Shown: piece by piece, positions 1 through 64,000 of the stretch
Layout: each line of letters opens with the position of its first letter
How positions within the stretch are numbered: the first letter of the stretch is position 1
Source of the DNA: Mobula hypostoma
Lineage: Eukaryota
Assembly (NCBI RefSeq): GCF_963921235.1
Contig: NC_086107.1
Span: 96,412,001-96,476,000, forward strand
Length of the DNA: 64,000 nucleotides
Reading direction: 5' to 3'
The notes under the pieces: model-generated
The model's input: only the letters and a program-made list of their open reading frames with translations
Databases searched by the model: none
What the model was told of the DNA's origin: nothing
Program-made: the position numbers and the translations under genes

Positions 1-3000
1 TCCTTCGATGGATAAATCTGTACCTACTCGGGCATTACCGAATAAGTCGGCTACTCTTATCAATTAGTTTTTGATTGATTCTGTAATCTCCGAAATCTGG
101 AGATCCCAAGGATAAAGAATTATCTTTCTTTTCAAATGTACATCACACTTATTCTAGGATTGACTATTTTTTATAGACTCTTGTTTAATCCCATCTGTAA
201 TTGAGTGTAACTATGATATCATTGCCATATCTCATCATGCACCATTGAATCTCAATCAAGCTATGGGATATACCTTTTAATACTAGACAATGGCGTTTTA
301 AATCCAACTTACTTCAAGATTCAGATCTCATCAAATTTATTAAGGATCAGATTGACCTTTTTTTTAAACTAATACTATGGATGAAATTCCCAGTGGGGTT
401 ATATGGGACACTTTTAAAGCTTATATCCGTGGTCAGATCATTGCCTACTTGGCTGGATTGAAAAAACGCACTAAGAATGAAATACTTGTGTTGACTGATA
501 AGATTAAAGACAGTGATAAACAATATGCCACTGCTCCTAATGAGGAGCTTTACAAACAGAGAGTTGAACTTCAAATGGAGCATAGTTTACTCTTAACATA
601 GTCAATAGAAAATTAACTAATGAAAACAAGTGAGTTTTATATACAGTGATAAATCTGGTAAATTATCAGCCAAACAATTAAAAACAGCTTCGGTTAAACT
701 TCAAATTACTAAGATTCCTAAACCTAATGATACTTTAACAGTTGATCATGATGAGATTAATAAATCTTTCCAAGAATTTTATACATCTTTATATCAGTCA
801 GAATTTCCTCATGATCCTAGGGGGATGCATGACTTTTTAAGGAAATTGAACTTCCCGAAATTAACGCCCGAAGAACGTTTAAAGTTAGAAACACCTATTA
901 CAGATGAAGAAATAGTGGGTGCTATTTCTTCAATGAATTCTGGCAAATCACCCGACCCAGATGGCTATACAGCAGAATTTTTGAAGTTTTTTTCTTCTGT
1001 TCTTTCTCCCCAGTTGTGCAGCTTTTAGAGATGCAATTATTATAGGTAAACTACCACAATCATTTTATGCAGCCTCTATTTCCTTAATTAAAAAAAAATA
1101 AGGATCCTACTGAATGTGCATCATATAGACTGATACCCTTATTGAATGTTGATTCAATATTTTTTCCTAAAATATTAGCATCTAGGTTAGAAAATGTATT
1201 ACCTCAAACTATTTCTGCGGATCAAACTGGATTTATTAAAAATCATTATTCATCTTTTAATATTAGAAGATTAATAAATATTATTTATACTCCTTCACCG
1301 AGAACTCCAGAATGTGTTATTTCATTAGATGCTGAGAAACTTCTGACAGAGTTGAATGGCCAAATTTATTTACTACGCTTGAGAAGTTTAACTTTAGCCT
1401 GATATTTATATCCTGGATTAAACTGATCTATCATACTCCCTTAGCTTCGGTTTTAACTAGTAATCAAAGATCTCCCTTTTTTCGATTATTTCGTGGCACT
1501 AGGCAGAGTTATCCTTTAAGTCCTTTATTATCTGATACTGCTTTAGAACCTTTAGCAATTGCTATTCGAAATTCACCAAATATTTTTGGTATTACTCATG
1601 GGAAAGAGATACATAAGTTATCATTATATGCAGATGATTTACTATTATATATTTCTGACCCAGAAAAATCCATTCCTGCAACTTTATCCTTGTTGGATAA
1701 GTTTAGTAAGTTTTCTGGTTACAAACTGAATCTTAATAAGAGTGAACTTTTTCCGTTAAATATGATGGTTCCAAACTATAAATGTTTACCATTTAGATTA
1801 GTTACTGATCACATTACTTATTTGGGAGTTAAAATTACTAAGAAGCATAAGGATTTATTAAAGGTTAATTTTTTTTAGCCTTATGTGATCAGATTAAAGG
1901 TTTGATTACAAAATGGTCACCAATGTTTTTGTCATTAATTGGTTTGATCAATGCTGTTAAGATGATTATTTCACCTAAGTTTCTATATTTATTTCAAGCA
2001 CTGCCATTTTTTTAATTCCGAAATCTTTTCTTGATAATGTTGATTCAAAAATTTCCTCATACATATGACAGAATAAATATCCTAGACTAGGTAAAAGATA
2101 TTTACAGAAGCCCAAAAAGGAGGGTGGCTTAGCATTGCCATACTTTAGATTCTACTATTGGGCGATCAATATTCGTTATTTAAAATTCTGGACATGGAAT
2201 TGGGACACAGCTTCAAGTCCACAATGGGTTAATCTTGAATGCAATTCTGTTTCAGGATTTTCATTGGGTTCTATTCCAGGGACCCCACTTCCTTTTGACT
2301 TTTCTAAATTGGACAAACAAATGGATAATCCAATAGTTAAATACACTCTTCGAATATGGTTTGTTTCAAAATTTTTTTGGATTGAATCAATTTATTTTAG
2401 CAAGCCCTATAATATCCAACTTTCTTTTTCATCCCTCTTTTTTGGATCAGGCATTTTTGGTCTGGAAAACAAAAGGTATAATATGTTTTTCTGATTTATT
2501 TTTAGATAATTGTTTTATGTCTTTTGAACAATTATCTAATAAACATAATTTACCTAAATCACTTTTTTTTTTAGATATTTACAGATTAGAAACTTTAAAT
2601 ACTGTTCTTACTACCTTTCCGATTTCATATTCTACTGATATAATGGGAAAATTTTTGGATTTAAACCTTTTTCAGAAAGGTTCAATAGCAATTATTTATA
2701 ATACGATAAGGAAAATAAATCCAGATGTTTCCAATACAATTAAGAATGACTGGGAAAGGGAACTTAAGCTTACCTTACCTACTCAGAAATGGCAAAAAAT
2801 TTTCCAACTAGTTAACTCTTCCTCTATTTGTGCTAAACATGCGTTGATACAGTTTAAAGTTGTACATAGGGCTCATATGTCTAAGGATAAATTAGCTCGT
2901 TATTACTCTCATATAAACCCTGTATGTGATAGATGTCATTCTGAGATAGCCTCATTAACTCGTATGTTTTGGTCTTGCCCTTTATTGAAGAAATATTGGG

Positions 3001-3612
3001 ATGATATTTTTGATATTATTTCAACTGTCTTGAATATTGATTTACAACCTCATCCTATTACTGCCATCTTTGGTTTACCAATGATAGAAAAACATCATTT
3101 GACCTCTTCAGCTTGTCAGATGATTGCTTTTGTTACTCTAATGGCTAGAAGATCTATACTATTGAATTGGAAAGAGATTAGTCCTCCAAATACATTTCAT
3201 TGGTTTTCTCAAACTATATCTTGCTTAAATCTAGAAAAAAATTAGAAGTGTCATTTATGACTCATCTATTAAATTTGATGAGACTTGGAGACTATTTATT
3301 CAATATTTCCACATGATGTAAAAGCCCTTTTTCTTTCCCTTAGTTTTCTTTTAGTTTGGGTAGATTAGTTTTTTTTCCTAAGGGGATATATTTTTATTCT
3401 TTTTCTGTTTTTTTATGATATTTTTGTATTTTAGGTATACCCTTTATATATTTTATTGTTAATTTGTGAGATTTTGGGAGGTTTACTAATTATGTGTTAC
3501 CTGACTGTATACTTTTATAATATAATTATTAATTAATACAATCCCAATCGCTCTGTATTTATTTTTTGTAATGTGTATGATGTTGAAACTAATAAAAAGA
3601 TTTAAAAAGAAA
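1..3612 (+). mobile_element. Degenerate L1 LINE (ORF2 EN-RT-CCHC with frameshifts, 3' UTR); runs off the window start and is inserted in a Gypsy pol
   Basis: ORF pieces SGKSPDPDGYTAEF, DQTGFIK, ISLDAEK, YADD-coding TATGCAGATGAT (~1627) and CDRCHSEIASLTRMFWSC. AT-rich 3' UTR with AATAAA and an A-rich tail at ~3591-3612. Homologous to the L1 at 29963-35638. Confidence 0.92.
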
Positions 3613-4929
3613 AGAATCGAACTCTCCACCTACAACTATGACATCATGTACAGGCCTGGGAAGCTCAATGAGCCCTCCGATGCCCTATTCCAGGGAACGT
3701 GCGTCAACACGCAAATCGACCGGTTATACGCTCTATATGCAGATCTTTGCCACCCGGGGGTCACCCGGCTTTTCTACTTCGTGAAAGCCCAGAACCTGCC
3801 TTACTCCCTTGAGGAGATCAGGACGATGACCAAGGACTGCCAAGTCTGCACAGAGTGCAAACCGCACTTCTACCGACCCGAAAAGGCACAACTAATCAAG
3901 GCCACTTGCCCCTTTGAGCGACTGAGTGTCGACTTTAAGGGCCCCCTTCCCTCCACTGACGGCAATGTGTACTTTCTTAACATAATCGACGAGTACTCAC
4001 GGTTGCCCTTCGCCATCCCCTGCCTCGATACCACTACCACATCAGTCATAAAAGCCCTGCACAAGCATTTCACTCTGTTCGGATACCCATGCTATATCCA
4101 CAGTGACAGAGGGTCCTCGTTTATGAGTGACCAGCTGCACCAATATGTGCTGGCTAGGGGTATTGCAACTACTATGACTACGAGCTATAATCCCCGGGGG
4201 AATGGACAGGTGGAGAAGAAGAATGCCACGGTGTGGAAGGCCACACTCTTATCCCTCAGGTCAAAGGGACAGCTGGTCTCCCGCTGGCAGGAAGTCCTTC
4301 CTGAAACACTCGACTCCATCAGCTCCCTGTTATGCACGTCCACCAATGCCACCCCTCATGAGCGACTCTTTTCTTTTCCCAGGAAGTCGAGCACCTGGAC
4401 CACTCTACCAACTTGGCTGATGTCCCCGGGGCCAGTGCTGCTCTGCAAACATGCAGGAGCAATAAATACTCCCCGATGATCAAGATGGTTCACTTACTTC
4501 ATGAGAACCCCCAATATGCCTACGTGGTTTTATCTGATGGGCCGGAGGACACAGTCTCCATCCGCGACCTGGCCCCACAGGAGCACCGGGCCCCTACCTT
4601 GAACACTCCATGGTGACTATTAACCCTGTACCCACTGATGTATGTACCCACGAGACACCGCACACTCCAAGCCCTACACAGACACCACACACTTCCATAC
4701 CGGACACGACACATGCACGAGGGATTACCAACGCCTAACGTGCTGGCACTTCAAGTCAGGCCGGAGCCAGCACAACCACCGTCACTGGTGCAATCACCAC
4801 CGGTGCTATGTAGATCACAGCGATGGACTCCACCGCCTGATAGACTTGACCTGTAAATACACTTGCTTTAAAATATTGTCAGTCACTTCACCCCGCGGGA
4901 CTCTCTTTTTTTAAAAATGGAGGGGCGAA
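3613..4929 (+). mobile_element. Gypsy/Ty3 LTR retrotransposon 3' internal region (RNase H end, integrase, polypurine tract), degenerate
   Basis: RIELSTYNYDIMYRPGK, zinc-binding LCHPGVTR...CQVC, and catalytic core SVDFKGP / IHSDRGSSF / GNGQVEK. Purine tract GGAGGGGCGAA immediately precedes TG at 4930. Confidence 0.9.
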
Positions 4930-5266
4930 TGTGGTAAACCAGGGGTCCCCAACCTTCTTTGCACTGCGGACCGGCTGACCTGGGGGGTGGGTAGGGTTGC
5001 CAACAGACAAGAGTAGCAGTCAAGTACGTTGTTTACCCCAAGAGACTACAATCACCATGAAGCCTTGCGTGGGCACCAAGGCACATGCATGATTTGCGCA
5101 TGCGTGTACGTGCCGATTTTTTCTACAAATCGTTTTTGGCGATTCTGTTGGGGGGGGGTGTTAATCACGACCGGAATATAGGTGATAAGTGGCTAATACA
5201 CTCAATATCGTTTCTAAAAGGGTTTATCTAACGAATTTAATATTAAACACAGCGCACATTTTCCTC

Positions 5267-5493
5267 AAACAACAGGAATTCTGCAGATGCTGGAAATTCA
5301 AGCAACATACATCAAAGTTGCTGGTGAACGCAGCAGGCCAGGCAGCATCTATAGGAAGAGGCGCAGTCGACGTTTCAGGCCGAGACCCTTCGTCAGTCCT
5401 GACGAAGGGTCTCGGCCTGAAACGTCGACTGCGCCTCTTCCTATAGATGCTGCCTGGCCTGCTGCGTTCACCAGCAACTTTGATGTATGTTGC
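5267..5493. repeat. Perfect 95-bp-arm inverted repeat of a Penelope-like terminal segment containing a minimal hammerhead motif
   Basis: 5302-5396 is the exact reverse complement of 5399-5493 with a 2-nt spacer. Flanked by the direct repeat GCACATTTTCCTC (5254-5266, 5492-5504). The same sequence follows a GIY-YIG-end ORF at 63242-63737. Confidence 0.88.
5394..5431 (+). ncRNA. Putative minimal type I hammerhead ribozyme motif (Penelope-type)
   Basis: CAGTC-CTGACGA-AGG(GTCTCGG)CCT-GAAA-CG-TC-GACTG: core CUGANGA/GAAA/UH, stem I CAGTC:GACTG, short stem II and a palindromic ACGT stem III. Confidence 0.6.
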
Positions 5494-5554
5494 ACATTTT
5501 CCTCGCATGAATATAGCGATATTATCAACTATCAGGGGAGGACAGGGGAGCTTG

Positions 5555-5755
5555 AAGTGTTGAACGAACTTCCAGTAGAAGTGGTAGAGGCAGGTTCGAT
5601 ATTATCATTTAAAGAAAAATTGGATAGGTATATGGACAGGAAAGGAATGGAGCGTTATGGGCTGAGTGCAGGTCAGTGGGACTAGGTGAGAGTAGCGTTC
5701 GGCACGGACTAGAAGGGCAGAGATGGCCTGTTTCCGTGCTGTAATTGTTATATAG
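5555..5755 (+). mobile_element. CR1 LINE 3' terminal fragment within the hAT element
   Basis: NELPVEVVEAGSILSFKEKLDRYMDRKG followed by the CR1 3' UTR (GAAGGGCAGAGATGGCCTGTTTCCGTGCTGT). Confidence 0.75.
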
Positions 5756-6564
5756 TTATAAAAGTAAGTCAACAGCATCATAACATTTTAAGTAACGTTT
5801 GGATATTAAACACACAGCACATATTTTCCCCGTATGAACAAATAAAATCAATGCAACACACCAATATCGCTGAATTAGTAGGAGCCCTGGGCTTGTTTCC
5901 CTGCCACAACACGGTCCTATCGAGGGGTGATGGGAGACAGCGATACTCGAAGGGGGGTTCTTATTGCCAGTCTATTACGCAATTTGGTTTTCGTTGCATT
6001 CATTGCAGAGATATGTTGGAAATGGAAGCAACGTTTTCAGTGCTTTCGTGGCTATCTCAGGATATTTAGCCTTGACTTTGAGATCCAGAGTGTCGGCAGA
6101 GATGTTATGTCAAATGTACTTTTCAGCCCGCCGTCATTTGCAACCTTGAGGAGTTGATCATCTTCCCGCGCTGACATGGATGACGCACGGGTAATGACCT
6201 CGCATGCGTAATGGCTCAACAGTGGGCATGACAAGGAATGAGGAAAGGTGCAGCTGACTCCTATCGCCAAATCATATCGTTTCCTCACGGCCCAGTAGCA
6301 CATGCTTTGCAGGCCGGTGATTGGGGACCGCTGTGGTAAACCATGTATATAGGTTGTAAGTGGGTTACCTGTCTGGACATGCCTGGACACGCCCCTCTGC
6401 TGACTGCTCCTGTGGCTCCTCCCACAGACCCCTGAATAAAGGCAATTGTGTCACTGCTCCTCCCACAGTCCAGGACAGACATACAGCATGGACGTGGATC
6501 CATTTTACTGTTAATAAAAGCCTTGCAGTATTTACTCTACTTCCAGTCTTTTAATAGTGCATCA

Positions 6565-7472
6565 CCCTCCCCCACCCCTTTATCTTTCCCCTTACTGGTT
6601 TTTCACCTGGCACTTACCAGCCTTCTCCTTCCCACCCTCCCCCCACCTTGAGACCTGGGTGTCATTATACACCAGTCATTGAAAGTGGGCATGCAGGTAC
6701 AGCAGGCGGTGAAAAAGGCGAACGGTATGCTGGCATTTATAGCGAGAGGATTCGAGTACAGGAGCAGGGAGGTACTACTGCAGTTGTACAAGGCCTTGGT
6801 GAGACCACACCTGGAGTATTGTGTGCAGTTTTGGTCCCCTAATCTGAGGAAAGACATCCTTGCCATAGAGGGAGTACAAAGAAGGTTCACCAGATTGATT
6901 CCTGGGATGGCAGGTCTTTCATATGAAGAAAGACTGGATGAACTGGGCTTGTACTCGTTGGAATTTAGAAGATTGAGGGGGGATCTGATTGAAACGTATA
7001 AGATCCTAAAGGGATTGGACAGGCTAGATGCGGGAAGATTGTTCCCGATGTTGGGGAGGTCTAGAACGAGGGGTCACAGTTTGAGGATAGAGGGGAAGCC
7101 TTTTAGGACCGAGGTTAGGAAAAACTTCTTCACACAGAGAGTGGTGAATCTGTGGAATTCTCTGCCACAGCAAACTGTTGAGGCCAGTTCATTAGCTATG
7201 TTTAAAAGGAAGTTAGATATGGCCCTTGTGGCTACAGGGGTCACGGGGTATGGAGGGAAGGCTGGGTTCTGAGTTGGATGATCAGCCATGATCATAATAA
7301 ATGGCGGTGCAGGCTCGAAGGGCCGAATGGCCTACTCCTGCACCTATTTTCTATGTTTCTATGTTTCTATGTTTCTTTCCTGACAAAGGGTTCTGGCCCG
7401 AAACGTTGACTGATCATTTCCACAGATGCTGCCCGACCTGCTGAGTTCCTCCAGTGTGTTGTGAGTGTTGCT
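6565..7472 (+). mobile_element. Penelope-like 3' region remnant (6565-6648 and 7377-7472) interrupted by CR1
   Basis: Pyrimidine-rich tract and CTGACAAAGGGTTCTGGCCCGAAACGTTGACT...GATGCTGCCCGACCTGCTGAGTTCCTCCAG, resembling 63300-63737. Confidence 0.6.
6649..7376 (+). mobile_element. 5'-truncated young CR1 LINE (open ORF2 C-terminus)
   Basis: ORF 6679-7272 contains LLQLYKALVRPHLEYCVQFWSP...RGDLIETYKI...FFTQRVVNLWNSLP and is followed by a (TTTCTATG)n tail. Confidence 0.93.
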
Positions 7473-7574
7473 AATTACTGTTCTTTATTTTTTAAAAAGG
7501 TGTAAAAGTACTTTGGTTTAAACAGAAGATTGAAGCTATATTTCCAGACGAAACTTAGCTGGAAGTACATCTCC

Positions 7575-8045
7575 TCCGGCAACATCCACAGCATGTACAA
7601 TGGCATTAGGAAGACCCTCAGAACATCTCAAAGACTAATCCACCCAAGTCCCCCGCAGGCGATGTCATTGCTGAGTGCGGAAAATAGTTGGAAAGATGGG
7701 CCGAACACTACCAGGAGCCAAGACCAGCCCTGCATTATAAGATATCTGAAAGCAGGGGACATTGACTAAACAACCTGGGAAGTTGTGGCAGCCAACTGCA
7801 GCAGCTGTTTAAAGACCATCAAGGCAGGCGTAAAGAGTGAGCAGAAGAGAGAACAGCAACAGGAAGCAAAGCGAGAGTGCAAACAAAGGGAAGCATTGAC
7901 ATCAGCACCTCCATAGCCTGGCAAAACATTCACTTGCAGAAACTGCAGCAGGACCTGCTGCTCCAAACTTGAATACTGCAACCCTATAATGGACATAGTG
8001 CACACTCCACTGTTCTTTGAGACAGGCGGATGCAATCATCATCAA
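7575..8045 (+). mobile_element. Internally deleted, degenerate RTE-clade LINE
   Basis: SGNIHSMYNGIRK...LERWAEHY is joined directly to C-terminal LKAGDID..TWEVVAA...FTCRNCSRTCCSKL; short (ATC)n tail. Confidence 0.6.
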
Positions 8046-8186
8046 TTGAATTAATAAGTTTTTCAGAAGACTGAATTTGTACTTTCACCAACATAAAACT
8101 TGTATTTTCAACTTTATTTTTCACAATATATGGTGTTAAGACAACACCCCCCCCCCCTTATTGGGCACAATACAATACAGCAGTTA

Positions 8187-11100
8187 CATGTTGATAATAA
8201 GTATTCTCTCTCAACCCCATTGAATCACAGTGGATTTAATCTGGCCTATTTTGTCATGATCAACAGAAAAAGACTTGTGTCAAAGTGAAAACAGATCTCT
8301 ACAAAGTGATCGAAATGAATTACAAATATAAAACAAAATAATTGATTGCTTATGTATTAACCCCTTTAAATTGAGATCACCTGTGTGCAGTCTGACTAGT
8401 AAAAATACACCAATATCTGGAAGGTCCAACTGCTGGTGAATCAGTATAACTGGTGCACAGGTCTGGGCATGGTTTAAAAGGTAGAGTTTCATGGGAACTC
8501 GGCTATAACCAGCGTATCAATCGTCTATTGGAGAGCAAGGAAGGTTCTGGCATAAAAGGTAGGCAATGCCTAGTGGAACAGTGAAAGGAGCAGTCTTCGT
8601 CAGAGTAGTAGGGCTTTAGCTCATTTGGGCTTCGTTGAGGTAAGTGGGTAAGTGGACTTTGTTTTTCCTTGCATGTTTTGAGGTATAGCGAGCATGTCTG
8701 TAGGGTTAGTACTTAGCTCTGGGTGTCAGATGTAGGAACCTTCCAGTCTCCCAGATGGCTATATCTGTGCCAGATGCACCAAGATACAGCTCCTGAGCTT
8801 GTGTTAGGGATCTGGAGCTGCGGCTTGATGACCTACAGCTTATAAGGAAAGTGAGCAGGAGATAGATAGGAGCTACAGGGAGTTAGTCACCCGAGGCTGC
8901 AGGAGTTAGGTAAGTGGATGACTGTCAGGGAAGGGAAGGGAAGAGCTCAGATAGTAGAGAGCAGTCCTATGGCCATGCCCCTCAGTAATCATTACCTCAT
9001 TTTAGATGCTGCTGCGGGAATGCGGGGGGAGGGAACAGAGGACGACGATAGCAACCAGGTCTCTGGCACCGAGCCTGGTTCCGTAGTGCAGAAGGGAAAG
9101 AGGAAGATGAGGAATACCGAAGTCATAGGGGATTTCATAGTGAGGGGAACAGACAGGTGGCTCTGTCAGCCTGATAGAGATAACTGCATGGTGTATTGCC
9201 TCCCAGATACCAGGGTACGGGGTGTCTTGGATCGGGTACAGAGTATTCTGAAGGGAGAAGGTGAATAGCCAGAAGTCTTGGTATATGCTGGTACCAATGA
9301 CATAGGTAGAAAAAGGGAGGAGGCCCTGAAGAGAGAATTCAGGGAGTTGGGTAGGAAGCTGAAAAGCAGGGCCTCCAGGGTAGTAATCTCAGAATTGCTG
9401 CCTGTGCACATGCTAACAAGCGCAAGAATAGCATGATCAGGCATATTAATTCCTGGCTGAGAGACTGGTGTAGGGGGCAGGGCTTCAGATTCCTGGATCA
9501 TTGGGGCCTCTTCTGGGGGAGGTACGACCTGTACAAAAAGGATGGGTTACACCTGAACCCAAAGGGGTCCAATATCCTAGCAGGTAGGTTTATTAGAGCT
9601 GTTAGGCAGGGTTTAAACCAATTTGGCGGGGGGACAGGAACCAGAGTGATAGGGCTGAGGAAGGGGAAAACAGAAATAAATCAAAGGTAGCATGCAATAG
9701 AGATAATAGAAAGGACAGGCAGGAGATGAGGCATAATCACAGCTAGTAACTCATTACAGGGCAATAGAGGCGTGGTGCAATTAAAACAGAAAGCAACAAA
9801 TAACTGAACTGAAAGTGTTATATTTGAATGCACATAGCATTAAGAAATAAAACAGACGATCTTGAAATTTAGCTACAGATTGGCAAGTATGACTTTGTGG
9901 TCATCTCTGAAACTTAGCTAAAGGATGGCTGCCATTGGGAGCTGAATGTCCAAGGATACAGTGTATCGGATAGATAGGTTAGTAGGCAGAGGGGGTGGTG
10001 TGGCACTGTGTTTAAGAAATGATATTAAATCATTAGAAAAGTATGATTATAGGATCAGAAGGTATAGAGTCTCTATTAGTTGAGTTAAGAAATGGCAAAG
10101 GATAAAAGGACGCTAATGGCAATTGTATACAGACATCCAAACAGCAGCTGCAGTATAGATTACAAATTAGAGCAGGAGATAGAAAAGGTGTGTCAGAAGG
10201 GTAATGTCCTGACGATCGTTGAGGATTTTAACACGAAAGTGGATTGGGGAAAACCAGGTCAGTACTGGACCTCGAGACAGAATTTGTAGAATGTCTAAAA
10301 ACAGCTTGTTGTTGAGCCCACTAGGGGATCGGCTGTGCTGGATTGGGTGTTGTGCAATGATCCAGAGGTGATAAGGTTAAGGAACCCTTAGGAAACAGTA
10401 ATCACAATATGATAAGCGTTCACTTTGAAATCTGAGAAGAAACTAAAATCCAATGTGTCGGTATTTCAGTGGAATAAAGGAAATTACAATGGCATGAGAG
10501 GGGAACTGTCCAAAGTTGACTGGAAAGGGACACTAGCAGGAAGGACAGCAGAGCAGCAATGGCTGGAGTTTCGGCAAAAAATGACGGAACTACAAGACAG
10601 ATATATTCTAAATAAGAAATTTTTGAATGGAAGGAGGACACTACTATGGTTGACAAGTGAAGTCAGAGCCAAAGTAAAAGCAAAAGAGAGGGCATACAAG
10701 GAAGCCAAAGCTAGATTGGGAAGCTTTTAAAAACTTGCAGAAGAAAACAAAGAAGGTCATGAGGAAAGAAATGATGAATTATGAAATGAAGCTGGCGACT
10801 AATAACAAAGAAGATATTAAAAGCTTTTTTAAGTATATAAAGGGTGAGAGTCGAAGGTAGATATAGGACCAATAGAAAATAACGCTGGAGATATTGTAAT
10901 GAGAGACGCAGAGATGGCAGAGGAACTGAATGCGCATTTTGCAGCAGTCTTCACAGTGGAAGACATCTGCAGTATACTGGATATTCAAGAGTGTCAGGGA
11001 AGTGAACTATATGCAGTGAAATTTACGACTGAGAAGGTGCTCAGGAAACTTAATGGTCTGAGGGTGGATAAATCTCTTGAACCTGATGGAATGCACCCTT

Positions 11101-12675
11101 GGGTTCTGAAGGAAGTAGCTGGAGAGACTGCAGAGTCATTAACAATGATCTTTCAAGAATCGATAGATTCTGGCATTGCACTGGATAACGGGAAAATTGC
11201 AAATGTTACTCCACTATTTAAGAAGGGTGGGAGGCAGCAGAAAGGAAACTATAGACCCGTTAGCCTGACATCAGTGGTTTGGAAGTTGTTGGAATCGATT
11301 TTGAGGGATGAGATTACGATGTACCTGGAAGCACATGACAAGATAGGCCAAAGCCAGCATAGTTTCCTGAAAGGAAAATACTGCCCGAGAAACCTACTGC
11401 AATTTTTTGATGAAATTACAAGCTGGGTAGACAAAGAAGATGCACTAGATGTGGTGTACTTGGATTTTCAGAAGACTTTTAACAAGGTGCCACACAGGAG
11501 GCTACTTAGCAAAATAAGAGCCCATGGAATTACAGGGAAGTTACTAGCATGGGTGGAGCGCTGGTTGATTAGCAGAAAGCAGAGAGGGAGAATAGGGATC
11601 CTATTCTGGCTGGCTGCCAGTTACCAGTGGAGTTCCACAAGCGTCCGTGTTGGGACCGTTGCTTTTTACAATGTATGTCAACGATTTGGACTATGGGATT
11701 AATGGATTTGTGGCTAAATTTGCCGATGACAGAAAGACAGGTGGAGGAGTGTGTAGTGTTGAGGAAACAGAGATTTAGATAGTTTTGGGGAATGGGCAAA
11801 GAAGTGGCAAATGAAATAGTGTTGGAAAGTGTATGGTATTGCATTTTGGTTGAAGAAATAAACAGGCAGACTATTATTTAGATAGAGAGAGAATTCATAA
11901 TGTAGAGATGCAAAGGGACTTGGGAGTCCTTGTGTAGGACACCCTAAAGGTTAACCTCCAGGTTGAGTTGGTGGTGAGGAAGGCAAATGCAATGTTAGCA
12001 TTAATTTCTAAAAGTGGAGAATACAAGAGCAGGGATGGCATGTTGAGGCTCTATAAGGCACTCGTGAGACCACATTTGGAGTATTGTGTGCAGTTTTGGG
12101 CTCCTTATTTGGAAATCCTGGAGGAAAACCTGATGCAGTCTGCAAGAGAATGGCGACTCAGGAGATTTGTTTTCCAGCAAGACAATGACTCTAAGCGTAA
12201 AGCCAAGGATACACAGGAGTGGTTTAAAAACAAAGATAATGTCCTGGAGTGGCCAAGTCAGAGCCCAGACATCATTCTAATTGTGAATTTATGGCTGGAC
12301 TTGGAAAGGGCTGTCCACTCACTATCCTCATGCAATCTGACAGAGCTTGATCAGTTTTGTAAAGAAAAAAAATGGGAAGAAATGCAGTGTCCAGATAGGA
12401 TAGAGAACTATCCACACAGACTCAAGGCTGAAATTGCTGTCAAAGGTGCATCTATTAAATACTGACTTGAAGAGTGTGAGTAATTATGCGATCAATTGTG
12501 TCTAATAATTATAATAAATTTAGATCAATTTGTGGAAATTTGTTCTCACTTTTACATGTTTTTGACCCTGACAACAGGGGAAAAAAGCCAAATTAAACCC
12601 ACTATCATACAATGTTACAAAACAATAAAACATGAAAACTTCTGCGCAGGGTAAATACTTTTAATAGGCACTGTA
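8187..12675 (+). mobile_element. Tc1/mariner transposon remnant (left TIR region ~8187-8450; transposase end and right TIR 12111-12675), interrupted by CR1
   Basis: FVFQQDNDSKRKAK...VLEWPSQSPDI..I.NLW at 12111-12465. 8218-8370 aligns with the reverse complement of 12465-12615. Ends ...AATAGGCACTG/TA. Confidence 0.8.
8450..12110 (+). mobile_element. Near full-length degenerate CR1 LINE (ORF1 Zn-finger/esterase, ORF2 EN-RT), 3' end deleted
   Basis: ORF1 motifs VIGDFIVRG, AGTNDI and KKDGLHLN. ORF2 motifs GNYRPVSLTSVV, VVYLDFQKTFNKVPH, KFADD and LYKALVRPHLEYCVQFWAP, fused directly to Tc1 sequence at 12111. Confidence 0.88.
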
Positions 12676-13703
12676 TATAATGGTTTATCACCTTTCATTT
12701 TTGCATTGGCTAAGTGTTAAACATGCTGTACTTCTGTGTCTTCCAATAGGCCCTCCCTTATCTCAAGAACTTGCCTCACCTTGGTATAATACAGTAAATC
12801 CCCGGGTTAAGAATATCCAACTTACAGACAACTCGTACTTACGGACTGCCATAAAGCCTATTATATTAAAAATTTGAGTTACATACAATGGTTCGTAACA
12901 ATGAACGCACGCACTACTTTGTGACGCTCATGAAAACATTGCGCGGCTTCAGCGGTTTGTCTGCTCGCGGAAGGAGAACGCTGTCTGCCATTTTAAATTG
13001 GATCACGTTGCTGTTAACAATGTTGAGTGTGTAATTTTGTATTTGGCATAAATTTTTCTCTTATTTACCCTCGTAACCATGCCTTCAAAACATAAATCCG
13101 ATGCAAGTGCTGGTGATGCATCAAAGAAAAGGAAAACGATCACGATTGAAAATAAAGTGGAAATAATAAAGCGATCAGAAAGAGGTGGAACGCCATCGGT
13201 CATTGGAAAAGCATTAAGCTACAGTCGGAACAATTTTAAAGGCCATGCCCCGATGAAAGCTACAATTATTACTAAGCAACGCAGTGGTTTAATTATTGAA
13301 ATGGAAAGGCTATTGATAATTTGGTTAGATGATCAAAATCAGCGTAATATGCTTATTTAGCCTTACTTTAGTGCAAGAAAAGGATCAAAGCCTTTTCAAT
13401 GATTTAAAAGCTGCACGTGCAGCAAGTGAAGATGATTGTGATGAAGAATTTGTTGCTAGTAGGGGTTGGTTCAATCGTTTCAAAGTGAGGGCAAATTCAC
13501 ATAATATTAAAGTGCAAGGTGAAGCAGCGAGTGCTCATGTAAGTGCTGCGAGTGATTTTCCTGAAATGTTTCAAATAAATTATTAAGGGGGGAGGTGATT
13601 TGCCAGACCAAATATTTAATTTTCACGAGACTGGCTTATTTTGGAAAAAAATGCCTGAAAGGTCCTATAATTTGAAAGAGGAAAAAGGTGCACGAGGGCA
13701 TAA

Positions 13704-14199
13704 CATCTGTCAGACAATGCTGAGGATGTTCTACAAGTCTGTGGTGGCCAGTGCGATCATGTTTGCTGTTGTGTGCTGGGACAGCAGGCTGAGGGTAGCA
13801 GACACCAACAGAATCAACAAACTCATTCGTAAGGCCAGTGATGTTGTGGGGATGGAACTGGACTCTCTGACGGCGCTGTCTGAAAAGAGGATGCTGTCCA
13901 AGTCGCATGCCATCTTGGACAATGTCTCCCATCCACTACATAATGGACTGGTTGGGCACAGGAGTACATTCAGCCAGAGACTCATTCCACCGAGATGCAA
14001 CACTGAGCGTCATAGGAAGTCTTTCTGCTTCTGGCCATCAAACTTTACAACTCCTCCCTTGGAGAGTCAGACACCCTGAGCCAATAGGCTGGTCCTGGAC
14101 TTAGTTCCTGGCGTAATTTACATATTACTATTTAATTATTTATGGTGCAACTGTAACAAAAACCAACTTCCCTCGGGATCAATAAAGTATGACTATGAC
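13704..14199 (+). mobile_element. Rex1/Babar LINE 3' fragment inserted in Tigger
   Basis: NICQTMLRMFYKSVVASAIMFAVVCW...RINKLIRKASDVVG with tail AATAAAGTATGACTATGAC; CATAA is duplicated at the junctions. Confidence 0.8.
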
Positions 14200-14328
14200 C
14201 ATAAGGCATCAAAGGATAGGCTAACGTTATTGCTTGGGGGTAACTCATCTGGGGATTTCAAGCTCAAGCCTTTGCTTGAGAATCGCTCCCTAAATCTGAG
14301 GGCACTTTGCCGTATCATTAAGGCATCA

Positions 14329-14707
14329 GCAGCGAGCACTTTTGTGCAGACAGGACAGCGTGACCAGCCTCCCACGACCAGGAGAGCAGTGCAAGTTGAG
14401 CCAGCCTCTGAGACCGACCTGGGAGCCGGCAGCCTTGACGGAGGCAGTGTGCCAGTGACGTAGGCGCCCATAAGTACGGCCCAACTCCCAGATGATTGGT
14501 GGATCACTAGCAGCTTTACATAGCCTCTGACAAGTTGCACACATGACGGACCAGGTAGGCAACAGCTGTCCAGCACACCCACCCATCCCAGACAACCTAG
14601 GGGAGAGCTGCCAGCGGGCCAGGGCAGCAAGGTCTTTGCCAGGCCTCCTGCTTCAATCTAAACACCAGAGGCTAGGCAGGATGTAGCCGACTCAAGCGTA
14701 TGCCTGC
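14329..14707 (+). mobile_element. Probable 5' UTR and ORF1 start of a Tx1-group element (possibly the head of the third Tx1 copy)
   Basis: Not Tigger sequence. CTTCAATCTAAACACC...AGGATG (14651-14683) resembles CTCCAATCTAACACC...AAGATG, which precedes ORF1 in Tx1 copies 1 and 2. Confidence 0.4.
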
Positions 14708-14759
14708 ATCGCTTCTCGGCCTTTTGGCTAAGATCAAGTGTAGTATCTGTTCTTATCAG
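14708..14759 (+). ncRNA. RNU2: U2 snRNA 5' fragment (nt 1-52), orphan and truncated
   Basis: ATCGCTTCTCGGCCTTTTGGCTAAGATCAAGTGTAGTATCTGTTCTTATCAG matches the conserved vertebrate U2 5' end and includes the branch-point recognition GTAGTA (14740-14745). No U2 3' part was seen in the window. Confidence 0.96.
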
Positions 14760-14864
14760 ACCAGAAGGCGGAGGTGAAGAGTTTGCGCTGACGCAGGGGT
14801 GGATCCTAATGCTGATTGGCCTCCAATCTAACACCCCATACCAGCGACGACAGCAGTGAGGAAG

Positions 14865-16286
14865 ATGGCAGCAGCGAGCAGTGCTCGAGGCCAAGGTATC
14901 AAGAACACTGTCAGGCTGACAGTGCGAGACCGGAACGGGGGCACCGGCTTCACCCGAGAGACCTTCATCCAGAAGGTGTTGATGGAATGCTGCGGATTTA
15001 CGCCTGACGACATCTACTGCGTCCAGGACTTCGCAGATTTTTTCGACGTGACTTTCCGGCAGGCTGCAGGGTGGCAGAAGCTGTACCAGCAGCTTCAGCT
15101 GAAGGGGACAGAGGCGCCGCTGTCGCTGTTGAAAGCACAGGCCCTCTTTGCCACGGCTACCCAGCAGGAACGGACAATCACGGTGCACATGTTCAACCCG
15201 CACGTGCCAGTGGTAGATGTCCTTACATTCCTCGCTCGGTATGTGGAGAGCGTAGGAACGCCAGCAGACGTGAAGGACGGACTGGGAATCTGGACCAGCA
15301 AACGGCAGGTCAAGGTGAAGCTGAGGTTGGACTCCAACGGCGGCGTCATCCACCCCCCCTCCGTCTTCGCCATCGGAGGGAACCGAGGGTACACGGTGTA
15401 CGCGGGGCAACCCAGGGTGTGCCGAAACTGCGGCAAGGCAGGGCACATCGCAGCCCAGTGCAGGGTGGTGATGTGCAAGAACTGCAAAACTGAAGGCCAC
15501 CTGACCAAAGACTGCACGCAGGCCAAGTCCTGCAACCTTTGTGGACAAGACGGCCACCTGTACAGAGCCTGCCCGAGGCGTGGGGGCACCTACGCACAGG
15601 CAACCAGGGGAGGTGCTGGTCCTGAAAGGGCCCAGGCAGTTTCGGACGCCCCTGCCAGCACTGCCGAAGAGGCACCCGACAGGGCGGACGATGAGACCAG
15701 GGAGGAAGGGGCAAGCACCCCGAGACCTGCCACCCCACTGCAGACCCTCCAGGACCAAGCAAACGACGAGCAGGAGTCCATGGAGGAGGGGACAGCTGAG
15801 GTGGAAACGGAATGGAAGGTCGTGAAACGGAAAAAGACCCAAAAGGCGGCGGCCAAGCGACAGAAGGCGGAGCAACGCAAGAAAAGGGCAGGGAACCACA
15901 CAGCCTCTGGTACCCTGTCCTCTTCAGAGGAGGAAGGAGTTGGGGGAGGCCAGCAGCCCCAGCGGAAGAAGCGGCTGGCAGAACAGGTGGAGAGGAGGAG
16001 AGAGGAGGGGGAAAGTCTGCTGGCCACCCCCCAAGTACAGGAGGCGGAGAGCAGCAGACACACCGAGCTCCGGGAATCCGGGAGCAGAGCCACGGTTGGC
16101 ACCCAGCAGCCGGAAGCGGAAGCAGCCCAGGAAGCCAACAACCCCCCGGGCCCAGAACCAGAACGGCCACACACGGAGGAGTACTACCAGCAGTACCTGA
16201 GCCCACAGGAGGTGGAAAACTTCACAAAGGCGGTGGGAATGAAGGCTCAGGATGGCAAGGATGAGGACGGAGTGCAGCCAAAATAA
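14865..16286 (+). CDS. Tx1 ORF1p, gag-like nucleic-acid-binding protein with three CCHC zinc knuckles (intact frame)
   Basis: CRNCGKAGHIAAQC, CKNCKTEGHLTKDC and CNLCGQDGHLYRAC; basic WKVVKRKK stretch; low-complexity C-terminus. Confidence 0.9.
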   Translation: MAAASSARGQGIKNTVRLTVRDRNGGTGFTRETFIQKVLMECCGFTPDDIYCVQDFADFFDVTFRQAAGWQKLYQQLQLKGTEAPLSLLKAQALFATATQQERTITVHMFNPHVPVVDVLTFLARYVESVGTPADVKDGLGIWTSKRQVKVKLRLDSNGGVIHPPSVFAIGGNRGYTVYAGQPRVCRNCGKAGHIAAQCRVVMCKNCKTEGHLTKDCTQAKSCNLCGQDGHLYRACPRRGGTYAQATRGGAGPERAQAVSDAPASTAEEAPDRADDETREEGASTPRPATPLQTLQDQANDEQESMEEGTAEVETEWKVVKRKKTQKAAAKRQKAEQRKKRAGNHTASGTLSSSEEEGVGGGQQPQRKKRLAEQVERRREEGESLLATPQVQEAESSRHTELRESGSRATVGTQQPEAEAAQEANNPPGPEPERPHTEEYYQQYLSPQEVENFTKAVGMKAQDGKDEDGVQPK

Positions 16287-16296
16287 AAGACCTACA

Positions 16297-19200
16297 ATGA
16301 TGGCAGACCTTAAATTGGCGTGCTTGAATGTGCGAAGTTTGAAGAGTACTGGGCGATGCGTCAGCACGCTCCAGTACCTGGACACTGTAAAGACCGACGT
16401 GACCTTCCTCCAGGAGTGCGGACTACCACATCTCCGTAACTACCGGAGATGGTCACGGTGGTGGAAAAAAGGTTTGTCTGTGTGGTCGGGGGGCAACGAT
16501 TGTTGCGCTTCCGGCCTGGGGATTCTGCTACGGGGAGGTAACTTCTCAATCACCCAAGTTAAAGAGGTGGTTGCGGGGCGCCTCCTGGTAGCAGACGTCA
16601 AATACCGGGGCACTCCGCTCCGGCTGATCAACGTGTACGCCTCCCCGGTTCGGAGCGAGCGGCTGGCCGTCTTCGAGCAGCTCCCACAGCTGCTGGTGAC
16701 GTCCCAGCCGGTCGTTCTGGCCGGAGACTTCAACTGCACCATTGATGCGGCTGGAGGACCCGGCAGCGCCGACGGCAGGCTGGACAGTACCTCCAGACTC
16801 CTGAGGGAAATAGTAAAGACGGCCAAGCTGCGCGACGCCTTTGGCACCCCCACAGGTGGAGCACGGCCGCAAGCCACCTGGACACGATCGGACGGCTCAG
16901 CCCGCTCCCGGATCGACTTCCTCTTCCTGTCAGAGCCCCTCACGGTCAGGTCCACCGACGTCACGCCGGTGTTCTTCTCTGACCACTGCCTTCTGAGAGC
17001 CACCTGTCTTTTACGGGAGGACCAGAAGGCAGGCAGGGGGACGTGGAAGCTGAATGTTCAGCTGCTGACCCCAGAGAACATCGAGGAACTAGAGAGGGAG
17101 TACACAGGTTGGAGAACCTTGAAAGCCTTCTTTGATTCCCCGGTTCACTGGTGGGAAGCCACCAAAGAGAACATTAAGAGGTTCTTCATCCGCAAGGGTA
17201 TCCAGAAGGCAAGGCAGGAGCAGAGGGAACTGCGTAAACTCCAGACAGAGTTGCAGCAACTTCTCCTTCTGCAGTCGAAGGGGGTGGATGTCAGGGAGGA
17301 ATTGCGAGAGGTGAAGGGCCGGCAAGCCCATAACCTCGCCGCCGAATCCTCCAAGATCATCTTCCGATCAAGGGTCCAAACCGTGGAGCAGGACGAGACG
17401 TGCTCACGCTTCTTCTTCCAAAAGGTGCACAGGGGGAGCTCTGTGATCCACAACCTTAAGGAAGAGGACGGCTCAGTCGCGTCCTCGCAGACCGACATAC
17501 TGAGGATCTGCAAGTCCTTCTATGCCGGTCTGTACGACGAAAAGGCCACAGAATCCACAGCCTCCCGCAACTTCCTGTCGTCTATCACGCAGGTCTTAGA
17601 CGGCGGCAAGCGGGAGAGTCTGGATCAGCCACTGACCCTGGACGAGCTGACAGGCTCCATCCGTTCCTTTGGGTCGGGTAAGACTCCCGGAAGCGACGGC
17701 TTACCGGCTGAGTTGTACTCGGCTCTGTGGAACTGGATAGGCCCAGACCTGCTGGAAGTGTACAATGCTATGCTTCTGGCCGGCAGTATGTCTGAGTCCA
17801 TGAGGAAGGGCATCATCACCCTCATCTACAAGCAGAAGGGGGAAAGAGAGGACATTAGAAATTGGAGACCCATCTCTCTCCTGAATGTGGACTACAAGAT
17901 CCTGTCCAAGGCTATCGCCAACAGGGTCAAGTCTGCTCTGGGACAGGTGATCCACCCAGACCAAACCTGTGCTGTACCAGGCAGGAAGATCTCAGACAGC
18001 CTCGCGCTGCTGAGGGACACCATCGCCTACGTGCAGGACAGGAGGGTGGACGCCTGCCTGGTCAGCTTGGACCAGGAGAAAGCCTTCGACAGGATATCGC
18101 ACACGTACATGGCGGACGTGCTCTCCAAAATGGGATTTGGGGAGGGAATCCGGAATTGGATCAGACTGCTCTACACAGACATCCGTAGTGCAGTCCAGGT
18201 CAACGGGTGGGAAACAGACAGCTTCCCCATCAGGTCTGGAGTCAGGCAGGGCTGTCCCCTCTCCCGTCTTGTTTGTCTGCTGCATAGAACCCTTTGCGGA
18301 AGCCATTAGGAGGGATGAGGGCATAAGAGGGGTGACGCTGCCAGGCAGTGGAGGGACCCAAGTGAAAACCTCCCTGTGCATGGACGACGTCACCGTCTTC
18401 TGCTCTGATCCGAGGTCAGTTCGCAGGTTGATTGGCACCTGCGAACAGTTCGAGCTAGCGTCGGGGGCCAGGGTCAACCGCACGAAGAGCGAAGCCATGC
18501 TCTTCGGCAACTGGCCCGACCGATCCAGCGTCCCCTTCAACATCAGGTCTGACCACGTGAAGGTGTTGGGGATATGGTTCGGAGGGACGGAGGCGTGCAA
18601 CAAGAACTGGCAGGAGCGGACTGCCAAGGTGAAACAGAAACTGGGACTGTGGGGAGGGCGCTCCCTGTCGATAACGGGCAAGAACCTGGTCATCAGGTGT
18701 GAGGTGCTCTCAGGGCTGCTGTACTTGGCGCAGGTCTGGCCCGTCCCCCGCTCCTACAGCTCGGAAATCACCCGGGCTGTCTTCAGATTCGTCTGGGGAT
18801 CCAAGATGGAGCGGGTGGGACGGACCGCCATGCACAAGTCCCTGGACAACGGGGGCAAGAACGTCCCCAATGTCGCCCTCACCCTGATGGCCAGTTTCGT
18901 ATGTGGCTGCATCAGGTTGTGTGTAGAGCCCAGGTATGTGGGCACCAAGTACCGCTACGTGCCCAGGTTCTACTTGTCGCCCTGGCTACGAAGGATGGGT
19001 CTGGCCCCACTCCCGCGCAACACCCCAGTCAGCTGGTCGCTGCCGGCATACCTGTCCTACGTAGCAAAGTTCTTCCAGGAGAACGCCTTTGACCACAGGG
19101 CCATCAGGCAGTGGTCGGCACGTAGTGTCCTGCAGGCACTGCACGAGAAGGACGTGATGGACACAGTGGGGTGGTTCCCTGAGCAGACTGTCCAGTTCAT

Positions 19201-19708
19201 CTGGCAAAATGCCTCATCGCCAGATCTAACCAACAGGCACCAAGACCTCGCCTGGCTGGCGGTGAGAGGGGCCCTCCCAGTCAGAGCCCTCCTGTACGCC
19301 CGGAACGTCGTCTCCGCACCCCACTGCCCACGGGAGGACTGCAGTGAGGAGGAGTCTGTGACCCACCTCTATGCACACTGCCAGTTCGCAAAGAGGGTGT
19401 GGAGGAGGATGGACGGGCTAGTGTCACGGTTTATCCCCAGCAGCTGCGTAACAGAGGACTCTCTGATCTACGGGCTGTTCCCGGGGACACACACGGTTAC
19501 CAACGTCCGGTGCTGCTGGCAGATCATCAACTCGGTGAAAGATTCTATTTGGTCGGCCCGAAACTTGATGATCTACCAGCACATGGAGATGTCCGTGGGA
19601 GAATGCTGCCGACTGGCACATTCTCGACTGCAGGAGTACGTGCTGAGGGACGCACTGAAACTCGGTGCAGCCACCGCAAGGGCCCGGTGGGGAAGGACCA
19701 CAGTATAG
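16297..19708 (+). pseudogene. Tx1 ORF2 (APE endonuclease, RT, C-terminal Cys/His domain) with one 2-bp frameshift at ~18265 and YMDD changed to CMDD
   Basis: ORFs 16252-18309 and 18137-19708: LNVRSL, FLQEC, LAGDFN, SRIDF, FSDH, LDQEKAFDR, GVRQGCPLS, CMDD, CPREDC..EESVTHLYAHC. Confidence 0.92.
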
Positions 19709-19944
19709 GTTTCTCCACCCGTGGGAGTGGGAGGGGTCGGAGGGCGGGGAGTATACCCCTCAACAATGAAATGATATGGTAAGCTGAACTACTGGAGTGC
19801 CACGTGGGTGGCTATAAATACGGATATGTACTGTGTATAATGCAAACGTATGTAAAGGATGAAAAGTTATTGAATGGTTTATTGTATATATTTATTTTTG
19901 AATAAAGTATATTTTGAAATTAAAAAAAAATCTGTTCTTATCAG

Positions 19945-22900
19945 ACCAGAAGGCGGAGGTGAAGAGTTCGCGCTGACGCAGGGGTGGATCCTAATGCTCA
20001 TTGGCCTCCAATCTAACACCCCATACCAGCGACGACAGCAGTGAGGAAGATGGCAGCAGCAAGCAGTGCATCGGCTCGAGGCCAGGGTATCAAGAACACT
20101 GTCAGGCTGACAGTGCGAGACCGGAACGGGGGCACCGGCTTCAACCGAGAGACCTTCATCCAGAAGGTCATGATGGAACGCTGCGGATTTACGCCCGACG
20201 ATATCTACTGCGTCCAGGACTTCGCAGGTTTCTTCGATGTCACTTTCCGGCAGGCTGCAGGGTGGCAGAAGCTGTACCAGCAGCTTCAGCTGAAGGGGAC
20301 AGATGCGCCGCTGTCACTGCTGAAAGCACAGGTCCTCTTTGCAACGGCTACCCAGCAGGAACGGACAATCACGGTGCACATGTTCAACCCGCACGTGCCA
20401 GTGGTAGATGTCCTTACATTCCTCGCTCGGTATGTGGAGAGCGTAGGAACACCAGCAGACGTGAAGGACGGACTGGGAATCTGGACCAGCAAACGGCAGG
20501 TCAAGGTGAAGCTGAGGTTGGACTCCAACGGCGGTGTCATCCACCCCCCCTCCGTCTTCGCCATCGGAGGGAACCGAGGGTACACGGTGTACGCGGGGCA
20601 ACCCAGGGTGTGCCGAAACTGCGGCAAGGCAGGGCACATCGCAGCCCAGTGCAGGGTGGTGATGTGCAAGAACTGCAAAACCTAAGGCCACCCAACCAAA
20701 GACTGCACGCAGGCCAAGTCCTGCAACCTTTGTGGACAAGCCGGCCACCTGTACAGAGCCTGCCCGAGGCGTGGGGGCACCTACGCACAGGCAACCAGGG
20801 GAGGTGCTGGCCCTGAAAGGGCCCAGGCAGTTTCGGACGCCCCTGCCAGCACTGCAGAAGAGGCACCCGACAGGGCGGACGATGAGACCAGGGAGGAAGG
20901 GGCAAGCACCCCGAGACCTGCCACCCCACTGCAGACCCTCCAGGACCAAGCAAACGACGAGCAGGAGTCCATGGAGGAGGGGACAGCTGAGGTGGAAACG
21001 GAATGGAAGGTCATGAAACGGAAAAAGACCCAAAAGGCGGCGGCCAAGCGACAGAAGGCGGAGCAACGCAAGAAAAGGGCAGGGAACCACACAGCCTCTG
21101 GTACCCTGTCCTCTTCAGAGGAGGAAGGAGTTGGGGGAGGCCAGCAGCCCCAGCGGAAGAAGCGGCTGGCAGAACAGGTGGAGAGGAGGAGAGAGGAGGG
21201 GGAAAGTCTGCTGGCCACCCCCCAAGTACAGGAGGCGGAGAGCAGCAGACACACCGAGCTCCGGGAATCCGGGAGCAGAGCCACGGTTGGCACCCAGCAG
21301 CCGGAAGGGGAAGCAGCCCAGGAAGCCAACAACCACCCCGGGCCCAGAACCAGAACGGCCACACACGGAGGAGTACTACCAGCAGTACCTGAGCCCACAG
21401 GAGGTGGAAAACTTCATGAAGGCTCAGGATGGCAAGGATGAGGACGGAGAGCAGCCAAAATAAAAGACCTACAATGATGGCAGACCTTAAATTGGCATGC
21501 TTGAATGTGCGAAGTTTGAAGAGTACTGGGCGATGCGTCAGCACGCTCCAGTACCTGGACACTGTAAAGACCGACGTGACCTTCCTCCAGGAGTGCGGAC
21601 TACCACACCTCCGTAACTACCGGAGGTGGTCACGGTGGTGGAAAAAAGGTTTGTCTGTGTGGTCGGGGGGCAACGATTGTCGCGCTTCCGGCCTGGGGAT
21701 TCTGCTACGGGGAGGTAACTTCTCAATCACCCAAGTTAAAGAGGTGGTTGCGGGGCGCCTCCTGGTAGCAGACGTCAACCGAAGTTAAAGAGGTGGTTGC
21801 GGGGCCCCTCCTGGTAGCAGACGTCAAATACCGGGGCACTGCGCTCCGGCTGATCAACGTGTACGCCTCCCCCGTTCGGAGCGAGCGGCTGGCCGTCTTC
21901 GAGCAGCTCCCATAGCTGCTGGTGACATCCCAGCCGGTCGTTCTGGCCGGAGACTTCAACTGCACCATTGATGCGGCTGGAAGACCCGGCAGCACCGACG
22001 GCAGGCTGGACAGTACCTCCAGACTCCTGAGGGAAATAGTAAAGACGGCCAAGCTGCGCGACGCCTTTGGCACCCCCACAGGTGGAGCACAGCCGCAAGC
22101 CACCTGGACACGATCGGACGGCTCAGCCCGCTCCTGATCGACTTCCTCTTCCTGTCGGAGTCCCTCACGGTCAGGTCCACCGACGTCACGCCAGTGTTCT
22201 TCTCTGACCACTGCCTTCTGAGAGCCACCTGTCGTTTACGGGAGGACCAGAAGGCAGGCAGGGGGACGTGGAAGCTGAATGTTAAGCTGCTGACCCCAGA
22301 GAACAGCGAGGAACTAGAGAGGGAGTACACAGGTTGGAGAACCTTGAAAGCCTTCTTCGATTCCCCGGTTCACTGGTGGGAAGCCACCAAGGAGAACATT
22401 AATAGGTTCTTCATCCGCAAGGGTATCCAGAAGGCAAGGCAGGAGCAGAGGGAACTGCGTAAACTCCAGACAGAGTTGCAGCAATTTCTCCTTCTGCAGT
22501 CGAAGGGGGTGGATGTCAGGGAGGAATTGCGAGAGGTGAAGGGCCGGCAAGCCCATAACCTCGCCGCCAAATCCTCCAAGATCATCTTCCGATCAAGGGT
22601 CCAAACCGTGGAGCAGGACGAGACGTGCTCACGCTTCTTCTTCCAAAAGGTGCACAGGGGGAGTTCTGTGATCCACAACCTTAAGGAAGCGGACGGCTCA
22701 GTCGCGTCCTCGCAGACCGATATACTGAGGATCTGCAAGTCCTTCTATGCCGGTCTGTACGACGAAAAGGCCACAGAATCCACAGCCTCCCGCAACTTCC
22801 TGTCGTCTATCACGCAGGTCTTAGACGACGGCAGGCGGGAGAGTCTGGATCAGCCACTGACCCTGGACGAGCTGACAGGCTCCATCCGTTCCTTTGGGTC

Positions 22901-25160
22901 GGGTAAGACTCCCGGAAGCGACGGCTTACCGGCTGAGTTGTACGCGGCTCTGGGGAACTGGATGGGCCCAGACCTGCTGGAAGTGTACAACGCTATGCTT
23001 CTGGCCAGCAGTATGTCTGAGTCAATGAGGAAGGGCATCATCACCCTCATCTACAAGCAGAAGGGGGAAAGGGAGGACATTAGAAATTGGAGACCCATCT
23101 CTCTCCTGAATGTGGACTACAGGAGCCTGTCCAAGGCTATCGCCAACAGGGGCAAGTCTGCTCTGGGACAGGTGATCCACCCAGACCAAACCTGTGCTGT
23201 ACCAGGCAGGAAGATCTCAGACAGCCTCGCGCTGCTGAGGGACACCATCACCTACGTGCAGGACAGGAGGGTGGACGCCTGCCTGGTCAATTTGGACCAG
23301 GAGAAAGCCTTCGACAGGATATCGCACACGTACATGGCGGACGTGCTCTCCAAAATGGGATTTGGGGAGGGAATCCGGAATTGGATCAGACTGCTCTACA
23401 CAGACATCCGTAGTGCAGTCCAGGTTAACAGGTGGGAAACAGACAGCTTCCCCATCAGGTCTGGAGTCAGGCAGGGCTGTCCCCTCTCCCCTGTCTTGTT
23501 TGTCTGCTGCATAGAACCCTTTGCAGAAGCCATTAGGAGGGATGAGGGCATAAGAGGGGTGACGCTGCCAGGCAGCGGAGGGACCCAAGTGAAAACCTCC
23601 CTGTACATGGACGACGTCACCGTCTTCTGCTCTGATCCGAGGTCAGTTCGCAGGTTGATTGGCACCTGCGAACAGGTCGAGCTAGCGTTGGGGGCCAGGG
23701 TCAACCACACGAAGAGCGAAGCCATGCTCTTCGGCAACTGGCCCGACCGATCCAGCGTCCCCTTCACCATCAGGTCTGACCACGTGAAGGTGTTGGGGAT
23801 CTGGTTCGGAGGGGCGGAGGCGTGCAACAAGAACTGGCAGGAGCGGACTGCCAAGGTGAAACAGAAACTGGGACTGTGGGGAGGGCGCTCCCTGTCGATA
23901 ACGGGCAAGAACCTGGTCATCAGGTGTGAGGTGCTCTCAGGGCTGCTGTACTTGGCGCAGGTCTGGCCCGTCCCCCGCTCCTACAGCTCGGAAATCACCC
24001 GGGCTGTCTTCAGATTCTTCTGGGGATCCAAGATGGAGCGGGTGGGACGGACCGCCATGCACAAGTCCCTGGACAACGGGGGCAAGAACGTCCCCAATGT
24101 CGCCCTCACCCTGATGGCCAGCTTTGTATGTGGCTGCATCAGGTTGTGTGTAGAGCCCAGGTATGTGGGCACCAAGTACCACTATGTGCCCAGGTTCTAC
24201 TTGTCGCCCTGGCTACGAAGGATGGGTCTGGCCCCACTCCCGCACAACGCCCCAGTCAGCTGGTCGTTGCCGGCATACCTGTCCTACGTAGCAAAGTTCT
24301 TCCAGGAGAACGCCTTTGACCACAGGGCCATCAGGCAGTGGTCGGCACGTAGTGTCCTGCAGGCACTGCAGGAGAAGGACGTGATGGACACAGTGGGGTG
24401 ATTCCCTGAGCAGACTGTCCAGTCCATCTGGCAAAATGCCTCATCGCCAGATCTAACCAACAGGCACCAAGACCTCGCCTGGCTGGCGGTGAGAGGGGCC
24501 CTCCCAGTCAGAGCCCTCCTGTGCGCCCGGAACGTCGTCTCCGCACCCCACTGCCCACGGGAGGACTGCAGTGAGGAGGAGTCTGTGACCCACCTCTTTG
24601 CACACTGCCAGTTCGCAAAGAGGGTGTGGAGGAGGATGGACGGGCTAGTGTCACCGTTTATCCCCAGCAGCTGCCTAACAGAGGACTCTCTGATCTACGG
24701 GCGGTTCCCGGGGACACACATGGGGACCAACGTCCGGTGCTGCTGGCAGATCATCAACTCGGTGAAAGACGCTCTTTGGTCGGCCCGAAACTTGATGATC
24801 TACCAGCACATGGAGATGTCCGTGGGAGAATGCAGCCGACTGCCACATTCTCGGCTGCAGGAGTACGTGCTGAGGGACGTACTGAAACTCGGTGCAGCCA
24901 CCGCAAGGGCCCGGTGGGGAAGGACCACAGTATAGGTTTCTCCACCCGTGCGATTGGGAGGGGTCGGAGGGAGGGGAGTATACCCCTCAACAATGAAATG
25001 ATATGGTAAGCTGAACTACTGGAGTGCCACGTGGGTGGCTATAAATACGGATATGTACCGAGTATAATGGAAACGTATGTAAAGGATGAAAAGTTCTTGA
25101 ATGGTTTATTGTATATATTTATTTTTGAATAAAGTATATTTTGAAATTAAATAAAAAAAA
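19945..25160 (+). mobile_element. Keno-like Tx1 retrotransposon, copy 2 (full length, several stops and frameshifts)
   Basis: Nearly identical to copy 1 from ACCAGAAGGCGG to the poly(A). Stops at 20683 and 24399, a ~46-bp tandem duplication at 21733-21827, YMDD intact. Confidence 0.93.
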
Positions 25161-28100
25161 TCTCTTCCCATTAGGGGTCGCAGGAGAGAACAGTTACGGT
25201 ACACATGCTTAATCCCTATGTACCGGTCGTCGACGTTCTCACTTTTCTAGCACGTTATGTGGAGAGAGTGTGGAGGTGTGAGGACGTTGACGAAATTCTG
25301 GAGGTTTGGACATCTAATCGGCTGGTCAGGGTTAAGTTAAGGACGGACACCAATGGCTGTGTCATCCACCCACCCTCCGTCTTTGCGATAGGAGGGAACC
25401 GGGGCTACCTGGTTTACGCCGGACAACCGAAACTGCGCCGAAACTGCGGCAAGGCAGGGCACATCACGGCCCAGTGTAAGGCTGTGGTGTGCAGAAATTG
25501 CAAGGTGGAGGGACACCTTACCAAAGACTGCATGGAGGCCAAATCCTGCAACCTCTATGGGCAGGCGGGCCACCTTTATAGGACCTGTCCGAAACGGGTG
25601 GGCTCCTATGCACAGGTGGCCAGGGGTAGTGATGACATCGGGATAGCCCCAGCTGGAGTGGAGGTGCCCGCCGTCTCTGTAGAGGAGATGTAGGTTGCGA
25701 TGGAGGGACAAGAGCCCAGCCTGGGCTCCCCCTCCACCTTGCAGGACACCCAATACCCCCCGCTTGATGAGGGTTCAATGGAAGAGGGGAGGGCCGAGGG
25801 GGAAGAGGAAAAGTGGAGGGTGGTCACAAAACGAAAAAAGACCCTAAAGATGCCGCCAAAAAGACAAAGGGCGGAGAAATTGGAGAGCTCTAAAAAGAGA
25901 GAGGTTGAGCATCACTCGTCCTCTGAGCACCTGTCTTCCTCGGAGGAGGGCGGTGGGGGTGGCCAGAAACCCCGACAGAGGAAGAGGCGGGTTAATCGGG
26001 CAGAGGAGAGTCAGGGGAAGAGTGAAGGTCTGCTAGCCACCCCCCAGTCGCAGGATGGGGGGATCAGCAGAGTCTCTCAGCTCCGGGAATCCGGGAGCAG
26101 TCATACTTCTGGTGGTCTGCAGCCAGATGGAGGGGCGCCCCTGGAGGTTCCATTTGGTGCCGAACCAGTGGCGCCCCTCCCTGGCAGGGAGTACCAGCAG
26201 TACCTGAACCCTCAGCAGGTGGAAGACTTCACCAGGACTGTGGGGATGAGGCCTCCAGACGGGAAAGAAGAGAACGAGGATTTATAAAAGGTGATGGACC
26301 TTAAACTGGCATCTTTAAACCTTCGCAGTGTGAAGAGTACTGGGCGTTGCGTCAGCACGCTTCGGTACTTGAACACTGTGAACGCCAACGTGACCTTCCT
26401 GCAGGAGTGCGGTCTGCCGCACCTCAGGAGTTATCGACGGTGGTGGTCCCAGGGTTTGTCGGTGTGGTCGGGGGGCAACGATGGTCACGCTTCCGGCCTG
26501 GGGATTCTGCTGCGGGGAGGCAACTTCTCAATCACCCAAGTTAAAGAGGTGGTTGCGGGGCGCCTCCTGGTAGCAGACGTCAAATACCGGGACACACCAC
26601 TCCGGCTGATCAACGTGTACGCCTCCCCCGTTCGGAGCGAGCGGCTGGCCATCTTCGAGCAGCTCCCAAAGCTGCTGGTGACGTCCCAGCCGGTCATTCT
26701 GGCCGGAGACTTCAACTGCACCATTGATGCGGCTGGACGACCCAGCAGCACCGACGGCAGGCTGGACAGTACCTACAGACTCCTGATGGAAACTGTAAAG
26801 GCAGCCAAGCTGCGCAACGCCTGTGGCACCCCCACAGGAGGAGCACAGCCGCAAGCCACCTGGACACGATCGGACGGCTCAGCCCGCTCCTGGATCGACT
26901 TCCTCTTCCTGTCAGAGTCCCTCACGGTCAGGTCCACCGACATCACGCCGGTGTTCTTCTCTGACCACTGCCTTCTGAGAGCCACCTGTCGTTTACGGGA
27001 GGACCAGCAGGCAGGCAGGGGGACGTGGAAGCTGAATGTTAAGTTGCTGACCCCAGAGAACATCGAGGAACTAGAGAAGGAGTACACAGGTTGGAGAACC
27101 TTGAAAACCTTCTTTGATTCCCCGGTTCACTGGTGGGAAGCTACCAAGGAGAACATTAGGAGGTTCTTCATTCGCAAAGGTATCCAGAAAGCAAGGCAGG
27201 AGCAGAGGGAACTGCGTAAACTCCAGACAGAGTTGCAGCAACTTCTCCTACTGCAGTCGAAGGGGGTGGATGTCAGGGAGGAACTGCGAGAGGTGAAGGG
27301 CCGGCAAGCCCAGCACCTCGCCGCCGAATCCTCCAAGATCATCTTCCGATCAAGGGTCCAAACCGTGGAGCAGGACGAGACGTGCTCACGCTTCTTCTTC
27401 CAAAAGGTGCACAGGGGGAGCTCTGTGATCCACAACCTTCAGGAAGAGGACGGCTCAGTCGCATCCTCGCAGACCGACATACTGCGGATCTGCAAGTCCT
27501 TCTATGCCGGTCTGTACGACGAAAAGGCTACAGAATCCACAGCCTCCCGCAACTTCCTGTCGTCTATCACGCAGGTCTTAGACGACAGCAAGCGGGAGAG
27601 TCTGGATCAGCCACTGACCCTGGACGAGCTGACAGGCTCCATCCGTTCCTTTGGGTCGAGTAAGACTCCCAGAAGCGATGGCTTACCGGCTGAGTTGTAA
27701 TCGGCTCTGTGGAACTGGATGGGCCCAGACCTGCTGGAAGTGTACAACGCTATGCTTCTGGCGGGTAGCATGTCTGAGTCCATGAGCAAGGGCATCATCA
27801 CCCTCACCTACAAGCAGAAGGGGGAAAGGGAGGACATTAGGAATTGGAGACCCATCTCTCTCCTGAATGCGGATTACAAGATCCTGTCCAAGGCTATCGC
27901 CAACAGGGTCAGGTCAGCTCTGGGACAGGTGATTCATCCAGACCAAACCTGTGCTGTACTGGGCAGGAAAATCTCAGACAACCTCACGCTGCTGAGGGAC
28001 ACCATTGCCTACGTGCAGGACAGGAGGGTGGACGCCTGCCTGGTCAGCTTGGACCAGGAGAAAGCCTTCGACAGGATATCGCACACGTACATGGCGGACG

Positions 28101-29962
28101 TGCTCTCCAAAATGGGATTTGGGGAGGGAATCCGGAATTGGATCAGACTGCTCTACACAGACATCCGTAGTGCAGTGCAGGTCAACGGGTGGGAAACCGA
28201 CTGCTTCCCCATCAGGTCTGGAGTCAGGCAGGGCTGTCCTCTCTCCCGTCTTGTTTGTGTGCTGCATAGAACCCTTTGCGGAAGCCATCAGGAGGGATGG
28301 GGGCATAAGAGGGGTGACGCTGCCAGGCAGTGGAGGGACCCAAGTGAAAACCTCCCTGTACATGGACGACGTCACCGTCTTCTGCTCTGATCCGCGGTCA
28401 GTTCACAGGTTGATTGGCACCTGCGAACAGTTCGAGCTTGCGTCGGGGGCCAGTCTCAACCGCACGATGAGCGAAGCCATGCTCTTCGGCAACTGGCCAG
28501 ACCGATCCAGCGTCCCCTTCACCATCAGGTCTGACCACACGAAGGTGTTGGGGATCTGGTTCGGAGGGGCTGAGGCGTGCAACAAGAACTGGCAGGAGCG
28601 GACTGCCAAGGTGAAACAGAAACTGGGACTGTGGGGAGGGCGCTCCCTGTCGATAACAGGCAAGAACCTGGTCATCAGGTGTGAGATGCTCTCAGAGCTG
28701 CTGTACTTGGCGCAGGTCTGGCCCGTCCCCCGCTCCTACAGCTCGGAAATCACCCGGGCTGTCTTCAGATTCGTCTGGGGATCCAAGATGGAGCGGGTGA
28801 GACGGACCGCCATGCACAAGTCCCTGGACAATGGGGGCAAGAACGTCCCCAATGTCGCCCTCACCCTGATGGCCAGCTTCGTGTGTGGCTGCATCAGGTT
28901 GTGCATGGATCCCAGATACGTGGGCACAAAGTACTACTATGTGCCTAGGTTTTACCTGTCGCCCTGGCTACGAAGGATGGGTCTGGCTTCTTTCCCGCGC
29001 AACACCCCTGTCAGCTGGTCGTTGCCCCCTTACCTGTCCTTCGTAGAAAAATTCTTCAAGACCAACACATTTGACCACAGGGCCATTAGACAGTGGTCGG
29101 CACGTAACGTCCTGCAGGCACTGCAGGAGAAGGACGTGATGGACACAGTGGGGTGGTTCCCTGAGCAGACTGTCCAGTTCATCTGGCAAAATGCCTCATC
29201 GCCAGATCTCAGCAACAGGCACAAAGACCTAGCCTGGCTGGCGGTGAGAGGGGCCCTCCCAGTCAGATCCCTCCTGTACGCCCGGAACAGTTCCTCCACA
29301 CCCCGTTGCCCACGGAAGGACTGTAATGGGGTGGACTCGGTGGCTCACCTCTTTGCACACTGTGGGTTCGCAAAGAAGGTGTGGAAGGCACAGTACTAAG
29401 ATTCATGCCCAGCAGCTGCGTAACAGAGGACTCTCTGATCTATGGGCTGTTCCCGGGGACGCACACGGAGACAAACATCCGGTCCTGCTGCCAGATCATC
29501 AATTCGGTGAAAGACGCTCTTTGGTCAGCCCGAAACTTGATGGTCTGCCAGCAGATGGAGATGTCCGTGATTCAATGCTGCAGACTGGCTCACTCTCGTC
29601 TGCAGGAGTCCGTGCTGAGGGATGCACTCAAACTTGGTGCGGCCACCACGAAGGCCCAGTGGGGAAGGACCACAGTTTAACGTTCATCACCCGTAGGAGG
29701 GGGAGAGGTTGGGTGGGGAGGAGACCTACCCTCATCAGCGGTGTGGACAGATAATCAACATGGTGCCCAAGGAGTGGGTGGAATTGTTAATTTGGGAAAG
29801 TATTAGAGCCATTGCCTGCCTTTATTGTTGATAATTTGATTGTTAATAAGTTTTAACTCTTGACCAAGGGTTGAGAGTAAACGCATGATTTATTGTAAAC
29901 ATCTTTCATTTGTAAATGAACAGAGTCAACGCAAAATTTTTATTGTTAATAACTGTATTGAA

Positions 29963-30809
29963 ACCTCCGGTTAAACCGAAAGCTACGGATTTCCCCCCGA
30001 CTGAATCACCGGTGACTTTGAAAGCGATATCGGAGTTAATTCAGAGGGAAATTTCAACCTCTGTTAGGGAGATGATTCGTACGGAAATTGCAGGCTCTGT
30101 TAAAGACCTGATTCATACGGAAATCTCAACTAATTTCCAGAAAATTGCCGATTCAATGGATAAGATGCAAACATTTATTGCGGAACATCAGTCGGCTATA
30201 TCTGATCTTCAAAAATTCGTGCAACAAAGTGAGCTTAAGATGGGGAAAATCGAAGAAACAATTAATGTAATGAAGAAGAAACTTGACTTTTTGACTTTTA
30301 AAAACTCTGACTTGGAATCTAGAATGCGACGGCAGAATTTACGAATGATCGGGGCGAGGGAAGCTGTTGAATCCAACAACCCCATGAAATATTTTTCTCA
30401 ACTTTTAAAAGATGCATTCCCTACTGTATTTCCTGACCAACCACCGCTTCTGGATCGTGTTCACAGAATCCCATCATACTCGTCTAGGTCAGATAGACCT
30501 AGGCATGTTATTTTACGTTTTCATTATTTTCAAGACAAGGAGAGACTGTTTCGATTCGCTCGATCTAAAGGTTTCATTGATTTTTCGGATCTTAAGTTCC
30601 GATTCGTGGAAGATTTCAGTAAACCAATCTGGGACCAACAGGTTCGTTACAGATCCGTGATGTCGGAATTCTATAAGATGGATTTAAGACCAGCGCTGCT
30701 GTACCCTGCACGTCTAAGGATTCGCATGTCAGATGGAGCCCTTCGTTTTTTTGATTCTCCATCGGATGCCCAGAGTTATATGGATCAACTTTCATCTTCA
30801 ACATCTTAA
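29963..30809 (+). CDS. L1 ORF1p (coiled coil, RRM, CTD), N-terminus truncated at the insertion point
   Basis: DLESRMRRQNLRMIG, LDRVHRI, PRHVILRF, RFVEDFS and LLYPARLRI are typical L1 ORF1p motifs. Confidence 0.85.
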
Positions 30810-31527
30810 TTGCCTTTTTTTAATTATCTCCGTTGGATCGGAGGCTGTGAATTGGTTGGTTTTAACTTTTTCGTGCCCTATCTGGGCAGAAAAGTTTATT
30901 TTTGATTTCTTAATATGGTTGCTAAACTTTCTTTTTAACTGCGTCATTTCTTTCTTTTCCCAGGGGATTCTGGGTGGTTACTTCCCTTTTGTCATCTTAC
31001 GTATTTCCTGTGTGGCCTTAAATTTTGTAGTTTTTTTTAAATTTTATTCTGTTTTGCTTTTTATAACCACTTTATGTCCATAATCCTATTTTTTCTTGTT
31101 GCTGTGTCTATTCATGGGTTTGAGGTTTATTGTGGTTTTTTTTAATATATATTTTCCGGCTTTTGTTCTGTTCTGTGTGTATTTTAATTGAGCTAACTTT
31201 TTTTTTTACTTACTTTTTTACTGTTTTACAATTAGCTGATCCTTTTCATATTTATACCTTTTTTTTTTAGGGAGCGTATACCGGAAGTCATGGGGGTAGT
31301 TTTAGCGCTTGCTTCTCTCTGGCGGGTCTGCTTTAGATTTTGCCTTGGGGTCTTGGGGCGGTGGGAGGGGCTTCACGTTTTAGTTTGTTTCTCTTTGGGC
31401 TATATACATTATTGAAGTACTGGTTGCGTCCTTTTTCCCGGTATCTTTTGTATGTTCTGTTTCCTCTCCGGGTTTGTGGGTCGCGCCTATCGTCAATCCT
31501 CCTTGTTGTGGGTTGACTTTAGGATTT

Positions 31528-34500
31528 ATGGAGTCTATTATTAATTTTGTCTCCTGGAATACTAATGGTCTTAATCATCCTATTAAAAGGAAAAAAGTTT
31601 TTAAAGTGTTCCGGAGACTTAAAGCACAAATTTTATTTTTACAAGAGACCCATGTACGGAGGGGGGACAGACTACGTTTTTTCAAATTCTGGAAGGGACA
31701 ACAATTTCATTTGAACTCCAATGCTAAGATTCGAGGTGTCTCTATTTTTATAGATTCCTCAGTTACTTTTATACAACAGGATATTATCTCTGATCCGAAT
31801 GGTGGATTTTTATTGGTTAGTGGTTTACTATTTAATAAAAAAGTAGTTTTGGTTAATGTTTATGCTCCTAATATGGATTGTCCGGAATTTTATAAATCAT
31901 TGTTTGATCAGTTTCCGAATTTGAACGAGTTTTCATTGATCTGGGGCGGAGATCTTAATACCTGTTTGTCTCCAGCTTTGGACCGTTCGGCTCCTTTACG
32001 GACTTTACCTAATAAATCTGCAAATCTGATTAATTTTTTCCTTTCTGATTCTGGGTCGACGGACATTTGGCGTTTTCTGCATCCTCAGGAAAAAGATTTT
32101 TCCTTCTTTTCACATGTTCATCATTCCTATTCAAGAATTGATTATTTTTTCATTGATTCTCGTCTTATTCCTTCAGTGATTAAATGTGATTATGATTCTA
32201 TAACCATTTCGGATCATGCTCCACTTAAGCTTTCTATTAAAATTATGGCCAATATACCAAATAATAGACAATGGTGTTTTAATTCGCTGTTGCTTCAGGA
32301 CTCGGACTTTGTTAATTTTATGAATGAACAGATTGAGCTTTTTTTTACAATTAACCATACAGAAGATATTTCGGTTAACACTCTTTGGGACACTTTTAAA
32401 GCCTATATTCGGGGTCAGATTATTTCGTATTCTGTTGCTTTGAGGAAGAAACAGAAGCAGGAGGAGATGGCAATTGTGGACAAGATTAAAGAAATTGATA
32501 AGAAATATGTTATGGCTCCTTCTGAGGAGTTATACAAACAAAGAACTGAACTTCAAATGGAACACAGTTTACTACTCTCGTCCTCGATTGTAAACCAATT
32601 AAAGAAAACAAGAAGTGACTTTTATGTTCACAGTGACAAAATTGGCAAGCTGCTGGCTAATCAATTGAAATCTAATTATGTTAAATCTCAAATCAATCAG
32701 ATTTATAACCAAAATGATCGATTGATATTGGATCATGTGGGGATTAATCAAACCTTTTGTGATTTTTATTCTTCTTTATATCAATCAGAGTCTCCTCGAG
32801 ATTCTAAATATATGAATGATTTTTTAGATAAGTTAGACTTCCCTCAGATTTCACAGGATATGTCTTCTTTATTAGATACTTCCATTACAATGGATGAGAT
32901 TAAGAATGTTATTTTTTCTATGAATCTGGGGAAAGCTCCTGGCCCTGATGGGTTTACCGTTGAATTTTATAAATGTTTTGCTTCTTTATTGATTCCTTGG
33001 CTCTGTAAGGTTTTTGAGGCTTCTTTGAAACTTGGTAAACTTCCTGAATCTTTTAATAGAGCATCAATTTCTCTAATACTAAAGAAGGATAAAGACCCTG
33101 CTCAATGTGCATCTTATAGACCAATATCTTTATTAAATGTTGATTCTAAAGTTTTTTCTAAGTTATTAGCAAATAGACAAGAAAAAGTACTTCCTTCTAT
33201 TATTTCGGAAGACCAAACGGGTTTTATTAAAGGTCGTTACTCTTTTTATAATATTCGTACATTGTTAAATATCGTTTATACTCCCTCACAAAATGTTCCT
33301 GAGTGTGTTATTTCTTTAGATGCCGAGAAAGCTTTTGATAGAGTAGAATGGCCTTATTTATTTAAGGTGCTTGAAATGTTTAACTTTAGCTTGAAATTTA
33401 TATCCTGGATTAAACTGTTATATCACTCCCCTGTAGCCTCGGTTCGTACTAACTCTTTAAACTCACCTTTTTTTCCTCTCTTTCATGGTACTCGACAAGG
33501 CTGTCCTCTTAGTCCCCTATTATTTGATATTGCATTAGAACCTCTTGCAATTGCTATTCGAGAATCTTCAAATATTACTGGGATAACTCGGGGATTAAAG
33601 TCCCATAAATTATCACTCTATGCTGATGATTTACTTTTATATATTTCTAATCCTGAGAGATCCATTCCTGCTGTTTTAGAGTTATTAGCACAATTTGGTC
33701 TTTTCTCAGGTTATAAATTAAATCTTAGTAAGAGTGAACTTTTTCCGATTAATAAACATCTTCCCTTATATTATAAATTTCCATTTAAATTGATTAATAA
33801 TTACTTTTCATATCTTGGGATTAAAATTACTTGTAAATACAAAGATTTATTTAAGACTAACTTTTTACCATTAATAGACCATATTACTCAACTTTCATCT
33901 AAATGGTTTCCCTTATATTTAACTTTGATTGGTCGTATTAATGCAGTTAAGATGTTTTTTTTGCCAAAATTTTTATATGTGTTTCAGGCATTACCAATTT
34001 TCGTTCCCAAATCTTTTTTTGATAAAGTTGACTCTAAAATTTCTTCATTTATTTGGCAGAATAAGAATCCGAGACTGGGTAAAATACATTTACAGAAAGC
34101 TAAGAGAGATGGAGGTTTAGCACTACCTAACTTTAGATTCTATTATTGGGCTATTAATATTCGACATATGAAATTTTGGTTACTTGACCAGGACATACTA
34201 CCTATTCCTAAATGGGTAGCATTGGAATTACAATCTGTTCAGGGTTATACACTTGGTTCTATTTTAGGCTCCTCTCTCCCTTTTGATTCGAATCGTCTTA
34301 AGCAGGTCTCTAACCCGATAGTTAAATATGCTTTGCGCATTTGGTTTCAATTCAGAAAATTTTTTGATCTTAATCAATTCGGGTTAGCGATTCCTATTTT
34401 AGGTAATATATTTTTTCCTCCCTCTTTTACGGATCGCGCTTTTCAAACTTGGAAGACTAAGGGTATTTTACGGTTTTTGGATTTATTTTTAGATGGTTCC

Positions 34501-35304
34501 CTTATGTCTTTTGAACAATTATCTAATAAATATAACTTATCAAGAATACATTTTTTTAGATATTTACAAGTTAGAAATTTCCTAAGTACTATACTTTCTT
34601 CCTTTCCAATGCTTCCTCCTACATATATTTTAGATTCGATAATTAACCTTAATCCATGTCAGAAAGGTGCATCGGCTATGATTTATAATATTATTATGAA
34701 ACTTAGGAAAGCTTCATTTGATAAGATTAGGGTAGATTGGGAACAGGAATTGGGGCTTACCATTTCTGTGGATGATTGGGGGCGGATTTTACAATTAGTT
34801 AATACTTCCTCTATTTGTGCTAAACATTCCCTAATTCAATTTAAAGTGGTTCATAGAGCACATATGTCCAAAGATAAGTTAGCGCGTTTTTACTCGCATA
34901 TTAATCCTTTCTGTGATAGATGTTCGGGGCAGATAGCCTCTTTAACTCATATGATTTGGTCTTGTCCTACTTTGGAAACTTTTTGGAGAGATATTTTCAA
35001 TATTATTTCTAAGGTATTAAATATAGATATCTCTCCTCACCCTATTACTGCTATCTTTGGACTACCTAAAATTTCTAGTAATCTTTCCCCTTCAGCCCGT
35101 AGAATGATTGCATTTCTTACTTTAATGGCGAAAAGATGTATTTTACAACATTGGAAAGAGCTTAATGCTCCAACTACCTTTTTTTGGTTTTCTCAGACGA
35201 TTTTATGTTTGAATTTGGAGAAAATTAGAAGTAACCTTTATGATTCTTCATTTAAATTTGAACAGATTTGGGGACCTTTTATTCGATATTTTCATTTAAT
35301 GTAA
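31528..35304 (+). CDS. L1 ORF2p (APE endonuclease, reverse transcriptase, CCHC), uninterrupted
   Basis: SWNTNGLN, FLQETH, GGDLN, SRIDYF, SDH, LDAEKAFDRV, GTRQGCPLSP, LYADD, CDRC..ASLTHMIWSC. The ATG was chosen just before the EN start within the 1276-codon frame. Confidence 0.93.
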   Translation: MESIINFVSWNTNGLNHPIKRKKVFKVFRRLKAQILFLQETHVRRGDRLRFFKFWKGQQFHLNSNAKIRGVSIFIDSSVTFIQQDIISDPNGGFLLVSGLLFNKKVVLVNVYAPNMDCPEFYKSLFDQFPNLNEFSLIWGGDLNTCLSPALDRSAPLRTLPNKSANLINFFLSDSGSTDIWRFLHPQEKDFSFFSHVHHSYSRIDYFFIDSRLIPSVIKCDYDSITISDHAPLKLSIKIMANIPNNRQWCFNSLLLQDSDFVNFMNEQIELFFTINHTEDISVNTLWDTFKAYIRGQIISYSVALRKKQKQEEMAIVDKIKEIDKKYVMAPSEELYKQRTELQMEHSLLLSSSIVNQLKKTRSDFYVHSDKIGKLLANQLKSNYVKSQINQIYNQNDRLILDHVGINQTFCDFYSSLYQSESPRDSKYMNDFLDKLDFPQISQDMSSLLDTSITMDEIKNVIFSMNLGKAPGPDGFTVEFYKCFASLLIPWLCKVFEASLKLGKLPESFNRASISLILKKDKDPAQCASYRPISLLNVDSKVFSKLLANRQEKVLPSIISEDQTGFIKGRYSFYNIRTLLNIVYTPSQNVPECVISLDAEKAFDRVEWPYLFKVLEMFNFSLKFISWIKLLYHSPVASVRTNSLNSPFFPLFHGTRQGCPLSPLLFDIALEPLAIAIRESSNITGITRGLKSHKLSLYADDLLLYISNPERSIPAVLELLAQFGLFSGYKLNLSKSELFPINKHLPLYYKFPFKLINNYFSYLGIKITCKYKDLFKTNFLPLIDHITQLSSKWFPLYLTLIGRINAVKMFFLPKFLYVFQALPIFVPKSFFDKVDSKISSFIWQNKNPRLGKIHLQKAKRDGGLALPNFRFYYWAINIRHMKFWLLDQDILPIPKWVALELQSVQGYTLGSILGSSLPFDSNRLKQVSNPIVKYALRIWFQFRKFFDLNQFGLAIPILGNIFFPPSFTDRAFQTWKTKGILRFLDLFLDGSLMSFEQLSNKYNLSRIHFFRYLQVRNFLSTILSSFPMLPPTYILDSIINLNPCQKGASAMIYNIIMKLRKASFDKIRVDWEQELGLTISVDDWGRILQLVNTSSICAKHSLIQFKVVHRAHMSKDKLARFYSHINPFCDRCSGQIASLTHMIWSCPTLETFWRDIFNIISKVLNIDISPHPITAIFGLPKISSNLSPSARRMIAFLTLMAKRCILQHWKELNAPTTFFWFSQTILCLNLEKIRSNLYDSSFKFEQIWGPFIRYFHLM

Positions 35305-38300
35305 TATTTACCCTTCTTGTTTTTTTTTCACTGTTTTTAATGGAGGTCGGGATTGAGGACGTGATTTTAAGTTTAACTCTGTTTGGTTTCAAGTTAGCCC
35401 ATTGCTTTGCTTTGCTTTTAGTTAGCTGCACGGTGGGTTTTTTTTTGGGGGGTTTTTTTTCTTTTTTTTCCATTGATATATATAAAATTTAGTATACTAT
35501 TATGTTATCTTGGTTTCTTATGCTTAAATTACATTGTAGTATTTTCTTTTTGGTATTGATATCTTTTGGAATTTTATTATACTTTAACATTGTATTAATG
35601 TTTATATGGCTTACCTTTTTTGTATACTTACAAAAAAAAACTGTATTGAATAAGGTCTCACAGTCAATGAATGGTTTTCTTTTATGTAATTATTTTTATT
35701 TTGTAATATTTCTGAATAAAGTATTTTTGGAAAAAAAAATCTCTTCCCGTTATTTGGAAGGTAAATGCAAAGGCTTAGGTTACAATTGCCATCTTTGAAG
35801 ATTGGTTCTTGAACCATTTTGTCCTCGCTGTTGAACGTTATTGCTTGGCCAAGAAAATTCCTTTCAAGATTCTCCCTGTGCTTCACAACACCCCCCCCCC
35901 CAATATAAAGGTTATATCTTTACCCACCAACACCACATCGCTACTTCAGTCAATGGATCAGGGAGTCATAGCCTCCTTTAAGGCCTATTATTTACGGCAA
36001 TCTTTCTCACAAGCAGTCAGGGCTACCCAAGATGATGTGATGAGCTTTAAGGGAGTTCTGGAGGAATTATAACATCTATGATGCCATCAAGAATATTGCT
36101 GATTCTTGGGATGAAGTGAAGAGGTCAAATATGAAAGGAATGTGGAACAAATTGTGCCCCCAATTCACACATGCTTTTCAGGGGTTTACAGCTGACGGCA
36201 ATCGCTGAAGCCAGGCAAGCTGTGGCTGATATTGGTAATCAACTGCAGTTGGACATCAGTGAAAATGATGTTGTAGAGTTACTCGACTCCCATGCCGAAG
36301 AACTGACCAATGAAGACCTTATGGAACTACAGCAGCAGATGATAGCATTTGAGGAAGAAGACTGGGACCTAAAAACTCCAGAACTGAAAAAGTTTTTGAT
36401 GAAAGAGTTAGCTGAAGCCTTTCGTCTCACTGAAGCAGGGATGGCAAAGTTAGAGGAGCAAGATCCTAATACAGAGAGGTTCAAAGTTTACCGTACAGTT
36501 ACCGAGGGCCTCAGCTGCTACAAGGCCATTTATGACGAGAAAAAGAAAAGCTCTGTACAAACGTCCCCTTGATGCCTACTTCAAAAAATTGACTCTAGTA
36601 AACTCCCCCTCTCCAGCAGCAGAATCAAACCCTGATTCTCCAGCACCAGGTCCATCCTCTCCAACACCAAGCCCATCATCTTCAACAACAGCCATCATTC
36701 CATCATCTTCTCCTGCATCATCCAATTATTAATGTTATCATAATGTTACCTCACAAATGCCCCTTCTGGTATGCAAGACATCGATGGAACGAGAGTTAGT
36801 GTTAGCCTTTAATCATAATCTCTTTTCTCTATCTAAACTGTTTTAAGAACTGTTCCTTTAATGTTTTTTACAGTACTGTATACCTACACACATATAGATT
36901 CTCTCTTCAGTACAGTATGTAGTTAATTTTATTATTACTGTATTATGTTTATGTTTTAGTGTATTTGGAAGTGTTTAAGTGTTTTATATGCATAGAAAGG
37001 TAAAATATATACTATATACAAGACAAACATTTGACTAACTGATGCTAAGAACCGTATGTACCTGTTTCGACTTACCTATAAATTCAACTTAAAGACAGAC
37101 TTAGGAACAGATCTCATTCGTAACCCAGGGACTGCTTGTGGTGTCTGTTTCTGCAAAAATCGCCATCTTAGTTTCTGATCATCCCCCTATCAGTAGAACT
37201 ATTGCCACATGCTTTGTGCTTGCTTCTTTGTTCTAAACTTTCAATAAACAATTGCAAAGCGACAAATTTTCGATTCATACTCCGACTCTGGGAAAAAAAA
37301 ACACCTGTGGATCAGAAATCACCAGATCCAACAAAGTCATGGTGAGAGAGCTGCCAGAAAAGGCAGATTTGCTCCCAGATGGATAGAACCACAGGAGGTA
37401 CTTTTGATAAATGATAAGTGTTTGTGTGCAGAGCCAACGAGGTAGCCAGTGGAAACTCTGGACTTGGGTGAAACGGTATGACTCACCTCCTTGTCACCCT
37501 CACAGACAGAGCAAGCAATCAACTGTACCCAGTAAGTGTCATTGCAGAGAACCTAAGTGACGAACACCAGCCAGTTGCATCAGACCTCACCACAGCCGAA
37601 GAAATCAGACCCAAAACAAACCCAAATGCAAAAGACACAGAGCGCGTAACAGCAAACCATGAACAGTGTGTTAAAGTACAACTGTAACTGTACTCTGCAA
37701 TGAAGGGTGTTTCTTGCAGGTAGGTTTCTGAAAGGTAGATGATCAGTTGTACAGATCAGAATATAAAAATATCGCGGAAAAAACAGATGAGAAGGGACCT
37801 GAGTTACATCATGTTCCATAGCTTCGATGGCAAGGCAGACTGAGAAGGAAGAAATTACACACAGCGCCTGAAGGCAGTGACCCCAGCCTGAATTGGGGAG
37901 TGAATACAAATGAGCTGGCCCTTCCAGTGTTTGGGTCAGTGACCAAATGGACAGCCCAGCAGTGTGTGCCCATGGGCTAAGGTCCTTGCAACCGTTCAAA
38001 TGCAGACCACCCAACCCTTCCTGTACACTGATGGAAGGGTCTGAGACACCAGTTGTCACAATCTGACCATTTTTTTTGTCATGGCAGAGAGTGTGAACTG
38101 GTGCCTGTGAGCCTGATACAATTACCTTGCTGGTACCCCCAACGAGACAGTAACCAGATGCTGCTGAGTTTCAGCTGTCAGTGAATGAAGAGGTGAAGGT
38201 AAGAACATGATTAAACTGCAATCAGCCAGTAGGGAAGAAGGTATATGAATGACAAAGCTGCTTTTAAAGACTGTTGGTCAAATTCCCAGAACGATCTCTG

Positions 38301-39429
38301 CTTACAGTCTTGCAGGTAGCCATTAGGGATGAAAGCGTAAATGTCACTGCAGACATAGATGCACATAGGGATATGATAGGTAACTGCCATGTGTGGAGGG
38401 GTGGCTTCCTTGCTGGTCAAAAGCTATGTTTCTGTTGTGCCAGTCAGTAACTGGGTCGTTTAAAGTTTACAATGCTCTCTTCTCATTGGCTGGTTTGCAT
38501 GCCACGGTGCCAATTTCTAGTTCCGGGCACCTTTGAGCATGTAGAAGGGGTTCACCTTCTCTCTCTTCTTCAGGTTGAAGCTGCAACCAACGCTGAAGGA
38601 CCATTGAGAGAGAGCGCTGCAGATGTAGGCAGCCTTCCCACCCCCACCCCCCACATTTGTTTAATTAATTATCTGTTCGTTCTTCAGTTTCATAATTAGG
38701 GAGATTTAGCAGGGTACCCTTTCAATTAAAGGGCAAATGAAGGTCAGTATAGTGGCATTGGGTAGTTTAGACAAACGTTTATGTAGCTAGATGCCTGATT
38801 TAGTGTTTCCACTGTTCATTTCCAAATAAAGAATTAATATACCCATTTTTTAAATTTGTCTTGTTTCACTCATTGGATCCCTGAACGTGCCCTTACTTTA
38901 CATTTGGCACAGTCGGCAGGATCCAGTGGTGGTACAGAAGATCACTCTTTTTAGATGGATGAGTAAGAGAGAGACCTCCCTCCTATAAACAATAGAGTCC
39001 CTGGATGGACCAATAATAGCGCAGTATTTGGTAGTTTCATTACCAGCCACCTGTAGAATAGTTGTATCAGTTGGATTTCCTCGGGGTTGAAAAGAGACAC
39101 CACATCATTAACTTAACACAACTACACATACTTAATTCACTAGGAGAAAGGATAGCCAGACTGATGCTTTCTGCTTGCAGCCATAGTAAAGCACCAGCAC
39201 AAGATGATCGCGGGGCCCAAGAATGAGAATGAAGCATTGAGTGAGCACTGTGTTGCCATGGGGTGGAGCTGCCCTAATGGCACAGCACTAGAAGATAAGG
39301 TTCCTTATGGTGTTATAGGCAGGTGTGATAATGGAAACAAGCTCCCACTGCCTACTAAATGCTCCCAATGGTGTGTGTGCCTCAAACAGCCTGACAAGTC
39401 CAGTTCCTGGCCTTCACATGTGTGGCTTA

Positions 39430-39548
39430 CAGTGGTGCTAGAAAGTTTGTGAACCCTTTCTCCGTAAATATGGTCTAAAATGTGTTCATAACTTCACACA
39501 AGTCCTAAAACTAGATAAAGAGAACGCAATTAAATAAATAACACAAAA
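39430..39548. mobile_element. Tc1-like terminal inverted repeat fragment
   Basis: TA/CAGTGGTGCTAGAAAGTTTGTGAACCC is a typical Tc1 terminus; no partner end was found. Confidence 0.55.
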
Positions 39549-42190
39549 GGACATAGATGCCACCCCCCCCCCCACCGCTGTGTTTGTTTAATTAAGTATT
39601 TGCTCATAGCAAACTTAGCTCTTTGGGTTTATAATTCAGGGAGATTTCGCAGGGCAAGGCAGGTTATCGCTCAGGTATGTCCCACCATACGGATTGGTGG
39701 GAAAGTTACCCAGGTTCAATTCAATGTCCGGAAACTGCTGCAAGGCCATATGTTTCGGGAAGATAAACAGTTATGGGGAACAGCATAGTTCGCTGAAGTA
39801 GTGACACAGCTCGGAGAATTGAGGCAGATTCGCCTTCGTAAGCCATCACAATAAGCAGGATGTGACGCTGCAATTTTACAAGACTCTGGTGCGGCTGACC
39901 TGGGAAATCTTCATGCTGTGATGCTTGCAGCACTGTAGCAAGGACGCCTGCACTGGGGAACTTTTGTTATGGGCTGAGACTGGATAGACTGGGCTCGTTT
40001 CCCACAGAGATAAGGGGTCCCGGGGGTTGCCCTGACACAGTATATAACAATATGGGAAACCAGGATATGGACTATTGTCAAAATCCACTTCCCACGGCAC
40101 AGGTAGCATAAAATGAGAGGATGTTGAGCTGACAGGGAGGAGACTGAGATAGAGATTATGAAGCCAGTGGGCAACTGAGGGGTACAGATCACATGCAGGC
40201 ACAGATGTGCAAGTTTCAATCAATATTGTGGTTGGTACAACGACAGTAGGCTGAGAAGCCATTCCAGTGCTCGACTGTTCTCTGCTCCTCATTACAAAGA
40301 AGGGAAGGGAGGGGAGATCTGTTGGGGTAATTTCACCAACCTGAGATGAGACAAGGACTCAATAAAATCTGCAATTTGAAGGTACAATGGTCCCTGAGCA
40401 GGGCAAACGGAATGCATTCACAGAAACAATTCAGGGAAAGGTGGGCAAATGCAAACCTACAAAGCAAAAGGGCGCAACCGCCAAATTGTGAGGGTCCCTG
40501 TTCCTGCACTGCAGAACAGGGCCAAGTGCTCAGGGAATTGAAGCTAGCCTGTCACACCATCAGGCCACGCCACTGATTAGTCTGCAAAGCCACCCTATTT
40601 CTGCACCCACTGTATAACCCATGTCAGCTCAGCAGTGAGCAGAGGAACAGGAGGCCATTATTAAATTGTTTTGTATGCAAAACAGCCAAGACACGTACAC
40701 AAATCGAACTGTTTTAAAAAATCTGGGGAAAACTGTCCAATGACCTGTAGAGACACAAAGGCTATGGCGTGAATCTTTAACATCCAGACCAACCAGCCTC
40801 TCTGAGGGAAGCACAGCCACCAAACAATAGTAATCATAGACAGAACAAATAGAGGTGTGAATGGCTACATCTCAGCCTTCAGCTGGAGCAGGCAAACACG
40901 CCCATTAATGCTTACAGTGGGAGAGTCTATCCTCTTTCCAAAGACTTCACTTCTGTGTAATTTTGGAAATATTACTGTTCCTGCTAAATTCATGCTAAAC
41001 AAGAGAATACCACCTGTGTCAGATGCAGGATTTGCAAACAAGACCACACAATTCATGGTCCTCTCTTTCCCTTTGATTAACTGCACAGACTCTGATCAGT
41101 GCCTGTCTGAAAGACTCTTTGCAAAAGTGAGAATCTTTGCAGAGGTGTGACCCTCCCACAAGGGAGACTTTACACAGCAACAAGAAAAATGAGCACAGAT
41201 GAACAGTGTTCCGAAAACTCTGCCGTAAACCTGGATTGTGAGGCATCTCCATGGCTGCATTGTGATGGCATTTTGCACCTTGCGTACCTAATCCTCCCCA
41301 CCCCCACAACACAGCACCAAAGCCCCATCTCAGTAATACATTCAGGCAACAGCAGAACTCCAACCCTTCTCCAAAATCTTAGACATCCCAATACACATCA
41401 GCAGTGCATTTCCCACATCTCCAGCCCCAAAATAACTTTGCAAAGATTTTCATCAGATGGCAGCGCAAGATGATCATTTTCAAAAACCACTCACTCAAAC
41501 GTTGTACGTTCACAGCGACGTCCACAATTGCCAGGTCACTGTGGTTCACGTTCAGCTCAGTTTCCCTCCAGCAAACATCACTCCGACCACAGCTGCCTTC
41601 TTCCACAGAGCCGCGGACAGTCAGTTTGAGCATTTCGATGATCGACTGCACAATTTTGATGGAGCTGCCTCCTTTCCCTTCAAATATTTCCTGTTTCACA
41701 AGAAAGGCTGTAATCAATACTTGTTTCATTCTGCAGCACCCACTCCCGAAGCCCTGCCGACACACACGCGGACACTAACGTTCAAACTCATCTTTGTGTT
41801 GCCCATTGTGGGTGACCGGAATCATCCATCACCAAAACCAAACCATCTTTAACAAATTCCAAACACAGATGCTGCCTAACCTTGTGAGATCATCCTCCAG
41901 CATTTTGTGTGCATTAGTCTGCCATGGGTCAATCATTTGCTAGCTATCAAAGTCAAGACAAGGGAACAAATTGAATTGTTAAAAGGTGGGGGGGGGGGGA
42001 AAACAGTCCAATAACATGTGGAGACAAAGTCTATGACTCAGCCAGCCTCTGAGGGAAGCTCAGCCACTCAACAATTGTAATTGCACATTTTTAAAAAAGC
42101 ACAGTGTTATTGGCTGAACCTCAGCCTTCAGCTGGAGAGCACACCCATTGTTCCTCCTGTAGATGAGATTATTCCCTTTAAAAAGACTTG

Positions 42191-43066
42191 GGCTACATCC
42201 ACACTAGACCGGATAATTTTGAAAACGCCGGTTTCGCGTAAAAGCCACAGGCGTCCACAGTAGGAGTTTTAAAAAATACCTCTGTCTACATTAAAACGGA
42301 TATTTGGGTGCATCTCCTCCTACTGGGCATGCACAGGACACACAGAAAACAAGCGAAGAGGAAACAGTATACTTGTTGTGCGTTTGTCCAGTTACAGACT
42401 AGAAAAACTTAAAAGGAAATTGCCAAACAAAAATCTTGGTGCGCGTTTGTCCAGAAACATTTCCTACAGCCATAGTCTCTTCACCGATGAAAGGGACAAC
42501 AGCTTCAACTAAATGTAATAAGGCTTGCTACTGGGCAAAAGTGAAATTTGCTGTTACCTCATTTGTTTACCTTTACTTTTGCCATGTCTTTGTGTATTAT
42601 TTTGCTGTATTTAACATGTGCAATAAAAGGAGTTACTGGGCAAAAGTGACAATTGCATCTATTGAATGTTTGCACAAACAATACATTAATAAAGCACCTT
42701 GTTAAATGTATAAAACATGTCTGCATCAGTGTTATCTTGTATTTCCATACAATGTTACATTAGGCTGTTACACATCCATTGTCAGATGTTGTTGTGGTGT
42801 TGGAGGTTGCGTTCAAGAAAACAATGAAATGCTGCGCTGCCGCCACCATTTGTTGCAGCACGCCATGACAGCGGTTTTAAAATAGCTGGTTACCCTGTAC
42901 ACACTAGGCCGGATATTAGGCGTTTTCAGATTTATTCACTCTGGAGAGCGTTTCTGAAAATCTCCCTGTTCAGGGGAGGAAAATGCCGTTTCCGTGTCGA
43001 CAGAAGGTCAAAACGAAGAGAAAAAGCTTTGGTTACGGATTTATCCAGTCTAGTGTGGACGCAGCC
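42191..43066. mobile_element. Non-autonomous PIF/Harbinger-like DNA transposon
   Basis: TIRs GGCTACATCCACACTAGACCGGATAA / TTATCCAGTCTAGTGTGGACGCAGCC followed by TTAA. Absent from the paralogous positions at ~50130 and ~53670. Confidence 0.78.
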
Positions 43067-43402
43067 TTAATTGCTTTGAGCAAAATGCCAGCTAAGTTTT
43101 GCAACAGAACCAACAGCTCTGCAGTGCAGCGAAGCTCCAACCAGACTACCAAATGCTCACCTTCCTCGTTCCCTTCCAAGCCCCACGTTGCATGCACTGT
43201 TCCCTCACAGCCATCCTCACCCACAGCCCCAGGCCTTCCAGCCTGTTAGAGTGAGTTTTTTTGGGTAGATGATTTGTTTACACTTAAATGACTTTGGCCA
43301 CCAGACTTCTATTTGACAAAGTACTGTGGATTGAGTCCACAACAATGCGCTTCCTAAAAAGGTGTGAATACCAGATGCTTCTGGCACCATACTTTCACCT
43401 GA

Positions 43403-44795
43403 TGCTGTAGTTTCGAAGACAGTATTATCTATACATTATAAATATTAATTGTCTTCTATGTTAGCAGGGGAAATGCCAAATAAATGTATCGTAGACTTAA
43501 CTTGCATTCCTAAAGGCTGTGGATACCAACCCCGACATGTTGGCGTCGGAAGGAAAGGATGGTGTGACATTTTGTATGTAGCTTCAATAGGAAGCATTGT
43601 CTATGCATTGACTATAACTTTTTATGTAGCGATTGCCTTTGTGTTTAGCATATAAATATCAAGCCCACATTGAGCTAGCAGACCTTTCTACGGAAAGCAT
43701 CTCCGTCCGTATGGTGCCTGCTGTACCTTGGTTTCGAATAAAGAAGCTGCTTTGTATCTACCAGAAACTGTCTCTCCAGTGATTTCATTCACGCTACAAC
43801 ATTTGGTGTCAGAAGTGGGATACTTCGTGACTTGTCGTGTGGCCAGCATTCCTAGCAGTCTAAGTTGGTGAGTATTTTTCTAAAATAACACTCACACTTG
43901 GATCAGTTCGGTCGGTGGTAGACGGGAACACAAAGTATCATGAACGTGGAGAGCTGAACTGGTAGATATAAAGCAGTGTATGCGTGTGCACGTGTGTTTA
44001 TGTAAGTGAGGAATCACTGCACGTTAACTTGGTGAGACTTGGACCACCAGTTGCGAAAGGTGGTAACCAATGGTACGGTTTGAGACGCCAGAGTAGGGGC
44101 GTGTATACTCGTTCGGGGAGTTGTATTTTAGTGTACGCGTTTGCAAGTGTGATGCAAAAGAATACAGCAGGCATCATGAGTTCGAGTACTCAGAAGTGGC
44201 AGACTGTGGAATACATACTCTGCGGTTTTAAGTATGTACTGTTTAACTGCTACCCATCTATGATTTTTGCGTAGAGTGGGAATTAGTATGGAGATAGCTC
44301 AGGGAGAGGTTTTACCCAGATAGATCTACCAGAATGGCACCTATTGAGGTCAGGCAACGTCAGGTTGAGAACCCTGATGATCCGAGCCAGCCCTTGACCT
44401 TGATTACGACTATTCATAAGCCCTTCACCTCCGGGGAGAAACAAAGCATTTTGTCCCAGTTGCCCTCACTTAAAGTCGCCTGTGGGAATTCAGGATTCTG
44501 GCGCAAGCTCAAGGAAATGGTTGAAATTCACCAGATGCACCCTAAAGATATACATGTGTTAGTGAAAGCCAAGTGCCCGAGGAATATGTGGGACAGGATG
44601 GCCCAGGGGGTGCGGGATGGTACATGGGCAACTACCGAGAGCGCCAGTAATGAAGAAAGATCTCGCTCTTTTAAAGGGCAAGTGCAGCAGCGGCTGGAAG
44701 GAGGTGATAGTAGCTGGGGAACGATAATGGCAGTGATTCAAAAAGCTGATGAGACAGCCACGGATTGTGCAGAACATATATATCGAGCATGAGGA
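43403..44795 (+). mobile_element. Endogenous retrovirus 5' portion: LTR 43403-43801, tRNA-Leu PBS 43804-43821, leader and gag fragment
   Basis: Inverted termini TGCTGTAG...CTACAACA with TATAAA and AATAAA. PBS TGGTGTCAGAAGTGGGAT lies 2 nt after the LTR, splice donor GTGAGT at 43868, and ORF 44334-44792 ends in an MHR-like IQKADETATDCAEHI. Confidence 0.78.
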
Positions 44796-45261
44796 GTATT
44801 CAGCCTTCAGCTGGAGAAGCAGGCAAACACACCCATTGCTACTTTTTACCAATATGGAGACTGGGAAAGTCTTTCCTCTTTCCCAAGGCTTCACCTATCC
44901 AATATTGAGAATTTAGTAATTTCCTGCCTTCATGTTAAATACAAGCTAAAGAGATACCAGCTCTGCAGGACACAAAAACTGCAAACAAGACCACGCAATT
45001 CTTGCCCTCCTCCTTTCCTATGATGAACTCTCTGGACTAAAGTCAGTGTCTGAAAGAATCTTTGCAAAGGTGTGACCCTCCAACAAGGCAAGGGAGACCT
45101 TAGAGGACCTAAACACACTGTCCAGAGAAAATCATCACAATCCCATGCAGATGTAATCTCAATACAGAACAACAGAATCTATACCTCTGGTCCTTACCCT
45201 TGGGTAAGAGTTTTAGTTTTGATGGGGACAGGAAGGTAGGGAGTGCGTTCAGATTGACAAA

Positions 45262-47087
45262 GGCCTTTGACAAGGTGCCACACATAGTTAAGAAAGCACA
45301 GCAACGCTCATTTTTCCTTAGGACGCAGAAGAAAGCTGGTCTACCTGAACAGATGCTGGTGACCTTTTACCGCTGCACCACAGAGAGCAACTTAACATAC
45401 TGCATCTCTGTGTGGTATCTCAGTTGTACAGCAGCTGATAAGAAAGCACTTCAGCAGGCCGTCTCTAGCGCACAGAAGATCATCAGGACACAGCTCCCAG
45501 CCCTGGAGGACACCTACAGCTCACGCTGCCTAAGGAAAGCTACAAGCATCTGTAAGGACAATACACACCCATGCAATCATCTGTTTGAACTTCTTCCATC
45601 TGGCGGATGTTATAAGATTTTCTATGCCCACACTTCTAGACTGAAAAATAGCTTTTTCCCCAGAGCTATAATTGCTCCGAACCAATCGATCAAGCATCAT
45701 CCATAATTTGTTATATTGCTACTTTAATACTGGTTTTATGGATGTCATGCACCTGAGTTGTGCTTTTGTACTGCTGAACATTGCTCGTACTGGCTGGTTA
45801 CTTGATTTTATTTATTGTTTATTTATTTTATTTGTTGTTTTATAGCATTGAGTACAAGAGCTGCAAACTCATTTTCGCTGTATTGGAGCATGACAAATTG
45901 TACTATGCAATGACAATAAAGATATTTCATTTCATAAGGCTGCTTACCAAGTTAAGAGCCCATGGTATCACAGGAAAATTACTAACATGGTTAGAGCATT
46001 GGCTGATTGGTAGGAGGCAGCAAATGGGAATAAAAGGATCCTTTTCTGGTTGGCAGTGACTAGTGGTGTTCTGCAAGGGATGGTGTTGGAACCACTTCTT
46101 TTTATGCTGTCTATAAAAGATTTAGATGATGGAATAGATGGCTTTGTTGCCAAGTTTGCAGATGATATGAAGATTGGTGGAGGGGCAAGTAGTGTTGAGG
46201 AAACAGGTAGGATGCAGAAGGACTTCGACAGATTAGGAGAATGGACAAAAAAGTGGCAAATGAAATACAATGTTGGAAAATGCATGGCCCTGCACTTTGG
46301 TAGTAGAAACAAATGTGCGGACTATTTTCTGAACAGGGAGAAAATCCAGGAACCTGAGATGCAGAGGGACTTGGGAGCCCTTGTGCAGAATACCCTGAAG
46401 GTTAACTTGCAGGTTGAGTCGGCGGTGAGGAAGGCAAAGGCCATGTTAGCATTATCATTTCAAGAGATCTAGAATGCAAGAGCAAGGATGTGATGCTGAG
46501 GCTTTATAAGGCACTGGTGAGGCCTCACCTTGAGTATTGTGAACAGTTTTAGTTGGGCCTCTCATCTTAGAAAAGATGTGCTGGCATTGGAGAGGGTCCG
46601 GAGGAGGTTCACAAGGATGATTCCAGGAATGAAGGGGTTATCATACGACGAACTTTTGATGGCTCTGGATCTGTATTCACTGGAATTAAGGATAGAGGGG
46701 ATCTCATTGAAACTTTTTGAATGTTGAAATGCCTAGACAGAGTAGCTATGGAATGGATTTTCCCATGGTAGGAGAGTCTGGGACAAGAGGGCACAGCCTC
46801 AGGATAGAGGGGAGCCCTTTCAAAACAGAGATGCAGAGAAATTTCTTTTGCCAAAGGGTGGTGAATTTGTGGAATTTGTTGCCACATGCAGCTGTGTAAG
46901 CCAGTTTGTTGGATGTATTTAAGGCAGAGATTAATAGGTTCTTGATTGGACATGGCAAAGATTACAGGGTGAAGGCCGGGAACTGGGGTTGAGGAGGAGA
47001 CAAAAAAAGATCAGCCATGATTGAATGGTGGAGCAGACTATATGGGCCAGATGGCCTAATTCTGCTCCTATGTCCTATGATATTACA
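45262..47087 (+). mobile_element. 5'-truncated CR1 LINE containing a nested Rex1-like 3' fragment (~45285-45935)
   Basis: KAFDKVPH, then the nested insert KKAQQRSFFLR...FYRCTTESNLTYCISVWY, then RLLTKLRAHGITG...KFADDMKIGG...FFCQRVVNLWN and a CR1 tail. GACAAA occurs at both junctions; the empty site is at ~55025. Confidence 0.85.
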
Positions 47088-48667
47088 GACAAAAAAAAAA
47101 TCAAAAGCTACTTAGTTACACTTAACCATACCCAGCCATACACCTACATTTACAGTGATGTCAAGTGGCTGATCACTCAATTTGCCCGCAAATATCAACC
47201 CAACTGAAATGACGTATTTCAGCACCCCTGCTCTGCTGCATAACTGACCCCAGTTCCCAGGGATGTGAAGTTGTCCCCTTCCCCACTGCTGTCCTACAAC
47301 TTCTCACTAGGCACAGATTTCTGTAACATTCTCACTTCTGCAGCAAATGCAGAATAAGAATTAGCCAAGCAGAGGCCACTGCAGTTGCTGTCTGAAAAGT
47401 CAGTGAAAAGCACAGACTGAACATAAAACAAATTAGGGTGGCAATCTGACAACCTGTGGAAACCAAGTTTGACTTCAATCTTTAAAATCCAGCAAAACCA
47501 CTCAATTATAATAGCACAGAAAATAAAAAAAACAGGTGTGAAAGGCTTCAACTCACTCTCCAGCTGGGAAAGTACAAACCCACTGTTGCTTTTCACAAAT
47601 ATCTGTCGATTGGAAAACCCTTTCTCTTTTCAAAGATCTCATATCAACCAAATTTTGGGAACTTTGCAAGGAGAACGCCACCTCAGCAGGACATGGGAGC
47701 TTCAAATAGACCACGCAATTCTCCAGTCTTTGGATCAACATTTCCAGGTGCTGGAGTATGTCAGAAAAACTGCAAATTGAGCAAGGGAGACAATACAGAG
47801 CAGCTAGAAAAATGAGCACTGAGCCACACCATTGGGGAAGCTCTGCCTACCTAGCCTCATCCATCCCCTCCGTCAAGCAGCAGTTGACCACTCTCACTCA
47901 CCATGAACTTGGATTGTGATGCACCTTGCAAAGGGAGCATTGTGATGAAGTTTTGCACCTGCACCACCCAGCCCAGCCCCTCCTCAGTAACACATTCAGG
48001 CATCGGGAAGGGCAGAACCCCTGCCCTTCTCCACTGTCCCCGATGCCTACACATCAGCAGTGCAGTGCATTGCCCCCATCTCCAGCCAGAAAATAAACTT
48101 CCAAAGAATTTCTTCAGGTGGCAATGCCAGATAATCATTTTCTAAGGCAACTAATTTAAAAGTGTAATGGTTCTTCTTGCAAAGTTTAAACACAGTTGGC
48201 AGAACAACACAAGGTGCGTTACCACCACCTACTGAACTAGAGTGTGGTGCAAACAAACAGGAAGTATTCCCACTAAAATCCCTTCACCCACAAAACTCAA
48301 ATAATATCAAAAAGTCTCATGCTTTTCATAAAGTGATATCCTAACAAATTTTCCGTGTTCAACTGTCTGTCCTAAATATCTCAATTTAGCAATTAGACAT
48401 TTCCTCTGAACTTCATAGGAATTGCATTCAAACAATACATGCTGCACTATTTATTGACAAGTGCACTCCCTACAAATGCCGAATCGTGCATATCAATTCT
48501 GAACAAGGAATTATTGTCCAATACGTAAACGCGTGAATACCACTTCTTCTGTCCTTTCTTTTCTTTATCCCAACTTCATTGTCACAGTGATTGAAAAGAC
48601 TTTTTAATTAAGGTTTTCATCTCCCCTTTATACAAAGGTACGTTTACATCCTGAACTTTACTGATTG

Positions 48668-48830
48668 ACCATAAGACAATAGGAGCAGAATTAAGCCATC
48701 TGGCCCATCAAGTCTGCTCCACCATTCAATCATGGATGATCCTTTTTTCAATCTCCTTCTCAACTCCAGTTCCTGGCCTTCTCCCCGTAATCTTCAATGC
48801 CATGTGCAATCAAGAACCTATCAATCTCTG
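48668..48830 (-). mobile_element. Short CR1 3' tail fragment
   Basis: Reverse-complement similarity to the CR1 3' UTR at 46930-47080. Confidence 0.7.
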
Positions 48831-51800
48831 ATTGTTTGGCTAGAATGCCTACACTTCCCTTCCTTCAACCCTAACGTGTCACACTGAGTCCTACCTGATC
48901 TGGCTCGTACTTTGGCAGCAATATCACAATTGCCAAGTCGCCGTGGTTCACGTCCAGCTCAATTTCTCTCCAGCAAACATCACCCTGATGACAGCAGCCT
49001 TCTTGCACAGCACCGCCAATTGTGAATTTGAGGATTTACATGACCAGACCGATGGCACAATTTCAATGGAGCCGCCTCCTTTCCACTAAAATATTTCCTG
49101 TTTCACAAGGGAAGCTGCAATCAATACTAATTTTATTTCAAAGCGCCCCTGTCAACACGAGCGCAGGCACTAACATTCGAAACTCATCTTTGTGTTGCCT
49201 ATTGTGGGTAACCCGAATCTTCCATTCCTAAAACCAAACCATCTTTAACAGGTTCCAAACCAAAATGGTGAAAGGTAAAAATGAACGCACACTGAACATC
49301 TGGTGAACCAGGCTTTTATAAATTGCTGTTTTCTTCTTAAGTCACACAGTCTGTTATGAAGACTTGGGGAGCCTAAAAGCACAGGGTATAGGTTTAAGTA
49401 AGGGCTTGCTCATGCGAAGTTCTACACGTTATTCTCATTGTTACCAAAAAGGATAGGGGGAAAAAAGTCAGCCCTCTAAATTAGAGGGCAACTTTATCAG
49501 CCTGAGATTAAAGGCGCAAAGCTGATTGAAATCTGCCATTTTAAGGTACACCAGTCCTTAGCCAATTCACTATGGGTCCTGTTCCCACAATGCAGAACCA
49601 ACCTCGGTGCCCAGGGATCTTAAGCCAGCCCCGCCCCACCTGCGAACTGCATCACTGGTCCACACTACCGATTCCTCTGTGATACCTTTGTTTCTGCAGC
49701 TGCTGCATAACCACAGTCACCTCAGCAGTGAGAAGAAGAACAAGATGGTGTCTCGAACCGAAATGTCAACTCTATATTGCTCTCCATAGATGCTGCCTGA
49801 CCCTCAGAGCCCCAGCATTTTTTCTGTGTTATTCTGGCACTGCTAAATTATTTGGTACGTATAATAGTCAAGATAGGAGGATTAACTGAACTGTTTAAAA
49901 AGTGGGAAGAACTGTCCTATAATCTGTGCAGACACAAAGTCTACGGCTCCAATCTTTAAAAACCAGCCTCCGTGAGGGAAGCTCATCCACTGAAATACTG
50001 TAATTGCACATTAAATAAAGCATGAGCTGTGAACGGCTGCACTTCAGCCTTCAGCTTGAAGAGCACACACCCATTGTTGCTCCTCCCCCCCCACCGTAAG
50101 ACAAGATTCTTTTATTCCCTTTCAAAAAGGCCTAATTGCTAACCGAGCTTTGAGCAAAATGTGAACTAAAGTCTGCAACAGAACCAATAGCTCTGCATGG
50201 CAGAGGTGATCCAACCAGAATACTAAACACTCACCTTTCTGCTTCCCTTCCAAGCCCCTGCTGCACAAACTGTTCCAACCTCTTCCCCCCCCACCAACAG
50301 CCTCAAGCCTCCACCCACTAGTGAGCCCTGTTCCCAACAATCACACAGGCCCTATCTGCTGGACTGGGGCTGAGTTCACAAAGAGTTACACAACTCTGTA
50401 CAGTTATGCATGATGGTCAACGAGGTCCAAAACTGACATGGAAATTGGGGGGGGTGGGGGGGGAAGAGGAGGGAGGAGGTTTGGGCACGAGCACAGAGGG
50501 TATTAGTGGAAGGATTTTCTGCCGATTGATTGCAGTTTGTATGTTTGTGACTAATGCGGTAATGTAAGGCTGGTTGTGGCAGCTCCATCACCTGTATTAT
50601 CCACTTGATCGTGGACACGGCAGGTACAATGAGACAGTTTGCAGATGATGCAGATGTTGACAGCATTATGATGACGAAGAATGTCGTCACCAGGGCTGTG
50701 GTATCGTACGGATCAGTTGGAAAGTTGTCCAAGTGCAATAGTATGTCCGGCAGCTGTGAGGTCATACGCTCTTGGAAGTCCGGTAGCGATGGGGTAAGTA
50801 GGGTGTAGTTTGACAAAAGTGGTGACACAGCTCTAAGGAATGAGGCAGACTCACCTTCGTGGGCCAGCTCACTGAATGGAATGCCACATTGCAACTTTGA
50901 GACAATGGCCCGGCCACACCTGGGAAATCTGCGTACTGTGCTGCTCGCTACACTGTAGCAAGGGCACAGGCAAGATTCACCGGGATGCTGCCTGTACTGG
51001 CAGACTTTTGCTCTGGGTAGAGACTGGATAGGCTGCACTTGCTTCCCATGGAGACAAGGGTATCCGGGGGTTGCCCTGACACAAGGATATAACAATACAG
51101 GAGACTGGGATAGGGCAGATGGCCAAAATCCACTTCCCATGCCAGAGGTAGCATAAAATCAAGAGGATATTGAGGTGACAGGGAGGAGACTGAGGCAGAG
51201 AATGTGAAACAAGCAGGCAATTGACCAGTACAAACTACGTGCAGGCGCAGACATACAAGTTTAAATCAGCATTGGGTTCGGTGCAAAAACACAGTTTATA
51301 GTCATTCCTGAGCTCGACTGTTGTTGCTCATTACCGAGAAAGGAAAGGAGAGAATCAGTCACGTCTCTCTGTTCTGAAGGGGCAATCTCACCAGCCTGAG
51401 AGACAAAGCACCACAGGTCAATGAAATCTGCCACTTCAGGTACATTGGTTCCTGAGCAGAGCAAAAGGGAGGCATTCGTGGAAACTATTCAAGGGACAGC
51501 AGGCAAATACACACCTGCAGAGCAAAAAGGCGTAAATGCCAAATCTCAAGGGCCCAAAGTTCCTGCACTGCAAAACAGGGTCCAGTGCCCTGGGACTTGA
51601 AGCTGTCGCTTCACCAGAGTCCACACTACAGATTAAGCTGTGATGCTCCCCAATTTCATCAAAGTAACCCCACCTCTGCATTTAGGCATTGGTGATGACA
51701 ACCACACCCCTTCTCCACTGTCTCCGATGTCCCAATACACATCAGCAGTGCAGTACATTTCCCACATCTCCAGCCGCAGAATAATTTTCTAAAGATTTTG

Positions 51801-54800
51801 TTTTAAACAGACTGCAGCACCAAATAATTATTTGCCAATTCCACCCACTCAAACAAGTCACACTTCTTGTAAAGTTTAACAGCTGTTTACAGACTAACAC
51901 AAGGTGCATTACTGCCACCAACTTAATTGGAGTGTGCAGCAGAGAAACCAGGAAGTATACCCACTAATTTCCTTCTCTCCCCCCCCCCAAAAAAACTCAC
52001 ATCATCAAAAATCCTCATGGTCAAATTCACGACTCTTCCCTCCTTTTATTCCATATCTCAGTTGAGTTCCCACCACCCTGTGAATTTTATATAATTGCCC
52101 TCCTATTTTTTCCTTCTCCAAACTTCATTGCCAGAGTGAAGGAGTAGACTTTTCAATTATGACTTTCACCTCCCCATTACAGAAAGGCACCATTACAGAC
52201 ATATCTTCAATTTTAAGTGATTGCTTGGCTAGAATGTCTGTCACTTCGTTTCCTTCCAAGCCAACAATGTGTTACACTTAGACCTACCTGGCCAGCGTCA
52301 TACATTTGCACCAATGTCCAGATTTCCATATCTCTGTGGTTCAGGTGCCACTCGGTTTCTCTTCGGATTGCCCGCAGACATCACTGCAACGAGAGCTGCC
52401 TTCTTCCAGAGCGCCACAAATTGGGACTTCGATGATTTCTCTGACAGCACAATTTGACGCAGCTGCATCCTGTCCTTTTAAACATTTCCTGTTTCACAAG
52501 AAAGGCTGTGATCAACACTAGGTTTATTCCACAGCGCCCACTCCCAAACCCCTGACAACACATGCACAGGCACTAAAGTTCAAAACTAATCTTTGTGTTG
52601 CCTATTGCAGGTAACCCAAATCTTTGTCTACCAAAACCAAACCATCTTTAACAGGTTGCAAACCAAGATGGTGAAAAGTATAAAAAATAGCAAGCACTGA
52701 AAATCTGGCAAATCGGGGCTTTTATAAATTGCTGCTTTCTTGGTAAGTCACCCAATCTTTTACACAGGCTTGCAGATTCTAAAAATGATGGGCACAGACT
52801 TGAGGAAGAGCTTGCTCATATGAAGCACTGCTCCCTGTGCTTGTTGTCACTGAGAAGGACAGGCAGAAAGAAGAGAGTCAGCTCTCTAATTTAGAGAACA
52901 ATTTTATCTGCTGGAGAGGTGAGGGAGCAATACTGAATGAAATCTGCCACTTGAAGGTACGTCGGTCCCTGAGCAGGGCTAAAGAGGGCATTCGCTGCAT
53001 GGTGGGCAAATACGGAACTGCAACACAATTGGGTGCCAGCAGCAAATCACAAAATCCCCTGCTCCTATGCTACAGATCCAACCCTGGTGCTCTGTAATCT
53101 TAAACCAGCCCCCTCTCCCTGACTGCGTCCTGCATGGACAGTCCATACCACAGGTTTCTCTGTGATGCTCTTCTATCTCTGCATCTGCTGCCTAACAAGA
53201 GTTAGCTCAACAGTGAGCATAGGATCAAGATGAAGGGTCTCAGCCCGAAACCTTGAATCTTTATTGCTCTCTGTAGATAGATACGCAAAATGCTGGAGAA
53301 ACTCAGCAGGTCAGGCAGCAATGGAAATGAATCAACATTTTGGACCAGGACCCTTCTCATGACTCAGGTGCTGACTGACCTGCCGAGTTCCTCCAGCATT
53401 CTGTGTGCATTACTCTGCCACTGGTCAATCATTTGGTATGTATTAAAGTTAAGACGCGCGCGGCGGGAGGGGGTGGGGGGGGGGGGAGAAGAACTGTCCG
53501 ATAAGCTGAGACAAAATCTAAAACTCAGTCTCTGTGAGAGAAGCTCAGCCACTGAACAACTGTAATTGCAGATCAAAAAAGGATAGAGGTGTGAAAGGCT
53601 GTACCTCAGCTTTGCTGGAGAGCACACTTATTGTTGCTACTGCAGATGAGATTGTCTTATTCCCGTTAAAATTTTATTCGAGCTTTGAGCGAAATGCAAA
53701 TAAAGCTTTGCAACAGAACCAATACCTCTGCGGTGCAGATGAGCTGCAACTAGACTACCAAAAGCTCAACTACCTCATTCCCTTCCAAGCCCCACGCCTG
53801 GCAGCCGTCCTCACCCACAGCCCCAGGCCTTCCAACCACTAAGAGCCTTGGGCCCAATCGTCACACAGGTCCCATCTGCTGGCCTGGGGCCGAGTTTACA
53901 AAGAGCTCAACCACAGTTACCCGAGTCAGTGCCTGCTCTCTGCCATCTGCGCCAGGTCGCAGCCATGAGGGAGTTCAGGGGGCCTCGCATCAAACGTGGA
54001 TGTCCAAGTTAAATCATGAGCGGCGCAAACACAATGGGCCGAAAGGCCGATTGTGCACATATCTCCTCTCTGCTCCTCGTTACCAAAAAAAAAGGAAAGG
54101 AGGCGAGAGTCGGTCAGGTCTCCACCTCGGCCAAGGATAATTTCACCAGCCTCAGAGACAAGACCCCAGAAGGTCCATTGGTCCCTGAGGTTAATTATTT
54201 CACGGAAACGATTCAATACACGGTGGGCAAATACAGACTTACAATGCATTAGGATTACAAGCACCTCCCGCGCTGCACAAAACCCGGTGCCCGGGATCTG
54301 AAACGGGTTGCGCCCTGCACCGTAATCCGTGTCACAGATCACACTGCAATGCCCCATAGTTCTGCACCCACTCCGTACCCACCGTCAGCTCAGCAGCGAG
54401 CGGAGGAGCAACAGGCCGTTGTTAAAAAATGAGCACAATGTGAACTGTTAAAAAAGTGCGAGAACCTGCGCAGACACGGCGCGAATCTTTAAAATCCAGG
54501 CCAGCCAGCGCAGCAACAGAACAATATTCACACGGAGAACGAATAGAGGGGTGCACGGCTGTATCTCCGCATTCAGCCGGAGAAGCGGGCAAACACGCCC
54601 ATTGCTGTCTTTTACCAATATGGAGATTGGGAAAGTCTTTCCTCTCTCCCAAGATTTCACTTCTATCCAATTTTGGGAATTTGGTAATTTCCTGCCTTCA
54701 TCTTAAATGCAAGCTAAAGAGATACCAGCTCTGCAGGACACAGAAACTGCAAACAAGACCATGCAATTCCTGCCCCTCTCCTTTCCTTTGATGAGCTCTC

Positions 54801-56579
54801 TGGACTAGAGTCAGTGTCTGAAAGAATCTTTGCAGAGGTGCAACCCTCCAATAAGGGAGACTTTACAGAGCAACTAAACGCACTGTCCAGAGAAAATGAT
54901 CTCAATCCCACGCAGACATAATCTCAATACAGAAACAGGTCCCACACCCCCGATCCTAACCCTTGGGTAAGAGTTTTAGTTTAGATGCGGGTACGGTGGT
55001 GAGGAGTGGGGTCAGTTTCAGATTGACAAAAAAGAAAATCCAAAAGCTACCGTACCCAGCCCTGGACTACTTACTGTGATGAATCCCCACTGCTGTCCTA
55101 CAACTTCTCGCTAGGCACAGATTTCTGCGACATTCTCATTTCTGCAGCCAATGCAGAATAGGAATCAGACAGAGAGCAAAGCCACCGAGGCAGCTATTCA
55201 GTTGCTATGTTTGAAAACTCAGAGAGAAGCACAGACTGAACAAAACAAATTAAGGTGGCAATCTGACAACCTGTGGAAACCAAGTTCGTGGCTTAAATCT
55301 TTAAAATCCAGCAAAACCACTCAATTATAATCGCACAGAATTTTTTTTTTAAAACAGACGTGAACGGCTGCAACTGACTCTCTATCTGGGAAAGCACAAA
55401 CCCATTGTTGCTTTTTACAAAAATCTATCGATTGGAAATCCCTTTCTCCTTCCTAAGAACTCAAATCACCCGAATTTCGGGAACTTTGCAGGAGCAACAC
55501 ACCACAGCAGGACACGGGAACTGCAAACAGACGGCGCAATTCTTGCCCTCTCCTGTCCTTGGACCGATATTTCCAGACTCGAGTCAGTGCCTGAAAGAAT
55601 CTTTGCAGCGCTGTGACCCTCCGACATGGCAGGGGAGATTTTACTGACCAGCTAGAAAAATGAGCGCTGAGCCATACAGATAGGGAAACTCTGCCTACCC
55701 GACCTCGTCCTTCCTCTCCGTCAGGCTCACTCCCCCTCAGCCATAAACTTGGACTGAGATGCATCTTGCGAAGGGAGCATTGTGAAGATTATTTTCACCT
55801 ACACCTCCCAGCCCAGCCCCAAAGCCCTCCTCAGTAACACATTCAGAATTCGGCTAGGGCGCAACCCCGCCCTTCTCCACCGTCTCAGATGTCCACACAT
55901 CAGCAGAGCAAAGCATGCCCCATATCCAGCCGAAAATAAATTTCCAAAGATTTTCTTCAGATAATTATTTTCCAAGGCCGCTCACTAAAAGTTGTTAAAA
56001 GTTCTTCTTGCAAAGTTTAATGGCGACTGACAGAACAACACGAGGCGCCATCTAAGGAATTGGAAAGTGGAGCAAAGGGACGGGGATAACACCCACGAAA
56101 TTCCCTCAAATAATATCGTAATGTCTTATGCTTTTCAGAAAGTGTTATCTTAGTGAGTTTTGCATCCGTTTCTGTCCCAAGGATCTTAATTGAGCAATTA
56201 GACATTTCCTCTTCACCTCATAGGAATTGAATTCAAACAATACCGGTTCTTGACAAGTGCATTCCCTGCAAATGCCGAATCGTGCTTATTAATTCTGAAC
56301 AAGGAATTATTGTCCAACACGTAAAGGTGTGAGTACAACGTCTTCCCTCCCTTTCAACCGTCTCTCAGTTCAATTCCACCATCCTCTGAATGTTATATAA
56401 ACACTGCCCTTTTTTTCCCTTCTCCCCAGTTCGTGATCGAATAGACTTTTTAATTACGACTCTCACCTCCCCTATATAGAAAGACATCACTACATTTACA
56501 TCTTTAACTTTAATGATTGCTTGGCTAGAACCTCCGCACTTCCCTTCCTCCAACACCAGCACCTTGTAACACTGAGCCC

Positions 56580-57200
56580 TACCGGGTCTGGGTCGTTTGG
56601 CAGCGACGTCCACAATTGCCAGATCGCCGTGGTTCACGTTCAGCTCGGTTTCCCTCCAGCAAACATCACGCCGACCACAGCCGCCTTCTTCCTCAGCGCC
56701 GCGGACAGTCCGCTTGAGCATTTAGGTGGCCGACGGCACAATTTCGATGGAGCCGCCTCCTTTCCCTTCAAATACTTTCTGCTTCACAAGAAAGGCTGTA
56801 ATCAGTACTTGTTTGATTCCAAAGCGCCCACTCCCGAACCCTTGCCGACACACACGCGGGCACTAACGTTCAGAACTCATCTTTGTGTTGCACATGGCGG
56901 GCGACCCGAACCATCTTCAACAGGTTCCAAACCAAGATGGCGGCCAGTGCAGAACATCCGGGCTTTTACAGATTGTTTTCCGCGCGGGCTTGCGGATCCG
57001 AGAAATGAAGGGCGTTGGTTTCAGGGAGAGTTTGTCCGTGTGCCGCACTGCTCTCCGTGCGCGTTGTTACCGGCAAGGAGAGGGTCACCTCTCTAAATTA
57101 GAGGAGAACCTGAGAGGGGAGAGCGCAAAATTGACATCGGACCCTGAGCAGGGTTAACGGGGAAAGGCCTCAAGCAATGGCGGGCAAGGCTGGTTAATGA
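56580..57200. promoter_or_regulatory. CpG-rich segment with a YY1 consensus, candidate promoter
   Basis: Dense CpG relative to the paralogous modules; CAAGATGGCGGC at 56933-56944. Confidence 0.4.
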
Positions 57201-58316
57201 GCTGAGCTCACATGGGGTTCAGGGCGAGACAGACAACCGAATGCAAAATTTGTTCAGGGTTGGAAGTCAGAGGGAGACAGAGGATGGTTGTTAATCAGAT
57301 TGAAGTCCTGTGATCAGTGCTGGGTTTCCTGGTTGCCATATTAACAATTTGCATGAAAATCTAAGTAGCCTAACTGGTGAGTTTGTGGACAACAACAAAA
57401 TAATTGGTGTGTCAGGGGAAAAAAAAGTTGTCTATAATTAGAATTGGATCTTTATAAGTAGGAAAATTTGGCAAATAAATGGCGGGTAGAATTTAACAGC
57501 ATCAGGTGATATATTTAGTGAAGTTAAACCAGAGCACAGCCTACATAGTGAATGGCAGGGCTTTGGGAAGTGTTGTACAACAGAAGGACGTAGGTGTTCA
57601 GGTATACAGTTACCTGGAAGTGCTGAGACAGATAGACAAGATGGTGAGAAGCTTGTATGACCTGCTTGTTTTCATCAGACAGGACATTCATTGCAACAGT
57701 TGGATTGACTTTAAATACCGTGTGCTGCAGTCAATTTGAGCTCCCCTTTGGTCAGGGGTGACCAAGGATGTTTCATCTTAGCTGCCTATGTGATAAGCAA
57801 GTCAGGGCAGTACGATATGGAGAGCAAGCTGTTGCCCATGCAGCAGGCTTCCCCTCTCGGTGCAGCTGATTAATTCAAAGGAACGGCAGAGACCAATCAG
57901 TTTGTTACCAGTGGCGTTGCGGGAGTTGCCAGTCAGCGTTGAATTCAACGTAGTACTGCCTTGTCTCTCGGTCCCCTTTAAATTTTTCCCATTTCAGCCT
58001 TAAATCTATGTCCCTTGGTTGTCAAATCTGTTGCTGTGTGTTGCCACATTGTATTGAGAGCAAGGCCATACTTTCTGTGACATCTCTTGTGGGTCTTCCA
58101 AAACATTAAGCAGTCTGCAAATCAGAACAAGCTTCCTTCACACTCGAGCGATATTGATAACTTAATGAACAGTAGCCCTGTAGATACAAAACTATGGGAG
58201 GGTGGGGTGGGAAGAAAGAACATCTACCCTATCTTCTGCCCCTTGTGATTTTATATACCCTTAAGTTTATCTCTCAGCCTCCTTCACTCCAATGAAAACA
58301 ATACCAGTCTATTCAG

Positions 58317-58959
58317 TGAAATACTCTGGTTTCCTTGGCTGTGTAAGTCCACGGAAGACACTCAAGTCCTGCCAAATATGTGAGATTGAGAGAGAGTGCT
58401 CGATCCCACCCCAAACCCCGGTGTGTAATTTGCTACCCTGTTACAAATTAGTGTCCTGAAGTAACAGACAGTACACTGTATACGGCTAAAGGAATTATAT
58501 TTATGAATCTTAACGAAAGGGTTAGTAAAGAATAACAAAAAGAAAAGGGCCCATTCTAATTAAGCAGTCAAATGTGCACAATTTGGAGCTCATCTTGAAC
58601 TTCTGTCGCTCATGCGCTGGGCCCTCGGTCAGTGTGAATGCCCACACCACCTTCCGAATGTTGCTCGCAATCCATCTCAAACAAACGGGTCTCCCACCGG
58701 ATTGAATCCTACAATCGATTCTCCACAGCATCTTCTCTCTTCATCTCCCGCTAAACAAAAACCCTAAGCCCAACCTTAGTGTCCCTCACCAGAGAAACCA
58801 CCCCTTAATTTGACCATCCTAACTGGACGGCACACATTTCTCCTCATCTCTTATCTTCAAAAATAACCCAAACAAACTGAAAACAAGCTGCTCTTACAGA
58901 ATCGTCCAAAATGAAATACATACAGCATAACGGTAAAAATATGAACCCAGGGCATTACA
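58317..58959. mobile_element. Solo LTR (Gypsy-type) inserted in a minus-strand CR1 relic
   Basis: TG...CA with imperfect 17-bp inverted termini (TGAAATACTCTGGTTTC / GAACCCAGGGCATTACA) and 4-bp TSD TCAG. Confidence 0.72.
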
Positions 58960-58984
58960 TCAGTCTCTCTTTATAAGACAATAA

Positions 58985-59590
58985 GTGTGTGTATATGTGT
59001 TTGGCCTCCGTTGGTCGTGGTCGACCATGGGTACTGCGCATCTGGTAGTCACTGGGGAGTGTCCCCTCCAGGGCGCAAGCCAGGGCAGAGTTAATATGGA
59101 GATCCGTCTGTTGCCCATGTAGTGGGACCCCCCTCTCCACGCTGATGACAGGTCCAAAGGAATGAAAAAAGTCGATACAATTTGGTGCCAGCAGCATCGC
59201 AGGAGTTGCTGTGCCGGTGCTGGGTACAGCAGTCAGCCGCCTTCGGGACTCTGACTCCGGATTTTTCCTCGGGGTTTACTCCCAAAGCCTTTCCCGTGAG
59301 TGGGTATAGCTGCAAGGCAGCGGAGGTTTGAAATCAGAGTTTTCCCTCTCATAGATGAGCTACCATCCGTGGTTAACGAGCCCCATCTGCCCAGAGCAAC
59401 TGGTTTTAAGGCGCCAGTGGCCCGCCTTTGCCCCTTCTCCTGTCAGTGAGAGCAGCTCCACCGGGCATAAGAACTATGGCACACGTGAAGGCTGGGAGTT
59501 GGACTGGGTTATCAGAGGCTGTTTGAGACGCACGCCATGAAGAGCATTTGTTTAGAAGCGGGAGCTCGTCCCCACTACCACCCTTCGGCT
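58985..59590 (-). mobile_element. RTE-derived non-autonomous element (5' UTR plus 3' tail)
   Basis: Minus strand ends CCATGGTCGACCACGACCAACGGAGGCCAAAC(AC/AT)n. Related pieces at ~57735-57960 (same strand) and ~39325-39428 (opposite strand). Confidence 0.55.
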
Positions 59591-59614
59591 ATGACTACCT
59601 TTGGAGCCAAGACA

Positions 59615-62055
59615 TTAAGACATAGGAACAAATTAGGCTATTCGGCTCATTGAGTCTGCTCGTCCATTCCATCAGGGCTGATTTATTCTCCGCCTTCTCT
59701 GTGTAACCTTTGATGCCCTGACTAATCAAGAACCTCTGATTTAAATATATTTTATCACATTGCCTCCATAGCCACCTGTGGCAAAAAAATTCCACAGATT
59801 CACTACCCTCTGGCTAATGACATTTCACCTTACCGCTATTCTAAATACCCTCCATTCTGAGGCTGTGCCCTCTGGTCCTAGATTCACCCACTATAGGAAA
59901 CATTCTCTTCATGTCCACTCTATCTAGTCCTTTCTTATTCAAGAGGTTTCAATGAGATCCCTTCCCCCCCCCCATTCTTCTAAGTCTCAGTGAGTACAGA
60001 CACAGAGTCATCAGACACTCTTTATACATTAAACTTCTCTCGAGTTATTCTCGTAAACCTCCTCCATCCTCTCCAATGCCACCACATCTTTTCTTGGATA
60101 AGGGACTTAAAATTGTTCTCAGAAATGCTCCCAAAAATACTCCAAGTATGGTCTGACCAATGCCTTATAAAACCTCAGCATTACATCCTTATTTTTATAC
60201 TCTACTTCTCACAAAATGAATACTAACATTGCATTTGCCTTCCTTACCACCAACTCAACCTGCAAGTTAACTTTAGGGAATCCTGCATGAGGAGTCTCTC
60301 CATTTAGAAAATAGTCCACTCCTTTATTTCTTCTACCAAAGTGCATGAGCATACACTTCCCTGTACTGTATTACACCTGCCACTTCTTTGCCTATTCTCC
60401 CAATCTATCTAAGTCCTTCTGCAGAGTCCCTGGTTCCTCAACACTCTCTGCCCCTCCACCTACTGTGTCGTTGCATCATTTGCAAACTTGGCCACAAAGC
60501 CATCAGTTTTATCATCCAAATCATTGACATACAACGTGAAAAGAAACAGTCCCAACACTGATCCCTGCAGAACTTCACTAGCCACCTACAGCCAACCAGA
60601 AAAGGCTCCCTTTATTCCCACTTTTTGCCTCTTGCCAGTCAGCCAACTTTCTATCCATGCTTGTATCTTCCTTGTTCTTATCTTGTTAAGCAGCCTCATA
60701 TGCAGCACCCTGTCAAAAGCTTTTTGAAAATCCAAGTAAACAACTTTCACAAACTCTCCTTTATCTATCCTGCTTGTTACTTTCTCAAAGAATTGCGACT
60801 AATTAGTCAGGGAAAAGTTCCCCTTAAAGAAACCATGCCAACTTCGATCTGTTTTATCATGTGCCTCCAAATCTCTGAAACTTCATCCTTAGTAGTGGAC
60901 TCCAACATCTTCTTAACCACTGAAGTCAGATTAACTGACCTATAATGTCCTTTGTTCTGCCTCCCTCCCTTCTTAGAGTGGAGTGACATTTGCTATTTTC
61001 CAATGTCCAGAACCATTTCAAAATCCAGTAATTCTTGAAAGATCATTACTAATGCCTCCACAAGCTCTTTTGCTACCTCTTTCAGAATCCTTGAGTGTTG
61101 TCCACGTGGTCCAGGTCTACCTGCAGACTTTACAGCTTCTCAAGCACCTTCTCCTTAGTAATAGCAACTACACTCACTTCTGCCCCCTGACTCTCTCGAA
61201 TTTCTGTCATGCTACTAGTGCCTTCCACAGTGAGGACTAGCGCAAAATACTTATTAAGTTTGTCCGCCATTTGTTTGTCCTCATGACTACCTCCAGCGTC
61301 GTTTTTCAGTGGTCTGATATCCATTTTTACCTCTCTTTTACTCTTTATATTTTGGAAAAAAGCGTTTGGTATCCTCTTATATTATTGACTAGCTTACATT
61401 CACATTTTTCTCTCCTTATGGCTATTTAATTGCTTTCTGTTAGATTTTTAAAACTGCCCAATCCGCTAACTTCCCATTATTTTTGCTGTAGTACATGCCC
61501 TCTCTTTTAATTTTATGCTATCTATATAACTCAAGTCCTCTAGTGCCTGCAGCATCCTCATGAATCTTCTCTGCTTGGAAGGCTTTTTTGTTCCTCTGTG
61601 TTCATGAATGGATGAATGATAATTAAACATGGATTTAATTTGATTTGATTATCTTAATCACATGCTTCCTATTACGTGGTGACCAAAACTGCACACGGTA
61701 CAGTGTAGTCTCATTGTTGCCTTGTACAGTTATGAAATGACGTCCCAAATCTTGTACTCTGTGCCTCAGCTAATGAAGGCAAGCATGCCAGATGCCTTTT
61801 TTACCAGCTTGTCCATCTTTGTAACACCTTTCAGGAAAATATCTACTTGTCCCCTGAAGTCTCCCTGTTCAATAGCACTCACCAGGGCAATGCCATTTAA
61901 CTGCCTTCCGCTGGTTTAACTTCCCAAAGTGATTCATTTTGCACTTGTGTGAGTTAAATTCCATCGGCCATTGTTCTGCTGTCTTCGCTGTAGATCTTGT
62001 TGTAACATTAGATAACCTTCACTGACTGTCACCAATTTTAAGTGTCATCTGCAAA
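59615..62055 (-). mobile_element. Degenerate CR1 LINE pieces (59615-61520 and ~61670-62055)
   Basis: Minus-strand KKGGRQNKGHYRSVNLTSVV and DKQMADKLNKYFALVLTVE, with a CR1 tail at 59615-59700; homologous to 10800-12100. Confidence 0.82.
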
Positions 62056-62489
62056 GAGACATTATGTTGAAACACAAACAAGAGACAAACTGCAATGCTG
62101 GAAAACCAAGCAACACATACCAAATCTGGAGGAACTCAGCAGGCTAGGCAGCATCTATGGAAAAGAGTACAGTTGACATTTTGTGCTGAGGCTCTTTATC
62201 AGGATTGTGTCGAAACTTCTGTGAACCACTCCTTTCATATTGTCCAGACATTACAGACCCCACCTATTGAGGGTTACAGATGTTCCCATGGGTGGGCTTC
62301 CTTTACAACTAATGTCACTCCATTAATGATTCAGTAGAGGACACCCTGCATTCTTGTATTTTGCTGCTATTATCTGCATCTAGATCTTTGACTTCCTCAC
62401 CGGGAGACCACAATTAGTGCAGATTAGAACTAATATCTTCTTGCTGACAATCAACACTGGCGCATCTCAAGGATGCTGCTTAGCCCACT

Positions 62490-62718
62490 GCCTTATGCAG
62501 AGGGTGGTGAGTGCATGGAATAGGCTGCTGGCGACGGTGGTGGAGGCAGATACATTAGGGTCTTTTAAGAGACTCCTGGATAGGTACATGGAGCTTAGGG
62601 AAAATGGAGGGCTATGGGTAACCCTAGGTAAGTTCTAAGGTAAGGACATGTTCGGCACAGCTTTGTGGGTCGAAGGGCCTGTATTGTGCTGTAGGTTTTC
62701 TATGTTTCTATGTTTCTA
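62490..62718 (+). mobile_element. CR1 3' fragment
   Basis: QRVVSAWNRL...SFKRLLDRYM followed by a (TTTCTATG)n tail. Confidence 0.75.
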
Positions 62719-63099
62719 CCAGCAGTAAATTGAAGTTAAAAGCACAGACTGCAAGACTGCATATACAAGAACCAAACATTAAAGCAATGGGGTTACGTGA
62801 ATGGGTTTCATCAAAGCAGTTATTTACGTCATTGTGACTTGAGCATAAGCTGGCAGACCAGACGGATGTTGTCACTTAGCATATCAAATATGGTCATAGG
62901 TGACGGCAATCAATAGCTTTTGGATACTTATGATACTTGCATGAATCCCAGAATAACTTGTGACCCAGTGATCTATCTGGACATTGAGGAAGGCTGCTGG
63001 TAAGAGCCTAACTTGCTAACGTAGGGGTGGATGCTCATGCAGATTTGGAGCGCAATGTCACACCCCTTTCCAGCAATTGTACAACACCTGAGCTCAGTC

Positions 63100-64000
63100 A
63101 GGGCGGCTGCAGTAACAGATCGGCAAGAGGACCGGGAATTTGAAACACAGTCAGGGTGGCAATGAGGGAAACCCCTTCATCGAGGATTACTTTCTTCGGA
63201 AGCTCCTGCTGGAATGCTATAAACTCAAGGTGAAGAACCTTATTTCGTCTGGGTAGCCTCCAACCTGATGGCATGAACATTGACTTCTCTAACTTCCGCT
63301 AATGTCCCACCTCCCCCTTGTACCCCATCCGTTATTTATTTATATACACACATTCTTTCTCTCACTCTCCTTTTTCTTCCTCTGTCCCTCTCACTATACC
63401 CCCTGCCCATCCTCTGGGTTTTTCCCCCCTCCCCCTTTTCCTTCTCCCTGGGCCTCCTGTCCCATGATCCTCTCGTATCCCTTTTGCCAATCACCTGTCC
63501 AGCTCTTGGCTCCATCCCTCCCCCTCCCGTCTTCTCCTATCATTTTGGATCTCCCCCTCCCCCTCCCACTTTCATATCTCTTACTAGCTCTTCCTTCAGT
63601 TAGTCCTGACGAAGGGTCTCGGCCCGAAATGTCGACTGTCCCTCTTCCTAGAGATGCTGCCTGGCCTGCTGCGTTCACCAGCAACTTTCATGTATGTTGC
63701 TTGCATTTCCAGCATCTGCAGAATTCCTCGTGTTTGCGTGAAGAACCTTTACTGTGTCCAAAACTTCACTGCTAAGGGCTTTTTCAATGTCACCTTCAAG
63801 TATATGGTGGGATGGTTGACATTGCTGTGGAACTTTTAGGAGAAAGGGAGAACTAGGTGCCGTTGTGATTTCTGAAGGTGCAGCCACTCTTGTCTGTCCC
63901 CTCCCAGAGGACCGTGTGATTGCAGTGCACATGTTCAAACCACAGGTGCTCGTAATGGATGTCCTCACCTTCGTGACCCATTACACCGAGGGAGCAGAAA
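63100..64000 (+). pseudogene. Degenerate Tx1-group ORF1 of a further subfamily, interrupted by Penelope and running off the window end
   Basis: GPGI*NTVRV...RKLLLECYKLKVKNL|YCVQNFTAKGFFNVTF...VIAVHMFKPQVLVMDVLTF aligns with the ORF1 N-terminus of copy 1. Confidence 0.75.
63242..63737 (+). mobile_element. Penelope-like element 3' end (GIY-YIG C-terminus and terminal repeat with hammerhead motif)
   Basis: FRLGSLQPDGMNIDFSNFR*; AGTC-CTGACGA-AGGGTCTCGGCCC-GAAA-TGTC-GACT at 63602-63637; TSD GTGAAGAACCTT (63230-63241, 63738-63749). Confidence 0.85.

Follow-up and report, generated by a model that had tools for sequence, protein, structure and literature searches.

A 64,000-nt stretch of the Mobula hypostoma genome (contig NC_086107.1, positions 96,412,001 to 96,476,000; hereafter the window) contains the right-hand end of a sharply bounded domain of ~158 kb in which transposable elements (TEs) lie almost exclusively on the plus strand. 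At the right boundary of this domain we find the start of a spliced transcript without coding capacity, T, that runs on the minus strand into the domain, antisense to the TEs. We propose the locus as a candidate flamenco-type uni-strand piRNA cluster, an assignment that we hold tentatively and place slightly short of probable.

A co-oriented transposable-element domain

Plus-strand similarity to TE proteins extends from about -100.9 kb (negative positions lie left of the window) to +57.7 kb in a tblastn strand profile that used 53 Pfam-verified TE ORFs as queries and searched both strands alike. The domain contains 41 plus-strand element groups against 2 on the minus strand (binomial p 2.2e-10), whereas 155 kb of flanks, the sole control for orientation, contain 21 and 16 (domain versus flanks, Fisher p 3.6e-5). 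Measured as TE-protein-similar bases, the domain holds about 80.4 kb plus versus 0.6 kb minus, and the flanks 49.7 kb versus 43.9 kb. By superfamily, plus to minus groups in the domain are 13:0 for CR1-like elements, 11:0 for L1, 6:0 for Tx1, 6:1 for LTR elements and 5:1 for the DNA transposon Tigger, the last corresponding to three separate plus elements versus one minus element. Three minus-strand exceptions (161 nt, 78 nt and a 511-nt Tigger piece at -95.7 kb) are small or near the distal end. Left of the domain, TEs occur in both orientations over 100 kb.

We compared all 283 stop-to-stop ORFs of at least 70 aa in the window with Pfam. Up to 46.5 kb, every Pfam TE domain lies on the plus strand, and the sole minus-strand TE domain is a weak RVT_1 match at 60589-60798. 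A sequence-only reading of this DNA had claimed near-complete plus orientation over ~51 kb, with about 17 plus-strand insertions. The orientation is confirmed (10 plus and 0 minus element groups in 1-51300 by tblastn, with the split Tigger counted three times) and reaches further than claimed, and protein evidence lowers the number of independent insertions to about 10. A plus-oriented Tigger and a single short minus CR1 tail (placed at 48668) were also recovered (Table 1), and of the mostly minus elements claimed at ~57.7-62.2 kb, a CR1-like element on the minus strand is real. Calls of Rex1, RTE, Penelope, ERV, Tc1 and hAT had no protein domain match (Pfam; 0 of 92 short ORFs).

Table 1. Coordinates of features in the window
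Feature	Position	Strand	Evidence
Window part of co-oriented TE domain	1..57676	+	tblastn strand profile, element counts, Pfam
L1-like LINE (EN, RT, zf-RVT)	1..3242	+	RVT_1 1088-1875, zf-RVT 2337-3242; HSP chain
LTR-retrotransposon integrase fragment	3526..4476	+	Pfam rve, E 2e-15
Young CR1-like 3' end with (CTATGTTT)n tail	6650..7376	+	TRF 7344-7376
CR1-like LINE (GDSL-esterase ORF1, EN, RT)	8891..12111	+	GDSL 9355-9687, RVT_1 10848-11699; HSP chain
Tigger transposase, N-terminal part	13052..14343	+	CENP-B_N, HTH_Tnp_Tc5 13052-13583; Tigger_full aa 30-285
U2 snRNA 5' fragment, directly before first Tx1 ORF1	14708..14839	+	Rfam RF00004, 66.8 bits; good alignment confined to ~first 52 nt
Three tandem Tx1-clade (Keno-like) LINE copies	14745..29723	+	Pfam ZCCHC3-type ORF1, Exo_endo_phos, RVT_1, zf-RVT (domains 14832-29396)
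Full-length L1: ORF1 297 aa, intact ORF2 1306 aa	29916..35640	+	Transposase_22, Exo_endo_phos, RVT_1, zf-RVT
Tigger transposase, DDE part (continues 13052-14343)	35779..36187	+	DDE_1 35779-36069, E 5e-12; Tigger_full aa 393-440
Predicted homologous exon, unit 1	41495..41690	-	Alignment A1; acceptor kept, GTGAGT donor; not seen in RNA
CR1-like fragments: ALKBH8_N-type C-terminal piece, then RT piece	45113..46980	+	ALKBH8_N 45113-45703, RVT_1 46014-46469; HSPs
Short CR1-type 3' tail	48670..48830	-	Inverted match to 46925-47079, 87.6% over 161 nt
Predicted homologous exon, unit 2	48895..49097	-	Alignment A1; acceptor and donor kept; not seen in RNA
T, observed exon 2, 201 nt	52288..52488	-	Acceptor AACAG/ and a second donor /GTAGGT at its ends; no frame free of stops
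T, intron 1, 4094 nt, GT...AG	52489..56582	-	X1 contig joint read against sequence
CpG-rich segment holding T start	56401..57400		GC 0.51, observed/expected 0.79; contig start 57227
T, observed first exon, at least 645 nt	56583..57227	-	X1 contig; donor CCCG/GTAGGG; contig end not at acceptor site
Last plus CR1-like fragment	57187..57676	+	tblastn LINE_ENRT_m aa 636-810, E 7e-8
First minus CR1-like LINE beyond domain	59789..61979	-	tblastn; RVT_1 60589-60798; inverted repeats I2, I4, I7, I9

The plus-strand insertions differ widely in age, with protein identities from 23-40% up to 99.6% (CR1 tail) or 98% (L1) relative to copies elsewhere. The young CR1-like 3' end matches a full-length copy on the minus strand at -173 kb with 99.6% identity, and the full-length L1 (ORF1 29916-30806, ORF2 31384-35301) has 96-98% identity to one at -175..-166 kb. 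The stretch of this L1 at 32081-35304 shares 70% DNA identity with the L1-like LINE at the left edge of the window, whose ORF1 begins about 1.8 kb outside. Since old and young insertions are both plus-oriented, the orientation constraint has lasted and still holds. Some insertions are nested: one Tigger is split by a block at 14.35-35.78 kb that comprises the Tx1 array with the L1, and at -86..-80 kb another L1 is inserted in a Tx1. The plus pieces in 39.7-57 kb are not independent, because this region consists of direct local duplicates (67-88% identity). No multi-element segmental duplication was found inside the domain, which is thus not explained in this way. A substitution-asymmetry test on the Tx1 copies lent no support, as the asymmetry follows the element's own strand and not the genome strand.

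The Tx1 copies, which the earlier reading correctly treated as non-independent events, form a tandem array with a period of 5.2/4.76 kb and are 98.4%, 96.0% and 85.6% identical to an intact copy at -196 kb. They show the features of Tx1/Keno LINEs, namely APE endonuclease, RT and zf-RVT in ORF2, a zinc-knuckle ORF1 and an association with U2 snRNA genes, and the family has 4109 first-look candidates genome-wide. Keno is described as an APE-type LINE of the Tx1 group that targets U2 snRNA genes (Kojima and Jurka 2015, PMC4640811). The copies here resemble that description in their APE and RT ORFs, in ~50 nt of U2 5' sequence directly before ORF1 (at 14708 in the window and at L010:1935 and L015:4414) and in full U2 genes nearby (L009, L011 and L008). 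They differ from it in that the array in the window is inserted in Tigger rather than in a U2 gene, and the comparison covers one component of the TE stack rather than the whole.

A spliced minus-strand transcript at the domain boundary

An 850-nt contig from run X1 (depth 47.2) matches the window with 0 mismatches and joins 57227..56583 to 52488..52288. Read against the window sequence, this joint is a canonical GT...AG intron, which sets the strand of T as minus. We infer that X1 is RNA from the splice and from its sample-specific depth, which in the exon-1 bin is 39.2 versus 0.04 in run X2 and 0.03 in run X3 (expression in one of three runs). Repeat-free bins wholly inside intron 1 (54006-56006) have an X1 depth of 0 to 1.3, and bins 52672-54005 have depths in the thousands in all three runs. 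The assembly holds no other 100% copy of exon 1. T is non-coding over the 846 nt seen: each frame of exon 1 has 7-8 stops, and the longest ORF measures 56 aa.

The start of T coincides with the right domain boundary, falling inside the last plus element and antisense to it, with the first minus element beginning at 59789. From there T points into the domain, antisense to its TEs. A long minus-strand transcript, possibly beginning near CpG-rich sequence at ~57 kb, had been predicted from the letters alone; the start (57227) and strand of T support this prediction, and T is seen as far as 52288. Within the 20 kb compared with the runs, RNA was seen only over 57227-52288 and at 47417-47645, the latter as an X1-only contig of 229 nt (depth 2.9).

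The T exon is part of a locally repeated unit with conserved splice sites (alignment A1), and all four exon units in the window retain their donors. Every homologous exon unit falls between 41 and 57 kb. T could therefore stop near 41 kb, in which case some 140 kb of the domain would have no known transcript; nothing further left than 41.5 kb was observed or predicted as an exon. At a distance of 418 kb to the left there is a paralogous promoter/exon module in inverted orientation. Both TEs seen in the 10 kb after this module are antisense to it, but Tx1 copies 105-158 kb downstream of it are sense, so that no mirror domain is established there.

A candidate piRNA source locus and its alternatives

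Read as a piRNA source, the locus would be a ~158-kb one-strand TE trap, of which the window covers the third nearest the promoter. From a CpG-rich promoter at ~57.2 kb, the spliced, non-coding T would be transcribed to the left, into densely packed remnants of L1, CR1-like, Tx1/Keno-like, LTR and Tigger elements, almost all of them antisense to it. T, or read-through from it, would span the domain, and the resulting long precursor carrying antisense TE sequence would be cut into piRNAs. Antisense insertions would be kept, and those in the sense direction would disappear, whether because they contribute nothing to silencing or because the precursor terminates early at their polyadenylation signals. 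The locus has in common with uni-strand clusters a discrete promoter at one end, from which a minus-strand transcript starts, as well as spliced 5' exons and dense antisense TEs.

The main alternative, which we regard as possible but somewhat unlikely, is an ordinary long transcription unit with very large introns, T being either a long non-coding RNA or a set of non-coding 5' exons that belong to a gene. Sense LINEs and LTR elements would be purged since their polyadenylation and splice signals truncate the transcript, and the antisense stack would be a by-product without a piRNA role. LINEs and LTR elements inside genes are known to be biased towards the antisense orientation, and the locus resembles such introns in carrying TEs antisense to a spliced Pol II transcript. 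The same spliced T and its coincidence with the boundary fit this alternative, as do the efficient splicing seen in the repeat-free intron-1 bins and the conserved donors, which suit a multi-exon RNA. However, the antisense bias in introns of vertebrate genes is moderate, and DNA transposons show it only weakly; at 41:2, or ~20 to 1, the bias here far exceeds it and takes in Tigger (5 groups plus versus 1 minus), for which there is no strong reason for purging from introns.

Nor did coding exons on the minus strand come to light. Of 120 ORFs (60-179 aa) on the minus strand between -105 and 0 kb that lie clear of TE matches, none matches Pfam, and the 283 ORFs of the window contain no non-TE domain above the gathering score on either strand. 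ORFs of at least 180 aa across 314 kb (134 of 182 scanned) match TE families only, except for a weak FIN1 match below the cut-off. This holds also left of the domain, where orientation is mixed over 100 kb and such ORFs have no non-TE domain; the predicted exons, too, stop at 41.5 kb. A host-gene intron, the explanation that the sequence-only reading had named as a refuter, is thereby weakened, although short exons can escape the ORF test.

Less likely still, T may be a short local RNA of at most 16 kb from the tandemly duplicated unit, with no long transcript at work and with co-orientation arising from insertion-side biases (one-strand target-site composition or a fixed replication direction), nesting and chance. 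T is documented over 5 kb only, plus elements are nested both in the Tigger and in the distal Tx1, the Tx1 copies lie in tandem arrays and the 39.7-57 kb region is locally duplicated, all of which this explanation accommodates. It fits poorly with an orientation common to five unrelated superfamilies with different integration mechanisms, and with sharp boundaries of which the right one is also the start of T. The absence of multi-element duplication inside the domain and the 21:16 ratio of the same families in the flanks also count against it. Insertion-side biases of L1 are weak, not 20 to 1.

An artefact of assembly or annotation (collapsed or mis-oriented repeats, or strand bias in TE detection) is highly improbable: the region is very repetitive with near-identical tandem LINE arrays and the queries came mostly from plus-strand ORFs, but the same queries find many minus copies in both flanks, the 314 kb around the window contain no N, the X1 contig matches two parts of the window exactly, and the elements differ in family and age.

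Comparison with known clusters

The proposed piRNA source locus can be set beside clusters described in insects and vertebrates. Unistrand cluster transcripts with a discrete promoter and spliced 5' exons have been described (van Lopik et al. 2023, PMC10643416), and the flamenco and flam-like clusters of Drosophila in that account share with our locus a TE graveyard on the order of 100 kb that is almost totally antisense to one transcript, a promoter at one end, spliced 5' exons, rare sense insertions tolerated mainly towards the 3' end, and the capture of both old and recent insertions. The differences are that TEs here are mostly LINEs (L1, CR1-like and Tx1) with LTR elements and Tigger, whereas flamenco is described as holding Gypsy-type ERVs; that the host is a cartilaginous fish; that the 5' exons here lie in a tandemly repeated unit; and that our locus is known from orientation and a transcript, with piRNA output a candidate function. 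A flamenco-like cluster of Aedes aegypti (PMC7161354) likewise provides a single unidirectional cluster outside Drosophila, although that one is defined in its description by small RNAs and viral-element content.

Transcription from one strand is also reported for vertebrate uni-strand piRNA clusters in axolotl (PMC7618676) and in zebrafish, koala and cichlid (bioRxiv 10.64898/2026.01.28.702291). According to the latter source, vertebrate piRNA clusters are defined less clearly than flamenco and are poorer in transposons; the domain here, by contrast, measures about 158 kb and is almost wholly TE-derived, with a 41:2 orientation. The cartilaginous-fish lineage, represented by elephant shark, has cytoplasmic piRNA pathway genes and Piwil4 (PMC7618676). 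Among the matches listed in our literature search, no study of piRNA clusters in sharks or rays was found by title.

A stronger version of the proposal, which we consider rather unlikely, is that the locus is a true flamenco analogue in a cartilaginous fish: a ~158-kb trap whose single minus-strand precursor gives antisense piRNAs against currently active L1, CR1-like, Keno/Tx1, LTR and Tigger elements. In this version, the inverted copy of its promoter/exon module 418 kb away may have seeded a second, convergent cluster, and large TE-saturated unistrand master loci would prove not to be an insect speciality, occurring also close to the root of jawed vertebrates. The locus offers a concrete testable target: its start, strand and splice sites are mapped, its boundaries are sharp and its TE stack is antisense at 41:2. 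Should it be refuted as a piRNA locus, it would represent extreme orientation selection in a non-coding transcription unit, itself needing explanation. If confirmed, it would provide a vertebrate model for the building and upkeep of one-strand TE traps, including the capture of still-active TE families.

Extent and polarity of the co-oriented elements

We followed the orientation of transposable elements (TEs) beyond the window over 200 kb to its left and 50 kb to its right, with a further 10 kb beside a paralogous module and 4 kb on another contig, C5 (coordinates are those of the window, negative values lying to its left). The 314 kb studied contain 182 ORFs of at least 180 aa, of which 134 were scanned here against Pfam, 17 crossing locus borders being left out and 31 in the window having been scanned already; 53 Pfam-verified TE ORFs served as tblastn queries over the 314 kb. 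In this search TE similarity is + only from about -100.9 kb to +57.7 kb, and by bases this domain holds about 80.4 kb of + versus 0.6 kb of minus TE-similar sequence, whereas its flanks hold 49.7 kb and 43.9 kb. When tblastn matches were joined into element groups by superfamily, strand and distance, the domain contained 41 + and 2 minus groups (binomial p 2.2e-10), compared to 21 and 16 in the 155 kb of flanks that form the sole orientation control (Fisher p 3.6e-5). The bias extends across superfamilies (+:minus, CR1-like 13:0, L1 11:0, Tx1 6:0, LTR 6:1 and Tigger 5:1) and across ages, from very old elements (23-40% protein identity) to very young ones, among them a CR1 tail and an L1 that match copies 170 kb off at 99.6% and 98% identity. 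With weak groups left out, the orientations stand at 30:1 in the domain versus 19:12 in the flanks (p 0.001).

We rejected segmental duplication as the origin of the domain: matches of at least 700 nt within the 314 kb are of single-element size, except in the Tx1 arrays and the 39.7-57 kb units, and a search of the 314 kb found no multi-element segmental duplication inside the domain. A high-copy 25-nt motif was uninformative as an orientation marker (6 + versus 3 minus in the domain), several of its sites being inverted pairs of one foldback-like element.

The window, part of a 3.48-Gb assembly, contains no N, and its GC content is patchy, from 0.32 to 0.60, with a GC-rich block at 14-30 kb. 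A Pfam scan of its 283 stop-to-stop ORFs of at least 70 aa on both strands placed every TE domain in 1-46.5 kb on the + strand; on the minus strand the scan gave a single TE domain, a weak RVT_1 at 60589-60798, and no non-TE domain was found among these ORFs. Two + strand matches, 'wnt' at 50563-50805 (E 0.0045) and 'GPHH' at 52282-52518 (E 0.0056), fall under the curated cut-off and were taken as chance. The Tx1 copies follow one another in tandem (periods 5.2 and 4.76 kb) and are nested together with the L1 in one split Tigger, and 39.7-57 kb consists of direct local duplicates at 67-88% identity. The sequence-only reading had counted about 17 + retroelement insertions in 1-51300 against one minus CR1 tail. 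The tail is real (48670-48830) and the polarity holds, but Rex1, RTE, Penelope, ERV, Tc1 and hAT found no protein support in Pfam or relaxed tblastn, and of 92 short ORFs (45-69 aa) from the intervals 36.2-45.1 kb and 47-51.4 kb none matched in a search for further TEs. With these families unsupported and the 39.7-57 kb copies being local duplicates, about 10 independent + insertions are therefore verified, not 17.

Features of the domain, its edges and related loci (L numbers denote other loci, mostly within the 314 kb; C5 is another contig)
Feature	Position	Strand	Basis or detail
L1-like RT + zf-RVT	1088-3242	+	Pfam
LTR integrase	3526-4476	+	Pfam
CR1-like LINE, GDSL-esterase ORF1 + RT	9355-11699	+	Pfam
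Tigger DNA-binding domains	13052-13583	+	Pfam
Three Tx1-type LINE copies	14832-29396	+	Pfam
Full L1, ORF1	29916-30806	+	Pfam
Full L1, ORF2	31384-35301	+	Pfam; intact, 1306 aa
Tigger DDE_1	35779-36069	+	Pfam; matches the 13052-13583 part
ALKBH8_N-type LINE tail	45113-45703	+	Pfam
RT fragment	46014-46469	+	Pfam
Last + element before the right edge	57187-57676	+	
CR1-like LINE, first minus element beyond the domain	59789-61979	-	
Tigger piece, minus group in domain	-95.7 kb	-	511 nt
LTR fragment, minus group in domain	-16.5 kb	-	78 nt
U2 5' fragment	14708-14839		in window
U2 5' fragment	L010:1935-2066		
U2 5' fragment	L015:4414-4545	-	
Full U2 gene	L009:9171-9366		
Full U2 gene	L011:2223-2415		
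Full U2 gene	L011:4474-4646	-	
Full U2 gene	L008:1031-1226		
Sole exon-unit copy off the home contig	L035:1444-2637 = C5:53,510,944-53,512,137		CpG-poor 1.2-kb fragment

Several further features were observed. About 7 kb within the domain (-77.9 to -71.1 kb; L021:2100-8900) lack any TE-protein similarity and carry many unassigned ORFs on both strands. A stop-free Tigger ORF (623 aa, with CENP-B_N, HTH_Tnp_Tc5 and DDE_1) is nested in a + LTR element at -39058..-37190 (L025:942-2810), and the gag ORF of an LTR element at -132263..-130608 (L015:7737-9392) has a SCAN domain beside a zinc knuckle and an integrase zinc-binding domain. The palindrome at 5302-5493 is perfect: its 95-nt arms, separated by 2 nt, are 100% complementary. 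It represents a foldback-type element or else an artefact of assembly; the arm sequence is found again at 63599-63736 and at 62075-62202 and bears a motif found elsewhere in inverted pairs. The top CpG island of the 314 kb (L033, +111201..+112300; GC 0.53, observed/expected 0.99) lies right of the TE region and may be the promoter of a host gene.

Keno-like LINEs and other young families

Directly 5' of ORF1, the Tx1-type LINEs have roughly the first 50 nt of U2 snRNA, and full U2 genes lie nearby among the arrays. As far as the available text of PMC4640811 describes it, Keno is a U2-targeting Tx1 lineage; the elements here are like it in having U2 5' sequence before ORF1 and U2 genes nearby, and their sequence suggests that they are Keno-like and U2-associated. 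Since the array in the window lies in a Tigger rather than in a U2 gene, the U2 head may be carried along by the element itself.

This family is genome-wide and young (95-99% identity). A + tandem array at -200 to -178 kb (L009-L011) holds four copies 99.7-99.9% alike, with ORF1 (486 aa) and ORF2 (1155 aa) intact, and a minus array at -161 to -135.5 kb (L013-L015) holds five, both with a period of about 5.17 kb. To our knowledge, intact-ORF LINEs in head-to-tail arrays are unusual. Substitution asymmetry in Tx1 was considered as a proxy for germline transcription and rejected as confounded by the element's own strand bias: on the + strand, the third copy in the window shows A>G 78 versus T>C 27 and G>A 72 versus C>T 36. 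A like G>A excess (67 to 30) is found in the array of minus orientation beyond the domain, there on the element's own sense strand, and the first two copies in the window, which are young, have too few changes (18 and 68).

The L1 family with an intact 1306-aa ORF2 is present at 29916-35640 and at -175166..-166432 (L011-L012), the copies being 96-98% identical. The left copy is broken by a full-length minus CR1-like element that has a 986-aa ORF and shares 99.6% identity at its 3' end with 6650-7370; both families look recently active.

A spliced minus-strand transcript and its repeated exon

Three sequencing runs (X1, X2 and X3) were compared with 44001-64000; their type, 'RNA?', is a guess, none being on record as RNA. 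One X1 contig of 850 nt (depth 47.2, 0 mismatches) matches the minus strand in two blocks, 57227..56582 followed by 52487..52287. Its junction is a canonical minus-strand intron, with exon 1 ending in CCCG at 56583, the intron running from GTAGGG to AAACAG, and exon 2 beginning from 52488, one G at the joint being assignable to either side. Exon 2 (201 nt) ends at a second donor, CAG/GTAGGT, and the contig extends three or four letters beyond it. Depth in the exon-1 bin is 39.2 in X1 versus 0.04 in X2 and 0.03 in X3. Within intron 1, X1 depth is 0 to 1.3 in bins 54006-56006; bins 52672-54005 reach thousands in X1, X2 and X3 alike and are taken to be repeat-derived contigs. A retrocopy as the source was rejected, as exon 1 has no other 100% copy in the assembly (the next best is 92%), and the contig is taken as spliced, sample-specific RNA, not DNA.

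The contig starts inside a CpG-rich segment (56401-57400, observed/expected 0.79) and not at an acceptor site; at the right boundary its start (57227) falls within the last + element (57187-57676), and the first minus element follows at 59789. In the 846 nt of transcript, exon 1 contains 7-8 stops in each frame, every frame of exon 2 has stops, and the longest ORF is 56 aa. A long minus-strand transcript, possibly starting near the CpG-rich sequence at ~57 kb, had been inferred from sequence; the contig and its GT...AG intron support strand and start, but the length is seen only to 52.3 kb, or 47.4 kb at most. A minus-strand start at the domain boundary, pointing into the domain, agrees with two independent predictions of the transcription model. 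A second X1-only contig at 47417-47645 (229 nt, depth 2.9, no mismatch) ends without splice sites. In the stretch from -105 to 0 kb, none of 120 minus-strand ORFs of 60-179 aa lying clear of TE matches had a Pfam match that would mark a coding exon (125 such ORFs exist, 5 crossing locus borders being left out).

The transcript's exon is part of a unit with four copies in the window, all in one orientation (41.5, 48.9, 52.3 and 56.6 kb), with further copies at 96.02-96.055 Mb of the same contig (C45) and one fragment on C5. The acceptor GTGAAACAG/G is invariant in 8 of 8 aligned copies and the GT donor is present in 7 of 8; reading frames differ between copies. The unit predicts two more exons, at 49097..48895 and 41690..41495, neither of which was seen in RNA in the runs compared over 44001-64000. 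A coding unit was rejected (an 8-nt indel between units, stops in all frames, four translations without a Pfam match), as was a U2-repeat spacer or known RNA (in 36-64 kb no Rfam family matched with E of 1 or below, and there is no tRNA). The C5 fragment covers the sequence preceding the exon and reaches ~27 nt into it, with CR1-like pieces on its flanks, and may be the source of the unit or a relic of an old low-copy element.

The promoter, exon 1, intron 1 and exon 2 make up a module of about 5.3 kb, of which an inverted copy at 82-97% identity lies 418 kb to the left (C45:96,050,151-96,054,833; L002, L006, L007, together with L008). The two full modules face each other, and an additional fragment lies at 96.020 Mb. 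In the 10 kb beyond the inverted copy, two TEs, a Tx1 fragment and the L1 that sits inside it, are antisense to the module, whereas the Tx1 copies found at C45:96.155-96.208 Mb, 105-158 kb further on, have the module's sense orientation; a mirror domain is therefore not supported.

Readings of the locus

Flamenco-type clusters, to the extent covered in the available text of PMC10643416, have a discrete promoter, spliced 5' exons and antisense TE capture, and tolerate sense insertions only distally. Our locus resembles that description in its start at one edge, spliced exons, antisense TEs and a distal minus piece at -95.7 kb. Vertebrate clusters, in the available portions of PMC7618676 and bioRxiv 10.64898/2026.01.28.702291, are mostly uni-strand, smaller and less TE-rich.

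Ranked second, and somewhat unlikely, is an ordinary long non-coding transcription unit in which purifying selection removes insertions in sense orientation. An insertion-side bias, with the transcript short and unrelated, ranks third and is less probable still. That the polarity is an artefact ranks last and is very improbable. It is the flamenco-type features, with a transcript at the boundary and no coding exon found, that place a piRNA source first among these readings: on our analysis the domain and its transcript are, tentatively and at a little under even chances, a candidate flamenco-type piRNA source locus.

Follow-up and report, generated by a model that had tools for sequence, protein, structure and literature searches.

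A 21-kb stack of Keno-type LINEs with an internal U2 snRNA head inside a dead Tigger element of Mobula hypostoma

Results

Within the window, i.e. the whole 64-kb stretch of Mobula hypostoma DNA analysed here, a dead Tigger element is interrupted at 14329|35740 by an insert of 21,410 bp. Read 5' to 3', the insert comprises a 378-bp segment (X), a U2 snRNA head, a first Keno-type LINE (Keno-1), a duplication of U2 nt 39-52, Keno-2, a 13-bp Tigger target-site duplication (TSD), and Keno-3, which has an L1 inside it. Four LINEs are stacked, a tandem of three Keno copies and one L1, and the U2 head is internal to the stack. The features are as follows.

13040..13699 (start approximate), + strand: Tigger left arm part 1, DNA-binding region (weak Pfam CENP-B_N, HTH_Tnp_Tc5)
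14196..14329, + strand: Tigger left arm part 2, ending ...AAGGCATCAG at 14329 (weak Pfam DDE_1)
14330..14707, + strand: X, 378 bp between the Tigger break and U2 +1
14708..14759, + strand: U2 snRNA nt 1-52, the head (Rfam RF00004; same letters as U2 in contig L006)
14760..19930, + strand: Keno-1, full length (Pfam, ORFs, alignment)
19931..19944, + strand: U2 nt 39-52, target-site duplication of Keno-1 (exact repeat of 14746-14759)
19945..25160, + strand: Keno-2, full length (alignment to Keno-1; Pfam)
25161..25173, + strand: TSD-L TCTCTTCCCATTA, left half of the 13-bp Tigger duplication made by Keno-3 (12/13 against 35740-35752)
25174..29962, + strand: Keno-3 body, 5'-truncated (BLAST, Pfam, alignment)
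29963..35639, + strand: unrelated L1-type LINE within the Keno-3 3' UTR (Pfam; own 11-bp TSD)
35640..35739, + strand: remaining Keno-3 3' UTR, its first 11 bp being the L1 TSD copy (aligns to the Keno-1 tail)
35740..36205, + strand: Tigger right arm, its first 13 bp being TSD-R TCTCTTCCCGTTA; Tigger extends past 36205 (frame, Pfam DDE_1)

The preliminary description placed the block inside a dead Tigger, and DDE_1 pieces do lie on either side of 14329|35740. Left-arm matches are weak, with CENP-B_N (E 0.0066) and HTH_Tnp_Tc5 (E 0.00054) found by Pfam in ORFs 13052-13357 and 13329-13583, and the translation KDRLTLLLGGNSSGDFKLKPLL... resembling DDE_1 profile positions 1-31 at an E of 0.01, below the cut-off. 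The right arm begins SLPVIWK at 35740, its frame (SLPVIWKVNAKA...) carries on from the left arm, and DDE_1 is matched from 35779 over positions 53-145 (E 5.2e-12) and 145-177. With positions 1-31 on the left, 53-177 on the right and SLPVIWK in between, Tigger is continuous across the insert, and the boundary of Tigger with the insert falls at 14329|14330.

Rfam reports one U2 match in the 64 kb (14708-14839, 66.8 bits, E 5.6e-11), of which only 14708-14759 is genuine U2, the remainder being a forced global alignment. By eye, these letters agree throughout with nt 1-52 of the intact U2 gene in the fetched contig L006. As had been described, U2 starts exactly at +1 (preceded by a C) and stops at nt 52, the LINE starting at 14760, and Rfam finds no further U2 piece in the window, the 3' half included, besides the head and the 39-52 repeat. 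Copies of the 39-52 14-mer in the window number exactly two, one on each side of Keno-1 (14746 and 19931). The second is the sole U2 sequence ahead of Keno-2, and it corresponds to the start of the Keno 3' target TCTGTTCTTATCAGTTTAAT as printed in the cited section of PMC6136364.

Keno-1 starts with ACCAGAAGG... at 14760, and Keno-2 has the identical start at 19945. In Keno-1 the 5' UTR runs to 14864, ORF1 (14865-16286) is open for 473 aa, and ORF2, disrupted by a 2-bp deletion near 18265, is divided between two frames (16243-18306 and 18014-19708). Pfam finds RBD_ZCCHC3_1st/2nd and zf-CCHC in ORF1 and Exo_endo_phos, RVT_1 and zf-RVT in ORF2. The element ends with AATAAA at 19901 and poly(A) at 19922-19930, then TCTGTTCTTATCAG (U2 nt 39-52). 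Keno-2 shares 97.7% identity with Keno-1 at aligned bases (5037/5154), with 7 indels, or 96.3% by BLAST with gaps. It is the more decayed of the two, with 1-bp and 49-bp insertions and 15-bp and 1-bp deletions relative to Keno-1, more frame-breaking indels and, with Keno-3 as outgroup, a modest excess of private changes (53 vs 37), of which 13/53 vs 3/37 are CpG-type. Its RT frame is unbroken over the CPLSP motif, with RVT_1 and zf-RVT detected. Keno-3, the most broken of the three, starts at about position 410 of Keno-1, has about 85% identity to the other two copies and carries several stops and frameshifts. Its tail is Keno-type, aligning to that of Keno-1 including TGAATAAAGTAT, with poly(A) at 35731-35739. 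The 2-bp RT-motif deletion is common to Keno-1 and Keno-3, whereas the frame of Keno-2 is intact; gene conversion, recurrent slippage or assembly error could account for this pattern, which lies outside all steps of the model favoured below. The L1 has an ORF2 open for 1306 aa (Transposase_22, Exo_endo_phos, RVT_1 and zf-RVT by Pfam), 28% identity to Keno ORF2, and an 11-bp TSD, ACTGTATTGAA, at 29952-29962 and 35640-35650.

Copies at U2 can be found among related loci. U2 pieces are present in 7 of the 80 fetched relatives (L003, L006, L009, L011, L019, L029 and L033), and L006 has an intact U2 gene upstream of the element. Heads are about 50, 41 and 37 nt long in L019, L009 and L033. The fish element L003 reads U2(1-26)-element-A(n)|TCTGTTCTTATCAGTTTAAT, with U2 on both sides, and a 99-bp overlap at 100% links its end to the start of L001, so that two U2(1-26)-Keno units follow one another. 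In the RT tree the three window copies fall in a 12-tip clade (SH-like support 0.993) together with L003, Takifugu BAD04856 and Danio proteins, one of them named 'transposon TX1' by NCBI. The nearest named protein to the window Keno is from a ray, with 94% identity to Mobula hypostoma. The poly(A)|U2 39-52 junction, the domains and the RT clade bear out the earlier assignment to a Keno-type, U2-site-specific element of the Tx1 clade; the family is specific for the bond before U2 nt 39.

TSD-L (25161-25173) and TSD-R (35740-35752) are alike at 12 of 13 bases, and each directly follows a Keno poly(A), that of Keno-2 abutting TSD-L. Two Keno poly(A) tails meet one Tigger bond (A|TCTCTTCCC), and the site was therefore hit twice. 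Neither this double hit nor the tandem structure is mentioned in the preliminary description. Apart from the double hit, there is no strong indication that the site was chosen. The Tigger site matches the printed 20-base Keno target at 11/20 bases, a likeness equalled or bettered at 885 of 127,962 window positions, so a 'U2-like' Tigger site is not established.

X is not Tigger sequence. It has a GC content of 59% and a CpG o/e of 0.39, and begins with CAG directly after a Tigger CAG, a 3-nt microhomology at the very bond where the Keno poly(A) tails join on the other side. It was earlier labelled TE-like, a label that none of the tests backs: X has no match elsewhere in the window, whichever the strand, no protein homologue was found for its 108-aa antisense ORF, and Rfam gives no match with E below 0.49. 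Nor does it resemble the 80 fetched loci or genuine U2 flanks, and neither a poly(A) nor a poly(T) occurs in it. X contains none of the consensus PSE, SPH and octamer motifs, but neither does a genuine U2 flank occupied by Keno that served as positive control, so the comparison has no discriminating power.

Discussion

Keno elements are Tx1-clade LINEs specific for U2 snRNA genes (Kojima and Fujiwara 2004, as cited in PMC4494074, PMC4640811 and PMC6136364), and the cited sections of these three papers record them from frogs, fish, lancelet and hydra. The literature search returned no paper on Keno in cartilaginous fishes. The window elements agree with Keno as described there in ORF1 with CCHC knuckles, in ORF2 with APE, RT and zf-RVT, in the poly(A)|TCTGTTCTTATCAG junction and in the 5' part of U2 ahead of the element, and their RT groups with the fish element flanked by U2 on both sides. 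Unlike those elements, no window copy sits in a U2 gene: the sole 'U2 target' is the 52-nt head borne by another copy, and two further copies were primed at a non-U2 Tigger site.

Within the cited sections, a close parallel is crocodilian Tx1-Mar, in which Tx1-11_Crp has a U2 head and Tx1-2_Crp, Tx1-2B_Crp and Tx1-4_AMi bear U1 heads, along with SINEU (Kojima 2015, PMC4494074). These Keno relatives also carry the U2-derived head outside U2 genes, prefer fixed places in a Tc1/mariner-type DNA transposon, and include copies whose '5' extensions' are put down to template jump or 5' transduction (PMC4494074). In contrast, the window head ends at its own family's U2 junction (nt 52) and is still used as a target, and the Tigger preference here is one site hit twice, not a survey. 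Utopia, a group of U2-specific LINEs with a restriction-like endonuclease, shares the U2 3' junction of Keno; Utopia-1_NVit is occasionally tandem in U2 genes, and crocodilian copies lie outside U2 genes at short U2-like strings, e.g. TCTGTTCTT (PMC4640811). It differs from Keno in endonuclease and clade, and its off-target junctions are described as rarely having duplications (PMC4640811), whereas Keno-3 has a clean one of 13 bp. U2-headed Tx1 elements, a tandem U2-targeting LINE (Utopia) and off-target insertions at U2-like sites are thus already published. R2 and R1 likewise have no known promoter of their own and are co-transcribed with the upstream rRNA target, and target sequence carried along can aid precise 5' joining (PMC4494074). 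Keno differs from R2/R1 in that Rfam, at E up to 1, places no self-cleaving ribozyme family at its 5' end, and in that its copies keep the leader derived from the target.

In template-switch chimeras of the U6/L1 type the snRNA 3' end is kept and the LINE is 5'-truncated. In the window, by contrast, U2 breaks off at nt 52, at the junction that the element itself makes on insertion, and the LINE has its full length. What is shared is an snRNA fused 5' of a LINE in one insertion (PMC4494074).

On balance, the stack is likely to reflect repeated retrotransposition by one Keno-type family of the Tx1 clade, with an APE endonuclease, its insertions accumulating at two nicks set by sequence. Probably first, a 5'-truncated Keno-3 would have been primed at the bond G|TCTCTTCCC in the dead Tigger, making a 13-bp duplication whose geometry is that of the 14-bp one which the family leaves in U2. 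The regenerated Tigger site would have been nicked again at the same bond and a second cDNA primed, on a putative template RNA consisting of at least 378 nt of donor upstream sequence, U2 nt 1-52, Keno and poly(A). The 5' end of this cDNA may have joined Tigger at the CAG microhomology without duplication, which would make X a 5' transduction and the U2 head internal to the cDNA. Keno-1 would have entered the U2 head at the canonical position, whether at this locus or beforehand in the donor, by a nick at 38/39 and duplication of nt 39-52, to give the tandem U2(1-52)-Keno-1-A(n)-U2(39-52)-Keno-2. The unrelated L1 would have inserted later, into the Keno-3 3' UTR. The decay of the copies, as a guide to relative age, speaks for this account: Keno-3 is the most broken and most divergent, Keno-2 has modestly more private changes than Keno-1, and the L1 still has an open ORF2. 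This probable order is drawn from one locus, and either order of Keno-3 and the X-to-Keno-2 block yields the same map.

The preliminary description had proposed off-target integration of a chimeric U2-Keno RNA that the U2 promoter had driven and that was reverse-transcribed all the way to its 5' end. A U2(1-52)-Keno nucleic acid did enter Tigger; an RNA start at U2 +1 and copying to the very 5' end are not shown, as 378 bp of non-Tigger sequence lie upstream. To keep a capped U2(1-52)-Keno RNA from the U2 promoter, X would have to be added by a template switch to another RNA or as repair filler. U2 being exact from +1 to the family's own 5' junction suits this account, as does the absence of consensus snRNA promoter motifs from X, although the genuine U2 flank lacks them too, and 5' additions by template jump are discussed for the related Tx1-Mar/SINEU in the cited section of PMC4494074. 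It is nevertheless unlikely: 378 bp is long for filler, X belongs to no Rfam family and lacks the 3' poly(A) expected of an mRNA acceptor, and the exact +1 start becomes trivial if X is native U2 flank. Full-length L1 inserts, moreover, often have an extra G at the 5' junction from cap copying, and here the base before U2 +1 is C.

Origin at the DNA level is still less probable, and would have X-U2(1-52)-Keno-1-U2(39-52)-Keno-2 copied from a Keno-occupied U2 locus, with Keno-3 as the seed, through repair synthesis, gene conversion or ectopic recombination and not through reverse transcription. A homologous Keno-3 does adjoin the block, the 2-bp deletion in Keno-1 and Keno-3 but not Keno-2 hints at sequence exchange, and genuine U2 arrays are known in which consecutive units carry Keno (L003/L001). 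Yet the block has no U2 3' half or downstream U2-locus DNA, and Keno-2 and Keno-3 do not meet in a homologous crossover: between the complete poly(A) of the one and the truncated start of the other lies the 13-bp Tigger duplication, intact, which is the signature of target-primed reverse transcription. That the tandem and the head-flank junctions are mis-joined reads of a repeated family merits the least credence. The stacked repeats are 85-98% identical, and the 2-bp difference that two copies share falls within a C/T-rich stretch prone to long-read error; the junctions, however, are all mechanistically clean, with three TSD pairs of plausible length (14, 13 and 11 bp) and the Tigger frame restored across the insert, and a chance mis-join would not yield them.

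Under repeated retrotransposition, the simplest reading of X and the U2 head is as one cDNA running past U2 +1. The argument is one of parsimony, as X has no tail and fits exactly between the nick and U2 +1. The template RNA would then have begun at least 378 nt upstream of U2 +1, and this copy therefore gives no evidence of a transcript that begins at U2 +1. As to its nature, X may derive from read-through transcription of the native flank 5' of a U2 gene occupied by Keno, which is the leading candidate at under even chances; almost as plausibly, it may be the flank of an earlier off-target U2-headed copy acting as a secondary master, and the remaining probability goes to something else. Among these options, it is the secondary-master flank alone that would imply a past transcript with its start precisely at U2 +1.

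Organisation of the insert

At this locus a Keno-type family of the ray is cleanly shown to have acted both at its canonical U2 bond, within a 52-nt head, and at a single bond of a Tigger transposon, which it used twice. The dead Tigger is continuous across 14329|35740, so that 14330-35739 (21,410 bp) is all insert. Its arms run on in the DDE_1 profile across the whole of this stretch, in agreement with the preliminary description, which had placed the block inside a Tigger; the frames of the two arms differ by one base, which leaves the original Tigger sequence uncertain by up to a codon. Self-comparison of the window gave three LINE copies in tandem (copies 1, 2 and 3, or Keno-1 to Keno-3).

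Features of the insert and of the flanking Tigger (strand given where assigned)
ending at 14329: Tigger left arm, last residues ...IIKAS; DDE_1 profile positions 1-31, weak match, E 0.01
14330-14707: X, non-Tigger sequence of 378 bp without poly(A) or poly(T)
14708-14759, plus: head, U2 nt 1-52
14760-19930: copy 1, full length
14865-16286, plus: copy 1 ORF1, from ATG at 14865, open for 473 aa; RBD_ZCCHC3_1st/2nd, zf-CCHC and zf-CCHC_2 (Pfam)
within copy 1, plus: ORF2 with APE-type Exo_endo_phos, RVT_1 and zf-RVT (Pfam)
19901 and 19922-19930, plus: AATAAA and poly(A) of the copy 1 3' end
19931-19944, plus: TCTGTTCTTATCAG, U2 nt 39-52, immediately after the copy 1 poly(A)
19945-25160: copy 2, 97.7% identical to copy 1 at aligned bases (5037/5154), 7 indels
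from 25174: copy 3, 5'-truncated, about 85% identical to copies 1 and 2
18250-18270, 23478-23495 and near 28230: region of the GCPLSP deletion in copy 1, copy 2 (intact) and copy 3, respectively
29963-35639: unrelated L1 with ORF2 open for 1306 aa (28% identity to Keno ORF2), a Transposase_22 ORF1 region and poly(A)
35651-35739: Keno-type tail of copy 3 with poly(A), 89 bases, after the L1 duplication
from 35740: Tigger right arm, beginning SLPVIWKVNAKA; DDE_1 positions 53-177 from 35779

Copies 1 and 2 start with identical bases, and ahead of copy 2 there is only the repeat of U2 nt 39-52. The copy 2 poly(A) is followed by TCTCTTCCCATTA (25161-25173) and then by copy 3. The same 13 bases, with one CpG-type difference, recur as TCTCTTCCCGTTA at 35740-35752, where they are preceded by poly(A) and Tigger resumes. 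With its 13-bp duplication, 5' truncation and poly(A) abutting the right-hand duplicate, copy 3 is a textbook target-primed structure. Copies 2 and 3 abut the Tigger site, and no copy in the window has U2 on both sides in a U2 gene.

The L1 has an 11-bp duplication of its own, ACTGTATTGAA, at 29952-29962 and 35640-35650. The possibility that it shares the Keno tail, with poly(A) on Tigger, was rejected: the tail is that of Keno-3, and the L1 duplication lies inside the Keno-3 3' UTR. The L1 looks young, and a 70%-identical relative is present at 103-3321. A fragment of about 500 bp at 13700-14195, interrupting the Tigger left arm (open frame 13579-14076, 166 aa, no Pfam match), is another, older insertion, and ORFs at 45113-46469 with Pfam matches to ALKBH8_N (E 1.3e-12) and RVT_1 are probably another LINE fragment and not a cellular gene.

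U2 head and target site of copy 1

A single U2 match was returned by Rfam for the 64-kb window (14708-14839, plus strand, 66.8 bits, E 5.6e-11). Real U2 sequence is limited to its first 52 bases, which are the same as the start of the intact U2 gene in L006, one of the fetched contigs encoding ORF2 relatives; the remainder of the match is a forced end-to-end alignment. The LINE begins at 14760, directly after the head. A functional U2 snRNA gene has a full length of about 188 nt and a 3' box. The U2 content of the window falls short of a full-length gene, consisting of nt 1-52 and a second copy of nt 39-52, and the U2 3' half is absent from the 64 kb by Rfam.

The second copy of nt 39-52 places copy 1 at the canonical site of the family. 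In the 64 kb the 14-mer has exactly two occurrences, starting at 14746 and 19931, and the 3' target of Keno as printed in PMC6136364 starts with it. Copy 1 has the Keno 3' junction, poly(A)|TCTGTTCTTATCAGTTTAAT, 37 nt into U2; just the first 14 of the 20 target bases are present because the target of copy 1 was the 52-nt head. The resulting 14-bp duplication of U2 nt 39-52 flanking copy 1 is evidence that nothing beyond U2 nt 52 is needed for the site to be cut correctly and duplicated at the correct length of 14 bp. As in snRNA-headed Tx1 elements, the snRNA-derived 5' head stands on a copy outside any snRNA gene, here in Tigger.

The preliminary description had U2 nt 1-52 fused to a Keno-like Tx1 element outside a U2 gene, without the U2 3' half, as a U2-Keno chimera integrated off-target. 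Its core is confirmed by the junction of head and LINE, the single Rfam match, the ORF1 and ORF2 domains together with the poly(A)|U2 39-52 junction, and the location inside the Tigger.

Repeated use of the Tigger bond and relative ages of the copies

The copy 2 poly(A) is joined to the left-hand duplicate at the same bond as that of copy 3, A|TCTCTTCCC. Two poly(A) tails at one Tigger bond therefore require a second, independent nick there, and |TCT(C/G)TTC is common to all three nicks. Compared with the 20-base Keno target in print, the Tigger site agrees at only 11/20 bases, and 885 of 127,962 window positions match as well or better; accordingly, the site is not called U2-like on sequence. 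It is the double use of the bond that is the evidence for site choice, with two independent poly(A) junctions at one site of a single locus. No second copy of Tigger occurs in the 64-kb window.

With copy 3 as outgroup, private changes number 53 in copy 2 and 37 in copy 1, those of CpG type being 13/53 versus 3/37, and frame-breaking indels number four and one, respectively. This decay suggests that copy 3 is oldest, followed by copy 2 and then copy 1, the map itself giving no order for copy 3 versus the block that ends in copy 2. The L1 looks to be the youngest insertion. Copies 1 and 3, only 85% alike, have the same 2-bp deletion in a C/T-rich run encoding the conserved RT motif GCPLSP, whereas copy 2, otherwise more decayed, has an intact frame there. 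Recurrent slippage, gene conversion between neighbours or long-read error could account for this pattern.

Relatives and classification

The copy 2 ORF2 has 1340 protein relatives at E <=1e-10, including the following.

Protein relatives of copy 2 ORF2
partial protein of the ray Mobula hypostoma: 94% identity, the nearest named match
amphibian proteins: 46% identity
Danio 'transposon TX1 uncharacterized 149 kDa protein' (NCBI name): 40% identity
Takifugu BAD04856: 38% identity

The domain content is that of Keno, with an APE-type endonuclease, RT and C-terminal zinc-binding domain in addition to CCHC knuckles in ORF1. Membership of the Tx1 clade is indicated by the NCBI-named TX1 protein among the relatives, the ORF2 of the window's L1 being only 28% identical.

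Eighty metagenome contigs encoding relatives were scanned with Rfam. Pieces of U2 were found in seven of them (L003, L006, L009, L011, L019, L029 and L033), U1 in four (L012, L015, L043 and L060) and U5 in three (L003, L005 and L031). Linkage to snRNA genes was thus seen in 13/80 relatives: seven with U2 (L003 also with U5), four with U1 and two further with U5. The full canonical arrangement, U2(1-26)-element-poly(A)|TCTGTTCTTATCAGTTTAAT..., is present in L003. U2 heads measure about 50 nt in L019, 41 nt in L009 and 37 nt in L033, and the 3' junction in L011 and L029 reads poly(A)-GTA|TCTG.... Across these contigs the position of the 3' junction is thus constant, and that of the 5' junction differs between families; the same is stated for Utopia, LINEs that are likewise U2-specific (PMC4640811).

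L003 (1-8731) ends in the same 99 bp with which L001 (1-6946) begins. Across the join, two U2 units follow one another with a U5 gene between them. In both, U2(1-26) leads into a Keno-type element, the two elements being 79% identical, and no U2 3' part comes after the second.

An RT tree was built with FastTree (LG model, 421 query-anchored columns, 85 rows) with the window's L1 as outgroup; 7 of 84 DNA rows were dropped for cover below 80% (L024, L034, L043, L049, L055, L065 and L078). In this tree the three copies from the window form a group with two amphibian proteins (support 0.982). Their sister is a fish and frog clade that includes the U2-flanked L003, Takifugu BAD04856 and Danio BAC82621, and the entire clade of 12 tips has support 0.993. 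No family label was found for BAD04856 or BAC82621 in the papers searched. Non-U2 Tx1-Mar families also co-cluster with Keno (PMC4494074, Kojima 2015). As its rows include no Repbase-labelled Keno references and Tx1-Mar co-clusters with Keno, the tree is compatible with a Keno assignment and is not proof of it; the junctions are the better argument.

Sequence upstream of the U2 start

X opens with CAG right after Tigger's own CAG and takes up precisely the interval from the Keno nick to U2 +1. Sensitive blastn and tblastx found nothing similar to X on either strand, whether in the Keno copies or elsewhere in the window, and blastn and tblastx found nothing similar in the 80 fetched loci. At E up to 1 no Rfam family was found, the lone match being a chance-level viral one (E 0.49), and a protein search with its 108-aa antisense ORF gave 74 candidates, none significant. 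In local alignments of X with three genuine U2 flanks, the observed score was reached by 16, 24 and 21 of 300 shuffles. The lack of similarity on either strand led to rejection of X both as the missing 5' part of Keno-3 and as an inverted (twin-primed) Keno piece.

U2 gene promoters have a PSE near -55 and a DSE (octamer/SPH) near -220 relative to +1. The best PSE match in X is wrong at 6 of 14 specified positions (7 at -61), and neither an SPH-like site nor an octamer with at most 1 mismatch occurs in X. The positive control was the Keno-occupied U2 flank of the second unit of L003, a contig that overlaps L001 at 100% over 99 bp; this genuine flank fails equally for the PSE and is equally negative for the other motifs, so the scan on X is without power. 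It used consensus strings for the PSE and SPH, and the octamer as printed in PMC3544641.

X, the head and copy 2 probably represent one cDNA, 5'-truncated and joined to Tigger at a microhomology; this reading is favoured because a separate insertion would have had to land by chance at exactly this place. Given a single cDNA, the start of the template RNA would lie 378 nt or more upstream of U2 +1. In that case X either belongs natively to the flank of a U2 gene occupied by Keno and was transcribed by read-through, or it flanked an earlier copy, itself off-target, that served as master; only the latter option would imply a transcript once starting at U2 +1. The preliminary description had the U2-Keno RNA copied to its 5' end. 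Off-target integration of the chimera stands, but an RNA start at U2 +1 is not shown by this copy, in which the insert continues 378 bp further upstream.

The antisense frame 14763-15923, searched against called antisense ORFs for the 5' flanks of other copies, gave no matches. The Tigger/X junction at 14322-14341 reads ...CAGCAGCGAGCA..., and the same 12 bases are found at the Keno ORF1 start at 14862-14881 (ATGGCAGCAGCGAGCAG). This likeness may be a CAG-rich chance match or a trace of 5' joining.

Comparison with other target-specific LINEs

In template-switch chimeras of the U6/L1 type, a 5'-truncated LINE is fused to an snRNA whose 3' end is retained. Here, in contrast, the U2 sequence stops at nt 52 and is followed by a full-length LINE, and the junction is identical in copies 1 and 2. 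No ribozyme family of Rfam matched the Keno 5' end.

Crocodilian Tx1-Mar families co-cluster with Keno and prefer fixed places in a Mariner transposon; some bear U1 heads and one, Tx1-11_Crp, a U2 head, such heads and '5' extensions' being attributed to template jump or 5' transduction (PMC4494074). The same source, citing R2, notes that a target-specific element needs no promoter when its target is transcribed. Keno and Utopia have an identical 3' site, Utopia-1_NVit is occasionally inserted in tandem in U2 genes, and off-target crocodilian Utopia insertions lie at short U2-like strings such as TCTGTTCTT (PMC4640811). In the literature searched, whose coverage does not extend to the 2004 description of Keno, no report was found of Keno in cartilaginous fishes or of a Keno transcript starting at U2 +1; the 2004 description may treat this subject.

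Implications

The general question is how site-specific LINEs residing in small-RNA genes are transcribed and how they change targets. With every junction resolved, the 21-kb stack is a clean example of a Keno-type family active both at the U2 bond that it canonically cuts and at another bond outside U2. Taken by itself, the locus documents well what has already been published. It does not prove that transcription of the element is driven by the U2 promoter, since the insert extends 378 bp past U2 +1.

A broader interpretation, which we regard as possible but rather doubtful, is that the U2 heads on Keno relatives outside U2 genes, like those of crocodilian Tx1-Mar/SINEU, are inherited, target-derived leaders of Keno RNAs that an snRNA-type promoter initiated at the start of U2, and not template-switch accidents, with the ray family in a transitional state. 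If so, this family would still cut the canonical U2 bond, its own head having been re-targeted, and would have a second fixed target in Tigger, |TCTCTTCCC, used twice. The locus would then capture the family in the course of changing its target from a small-RNA gene to a DNA transposon, and an snRNA promoter could drive a 5-kb polyadenylated transcript. If, genome-wide, many heads proved to begin at +1 next to unrelated DNA, and this bond to be filled in many copies of Tigger, the family would become a useful model both for target switching in Tx1 elements and for long-range transcription from an snRNA promoter.

Follow-up and report, generated by a model that had tools for sequence, protein, structure and literature searches.

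A pile of U2-targeting LINE copies inside a DNA transposon of Mobula hypostoma and its likely growth by insertion on the leader side

Both the Keno family and head-to-tail tandems that enclose a target-site duplication (TSD) have already been described. Keno elements, which insert specifically into U2 snRNA genes, are Tx1-clade LINEs with an APE-type endonuclease (Kojima and Fujiwara 2004, cited in PMC4640811, PMC4494074 and PMC6136364), and tandem SINEU-3 insertions "sandwiching a TSD" in Mariner-N4_AMi have been put down to sequential insertion by Tx1-type machinery (PMC4494074). U2 genes are also the target of Utopia, a set of LINEs with an RLE-type endonuclease, of which Utopia-1_NVit is "occasionally inserted in tandem in U2 genes" and weakened families insert at U2-like sites such as TCTGTTCTT (PMC4640811). 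Co-transcription with the target gene is described for R2 and other target-specific LINEs, and U6/L1 chimeras are likewise on record (both cited in PMC4494074); these statements reflect the available portions of the papers named. In the literature searched, no name was found for a Keno of the host studied here and no description of polarised Keno stacks, although the printed record on Keno 5' leaders and tandems may be wider than those portions.

We examined 64,000 nt of one strand from Mobula hypostoma (GCF_963921235.1 NC_086107.1:96412001-96476000), hereafter the window, to whose positions all plain coordinates refer. It holds a 21.4-kb pile of three head-to-tail copies of U2-targeting LINEs together with a nested LINE, at one U2-like pseudo-target. 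The pile is ectopic, as had been proposed from the sequence, and lies inside a pogo/Tigger-like DDE_1 transposon, which was identified by paralogs of the flanks and by the Pfam family PF03184. The initial annotation had covered copies 1 and 2 correctly and had overlooked the third copy, the nested LINE, the 370 bp of U2 flank and the host transposon. The features are as follows.

14182..14327, + strand: left flank, a pogo/Tigger-like DNA transposon remnant whose last bases are ...AAGGCATC; the match to paralogous copies extends as far as 14327
14328..14337, + strand: filler of 10 nt at the 5' junction, from reading the sequence
14338..14707, + strand: upstream flank (promoter region) of the U2 repeat unit, 370 nt, by identity to an array unit
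14708..14759, + strand: U2 snRNA nt 1-52 (the leader), by Rfam and comparison with an intact array gene
14746-14759, + strand: site and TSD TCTGTTCTTATCAG, the last 14 nt of the leader, by exact-match search
14760..19930, + strand: copy 1, a putative Keno-type LINE, by Pfam domains, frames and trees
19931..19944, + strand: second 14-mer (U2 nt 39-52), the TSD separating copies 1 and 2, by exact match
19945..25160, + strand: copy 2, of copy 1's family but an older layer, by trees and alignment
25161..25173, + strand: TCTCTTCCCATTA, 5' copy of the 13-bp TSD of copy 3, the pseudo-target in the DDE_1 transposon
25173..29962, + strand: copy 3, first part, of an older related subfamily; relatives match only from 25173 on
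29963..35639, + strand: young full-length LINE nested in the 3' UTR of copy 3, by its own TSD and Pfam
35640..35739, + strand: copy 3, last part, with the remaining 3' UTR and an A9 tail, by three relatives of copy 3
35740..35752, + strand: TCTCTTCCCGTTA, 3' copy of the 13-bp TSD of copy 3, host-transposon sequence
35753..36572, + strand: right flank, the pogo/Tigger-like transposon continued, by DDE_1 score and paralogs

Rfam assigns 14708-14839 to U2 (66.8 bits), and TCTGTTCTTATCAG matches the window exactly at 14746 and 19931 and nowhere else, where 0.05 occurrences would be expected. Together with alignment, these searches bear out the annotated order of U2 leader, 14-mer, copy 1, poly(A), 14-mer, copy 2 and poly(A). 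In correction of the earlier annotation, the 14-mer proved to be U2 nt 39-52 and hence the 14-bp duplication that ordinarily flanks insertions at the U2 site. The 3' junctions of six copies embedded in U2 read An-TCTGTTCTTATCAG-TTTAAT..., that is An-TCTGTTCTTATCAGTTTAATATC..., and the 5' junction after U2 nt 52 recurs at 37 places in the genome. One dispersed copy has a 14-bp TSD with a sequence unrelated to the U2 site.

ORF1 of copy 1 is open (14865-16286, 473 aa) and encodes, by Pfam, ZCCHC3-type RBDs and CCHC knuckles. ORF2 (16252-18309 and 18380-19708) matches Exo_endo_phos (E 3e-14), RVT_1 (1e-21) and zf-RVT (3e-9) and contains a single frameshift near 18265; comparison with copy 2 and another full copy traces this break to a 2-nt length difference at element nt 3506, so that the annotated reading of an intact ORF1 and one ORF2 frameshift stands. 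The domains and sequence comparisons point to a Keno-type LINE, Tx1-like, with an APE-type endonuclease, an RT and a poly(A) tail. Aligned over 96% of its length, ORF2 shares 38% identity with a zebrafish protein listed by NCBI as "transposon TX1 uncharacterized 149 kDa protein", against 27% with the resident LINE, and these pairwise identities and the source's protein name, rather than a tree with reference families, are what the Tx1-clade placement is built on. As far as the available text of the Keno papers goes, the two elements share the U2 target and its 3' target within U2 (PMC6136364, PMC4640811), with a 3' junction TCTGTTCTTATCAGTTTAAT 37-38 nt into U2 (PMC6136364), as well as the AP-type endonuclease and RT, the poly(A) tail and vertebrate hosts; unlike what those portions describe, the window family lies mostly outside U2 genes (30 of 37 leader junctions), with U2 nt 1-52 as its leader. 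The 3' junction in U2 is also common to Utopia in the portions of PMC4640811 available. We nevertheless rejected an assignment to Utopia, which is described there with a restriction-like endonuclease and a single ORF, whereas the window element has two ORFs and an N-terminal AP-type endonuclease, not a PD-(D/E)xK domain C-terminal to the RT.

Copy 2 carries the several stops and indels annotated earlier, namely one stop in each ORF and length changes of +1, -15, +49 (an internal duplication) and -1. Its tail is A-rich, with the poly(A) adjoining TCTCTTCCCATTA, and differs from that of copy 1, an A9 that adjoins the 14-mer. Over 5155 aligned bases the two copies show 117 substitutions (2.3%), besides 8 indels, and copy 1 is closer to copies on other contigs and in the array (98.6-98.9% identity) than to copy 2 (97.5%). 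Private substitutions number 4 in copy 1 and 12 in copy 2 within about 1640 nt, counts that fit both a local insertion of copy 1 and a joint arrival of the two copies on one RNA.

Copy 3 is 5'-truncated within ORF1; its identity to copy 1 is 92% over ORF2 and 78% over ORF1. The two copies of its TSD (25161-25173 and 35740-35752) match at 12 of 13 positions, and the poly(A) tracts of copy 2 and of copy 3 both adjoin TCTCTTCCC(A/G)TTA. We rejected a reading of TCTCTTCCCATTAG as a decayed U2 14-mer, as it is the host transposon's own sequence, duplicated. The DDE_1 match (PF03184, E 5e-12) spans 35779-36069, and Pfam gave no match in the 48-aa left flank or in the ORF at 13651-14079. Among 14 paralogs found with the right flank, 13 have the host flanks contiguous, which represents the empty site, and in these the match to the left flank runs 3 nt past the point where the right-flank match begins. 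The nested LINE has an ORF1 (29916-30809) with a Transposase_22 match in Pfam, an open ORF2 (31528-35304) encoding endonuclease and RT, and an 11-bp TSD, ACTGTATTGAA, at 29952-29962 and 35640-35650; three relatives of copy 3 pass from ...ACTGTATTGAA straight into the sequence of 35640-35739. The idea that copy 3 and the young LINE are one chimeric insertion, from families with a common 3' tail, was rejected because the sequence of 35651-35739 follows on in the relatives of copy 3 and the LINE is bounded by an 11-bp TSD of its own.

We then estimated trees from the 5' part (36 rows) and the 3' part (19 rows) of the element, with the middle 2 kb of the array copies left out. The 5' tree placed copy 1 within an 11-row youngest clade (SH-aLRT 97) and copy 2 outside it, with end branches of 0.0045 and 0.014, respectively. 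The 3' tree grouped copy 1 with the array copies (93), again with copy 2 outside, and with copy 3 as outgroup. Substitutions relative to a young array copy were 1.1% for copy 1, 2.5% for copy 2 and 9.5% for copy 3. Copy 1 is thus the youngest, copy 2 belongs to an older layer and copy 3 is the oldest, and the expectation that copy 1 would be less divergent than copy 2 proved right. Neighbouring copies stem from different source lineages: neither tree joins copies 1 and 2 as sisters, and the subfamily of copy 3 is a different one. As the trees separate the three copies by age layer, separate source RNAs rather than local duplication account for them.

Direct evidence that new copies go in on the leader side comes from a stack of five pieces on C122. 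From 5' to 3', its pieces differ from the young array copy by 0.5%, 0.3%, 0%, 2.6% and 3.0%, and the two old pieces have the 13-mer TCTGTTCTTCAAT at both successive junctions. The last 4 nt of TCTGTTCTTCAAT come from the junction of the distal piece and are absent from U2 and, at that position, from 23 other copies; because the TSD includes bases of an earlier copy's junction, the later entry was on the leader side. Such duplication of an earlier event's sequence by a later one was seen on C122 and not in the window. The claim that the newest unit sits next to the leader is therefore upheld by the C122 TSD and by the order of ages both in the window and on C122. Two further tandems were rejected as evidence of polarity. 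In the minus-strand array at C45:96.255-96.276 Mb, four junctions have identical odd tails (TTTTAAAAAA), the units are near-identical, and units B-E form one tight clade (support 100), so this array grew by DNA duplication and not by serial insertion; it is also mosaic, the first 1.3 kb of its leader-side copy being 92.5% identical to the next unit, while the 3' ends hardly differ. In the X/Y dimer at C45:96223935, with the junction An-TCTGTTC-GCGCTG..., both copies are identical over 308 nt.

Of the 37 leader junctions, 30 are located outside U2 genes, with U2 nt 1-52 as their 5' leader, and none of these 30 dispersed leader-bearing copies had received a second insertion. The bare 52-nt leader is therefore insufficient as a target and no landing pad, and no evidence supports the earlier suggestion that such loci act as a decoy sink sparing real U2 genes. 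U2 starts with native flank were occupied in 8 of 29 cases, and 4 of the 8 occupied 5' halves hold more than one copy, with the window's ectopic locus counted; within the cluster, 3 of 7 occupied native-flank units are multi-copy. Junctions of the form An-14-mer-element number six, all on the window's contig, and the five besides the window's are in the dimer at 96210846, both copies of which fall within the youngest clade, and in the old minus-strand array. Given the absence of re-hit leaders among the 30 and the restriction of all six An-14-mer junctions to one contig, the 52-nt leader is not enough as a target, and a simple model of re-insertion does not predict this.

We favour an explanation, which we hold to be probable though by no means assured, in which the pile grew by serial insertion on its leader side, each entry leaving a usable site upstream. 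A Keno-type endonuclease would nick U2 snRNA genes between nt 38 and 39, and a cut in the other strand 14 nt downstream would leave U2 nt 39-52 on both sides of each insertion. Source copies in U2 genes would be transcribed from the U2 start, so their RNA would begin with U2 nt 1-52. After insertion, the 5' junction would form a complete site, with upstream U2 and TSD, and at the 3' junction poly(A) would replace U2 nt 1-38; with the site intact only at the 5' junction, the next insertion would occur there, and the youngest unit would come first. The annotated regeneration of the site at the 5' end agrees with this, since full-length RNAs with U2 nt 1-52 rebuild a perfect site at the 5' junction. 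At the window locus, copy 3, 5'-truncated and of the older subfamily, would have entered a U2-like GGCA|TCTCTTCCCGTTA of the DDE_1 transposon with a 13-bp TSD, after which the same bond would have been nicked again and copy 2 would have arrived carrying U2 nt 1-52 preceded by 370 nt of the U2 upstream flank. Copy 1 would then have entered the leader at nt 38/39, presumably at this locus rather than at a donor, and an unrelated LINE would recently have landed in the 3' UTR of copy 3. The annotated order, in which copy 2 arrived first with a U2 leader and created the landing pad, holds insofar as copy 2 is the older; the leader came with 370 nt of flank, however, and the pseudo-target had already been used by copy 3.

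One may postulate an alternative scenario, possible but in our estimate rather unlikely, in which copies 1 and 2 arrived in one insertion of a long read-through RNA: the dimer would have been built serially in an array U2 gene, a transcript begun upstream of the U2 start would have passed the first poly(A) signal, and its reverse transcription at the pseudo-target beside copy 3 would have ended 370 nt before the U2 start. The block does end in a single poly(A) adjoining the pseudo-target, and at least its 370 nt upstream of the U2 start call for an upstream-begun transcript or a switch from RNA to DNA as template; units with several copies are frequent in the array (the 3 of 7 above), and flank-less ectopic leaders were re-hit in 0 of 30 cases. 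An RNA of about 11 kb would have to be copied in full, however, and the assembly contains no donor dimer matching the copy 1 and copy 2 lineages. Nor does any dispersed copy carry the An-14-mer-element junction expected from 5'-truncated dimers if these were often mobile, and none of the other 20 dispersed 5' ends read reaches upstream of U2 nt 1. Local DNA duplication of one copy, through unequal crossing-over or slippage in replication and with later decay of one of the two, did occur in the minus-strand array, with its shared odd tail at four junctions and its B-E clade; for the window it is very improbable, given the non-sister positions of copies 1 and 2 in both trees, the closeness of copy 1 to copies elsewhere, the differing tails and the separate subfamily of copy 3. 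Less credible still, to the point of being almost negligible, is an assembly artefact in which a single copy was written twice: a tandem whose units diverge by 2.3%, with 117 substitutions and 8 indels, appears unlikely as an assembly duplication, and the two copies fall in different clades and are followed by a third from another subfamily.

Under leader-side serial insertion, we regard the locus as a clean natural record of a site-specific LINE re-using its own junction, one that covers the order of events, the 13-14-nt stagger and microhomology at truncated 5' ends. It bears on site choice by target-specific LINEs, a question relevant to the proposal to employ them for targeted gene delivery, and shows that an RNA-borne U2 leader alone does not draw new insertions. 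The SINEU-3 tandems resemble it in their head-to-tail copies with one TSD between, repeated site use and a DNA-transposon target, but they are SINEs of crocodilians, and the available portions of PMC4494074 state neither which copy is younger nor that target sequence is carried by RNA. With R2-type LINEs, as far as those portions go, the window family would share the use of the target gene's promoter and a target sequence at the RNA 5' end that aids a precise 5' junction (PMC4494074); it would differ in that its co-transcript begins at a Pol II snRNA promoter and its dispersed copies keep the leader.

The flank and leader together are 98.6% identical to an array unit over 422 nt. They have 6 differences from 26 array units, of which 3 are common to an older peripheral unit; dating the block by this flank was rejected, the 3 changes private to its 422 nt being too few to tell copies 1 and 2 apart in age. 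Both the route by which the 370-nt flank was acquired and the reason that only flank-bearing leaders are re-hit are matters we infer. It is conceivable, though we consider it doubtful and improbable, that re-targeting needs the U2 promoter flank, with the endonuclease complex guided by promoter-bound factors or transcription, in which case a promoter-carrying retrocopy would found a new self-renewing source and landing locus outside the array. That suggestion draws on the re-hit of 4 of 8 native-flank leaders compared with 0 of 30 flank-less ones.

The window holds a rare retrocopy that took along an snRNA promoter region. Among the 20 other dispersed 5' ends read, all with unrelated flanks, 8 begin exactly at U2 nt 1 and 14 within nt 1-3, and none extends upstream of nt 1. 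Source sequence is also moved by L1, through 5' and 3' transduction and in template-switch chimeras. As in those cases, a source-locus flank (here 370 nt) was moved elsewhere, and 11 nt of element sequence fill the 5' junction; the window differs in that the flank carried is an snRNA promoter region and the target a sequence-specific pseudo-target, not the L1-type TTTT/AA. The filler together with base 14338 forms an 11-mer identical to 14870-14880 at the start of ORF1 in copy 1, and this match suggests that the filler is a trace of template switching.

The window carries a U2 snRNA leader followed by a head-to-tail pile of Keno-type LINEs. The initial annotation described the leader and two copies correctly, but it was incomplete, as it left out a third unit and, ahead of the leader, 370 nt of flank from upstream of U2. 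Rfam called U2 at 14708-14839 (66.8 bits), and sequence comparison assigned 14708-14759 to U2 nt 1-52, identical at 52 of 52 nt to the beginning of an array gene that is intact. The window holds two occurrences of the 14-mer TCTGTTCTTATCAG, at 14746 and 19931, against 0.05 expected.

Units of the pile (window positions)
14708-14759: leader, U2 nt 1-52
14760-19930: copy 1, with A9 at its end
19945-25160: copy 2, head-to-tail behind copy 1
25173-29962 and 35640-35739: copy 3, of an older, abundant subfamily, 5'-truncated in ORF1
29963-35639: unrelated LINE nested inside copy 3's 3' UTR and flanked by a separate TSD, ACTGTATTGAA

ORF1 of copy 1 is open, whereas a 2-nt length difference breaks its ORF2 at one point; copy 2 is interrupted by two stops and carries indels of +1, -15, +49 and -1. 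Aligned over 5155 sites, the two copies show 117 differences. The element's ORF2 encodes an AP-type endonuclease, RT and zf-RVT, and shares 38% identity, across 96% of its length, with a zebrafish protein named by NCBI after transposon TX1, versus 27% with the other LINE of the window. ORF1 (14865-16286) matches in Pfam both vertebrate ZCCHC3 RNA-binding domains (PF23057, E 6e-14; PF23058, E 4e-26) together with CCHC knuckles, a result that would fit a shared origin of the ZCCHC3 host gene and such LINE ORF1s. Occupied U2 genes at six loci read U2(1-52)-element-An-TCTGTTCTTATCAG-TTTAAT..., where An is a poly(A) run; the 14-mer therefore represents a 14-bp TSD of U2 nt 39-52. Keno is a U2-specific family of APE-type LINEs from the Tx1 clade (PMC6136364, PMC4640811, PMC4494074). 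Its target site is the same as that of the window element, which here duplicates U2 nt 39-52; by these accounts, Keno and its U2 site are already known.

In this genome the real U2 genes are arranged as a 2.74-kb tandem array, which lies on the window's contig 0.2-0.3 Mb upstream of the window. Using a pattern spanning the flank-to-U2 boundary, we counted native-flank U2 starts genome-wide and found 29, all on this contig: 21 intact, six occupied within the array, one heading a minus-strand array and one in the window. One occupied unit (C45, the window's contig, 96192789-96200382) measures ~7.4 kb from leader to U2 3' half, versus 5.16 kb elsewhere, and holds an extra 2.2 kb. Leader-to-element junctions number 37 genome-wide, 30 of them on other contigs. 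Among 20 dispersed 5' ends read, each with an unrelated flank, eight have U2 nt 1 as their first base, 14 start somewhere in nt 1-3, and none extends upstream of nt 1. As these ends cluster at the U2 start, source copies would be transcribed from the U2 start site, and the leader evidently belongs to the element's RNA. The 14-nt stagger belongs to the element itself, since one dispersed copy is flanked by a 14-bp TSD whose sequence is unrelated.

Relative ages were judged by trees and pairwise counts. In a ladder-like tree of the 5' region (1450 nt, 36 rows; duplicates of one place and matches <1000 nt left out), copy 1 joins array copies and three dispersed ones in the youngest clade (11 rows, SH-aLRT 97), while copy 2 lies outside it among older dispersed copies; their end branches are 0.0045 and 0.014, respectively. 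A 3' tree of 19 rows agrees, joining copy 1 to array copies with support of 93. Differences from one young array copy rise from 18/1587 in copy 1 to 41/1612 in copy 2 and 135/1423 in copy 3. The expectation that copy 1 would be less diverged than copy 2 was thus borne out and, judged by divergence, the order from the leader along the DNA is youngest, older, oldest. Local duplication as the source of copies 1 and 2 was rejected, given their differing tree positions and pairwise counts. Thirty-three extra nt in the 3' UTR (window 19770-19810 region) are present in copies 1 and 2 and in two old pieces on contig C122, and missing in the youngest copies (the array reference L071, the end of X at 96223935, young pieces on C184 and the three young ones on C122; L071, L062 and L092 compared), making this difference a handy subfamily marker.

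The initial annotation had proposed that the array grows with its newest unit nearest the leader; the window's age order supports this, and a U2 gene on C122 bearing five stacked pieces offers the direct case. Their divergences, 5' to 3', are 3/592, 1/334, 0/87, 10/389 and 34/1122. Both old pieces are preceded by TCTGTTCTTCAAT, whose final CAAT is neither U2-derived (U2 reads ATCA there) nor from the proximal old piece, as 23 other copies show GGAG, GGTT or the like there; it equals an extra C followed by the three bases with which the distal old piece begins. CAAT therefore derives from the distal junction, 13 nt of which the proximal piece duplicated, and the proximal piece therefore arrived later, entering on the leader side. 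The same direction is weakly indicated by the 96210846 dimer, whose leader-side copy is identical to array singles while the second sits on a 0.003 branch, and by the C184 pair (0/163 versus 3/649). No stack among those examined has the reverse age order. Another array appears to have a different history:

C45:96255692-96276560 (loci L063-L066, L091), minus strand: an older U2 unit followed by five or more Keno units

The tail TTTTAAAAAA recurs at all four of its junctions, and units B-E hardly differ from one another, pointing to growth by DNA duplication. Its leader-side unit is a mosaic, with the 5' 1.3 kb 92.5% identical to the next unit and the 3' 1.4 kb nearly identical.

The whole pile lies in a pogo/Tigger-like transposon. 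The right flank yielded 14 paralogs, and 13 of them run without interruption from the sequence left of 14327 into that right of 35739, the two matches overlapping by 3 nt; the right flank also matches DDE_1 (E 5e-12). The empty site, ...AAGGCA|TCTCTTCCCGTTATTTGG, shares 8 of 14 bases with the U2 site TCTGTTCTTATCAG. Copy 3 is flanked by a 13-bp TSD (TCTCTTCCCATTA at 25161, TCTCTTCCCGTTA at 35740), and because the poly(A) of copy 2 adjoins the 5' copy of this 13-mer, the bond of this pseudo-target was nicked a second time. At the left junction, host ...GGCATC is followed by a 10-nt filler and then the U2 flank; filler plus next base make up 11 nt that recur unchanged in the start region of ORF1, probably the trace of a template switch. 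The nested LINE is full-length, with open ORF1 (297 aa, Transposase_22) and ORF2 (1258 aa, endonuclease and RT); of 40 places scored among 1652 candidates, 21 match its first 200 nt at 100% identity and another 18 at 99%, and its family looks very recently active. Two relatives of copy 3 (L093, L094) carry ~30-nt tandem repeats (…GGGGAAGAGAGCTG…CGATTC…) upstream of its truncation point, which copy 1 lacks. A further LINE-like 3' fragment lies at 13651-14170 within the host transposon's left arm; its 142-aa ORF has no Pfam match.

Serial insertion of copy 1 at this locus, after copy 2, is in our view the probable course, while arrival of both as one dimeric RNA seems rather unlikely. Both readings require a transcript, or a switch to DNA, reaching 370 nt upstream of the U2 start, which is rare (0 of 20 other dispersed ends read). 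Both also accommodate the private substitutions of copies 1 and 2 (4 versus 12 in ~1640 nt) and the ORF1 stop of copy 2, private among 13 copies compared. The dimer, however, additionally requires read-through of a poly(A) signal, full copying of ~11 kb and a donor that is absent from the assembly, whereas serial insertion needs one further targeted insertion, of the ordinary kind, into a leader with its flank; 3 of 7 other such leaders show this.

Flank-bearing and bare leaders differ in this respect. More than one copy is present at four of eight occupied native-flank leaders (the window, the 96210846 dimer, the X/Y pair at 96223935 and the minus-strand array) but at none of 30 bare dispersed leaders (one-sided Fisher ~0.001 by our own arithmetic, the events being partly dependent), so a bare leader is not a landing pad. 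The proposed survey of ectopic leaders for arrays thus yielded no stacked bare leader, and the suggestion that such loci act as decoys sparing real U2 genes finds no support. All six An-14-mer-element junctions genome-wide are on the window's contig. Targeting may depend on the flank or promoter, or on the array neighbourhood; alternatively, copies 1 and 2 of the window may have stacked in the array and moved jointly.

Tandem copies have precedents: SINEU-3, mobilised by Tx1-type machinery, has copies 'sandwiching a TSD' attributed to sequential insertion (PMC4494074), much as a TSD lies between copies 1 and 2, and tandem insertions in U2 genes are mentioned for Utopia (PMC4640811). Demonstrated stack polarity, the contrast of flank-bearing and bare leaders, and a retrocopy bearing an snRNA promoter region may be new; we found no description of them in the literature searched, a set without the original 2004 Keno paper and Repbase entries.

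Among dispersed copies, 7 of 18 3' flanks read begin TCT, which hints at a weak residual site preference. L011 (C18:131.46 Mb) and L067 (C122) carry ~100-nt 5'-truncated copies after An-TCTG-TATAATGC..., the junction following U2 nt 42 or lying at a GTA|TCTG-like position in the 3' UTR of the element itself. L030 (C22:6559724) is a dispersed pair, arranged head-to-tail, whose junction is not U2: a 5'-truncated copy with poly(A), then GCTTGTCTTG, then a copy with a leader from U2 nt 12; the ages of the two are similar and intermediate.

Follow-up and report, generated by a model that had tools for sequence, protein, structure and literature searches.

The R2 and R1 elements are co-transcribed with the rRNA genes and depend on the promoter of the multicopy RNA gene that they interrupt, and R2 removes the upstream rRNA by means of a ribozyme. 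Keno elements, as summarized in the sections of PMC4494074, PMC4640811 and PMC6136364 that cite Kojima and Fujiwara 2004, are APE-type non-LTR retrotransposons of the Tx1 group that are specific for U2 snRNA genes, and their published target has the 3' flank TCTGTTCTTATCAGTTTAAT (PMC6136364, PMC4640811). In crocodilians, the Tx1-Mar families and Tx1-11_Crp bear 5' heads derived from U1 or U2 and no longer reside in U2 genes; the relevant section of Kojima 2015 (PMC4494074), which also mentions the R2/R1 elements, ascribes these heads to template switching or to trans-mobilised snRNA. Here, we describe a locus at which a U2 leader joined to such an element stands behind its own U2 flank, inside a DNA transposon.

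The window, i.e., the whole stretch of 64,000 nucleotides that was analyzed, holds a nest of elements (14328-35739) within a pogo/Tigger-like copy that is interrupted at 14327 and continues at 35740. Its features are the following.

14200..14327, + strand: left part of a pogo/Tigger-like DNA transposon (family of ~25 copies); 25 other genomic copies align, then stop at 14327
14328..14337, + strand: 10-nt filler at the left junction, matching neither Tigger nor the U2 flank
14338..14707, + strand: genuine U2 5' flank, -370 to -1, matching 27 array units at 97-98%
14708..14759, + strand: U2 snRNA nt 1-52, the leader (Rfam U2, 66.8 bits)
14760..19930, + strand: Keno copy 1, assigned from Pfam domains, ORF layout and tree position
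19931..19944, + strand: target-site duplication of U2 nt 39-52 between copies 1 and 2 (TCTGTTCTTATCAG), identical to 14746-14759
19945..25160, + strand: Keno copy 2, both ORFs broken, with a poly(A) tail; 96.9-97.4% identity to copy 1
25161..25172, + strand: Tigger target-site duplication, upstream copy (TCTCTTCCCATT, with one change of CpG type), corresponding to 35740-35751 and to the break point in intact Tigger copies
25173..29962, + strand: main body of the sister element K3, 5'-truncated within ORF1, recognized by similarity to Keno and by dispersed relatives
29963..35639, + strand: nested L1-like element (Pfam), with a Transposase_22 ORF1, an open 1306-aa ORF2 frame and poly(A)
35651..35739, + strand: 3' tail of K3 with poly(A), adjoining K3 3' UTR matches at >10 other loci
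35740..36047, + strand: Tigger resumes (TCTCTTCCCGTTATTTGGAAGG...), beginning with the downstream duplication copy (L054 and L055 alignments)

The Rfam search of the window returned U2 at 14708-14759, with a score of 66.8 bits against a gathering score of 46 and the 5' part alone aligned, and no other RNA family. The leader joins the non-LTR element exactly at nt 52 (14759/14760), and U2 nt 53-188 is absent from the whole window, an intact U2 unit aligning at 14338-14759 alone. In these respects, the earlier note, made from the letters of this DNA, was right: it had described U2 nt 1-52 fused to a non-LTR element (now supported by APE, RT and zf-RVT domains), the lack of a U2 3' half and a position inside a Tigger, for which DDE_1 gives a weak match (E=0.034, under the Pfam cut-off, over profile positions 1-32). 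It had also taken the DNA upstream of the leader for unrelated, TE-like sequence without an snRNA promoter, and here it was mistaken. Over 422 bp (14338-14759), the window is 98.6% identical to the intact array unit L020, which contains a complete U2 (Rfam, 189 bits), and a genuine U2 flank at this place, found here at 98% identity to 27 array units, was the outcome that the note itself had set against its reading.

Positions 14338-14707 are the genuine U2 5' flank (-370 to -1) and, as judged from sequence, the presumed promoter region. This flank is found 31 times genome-wide (31 of 31 candidates scored), i.e., in 27 array units, one inverted unit, the window and two partial pieces; the window flank is 97-98% identical to the array units and 94% identical to the diverged inverted one. 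The window copy of flank and leader shows 6 private differences per 422 aligned bases, all within the flank, and the leader has none relative to the array units. When the flank was compared with that of another U2 locus in search of PSE and DSE elements, the score was 16, against a mean of 12.9 and a maximum of 23 for shuffles, and neither motif was identified in the 370 bp. The segment 14338-14759 is not a full U2 gene (~188 nt plus 3' box), since it holds nt 1-52 alone, preceded by the native upstream flank. An ectopic cassette of presumed promoter plus target is present at the window locus.

Keno copy 1 comprises a 105-nt 5' UTR, ORF1 (ATG at 14865, ending at 16286), ORF2 (16243-19708), AATAAA and an A9 tail (19922-19930). 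ORF1 encodes two ZCCHC3-type RNA-binding domains and CCHC knuckles, and ORF2, which bears one frameshift between the frames 16243-18309 and 18014-19708, encodes APE, RT and zf-RVT domains (Pfam: Exo_endo_phos, 3.1e-14; RVT_1, 1e-21; zf-RVT, 1.2e-9). The best named protein match comes from a ray (82% identity), and the nearest named relatives are unnamed amphibian RT proteins (47-48% identity). The element is probably a Tx1-type LINE of the Keno lineage. The earlier note had delimited its block as 14708..19944; the junction of leader and element stands, but the end at 19944 is that of the U2 nt 39-52 duplication, which is followed by a second Keno copy (97%) and a 5'-truncated sister, both of which had been missed. 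The 14-bp sequence TCTGTTCTTATCAG occurs twice in the window against 0.05 expected, and the joint of A(n), TCTGTTCTTATCAG and Keno is found by exact match at six places on the window's contig, five elsewhere in the U2 cluster and the window itself. Copy 2, which carries 24 private changes per 1500 bases and retains two ancestral states common to older dispersed copies, is older than copy 1, which carries 10 in its first 1500 bases.

Relatives of K3 align from 25173 on, directly 3' of the Tigger duplication copy at 25161-25172. K3 is 75-84% identical to Keno in ORF1 and 92% identical over 3434 bp of ORF2, and it represents a high-copy dispersed family (1662 first-look genome candidates); the 39 full-length matches scored at other loci, at 92-98% identity, stop at 29962 or a few bases from it. 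The L1-like element, whose ORF2 is 27% identical to that of Keno, is bounded by the target duplication ACTGTATTGAA at 29952-29962 and 35640-35650; the K3 halves are contiguous at other loci, with coordinates overlapping by ~15 nt, which argues that this element is nested in K3. The intact Tigger copies L054 and L055 go on with the sequence seen at 35740 (L054 positions 62-397 versus 35739-36047, 82% identity; L055 versus 35739-35822, 95%), and these two fetched copies of the family are uninterrupted at the insertion site. With 8 of 14 positions in common with the U2 duplication (P ~0.01), the Tigger site resembles the U2 target (A|TCTCTTCCC versus A|TCTGTTCTT), and it was probably used twice, by Keno copy 2 and by K3. 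A search for poly(A) followed by the Tigger site gave one genome match, the window's own, and thus no recurrent targeting of this Tigger family. At the left junction, 12 nt (14327-14338) recur unchanged in Keno at 14869-14880, just 3' of the ORF1 ATG; an overlapping 12-mer (14326-14337) recurs at 54390, so the identity between filler and Keno may be due to chance.

A tandem U2 array with a 2.74-kb unit lies 200-300 kb from the window on the same contig and in the same orientation. Its 27 units comprise 21 intact and 6 Keno-occupied ones. The 3' junction L052 reads poly(A), U2 nt 38-188 and 3' flank (99.7% identity), and the junctions L051 and L053 read poly(A), target duplication (partial in L051) and truncated Keno. 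We show that the endonuclease of Keno places its nick in U2 genes at nt 38/39, that nt 39-52 are duplicated upon insertion, and that the order in occupied array units is flank, U2 1-52, Keno, A(n), U2 39-188. Head-to-tail runs arise by repeated insertion into the retained U2 1-52. A U2/Keno cluster that is inverted in orientation and diverged in sequence lies between the array and the window (contig positions 96.256-96.277 Mb), indicating that the region has been rearranged.

Searching the genome for the U2/Keno junction pattern yielded 44 matches, against 0 in a reversed control, 13 of them on the window's contig and 31 elsewhere. All 31 dispersed copies begin inside the leader (11 at +1, 10 at nt 2-6 and 10 at nt 8-35), and none has the U2 flank upstream of it, L063 being ambiguous. 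In L063, 8 nt located 7 nt upstream of +1 match the final 8 nt of the flank. Among 20 dispersed copies fetched whole (19 with a judgeable 3' end), the U2 3' half (nt 39-188) never follows the element, and both ORFs are open in two. Exact duplications of 8-16 nt enclose leader, element and poly(A) in 7 of the 19, while none of 342 mismatched flank pairs, taken as a control, reaches 7 nt; a flanking repeat of at least 4 nt is absent in 9 of the 19, and three others have 4-6 nt only. Apart from a few common repeats, the flanks are mutually unrelated. These data establish that, elsewhere in the genome, full-length copies have their 5' end at U2 +1 or slightly within U2 and a poly(A) at their 3' end. 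The presence of the leader in all dispersed relatives examined suggests that the family may be transcribed from the U2 genes that it interrupts.

A wider census (U2 nt 23-52, then a non-T base) gave 60 matches, namely, 32 Keno junctions, 26 intact U2, one U2 variant and one other partner. We considered a template-switch chimera of the U6/L1 type, in which the reverse transcriptase would jump from Keno RNA onto U2 snRNA; such snRNA-LINE chimeras are known in mammals, as cited in a section of PMC4494074. In the U6/L1 type, a LINE with variable 5' truncation is linked to the 3' end of an snRNA or to the entire snRNA. However, a jump of this kind would add U2 from its 3' end, whereas here nt 1-52 only is found, ending at the Keno target boundary. 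All 32 junctions found connect U2 nt 1-52 to Keno nt 1, and this reading was rejected as scarcely credible.

At least 715 family 3' ends are found genome-wide (2 in the reversed control), against ~27 intact U2 targets, and most copies are therefore off-target. Among the first 100 family 3' ends listed, hand reading found none with U2 as 3' flank, and a hand tally of the same set, with five ambiguous rows dropped, showed TCT after the tail mildly in excess (10/95 versus ~2 expected). Target specificity for U2 genes is weak and falls short of a strict one. In a midpoint-rooted tree built from 28 copies (first 1500 bases of each) and read informally, without support values, window copy 1 groups closely with the array copies at the tips. 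Three dispersed copies are nested within this tight cluster, with 6-8 differences from the array majority. The older dispersed copies branch one by one below this cluster, with long terminal branches and few internal branches common to dispersed copies. This topology bears on the idea that the leader is now part of an element with an internal promoter, the dispersed copies being autonomous sources and the U2 promoter irrelevant. The idea is in line with the crocodilian Tx1 families that cluster with Keno and bear U1/U2 heads outside snRNA genes, and with the two dispersed copies whose ORFs are both open. Yet U2 promoters are external (both points as given in the pertinent part of PMC4494074), and the branch lengths, the scarcity of shared internal branches and the placement of the youngest dispersed copies among array copies make such autonomy improbable.

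The best explanation overall, which we regard as likely, is a Keno-lineage LINE relying on the U2 promoter, with the window locus as a third kind of copy. Keno would have no promoter of its own and would be transcribed from the U2 promoter of the interrupted gene, the chimeric U2(1-52)-Keno RNA serving as the template for new insertions. Copies landing back in U2 genes would keep the promoter link, and the off-target copies, which are far more numerous, would probably be silent, the leader persisting in them as a scar. In the window, copy 1 sits at the canonical nt 38/39 position of a segment made of 370 bp of true U2 flank and U2 1-52. Promoters of the snRNA type generally work together with 3'-box processing and are not known for producing long polyadenylated RNAs. 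We count against U2-promoter dependence that Keno has AATAAA and a poly(A) tail, unlike the expected snRNA-type 3'-box output, and that the 5' ends are also compatible with an internal promoter starting at the inherited leader. The negative PSE/DSE comparison, the dispersed copies with short flanking repeats or none and the flank-like 8 nt of L063 count on the same side.

The earlier note had proposed that a chimeric U2-Keno RNA starting at +1 integrated off-target, with 14708 as the 5' end of the copy 1 insertion. The proposal gains strong support from the 31 dispersed copies, whose 5' junctions it had suggested tabulating, and from the six occupied array units, where it had advised looking for family members; the locus itself, inside Tigger, ~200 kb from the array and without a U2 3' half, is off-target and looks like the dispersed ones. 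Such an arrival is conceivable for copy 2, whose poly(A) is directly followed by the Tigger duplication. For copy 1, however, 370 bp of true U2 upstream flank run unbroken up to +1 and place the left junction at -370; since an RNA starting at +1 cannot yield the upstream flank, this origin of copy 1 is very improbable.

Retrotransposition of a read-through RNA whose start lay 370 nt or more in front of an occupied U2 gene could have brought promoter, leader and Keno together to the Tigger site, or else placed them within the leader of copy 2. Such 5' transduction fits the right end, where a poly(A) directly meets the nick site also used by a second LINE, and the left junction, which, with its 10-nt filler and only 2 nt of the duplication kept, resembles untidy LINE 5' joins; part of PMC4494074 describes transcripts of SINEU-2 and SVA that start upstream and include flanking sequence. 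This route is nevertheless rather unlikely: the flank is missing from the 31 dispersed copies (L063 being ambiguous), the one further ectopic piece of flank lies on another contig and has no link to Keno, the different ages of copies 1 and 2 make a single dimer RNA unlikely, and deletion of an earlier leader has to be assumed. Alternatively, ectopic gene conversion, break repair or a small segmental duplication may have copied flank, leader and Keno from the array onto an off-target Keno copy already in Tigger. The donor array shares its contig and its orientation with the window, an exchange could start in the long stretches of Keno homology, the inverted cluster in between marks a rearranged region, and short templated filler is also typical of end joining. 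Since a second breakpoint is not demonstrable, the tested array dimer is not the donor of copy 2 (96.8% identical, copy 2's private changes not being common to the dimer) and the flank divergence (6/370) cannot tell which copy the flank came with, we entertain this DNA-level route as a plausible but tentative account.

Compared with described Keno elements, the family shares an ORF2 with APE, RT and zf-RVT, a zinc-knuckle ORF1, tandem runs inside U2 genes and an insertion ~37-38 nt into U2 with the 3' flank TCTGTTCTTATCAGTTTAAT (seen in L052 and, in the window, in A9 + TCTGTTCTTATCAG). It differs in its cartilaginous fish host, in the dispersal that accompanies its weak specificity and in that every examined full-length off-target copy retains the U2 1-52 leader. 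Utopia, according to the portion of PMC4640811 concerned, uses the same 3' flanking U2 site and occasionally forms tandem insertions, but it is of the RLE type (restriction-like endonuclease) rather than APE and belongs to an unrelated lineage. If the RNA route is right, the 370-bp flank would parallel L1/SVA 5' transduction, in which upstream host sequence is carried along (SVA-MAST2, as cited in a passage of PMC4494074), although here the cargo would be an snRNA promoter and the element's own target. The crocodilian Tx1-Mar families and Tx1-11_Crp, in the account given by that part of PMC4494074, share with our element a place in the Tx1 lineage near Keno, a U2-derived 5' sequence and insertion into a DNA transposon of the Tc1/mariner superfamily. 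In our case, however, the head is exactly the upstream half of the target, promoter-linked array copies coexist with dispersed ones, and, unlike in Tx1-Mar, the Tigger site is used at one locus only. The R2/R1 elements belong to different clades, and here the leader stays on the copies, with no other RNA family in the window; like them, the family described here would lack its own promoter, and the upstream target sequence on its RNA could guide the 5' join.

The junction between the start of U2 snRNA and a Keno-like Tx1 element, which an earlier note had read from the sequence, is real. The sole Rfam match in the window is U2 at 14708-14839 (66.8 bits; gathering score, 46), yet U2 in this alignment is limited to its first 52 nt, and a non-LTR element runs on from 14760. 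Among named proteins, the best match to this element comes from a ray (82% identity), followed by amphibian proteins (47-48%), which agrees with the elasmobranch source guessed in the earlier note. The locus is a nest of insertions between two halves of a pogo/Tigger-like copy.

Features of the nested locus, in order along the forward strand (window positions)
up to 14327: first Tigger half, followed by a 10-nt filler
14338-14707: U2 flank, -370 to -1
14708-14759: U2 nt 1-52
14760-19930: Keno copy 1, a non-LTR element with a 105-nt 5' UTR, ORF1, ORF2, AATAAA and A9
from 14865 (ATG): copy 1 ORF1, with two ZCCHC3-type RNA-binding domains and CCHC knuckles
downstream of ORF1: copy 1 ORF2, with APE, RT and zf-RVT domains, its frame split by one frameshift
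19922-19930: A9 at the 3' end of copy 1, after AATAAA
19931-19944: U2 nt 39-52
19945-25160: Keno copy 2 with poly(A), followed by TCTCTTCCCATT
25173-29962 and 35651-35739: K3, a 5'-truncated sister element, its poly(A) ending at 35739
29963-35639: L1-like element within the K3 3' UTR; its ORF1 is of the Transposase_22 type, and its ORF2 frame is open over 1306 aa
from 35740: continuation of Tigger

The genome was searched with 14329-14900 as the query and, separately, with the flank alone. On the same contig, 200 to 300 kb upstream of the window, lies a tandem U2 array with a period of about 2.74 kb, whose units are 99% identical to 14338-14759. All 31 candidates of the flank search were scored: besides the window itself, these are 27 units of the array (97-98%), a single inverted unit that has diverged to 94%, and two incomplete pieces. 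The DNA upstream of the junction, previously described as unrelated and TE-like, is therefore the U2 5' flank. An intact array unit (L020) contains a full U2 (189 bits), followed by what we take to be a 3'-box-like sequence, and matches the window solely at 14338-14759 (98.6%); the earlier note had itself held a genuine U2 flank at this place to speak against its retrocopy reading. Within the array, 21 units are intact across the target and 6 carry a Keno junction, so that family members do reside in true U2 genes. Of three array 3' junctions fetched, one consists of poly(A), U2 nt 38-188, and the downstream flank at 99.7%, and the other two of poly(A), the duplication (partial in one), and a 5'-truncated Keno.

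Between the main array and the window lies an older, inverted U2/Keno cluster (C45, 96255799-96276928, minus strand), with four minus-strand Keno junctions at 96.256-96.271 Mb spaced by about 5161 bp. Beside these junctions is an older, diverged U2 unit, 94% identical in its flank, which reaches beyond -370. The flank was also aligned to three other U2 loci: two look like retrocopies with unrelated flanks, and the third has two blocks in common with the flank at matching distances from +1, with scores not above those of shuffles. A lone 198-bp flank piece (-221 to -24, 92% identity) is found at C12:125332279-125332476, and C55:15068729-15068868 matches the flank from -181 to -12 at 72%, perhaps because it is the promoter region of another, divergent U2 locus. 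A second transduction was considered for the lone C12 piece and rejected, as it stops at -24 and gives way to unrelated DNA.

Genome-wide, the U2/Keno junction pattern gave 44 matches (reversed control, 0), of which 13 share the contig of the window and 31 lie elsewhere. A wider census, which required U2 nt 23-52 and then any base but T, gave 60 matches: 32 Keno junctions, 26 intact U2 sequences, one U2 variant, and one other partner. Twenty of the 31 dispersed copies were read whole and the other 11 by the 5' junction alone, so that statements on 3' ends and duplications rest on 19 to 20 of 31. Each of the 20 is close to full length, with an identity of 93-99% to copy 1. Tabulating the 5' junctions, as the earlier note had proposed, placed every dispersed start within U2 nt 1-35: 11 at nt 1, 10 at nt 2-6, and 10 at nt 8-35. 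The U2 part always stops at the target boundary, which excludes an origin by template switching. None of the 31 has the flank (one, L063, is ambiguous), and none of the 20 is followed by the U2 3' half (19 with a judgeable 3' end). Exact flanking repeats of 8-16 nt border 7 of 19 copies, while no mismatched flank pair reaches 7 nt (0/342); in 9 of 19, a flanking repeat of 4 nt or more is absent. Apart from a few shared repeats, the flanks are mutually unrelated. The proposal of off-target retrocopies bearing a U2 leader thus holds across the genome, but not in its simple form for window copy 1, which is preceded by 370 bases of U2 flank. The original observation is partly confirmed and its interpretation partly supported. 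The family is a Keno lineage with weak target specificity. On its retrocopies, the U2 start site is marked by the leader that it borrowed, and the window contains an unusual ectopic copy bearing the U2 flank.

A search for leaderless full-length copies, which left the 20 bases ahead of Keno nt 1 free, gave 121+135 matches, about as many as its reversed control (105+114), so that only the exact matches are informative. The family's 3'-terminal 17-mer occurs at least 715 times (control, 2), and therefore most copies are off-target; presumably, most of these are 5' truncated, and a SINE with the same tail may account for part of the occurrences. By a hand tally of the first 100 listed 3' ends (5 ambiguous ones dropped), TCT directly follows the tail in 10 of 95, with about 2 expected. 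Five of these first 100 ends (C1, C2, and C5) continue with TCTCATAT or TCCCATAT, which may reflect either another target within a repeat that was hit more than once or the duplication of loci. At L041 (C22, near 6.56 Mb), an off-target tandem reads 5'-truncated Keno, GCTTGTCTT, full-length leader-bearing Keno, GCTTGTCTT; either a single non-U2 site received two insertions or one event gave rise to both. Two dispersed copies on C9 (L034 and L035) lie about 60 nt apart in copies of one repeat family, and their flanks have a 41-nt match at 90%.

The claim that the block sits inside a Tigger is borne out. The Tigger copy, from a family of about 25 with a weak DDE_1 match (E=0.034), breaks at 14327 and resumes at 35740, and uninterrupted copies read ...aaggca|tctcttcccgttatttggaagg across the break. 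By its surroundings, the window locus is off-target. A copy of the Tigger break sequence with one CpG-type change, TCTCTTCCCATT, stands between the poly(A) of copy 2 and K3; thus, both poly(A) tails are joined to one Tigger nick, A|TCTCTTCCC. Of the 14 positions of the U2 duplication, 8 are shared by the nick site (P of about 0.01). Tigger as a recurrent secondary target was rejected, the combination of poly(A) and this site having a single occurrence in the genome, the window's own. At the left junction, the filler has a 12-nt identity with the start of Keno ORF1, to which no weight is given, since a 12-mer overlapping it also turns up at another place in the window. Adjoining the Tigger fragment is a very abundant repeat (13700-14202; 3751 first-look candidates at 93-96% identity) that ends at 14202 and whose ORF has no Pfam match. 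Retroelement debris with RT and zf-RVT fragments and an integrase core (rve) occupies 1336-4476, 9355-11699, and 45113-46469, together with a GDSL-lipase-like ORF adjoining an RT fragment and an ALKBH8_N-like match.

The block had been taken to end at 19944; this position closes a duplication of U2 nt 39-52 that follows the A9 tail of copy 1, and beyond it copy 2, missed in the earlier note, runs to 25160. The duplicated string, TCTGTTCTTATCAG, stands directly after A9 and is identical to 14746-14759 (2 matches in the window, 0.05 expected). In PMC6136364 and PMC4640811, the 3' target of Keno is given as TCTGTTCTTATCAGTTTAAT, about 37 nt into U2. With A9, U2 nt 39-52, and copy 2 in succession, and the string being the published target, the arrangement is therefore a canonical head-to-tail Keno run. 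The later Keno copy struck the U2 nt 1-52 retained upstream of the earlier one, duplicating nt 39-52. The two copies are 97% identical. Both ORFs are broken in copy 2, which is the older, as it has 24 private changes per 1500 bases (copy 1, 10) and 46 differences from the array majority (copy 1, 22). Since copy 2 is older and its private changes are absent from the array dimer tested, a single dimer as the source, whether it moved as RNA or was duplicated as DNA, is unlikely and was rejected.

K3 belongs to a high-copy, dispersed family (1662 first-look candidates). Its identity to Keno is 92% over ORF2 and 75-84% in ORF1, and its 3' UTR also differs, suggesting a modular or recombinant relative. 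The L1-like element inside it is bordered by an 11-nt target duplication, ACTGTATTGAA, and its ORF2 is 27% identical to that of Keno; the K3 halves are contiguous in more than 10 other loci.

A midpoint-rooted tree was built with FastTree from 28 copies, each represented by its first 1500 bases; an insertion within L049 distorts the row of that copy. The tree places the array copies and window copy 1 in a tight tip cluster, with three dispersed copies nested inside and older dispersed copies branching off singly below. Both ORFs are open in 2 of the 20 dispersed copies. The tree, which is not a formal test, fits sources that stay in promoter-linked sites.

How did the flank reach the Tigger site? 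It has 6 private differences in 370 bases, and the divergence counts of the flank, copy 1, and copy 2 do not tell which copy it arrived with. Both an RNA and a DNA route fit. We lean, tentatively, toward the DNA route, in which the nearby array would have been the donor in an ectopic conversion or repair event. Delivery by a 5'-extended read-through transcript seems rather unlikely, as no other retrocopy carries the flank, L063 being ambiguous, and the sole stray flank piece is unlinked to Keno. On that less likely RNA route, the start of the transcript would have lain 370 nt or more upstream of a U2 gene occupied by Keno, and its retrotransposition into a U2-target look-alike in Tigger would have been an RNA-mediated move of a U2 promoter. 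The cassette outside the array would then comprise a borrowed promoter, a leader, and a Keno copy, and the leader would double as the element's target, struck again at nt 38/39. If so, a target-dependent LINE would carry its own promoter and landing site along. On a wider view, the family would provide a natural example of a 5-kb polyadenylated RNA made from an snRNA-type Pol II promoter.

Whichever route applies, this genome is a clean natural data set: the U2 array contains copies linked to a promoter, the U2 start site is recorded in the 5' ends of dozens of dated copies lying off target, and a single ectopic copy has brought the U2 flank with it. A testable question also arises, namely whether an snRNA promoter can yield a long polyadenylated RNA. 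In the portions of the literature covered, we found no description of U2 +1 leaders on dispersed Keno copies, which the original Keno paper may partly cover. Transcription of promoterless site-specific LINEs is documented for rRNA-gene elements and, in the literature covered, no more than conjectured for snRNA-gene elements. A parallel is found in crocodilians, where, according to PMC4494074, Tx1 families with U1 and U2 “heads” cluster with Keno and insert into mariner. The heads are ascribed there to template switching or trans-mobilisation, cotranscription being raised merely as a possibility. For these unexplained U1/U2 heads of the crocodilian Tx1 and SINEU families, the Mobula hypostoma genome offers a living intermediate.

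What the first reader, a model, noticed from the sequence alone, without database searches (positions are those of the whole stretch)
25161..35752. All three Tx1 poly(A) tails abut the same U2-like motif, suggesting relaxed target specificity
Seen: after the poly(A) of copy 1, TCTGTTCTTATCAG (U2); after copy 2, TCTCTTCCCATTAG (25161; 10/14 identical to U2); after copy 3, TCTCTTCCCGTTAT (35740; Tigger coding sequence, 8/14). Consensus TCTSTTCYYRTYA. The 12/13 match between 25161-25173 and 35740-35752 may be the TSD of copy 3, re-cut by copy 2. Inference: the endonuclease recognises a degenerate U2-like site that happens to occur in Tigger, making it a repeated insertion hotspot for two subfamilies.
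Basis: partly seen in the sequence, partly recalled or inferred. Interest (0 to 1): 0.7.

Follow-up and report, generated by a model that had tools for sequence, protein, structure and literature searches.

The report
Keno LINEs re-hitting one U2-like site
Three copies of a jumping gene known for landing in U2 spliceosomal RNA genes are stacked in a dead DNA transposon of a ray; one hit a true U2 fragment and two share a single look-alike site, an ordinary case of a site-specific element with loosened aim.

Summary
The letters and counts are right, but the three junctions are only two independent targets. Copy 1 sits in a real U2 fragment (nt 1-52) with a 14-bp duplication, which is on-target Keno behaviour. 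Positions 25161-25173 and 35740-35752 are the two halves of one 13-bp duplication at a single site in a Tigger/pogo transposase gene. That site is more U2-like than chance (8 of 10 bases around the cut; p about 0.003 after correcting for window choice; n=1) and was apparently cut twice. The 'two subfamilies' share a 93-98% identical EN-core/RT, so this is one enzyme. Decay suggests the order copy 3, copy 2, copy 1. A family-wide Tigger hotspot is not supported: in public contigs the LINE 3' UTR outweighs this Tigger 130- to 1,600-fold. Three other visible tail junctions, from a related organism, do not begin TCTNTTC. The genome-wide logo could not be run. Loosened U2 targeting (Utopia) and Keno relatives entering Mariner transposons (Tx1-Mar) are published. 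The scan noted this stack before on this window, and a Keno-in-U2 cluster about 380 kb away. Verdict: real, mostly expected.

The parts
12792..14325 (+). Left part of a decayed pogo/Tigger-type DNA transposon; ends at the codon boundary IIKA|
13704..14199 (+). Unrelated LINE-like 3' fragment inside the Tigger, with a 5-bp CATAA duplication
   Evidence: family not tested
14326..14327 (+). Only 2 bases (TC) of the target repeated at the left end of the whole stack
14328..14707 (+). 380-bp, 59% G+C stretch of unknown origin (5'-transduced flank or second template)
   Evidence: no hit to the Tx1 ORF1 proteins tried, no repeat over 17 bp in the window, no octamer
14708..14759 (+). U2 snRNA nt 1-52; 14746-14759 is the left copy of the 14-bp duplication
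   Evidence: Rfam RF00004 66.8 bits, the only U2 match in the window
14760..19930 (+). Copy 1: full-length Keno-type Tx1 LINE; ORF1 14865-16286 intact, ORF2 from 16300 with one frameshift near 18265; least decayed
   Evidence: Pfam calls
19931..19944 (+). U2 nt 39-52: copy 1's on-target 3' flank and copy 2's 5' junction
   Evidence: 14/14 to U2; equals the start of the Keno target quoted in PMC6136364
19945..25160 (+). Copy 2: full-length, 97.7% identical to copy 1 over aligned bases, with stops in ORF2
25161..25173 (+). Left half of copy 3's 13-bp target duplication, and copy 2's 3' flank
   Evidence: 12/13 to 35740-35752, unique in the window; not native ORF1 in frame; a sibling contig starts to match at 25173 (table 8, record 18)
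25174..29962 (+). Copy 3: 5'-truncated within ORF1; mosaic (own ORF1 and 3' UTR, shared EN-core/RT); most decayed
   Evidence: 89.5% aa to P0003; sliding identity; decay counts
29963..35638 (+). 5'-truncated L1 nested in copy 3's 3' UTR; 12-bp duplication 29951-29962 / 35639-35650; ORF2 open for 1258 aa
35651..35739 (+). Rest of copy 3's 3' UTR and poly(A)
35740..37136 (+). Right part of the Tigger, starting SLPVIW; 35740-35752 is the right half of the duplication
   Evidence: Pfam DDE_1 positions 53-145, E=5e-12; 2,430 bp in all without inserts

Best explanation
One Keno-type endonuclease/reverse transcriptase built the stack by successive target-primed insertions. (1) Copy 3 nicked a site in the Tigger gene that resembles the U2 target in the ten bases around the cut, and left a 13-bp duplication (structure shown; choice by sequence inferred). 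(2) The left half of the duplication regenerated the whole site, upstream bases included. It was cut again at the same bond by copy 2, whose template came from a U2 locus and carried U2 nt 1-52 plus 380 bp in front (same bond shown; order and donor inferred). (3) That head is a perfect target, and copy 1 inserted into it with a 14-bp duplication, here or already at the donor (on-target shown; timing inferred). An L1 entered copy 3's 3' UTR separately. Specificity is loosened, but the Tigger is an incidental target.
For: Site U2-like at p about 0.003 corrected. Both off-target tails end at the same bond. Duplication lengths of 13 and 14 agree. EN-core/RT is 93-98% identical across all copies and the TWTRSDGSARS loop is the same in copies 1 and 3. 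Decay ladder: CpG decayed 1/103, 7/108, 16/118 and private non-silent codons 9, 17, 38 of 777 for copies 1, 2, 3 (copy 1 vs 3 p=0.0003). Copy 2's 5' end also abuts U2 nt 39-52. The 3' UTR depth is 132-1,626 times the Tigger's in 3 runs, which suggests far more copies than a small gene family could hold singly. Precedent for weakened U2 targeting with TCTGTTCTT-like junctions in crocodilian Utopia (PMC4640811 section 8).
Against: One off-target site only. The second event left just 2 duplicated bases, not 13-14. Neighbouring steps of the age ladder are not significant (p=0.07, 0.12), and copy 3's counts include lineage differences. The reverse order (copy 2 first) gives the same final structure. 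Three tail-to-sibling junctions in organism B score 1, 1 and 2 of 7 in register, at best 4-5 of 7 when shifted. They are 3 of 12 rows shown with 91 hidden, and contigs like human DNA (U2) are filtered out. Depth is not a copy number by the tool's own note.
Confidence: 0.58

Rival explanations
1. Only a broad Tx1-type taste for pyrimidine runs (TC/TTC), or chance, placed copy 3. Copy 2 landed there because this family piles up at siblings' 5' junctions, not because the U2 motif was read again.
For: The site begins with nine pyrimidines, and related Tx1 groups target (TC)n, (TTC)n and (TTCC)n (PMC4494074). Three tail-to-truncated-sibling joints without the motif appear in organism B. The second event has only a 2-bp duplication. 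11 other ATCTNTTC words lie in the window besides the 4 at these junctions.
Against: The match keeps U2's register and includes G at -3 and A at -1. Copy 2 ends exactly at the first base of the duplication. My null allows for base composition but not for a pyrimidine preference, so this rival is not excluded.
Confidence: 0.28
2. The lineage has switched or added Tigger as a regular target, like crocodilian Tx1-Mar in Mariner-N4_AMi.
For: Two hits at one bond; precedent from the Keno cluster, including U2 heads.
Against: Tigger depth is 16-23 in organism A against 7,100-30,200 for the LINE 3' UTR; no second Tigger in the window; Mariner-N4_AMi had 11,801 copies. Tiggers under 85% alike were not counted.
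Confidence: 0.07
3. 25161-25174 is copy 3's own ORF1 sequence; copy 2 inserted into copy 3 and the match to 35740 is accidental.
For: The stretch contains CTCTTC, which aligns with the Leu-Phe codons at this point of ORF1 in copies 1/2, so microhomology may have set the truncation point.
Against: In frame it reads S-S-H-stop where the closest protein reads LFAE before GSQER. No 5' part of copy 3 lies upstream. The 12/13 match is unique. A sibling contig stops matching at 25173.
Confidence: 0.05

Closest known systems
Keno (U2-specific Tx1-clade LINEs; Kojima and Fujiwara 2004, seen only as cited in PMC4640811, PMC4494074, PMC6136364)
   Same: APE endonuclease plus RT, zinc-knuckle ORF1; copy 1's 3' flank starts at U2 nt 39, matching the quoted target over the 14 bases present.
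   Different: The stack lies outside a U2 gene (no U2 3' part in the window); two of three tails end on a U2-like site in a DNA transposon.
Tx1-Mar of crocodilians (PMC4494074; abstract, passages and second part of Results read)
   Same: Keno-cluster Tx1 elements in a Mariner-superfamily transposon; some carry U1 or U2 heads; sequential tandem insertions sandwiching a duplication are described there for SINEU-3.
   Different: There the transposon is abundant and a family-level target; here it appears rare and only one site is seen.
Weakly specific Utopia families (PMC4640811; sections 7, 8, 11 and passages read)
   Same: Same U2 nt 39 target; off-target junctions keep short U2-like words such as TCTGTTCTT.
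   Different: Utopia uses a restriction-like endonuclease and rarely leaves recognisable duplications off target; these copies have an APE endonuclease and 13-14 bp duplications.

Membership tests
Keno | Two-ORF LINE with apurinic-type endonuclease and RT, Tx1-type zinc-knuckle ORF1 | tested here: met
   Exo_endo_phos, RVT_1, zf-RVT, zf-CCHC and ZCCHC3-type domains in copies 1 and 3
Keno | 3' flank begins at U2 nt 39 (copy 1) | tested here: met
   14/14 at 19931
Keno | 3' flank begins at U2 nt 39 (copies 2 and 3) | tested here: not met
   9/13 and 8/13; Tigger sequence. Copy 2's 5' junction is U2, so its source copy was on target
Keno | RT groups with KenoDr1/KenoFr1 in a tree | not tested
   no labelled Keno reference came or 35
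Keno | U2 makes up a large share of flanks genome-wide (over 20% by the rule in PMC4494074) | not testable with these tools
   no genome held; U2-like contigs are filtered
Tx1-Mar | Preferential insertion into a Mariner-type transposon across the family | tested here: inconclusive
   depth ratio 132-1,626 argues against, but depth is no copy number and diverged Tiggers are missed
Tx1-Mar | snRNA-derived head at the 5' end (some families) | tested here: met
   U2 nt 1-52 before copies 1/2; whether the head is a fixed family trait is unknown
Tx1-Mar | RT falls in the crocodilian Tx1-Mar group | not tested
   no references; supplement unreadable
pogo/Tigger DNA transposon (host) | DDE_1 transposase, terminal inverted repeats, about 2.4 kb | tested here: met
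   DDE_1 continuous across the stack; 14/16 inverted match at the ends; 2,430 bp; expected size and subfamily name are recalled

The most novel reading that the evidence does not exclude
This ray Keno lineage is midway between strict U2 targeting and a short degenerate motif (G-N-A, cut, T-C-T-N-T-T-C). Most of its hundreds to thousands of copies would lie at such sites, and U2-headed transcripts would carry perfect targets to new loci and so seed their own landing pads. The genome would then hold a natural, graded map of what a Keno endonuclease reads.
Probability: 0.3. Interest if true: 0.5.

Novelty: new member of a known kind. Interest (0 to 1): 0.27.

Why it matters
If the motif holds genome-wide, it gives the minimal recognition site of a Keno-type endonuclease and shows how a U2-specific LINE can drift to new targets, the step implied by Tx1-Mar. 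That bears on how site-specific LINEs survive on a low-copy target and on their use as insertion tools. From this window alone it is one off-target site hit twice, a pattern already described for related elements.

Tried and rejected
Genome-wide flank logo: not possible, no assembly held. Laying public contigs on 24750-36200 (4 of 16 runs listed) showed no loose-end row at 25160 or 35739 among the 24 shown, with 5,416 hidden, so no flank census. No joint from copy 2's tail straight into Tigger was among the 15 shown (572 hidden); that is not evidence of absence. Searches for relatives with flanks found nothing useful: viral contigs 0, metagenomes 1 distant locus at 27% of 187 candidates, prokaryote genomes 0 of 35 candidates. 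The 380-bp piece as copy 3's missing 5' end: rejected. The same piece as a U2 promoter: no octamer and PMC3544641 gave no usable PSE letters in text; left open. The 35739 tail as the L1's own: rejected. Scan-note searches by sequence or by the hotspot words gave nothing. PMC4275248 (passages) was irrelevant. PMC1950540 (passages) was used only for the role of the EN hairpin loop. Paper searches listed no paper on Keno in rays or on a degenerate Keno motif; Kojima and Fujiwara 2004 and Repbase were not available, and supplementary figures S3-S6 of PMC4494074, which may show Tx1-Mar target letters, could not be read.
Full report
Setting. The window is animal DNA rich in repeats; the closest named proteins to ORF1 are from Mobula birostris and M. 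hypostoma (88-92% identity for the top two), so it is a ray. No whole genome is held. The finding lies in a 21.4-kb stack (14326-35739) that splits a decayed pogo/Tigger-type transposon. Pfam DDE_1 positions 1-32 lie left of the stack and 53-145 right of it, with the intervening residues IIKA and SLPVIW present, so no Tigger sequence was lost. Without inserts the element is 2,430 bp.

Anatomy. From left to right: 2 bases TC; 380 bp of unknown origin; U2 nt 1-52; copy 1 (14760-19930); U2 nt 39-52 again; copy 2 (19945-25160); 13 bases that repeat the Tigger's next 13; copy 3, 5'-truncated in ORF1 (from 25174); an L1 (29963-35638) with a 12-bp duplication; the last 89 bases of copy 3; Tigger. The L1-free join of copy 3's 3' UTR is present in 3 of the 4 runs laid, so the tail at 35739 is copy 3's.

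The observation. The three flanks score 14, 10 and 8 of 14 against U2, as reported. They are not three samples. The first is real U2 and equals the start of the Keno target quoted in PMC6136364 (passages). The other two match each other at 12/13, and no other position of 127,976 does. They flank copy 3 as a target duplication should. The left half is not native ORF1: it reads S-S-H-stop in frame where the nearest relative P0003 (89.5% to copy 3) reads LFAE, and one sibling contig begins to match at 25173 (record 18). The 10/14 includes one base from the element and one likely CpG change; fair scores are 9/13 and 8/13.

Is the one Tigger site U2-like? I scored the two Tigger halves against U2 over 121 windows around the cut, using 84,870 positions outside the stack as the null. 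Over +1 to +14, p=0.014; over +1 to +7, 6/7, p=0.002; over -3 to +7, 8/10, p=0.0004; corrected for window choice, p=0.003. So the resemblance is beyond chance for a random site and lies at the cut. It is one site, and the null does not allow for a general Tx1 liking for pyrimidine runs.

One enzyme. Copy 3 is 62-74% identical to copies 1/2 in ORF1, 92-98% from copy-1 position 16535 to 18880 (93-98% to copy 1), 78-88% in the ORF2 C-terminal part and about 49% in the 3' UTR. It is a recombinant that shares the EN core and RT, and the loop TWTRSDGSARS is the same in copies 1 and 3. PMC1950540 (passages) ties the corresponding hairpin to target choice in L1 and Tx1L; the correspondence is my inference. 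Two hits are therefore not two enzymes converging.

Order. In the shared core, CpG sites decayed in 1/103, 7/108 and 16/118, and private non-silent codons number 9, 17 and 38 of 777, for copies 1, 2 and 3. Copy 1 vs 3 is significant (p=0.0003); neighbouring steps are not (0.07, 0.12), and copy 3's numbers include lineage differences. The likeliest order is 3, 2, 1. Copy 3's duplication rebuilt the full site on the left, copy 2 cut it again, and copy 2's U2 head gave copy 1 a perfect target. Structure alone cannot exclude the reverse order, or arrival of copies 1 and 2 as one 10.8-kb unit. The 2-base duplication at 14326 is unexplained.

Beyond the window. laid 4 of the 16 runs listed (3 samples at most). 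Summed depth at three 3' UTR positions of copy 2 is 444-1,626, 378-1,321 and 132-926 times that at one Tigger position in X1, X3 and X6; X8 does not cover the Tigger. The tool warns that depth is no copy number, so I use it only as an order of magnitude. It suggests a large LINE family and a rare Tigger, which fits loosened specificity or heavy stacking and does not fit a Tigger hotspot. Against the motif: the three rows of table 5c that start at a copy-3-type tail (3 of 12 shown, 91 hidden; organism B only) lead into truncated siblings and score 1, 1 and 2 of 7 in register. Human-like contigs are filtered out, so true U2 flanks are probably under-seen.

What is known. Keno and Utopia share the U2 nt 39 site; crocodilian Utopia has off-target junctions with words such as TCTGTTCTT (PMC4640811; passages and sections 7, 8, 11). 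Crocodilian Tx1-Mar clusters with Keno, prefers a Mariner transposon and sometimes has U1 or U2 heads; sequential tandem insertions around a duplication are described for SINEU-3 (PMC4494074; abstract, passages, Results part 2). The element works like Keno and copy 1 meets the target test; membership by phylogeny was not tested. Searches listed no paper on rays or on a degenerate Keno motif, but the key 2004 paper, Repbase and one supplement were out of reach. Two unchecked scan notes bear on this: one reads the same stack as a U2-headed Keno pile-up, the other reports Keno copies in split U2 genes about 380 kb away, a possible donor that I could not test.

Verdict. Observation partly confirmed, interpretation partly supported. 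A real, twice-used U2-like off-target site of a Keno-type LINE; a new member of a known kind; interest 0.27.

Noticed in passing
window 25174-29962: Copy 3 is a mosaic: EN-core/RT 93-98% identical to copy 1 but ORF1 62-74% and an unrelated 3' UTR, pointing to module swapping between subfamilies.
   Followed up: partly
window 14328-14707: 380-bp G+C-rich stretch in front of the U2 head with no match found; it shares a short AATCTAA-CACC-like word with the LINE 5' UTR near 14826, possibly by chance.
   Followed up: partly
window 29963-35638: Nested L1 has an uninterrupted 1258-aa ORF2 and a perfect 12-bp duplication, so it is young; about 70% identical to another L1 at 103-3321.
   Followed up: partly
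window 13704-14199: A second, LINE-like insertion in the same Tigger with a 5-bp duplication, 130 bp from the main site.
   Followed up: no
window 63120-64000: A fourth, more distant Tx1-type ORF1 start (38-50% aa to P0003), split by a 500-bp insert with a 12-bp duplication (63230/63738); no U2 match upstream.
   Followed up: partly
window 21730-21830: Copy 2 has a 49-base internal duplication in the EN region that breaks the frame.
   Followed up: no
window 5360-5435: Long perfect-looking hairpin with a sub-threshold Rfam mir-3926 match; related sequence recurs near 62075-62207 and 63593-63739, so probably a repeat.
   Followed up: no
window 39688-56940: A cluster of 65-88% similar repeated blocks of unknown nature.
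   Followed up: no
run X6, table 5c: Copy-3-type tails joined to 5'-truncated siblings through 1-10 extra letters, suggesting that stacking is common in this family.
   Followed up: partly
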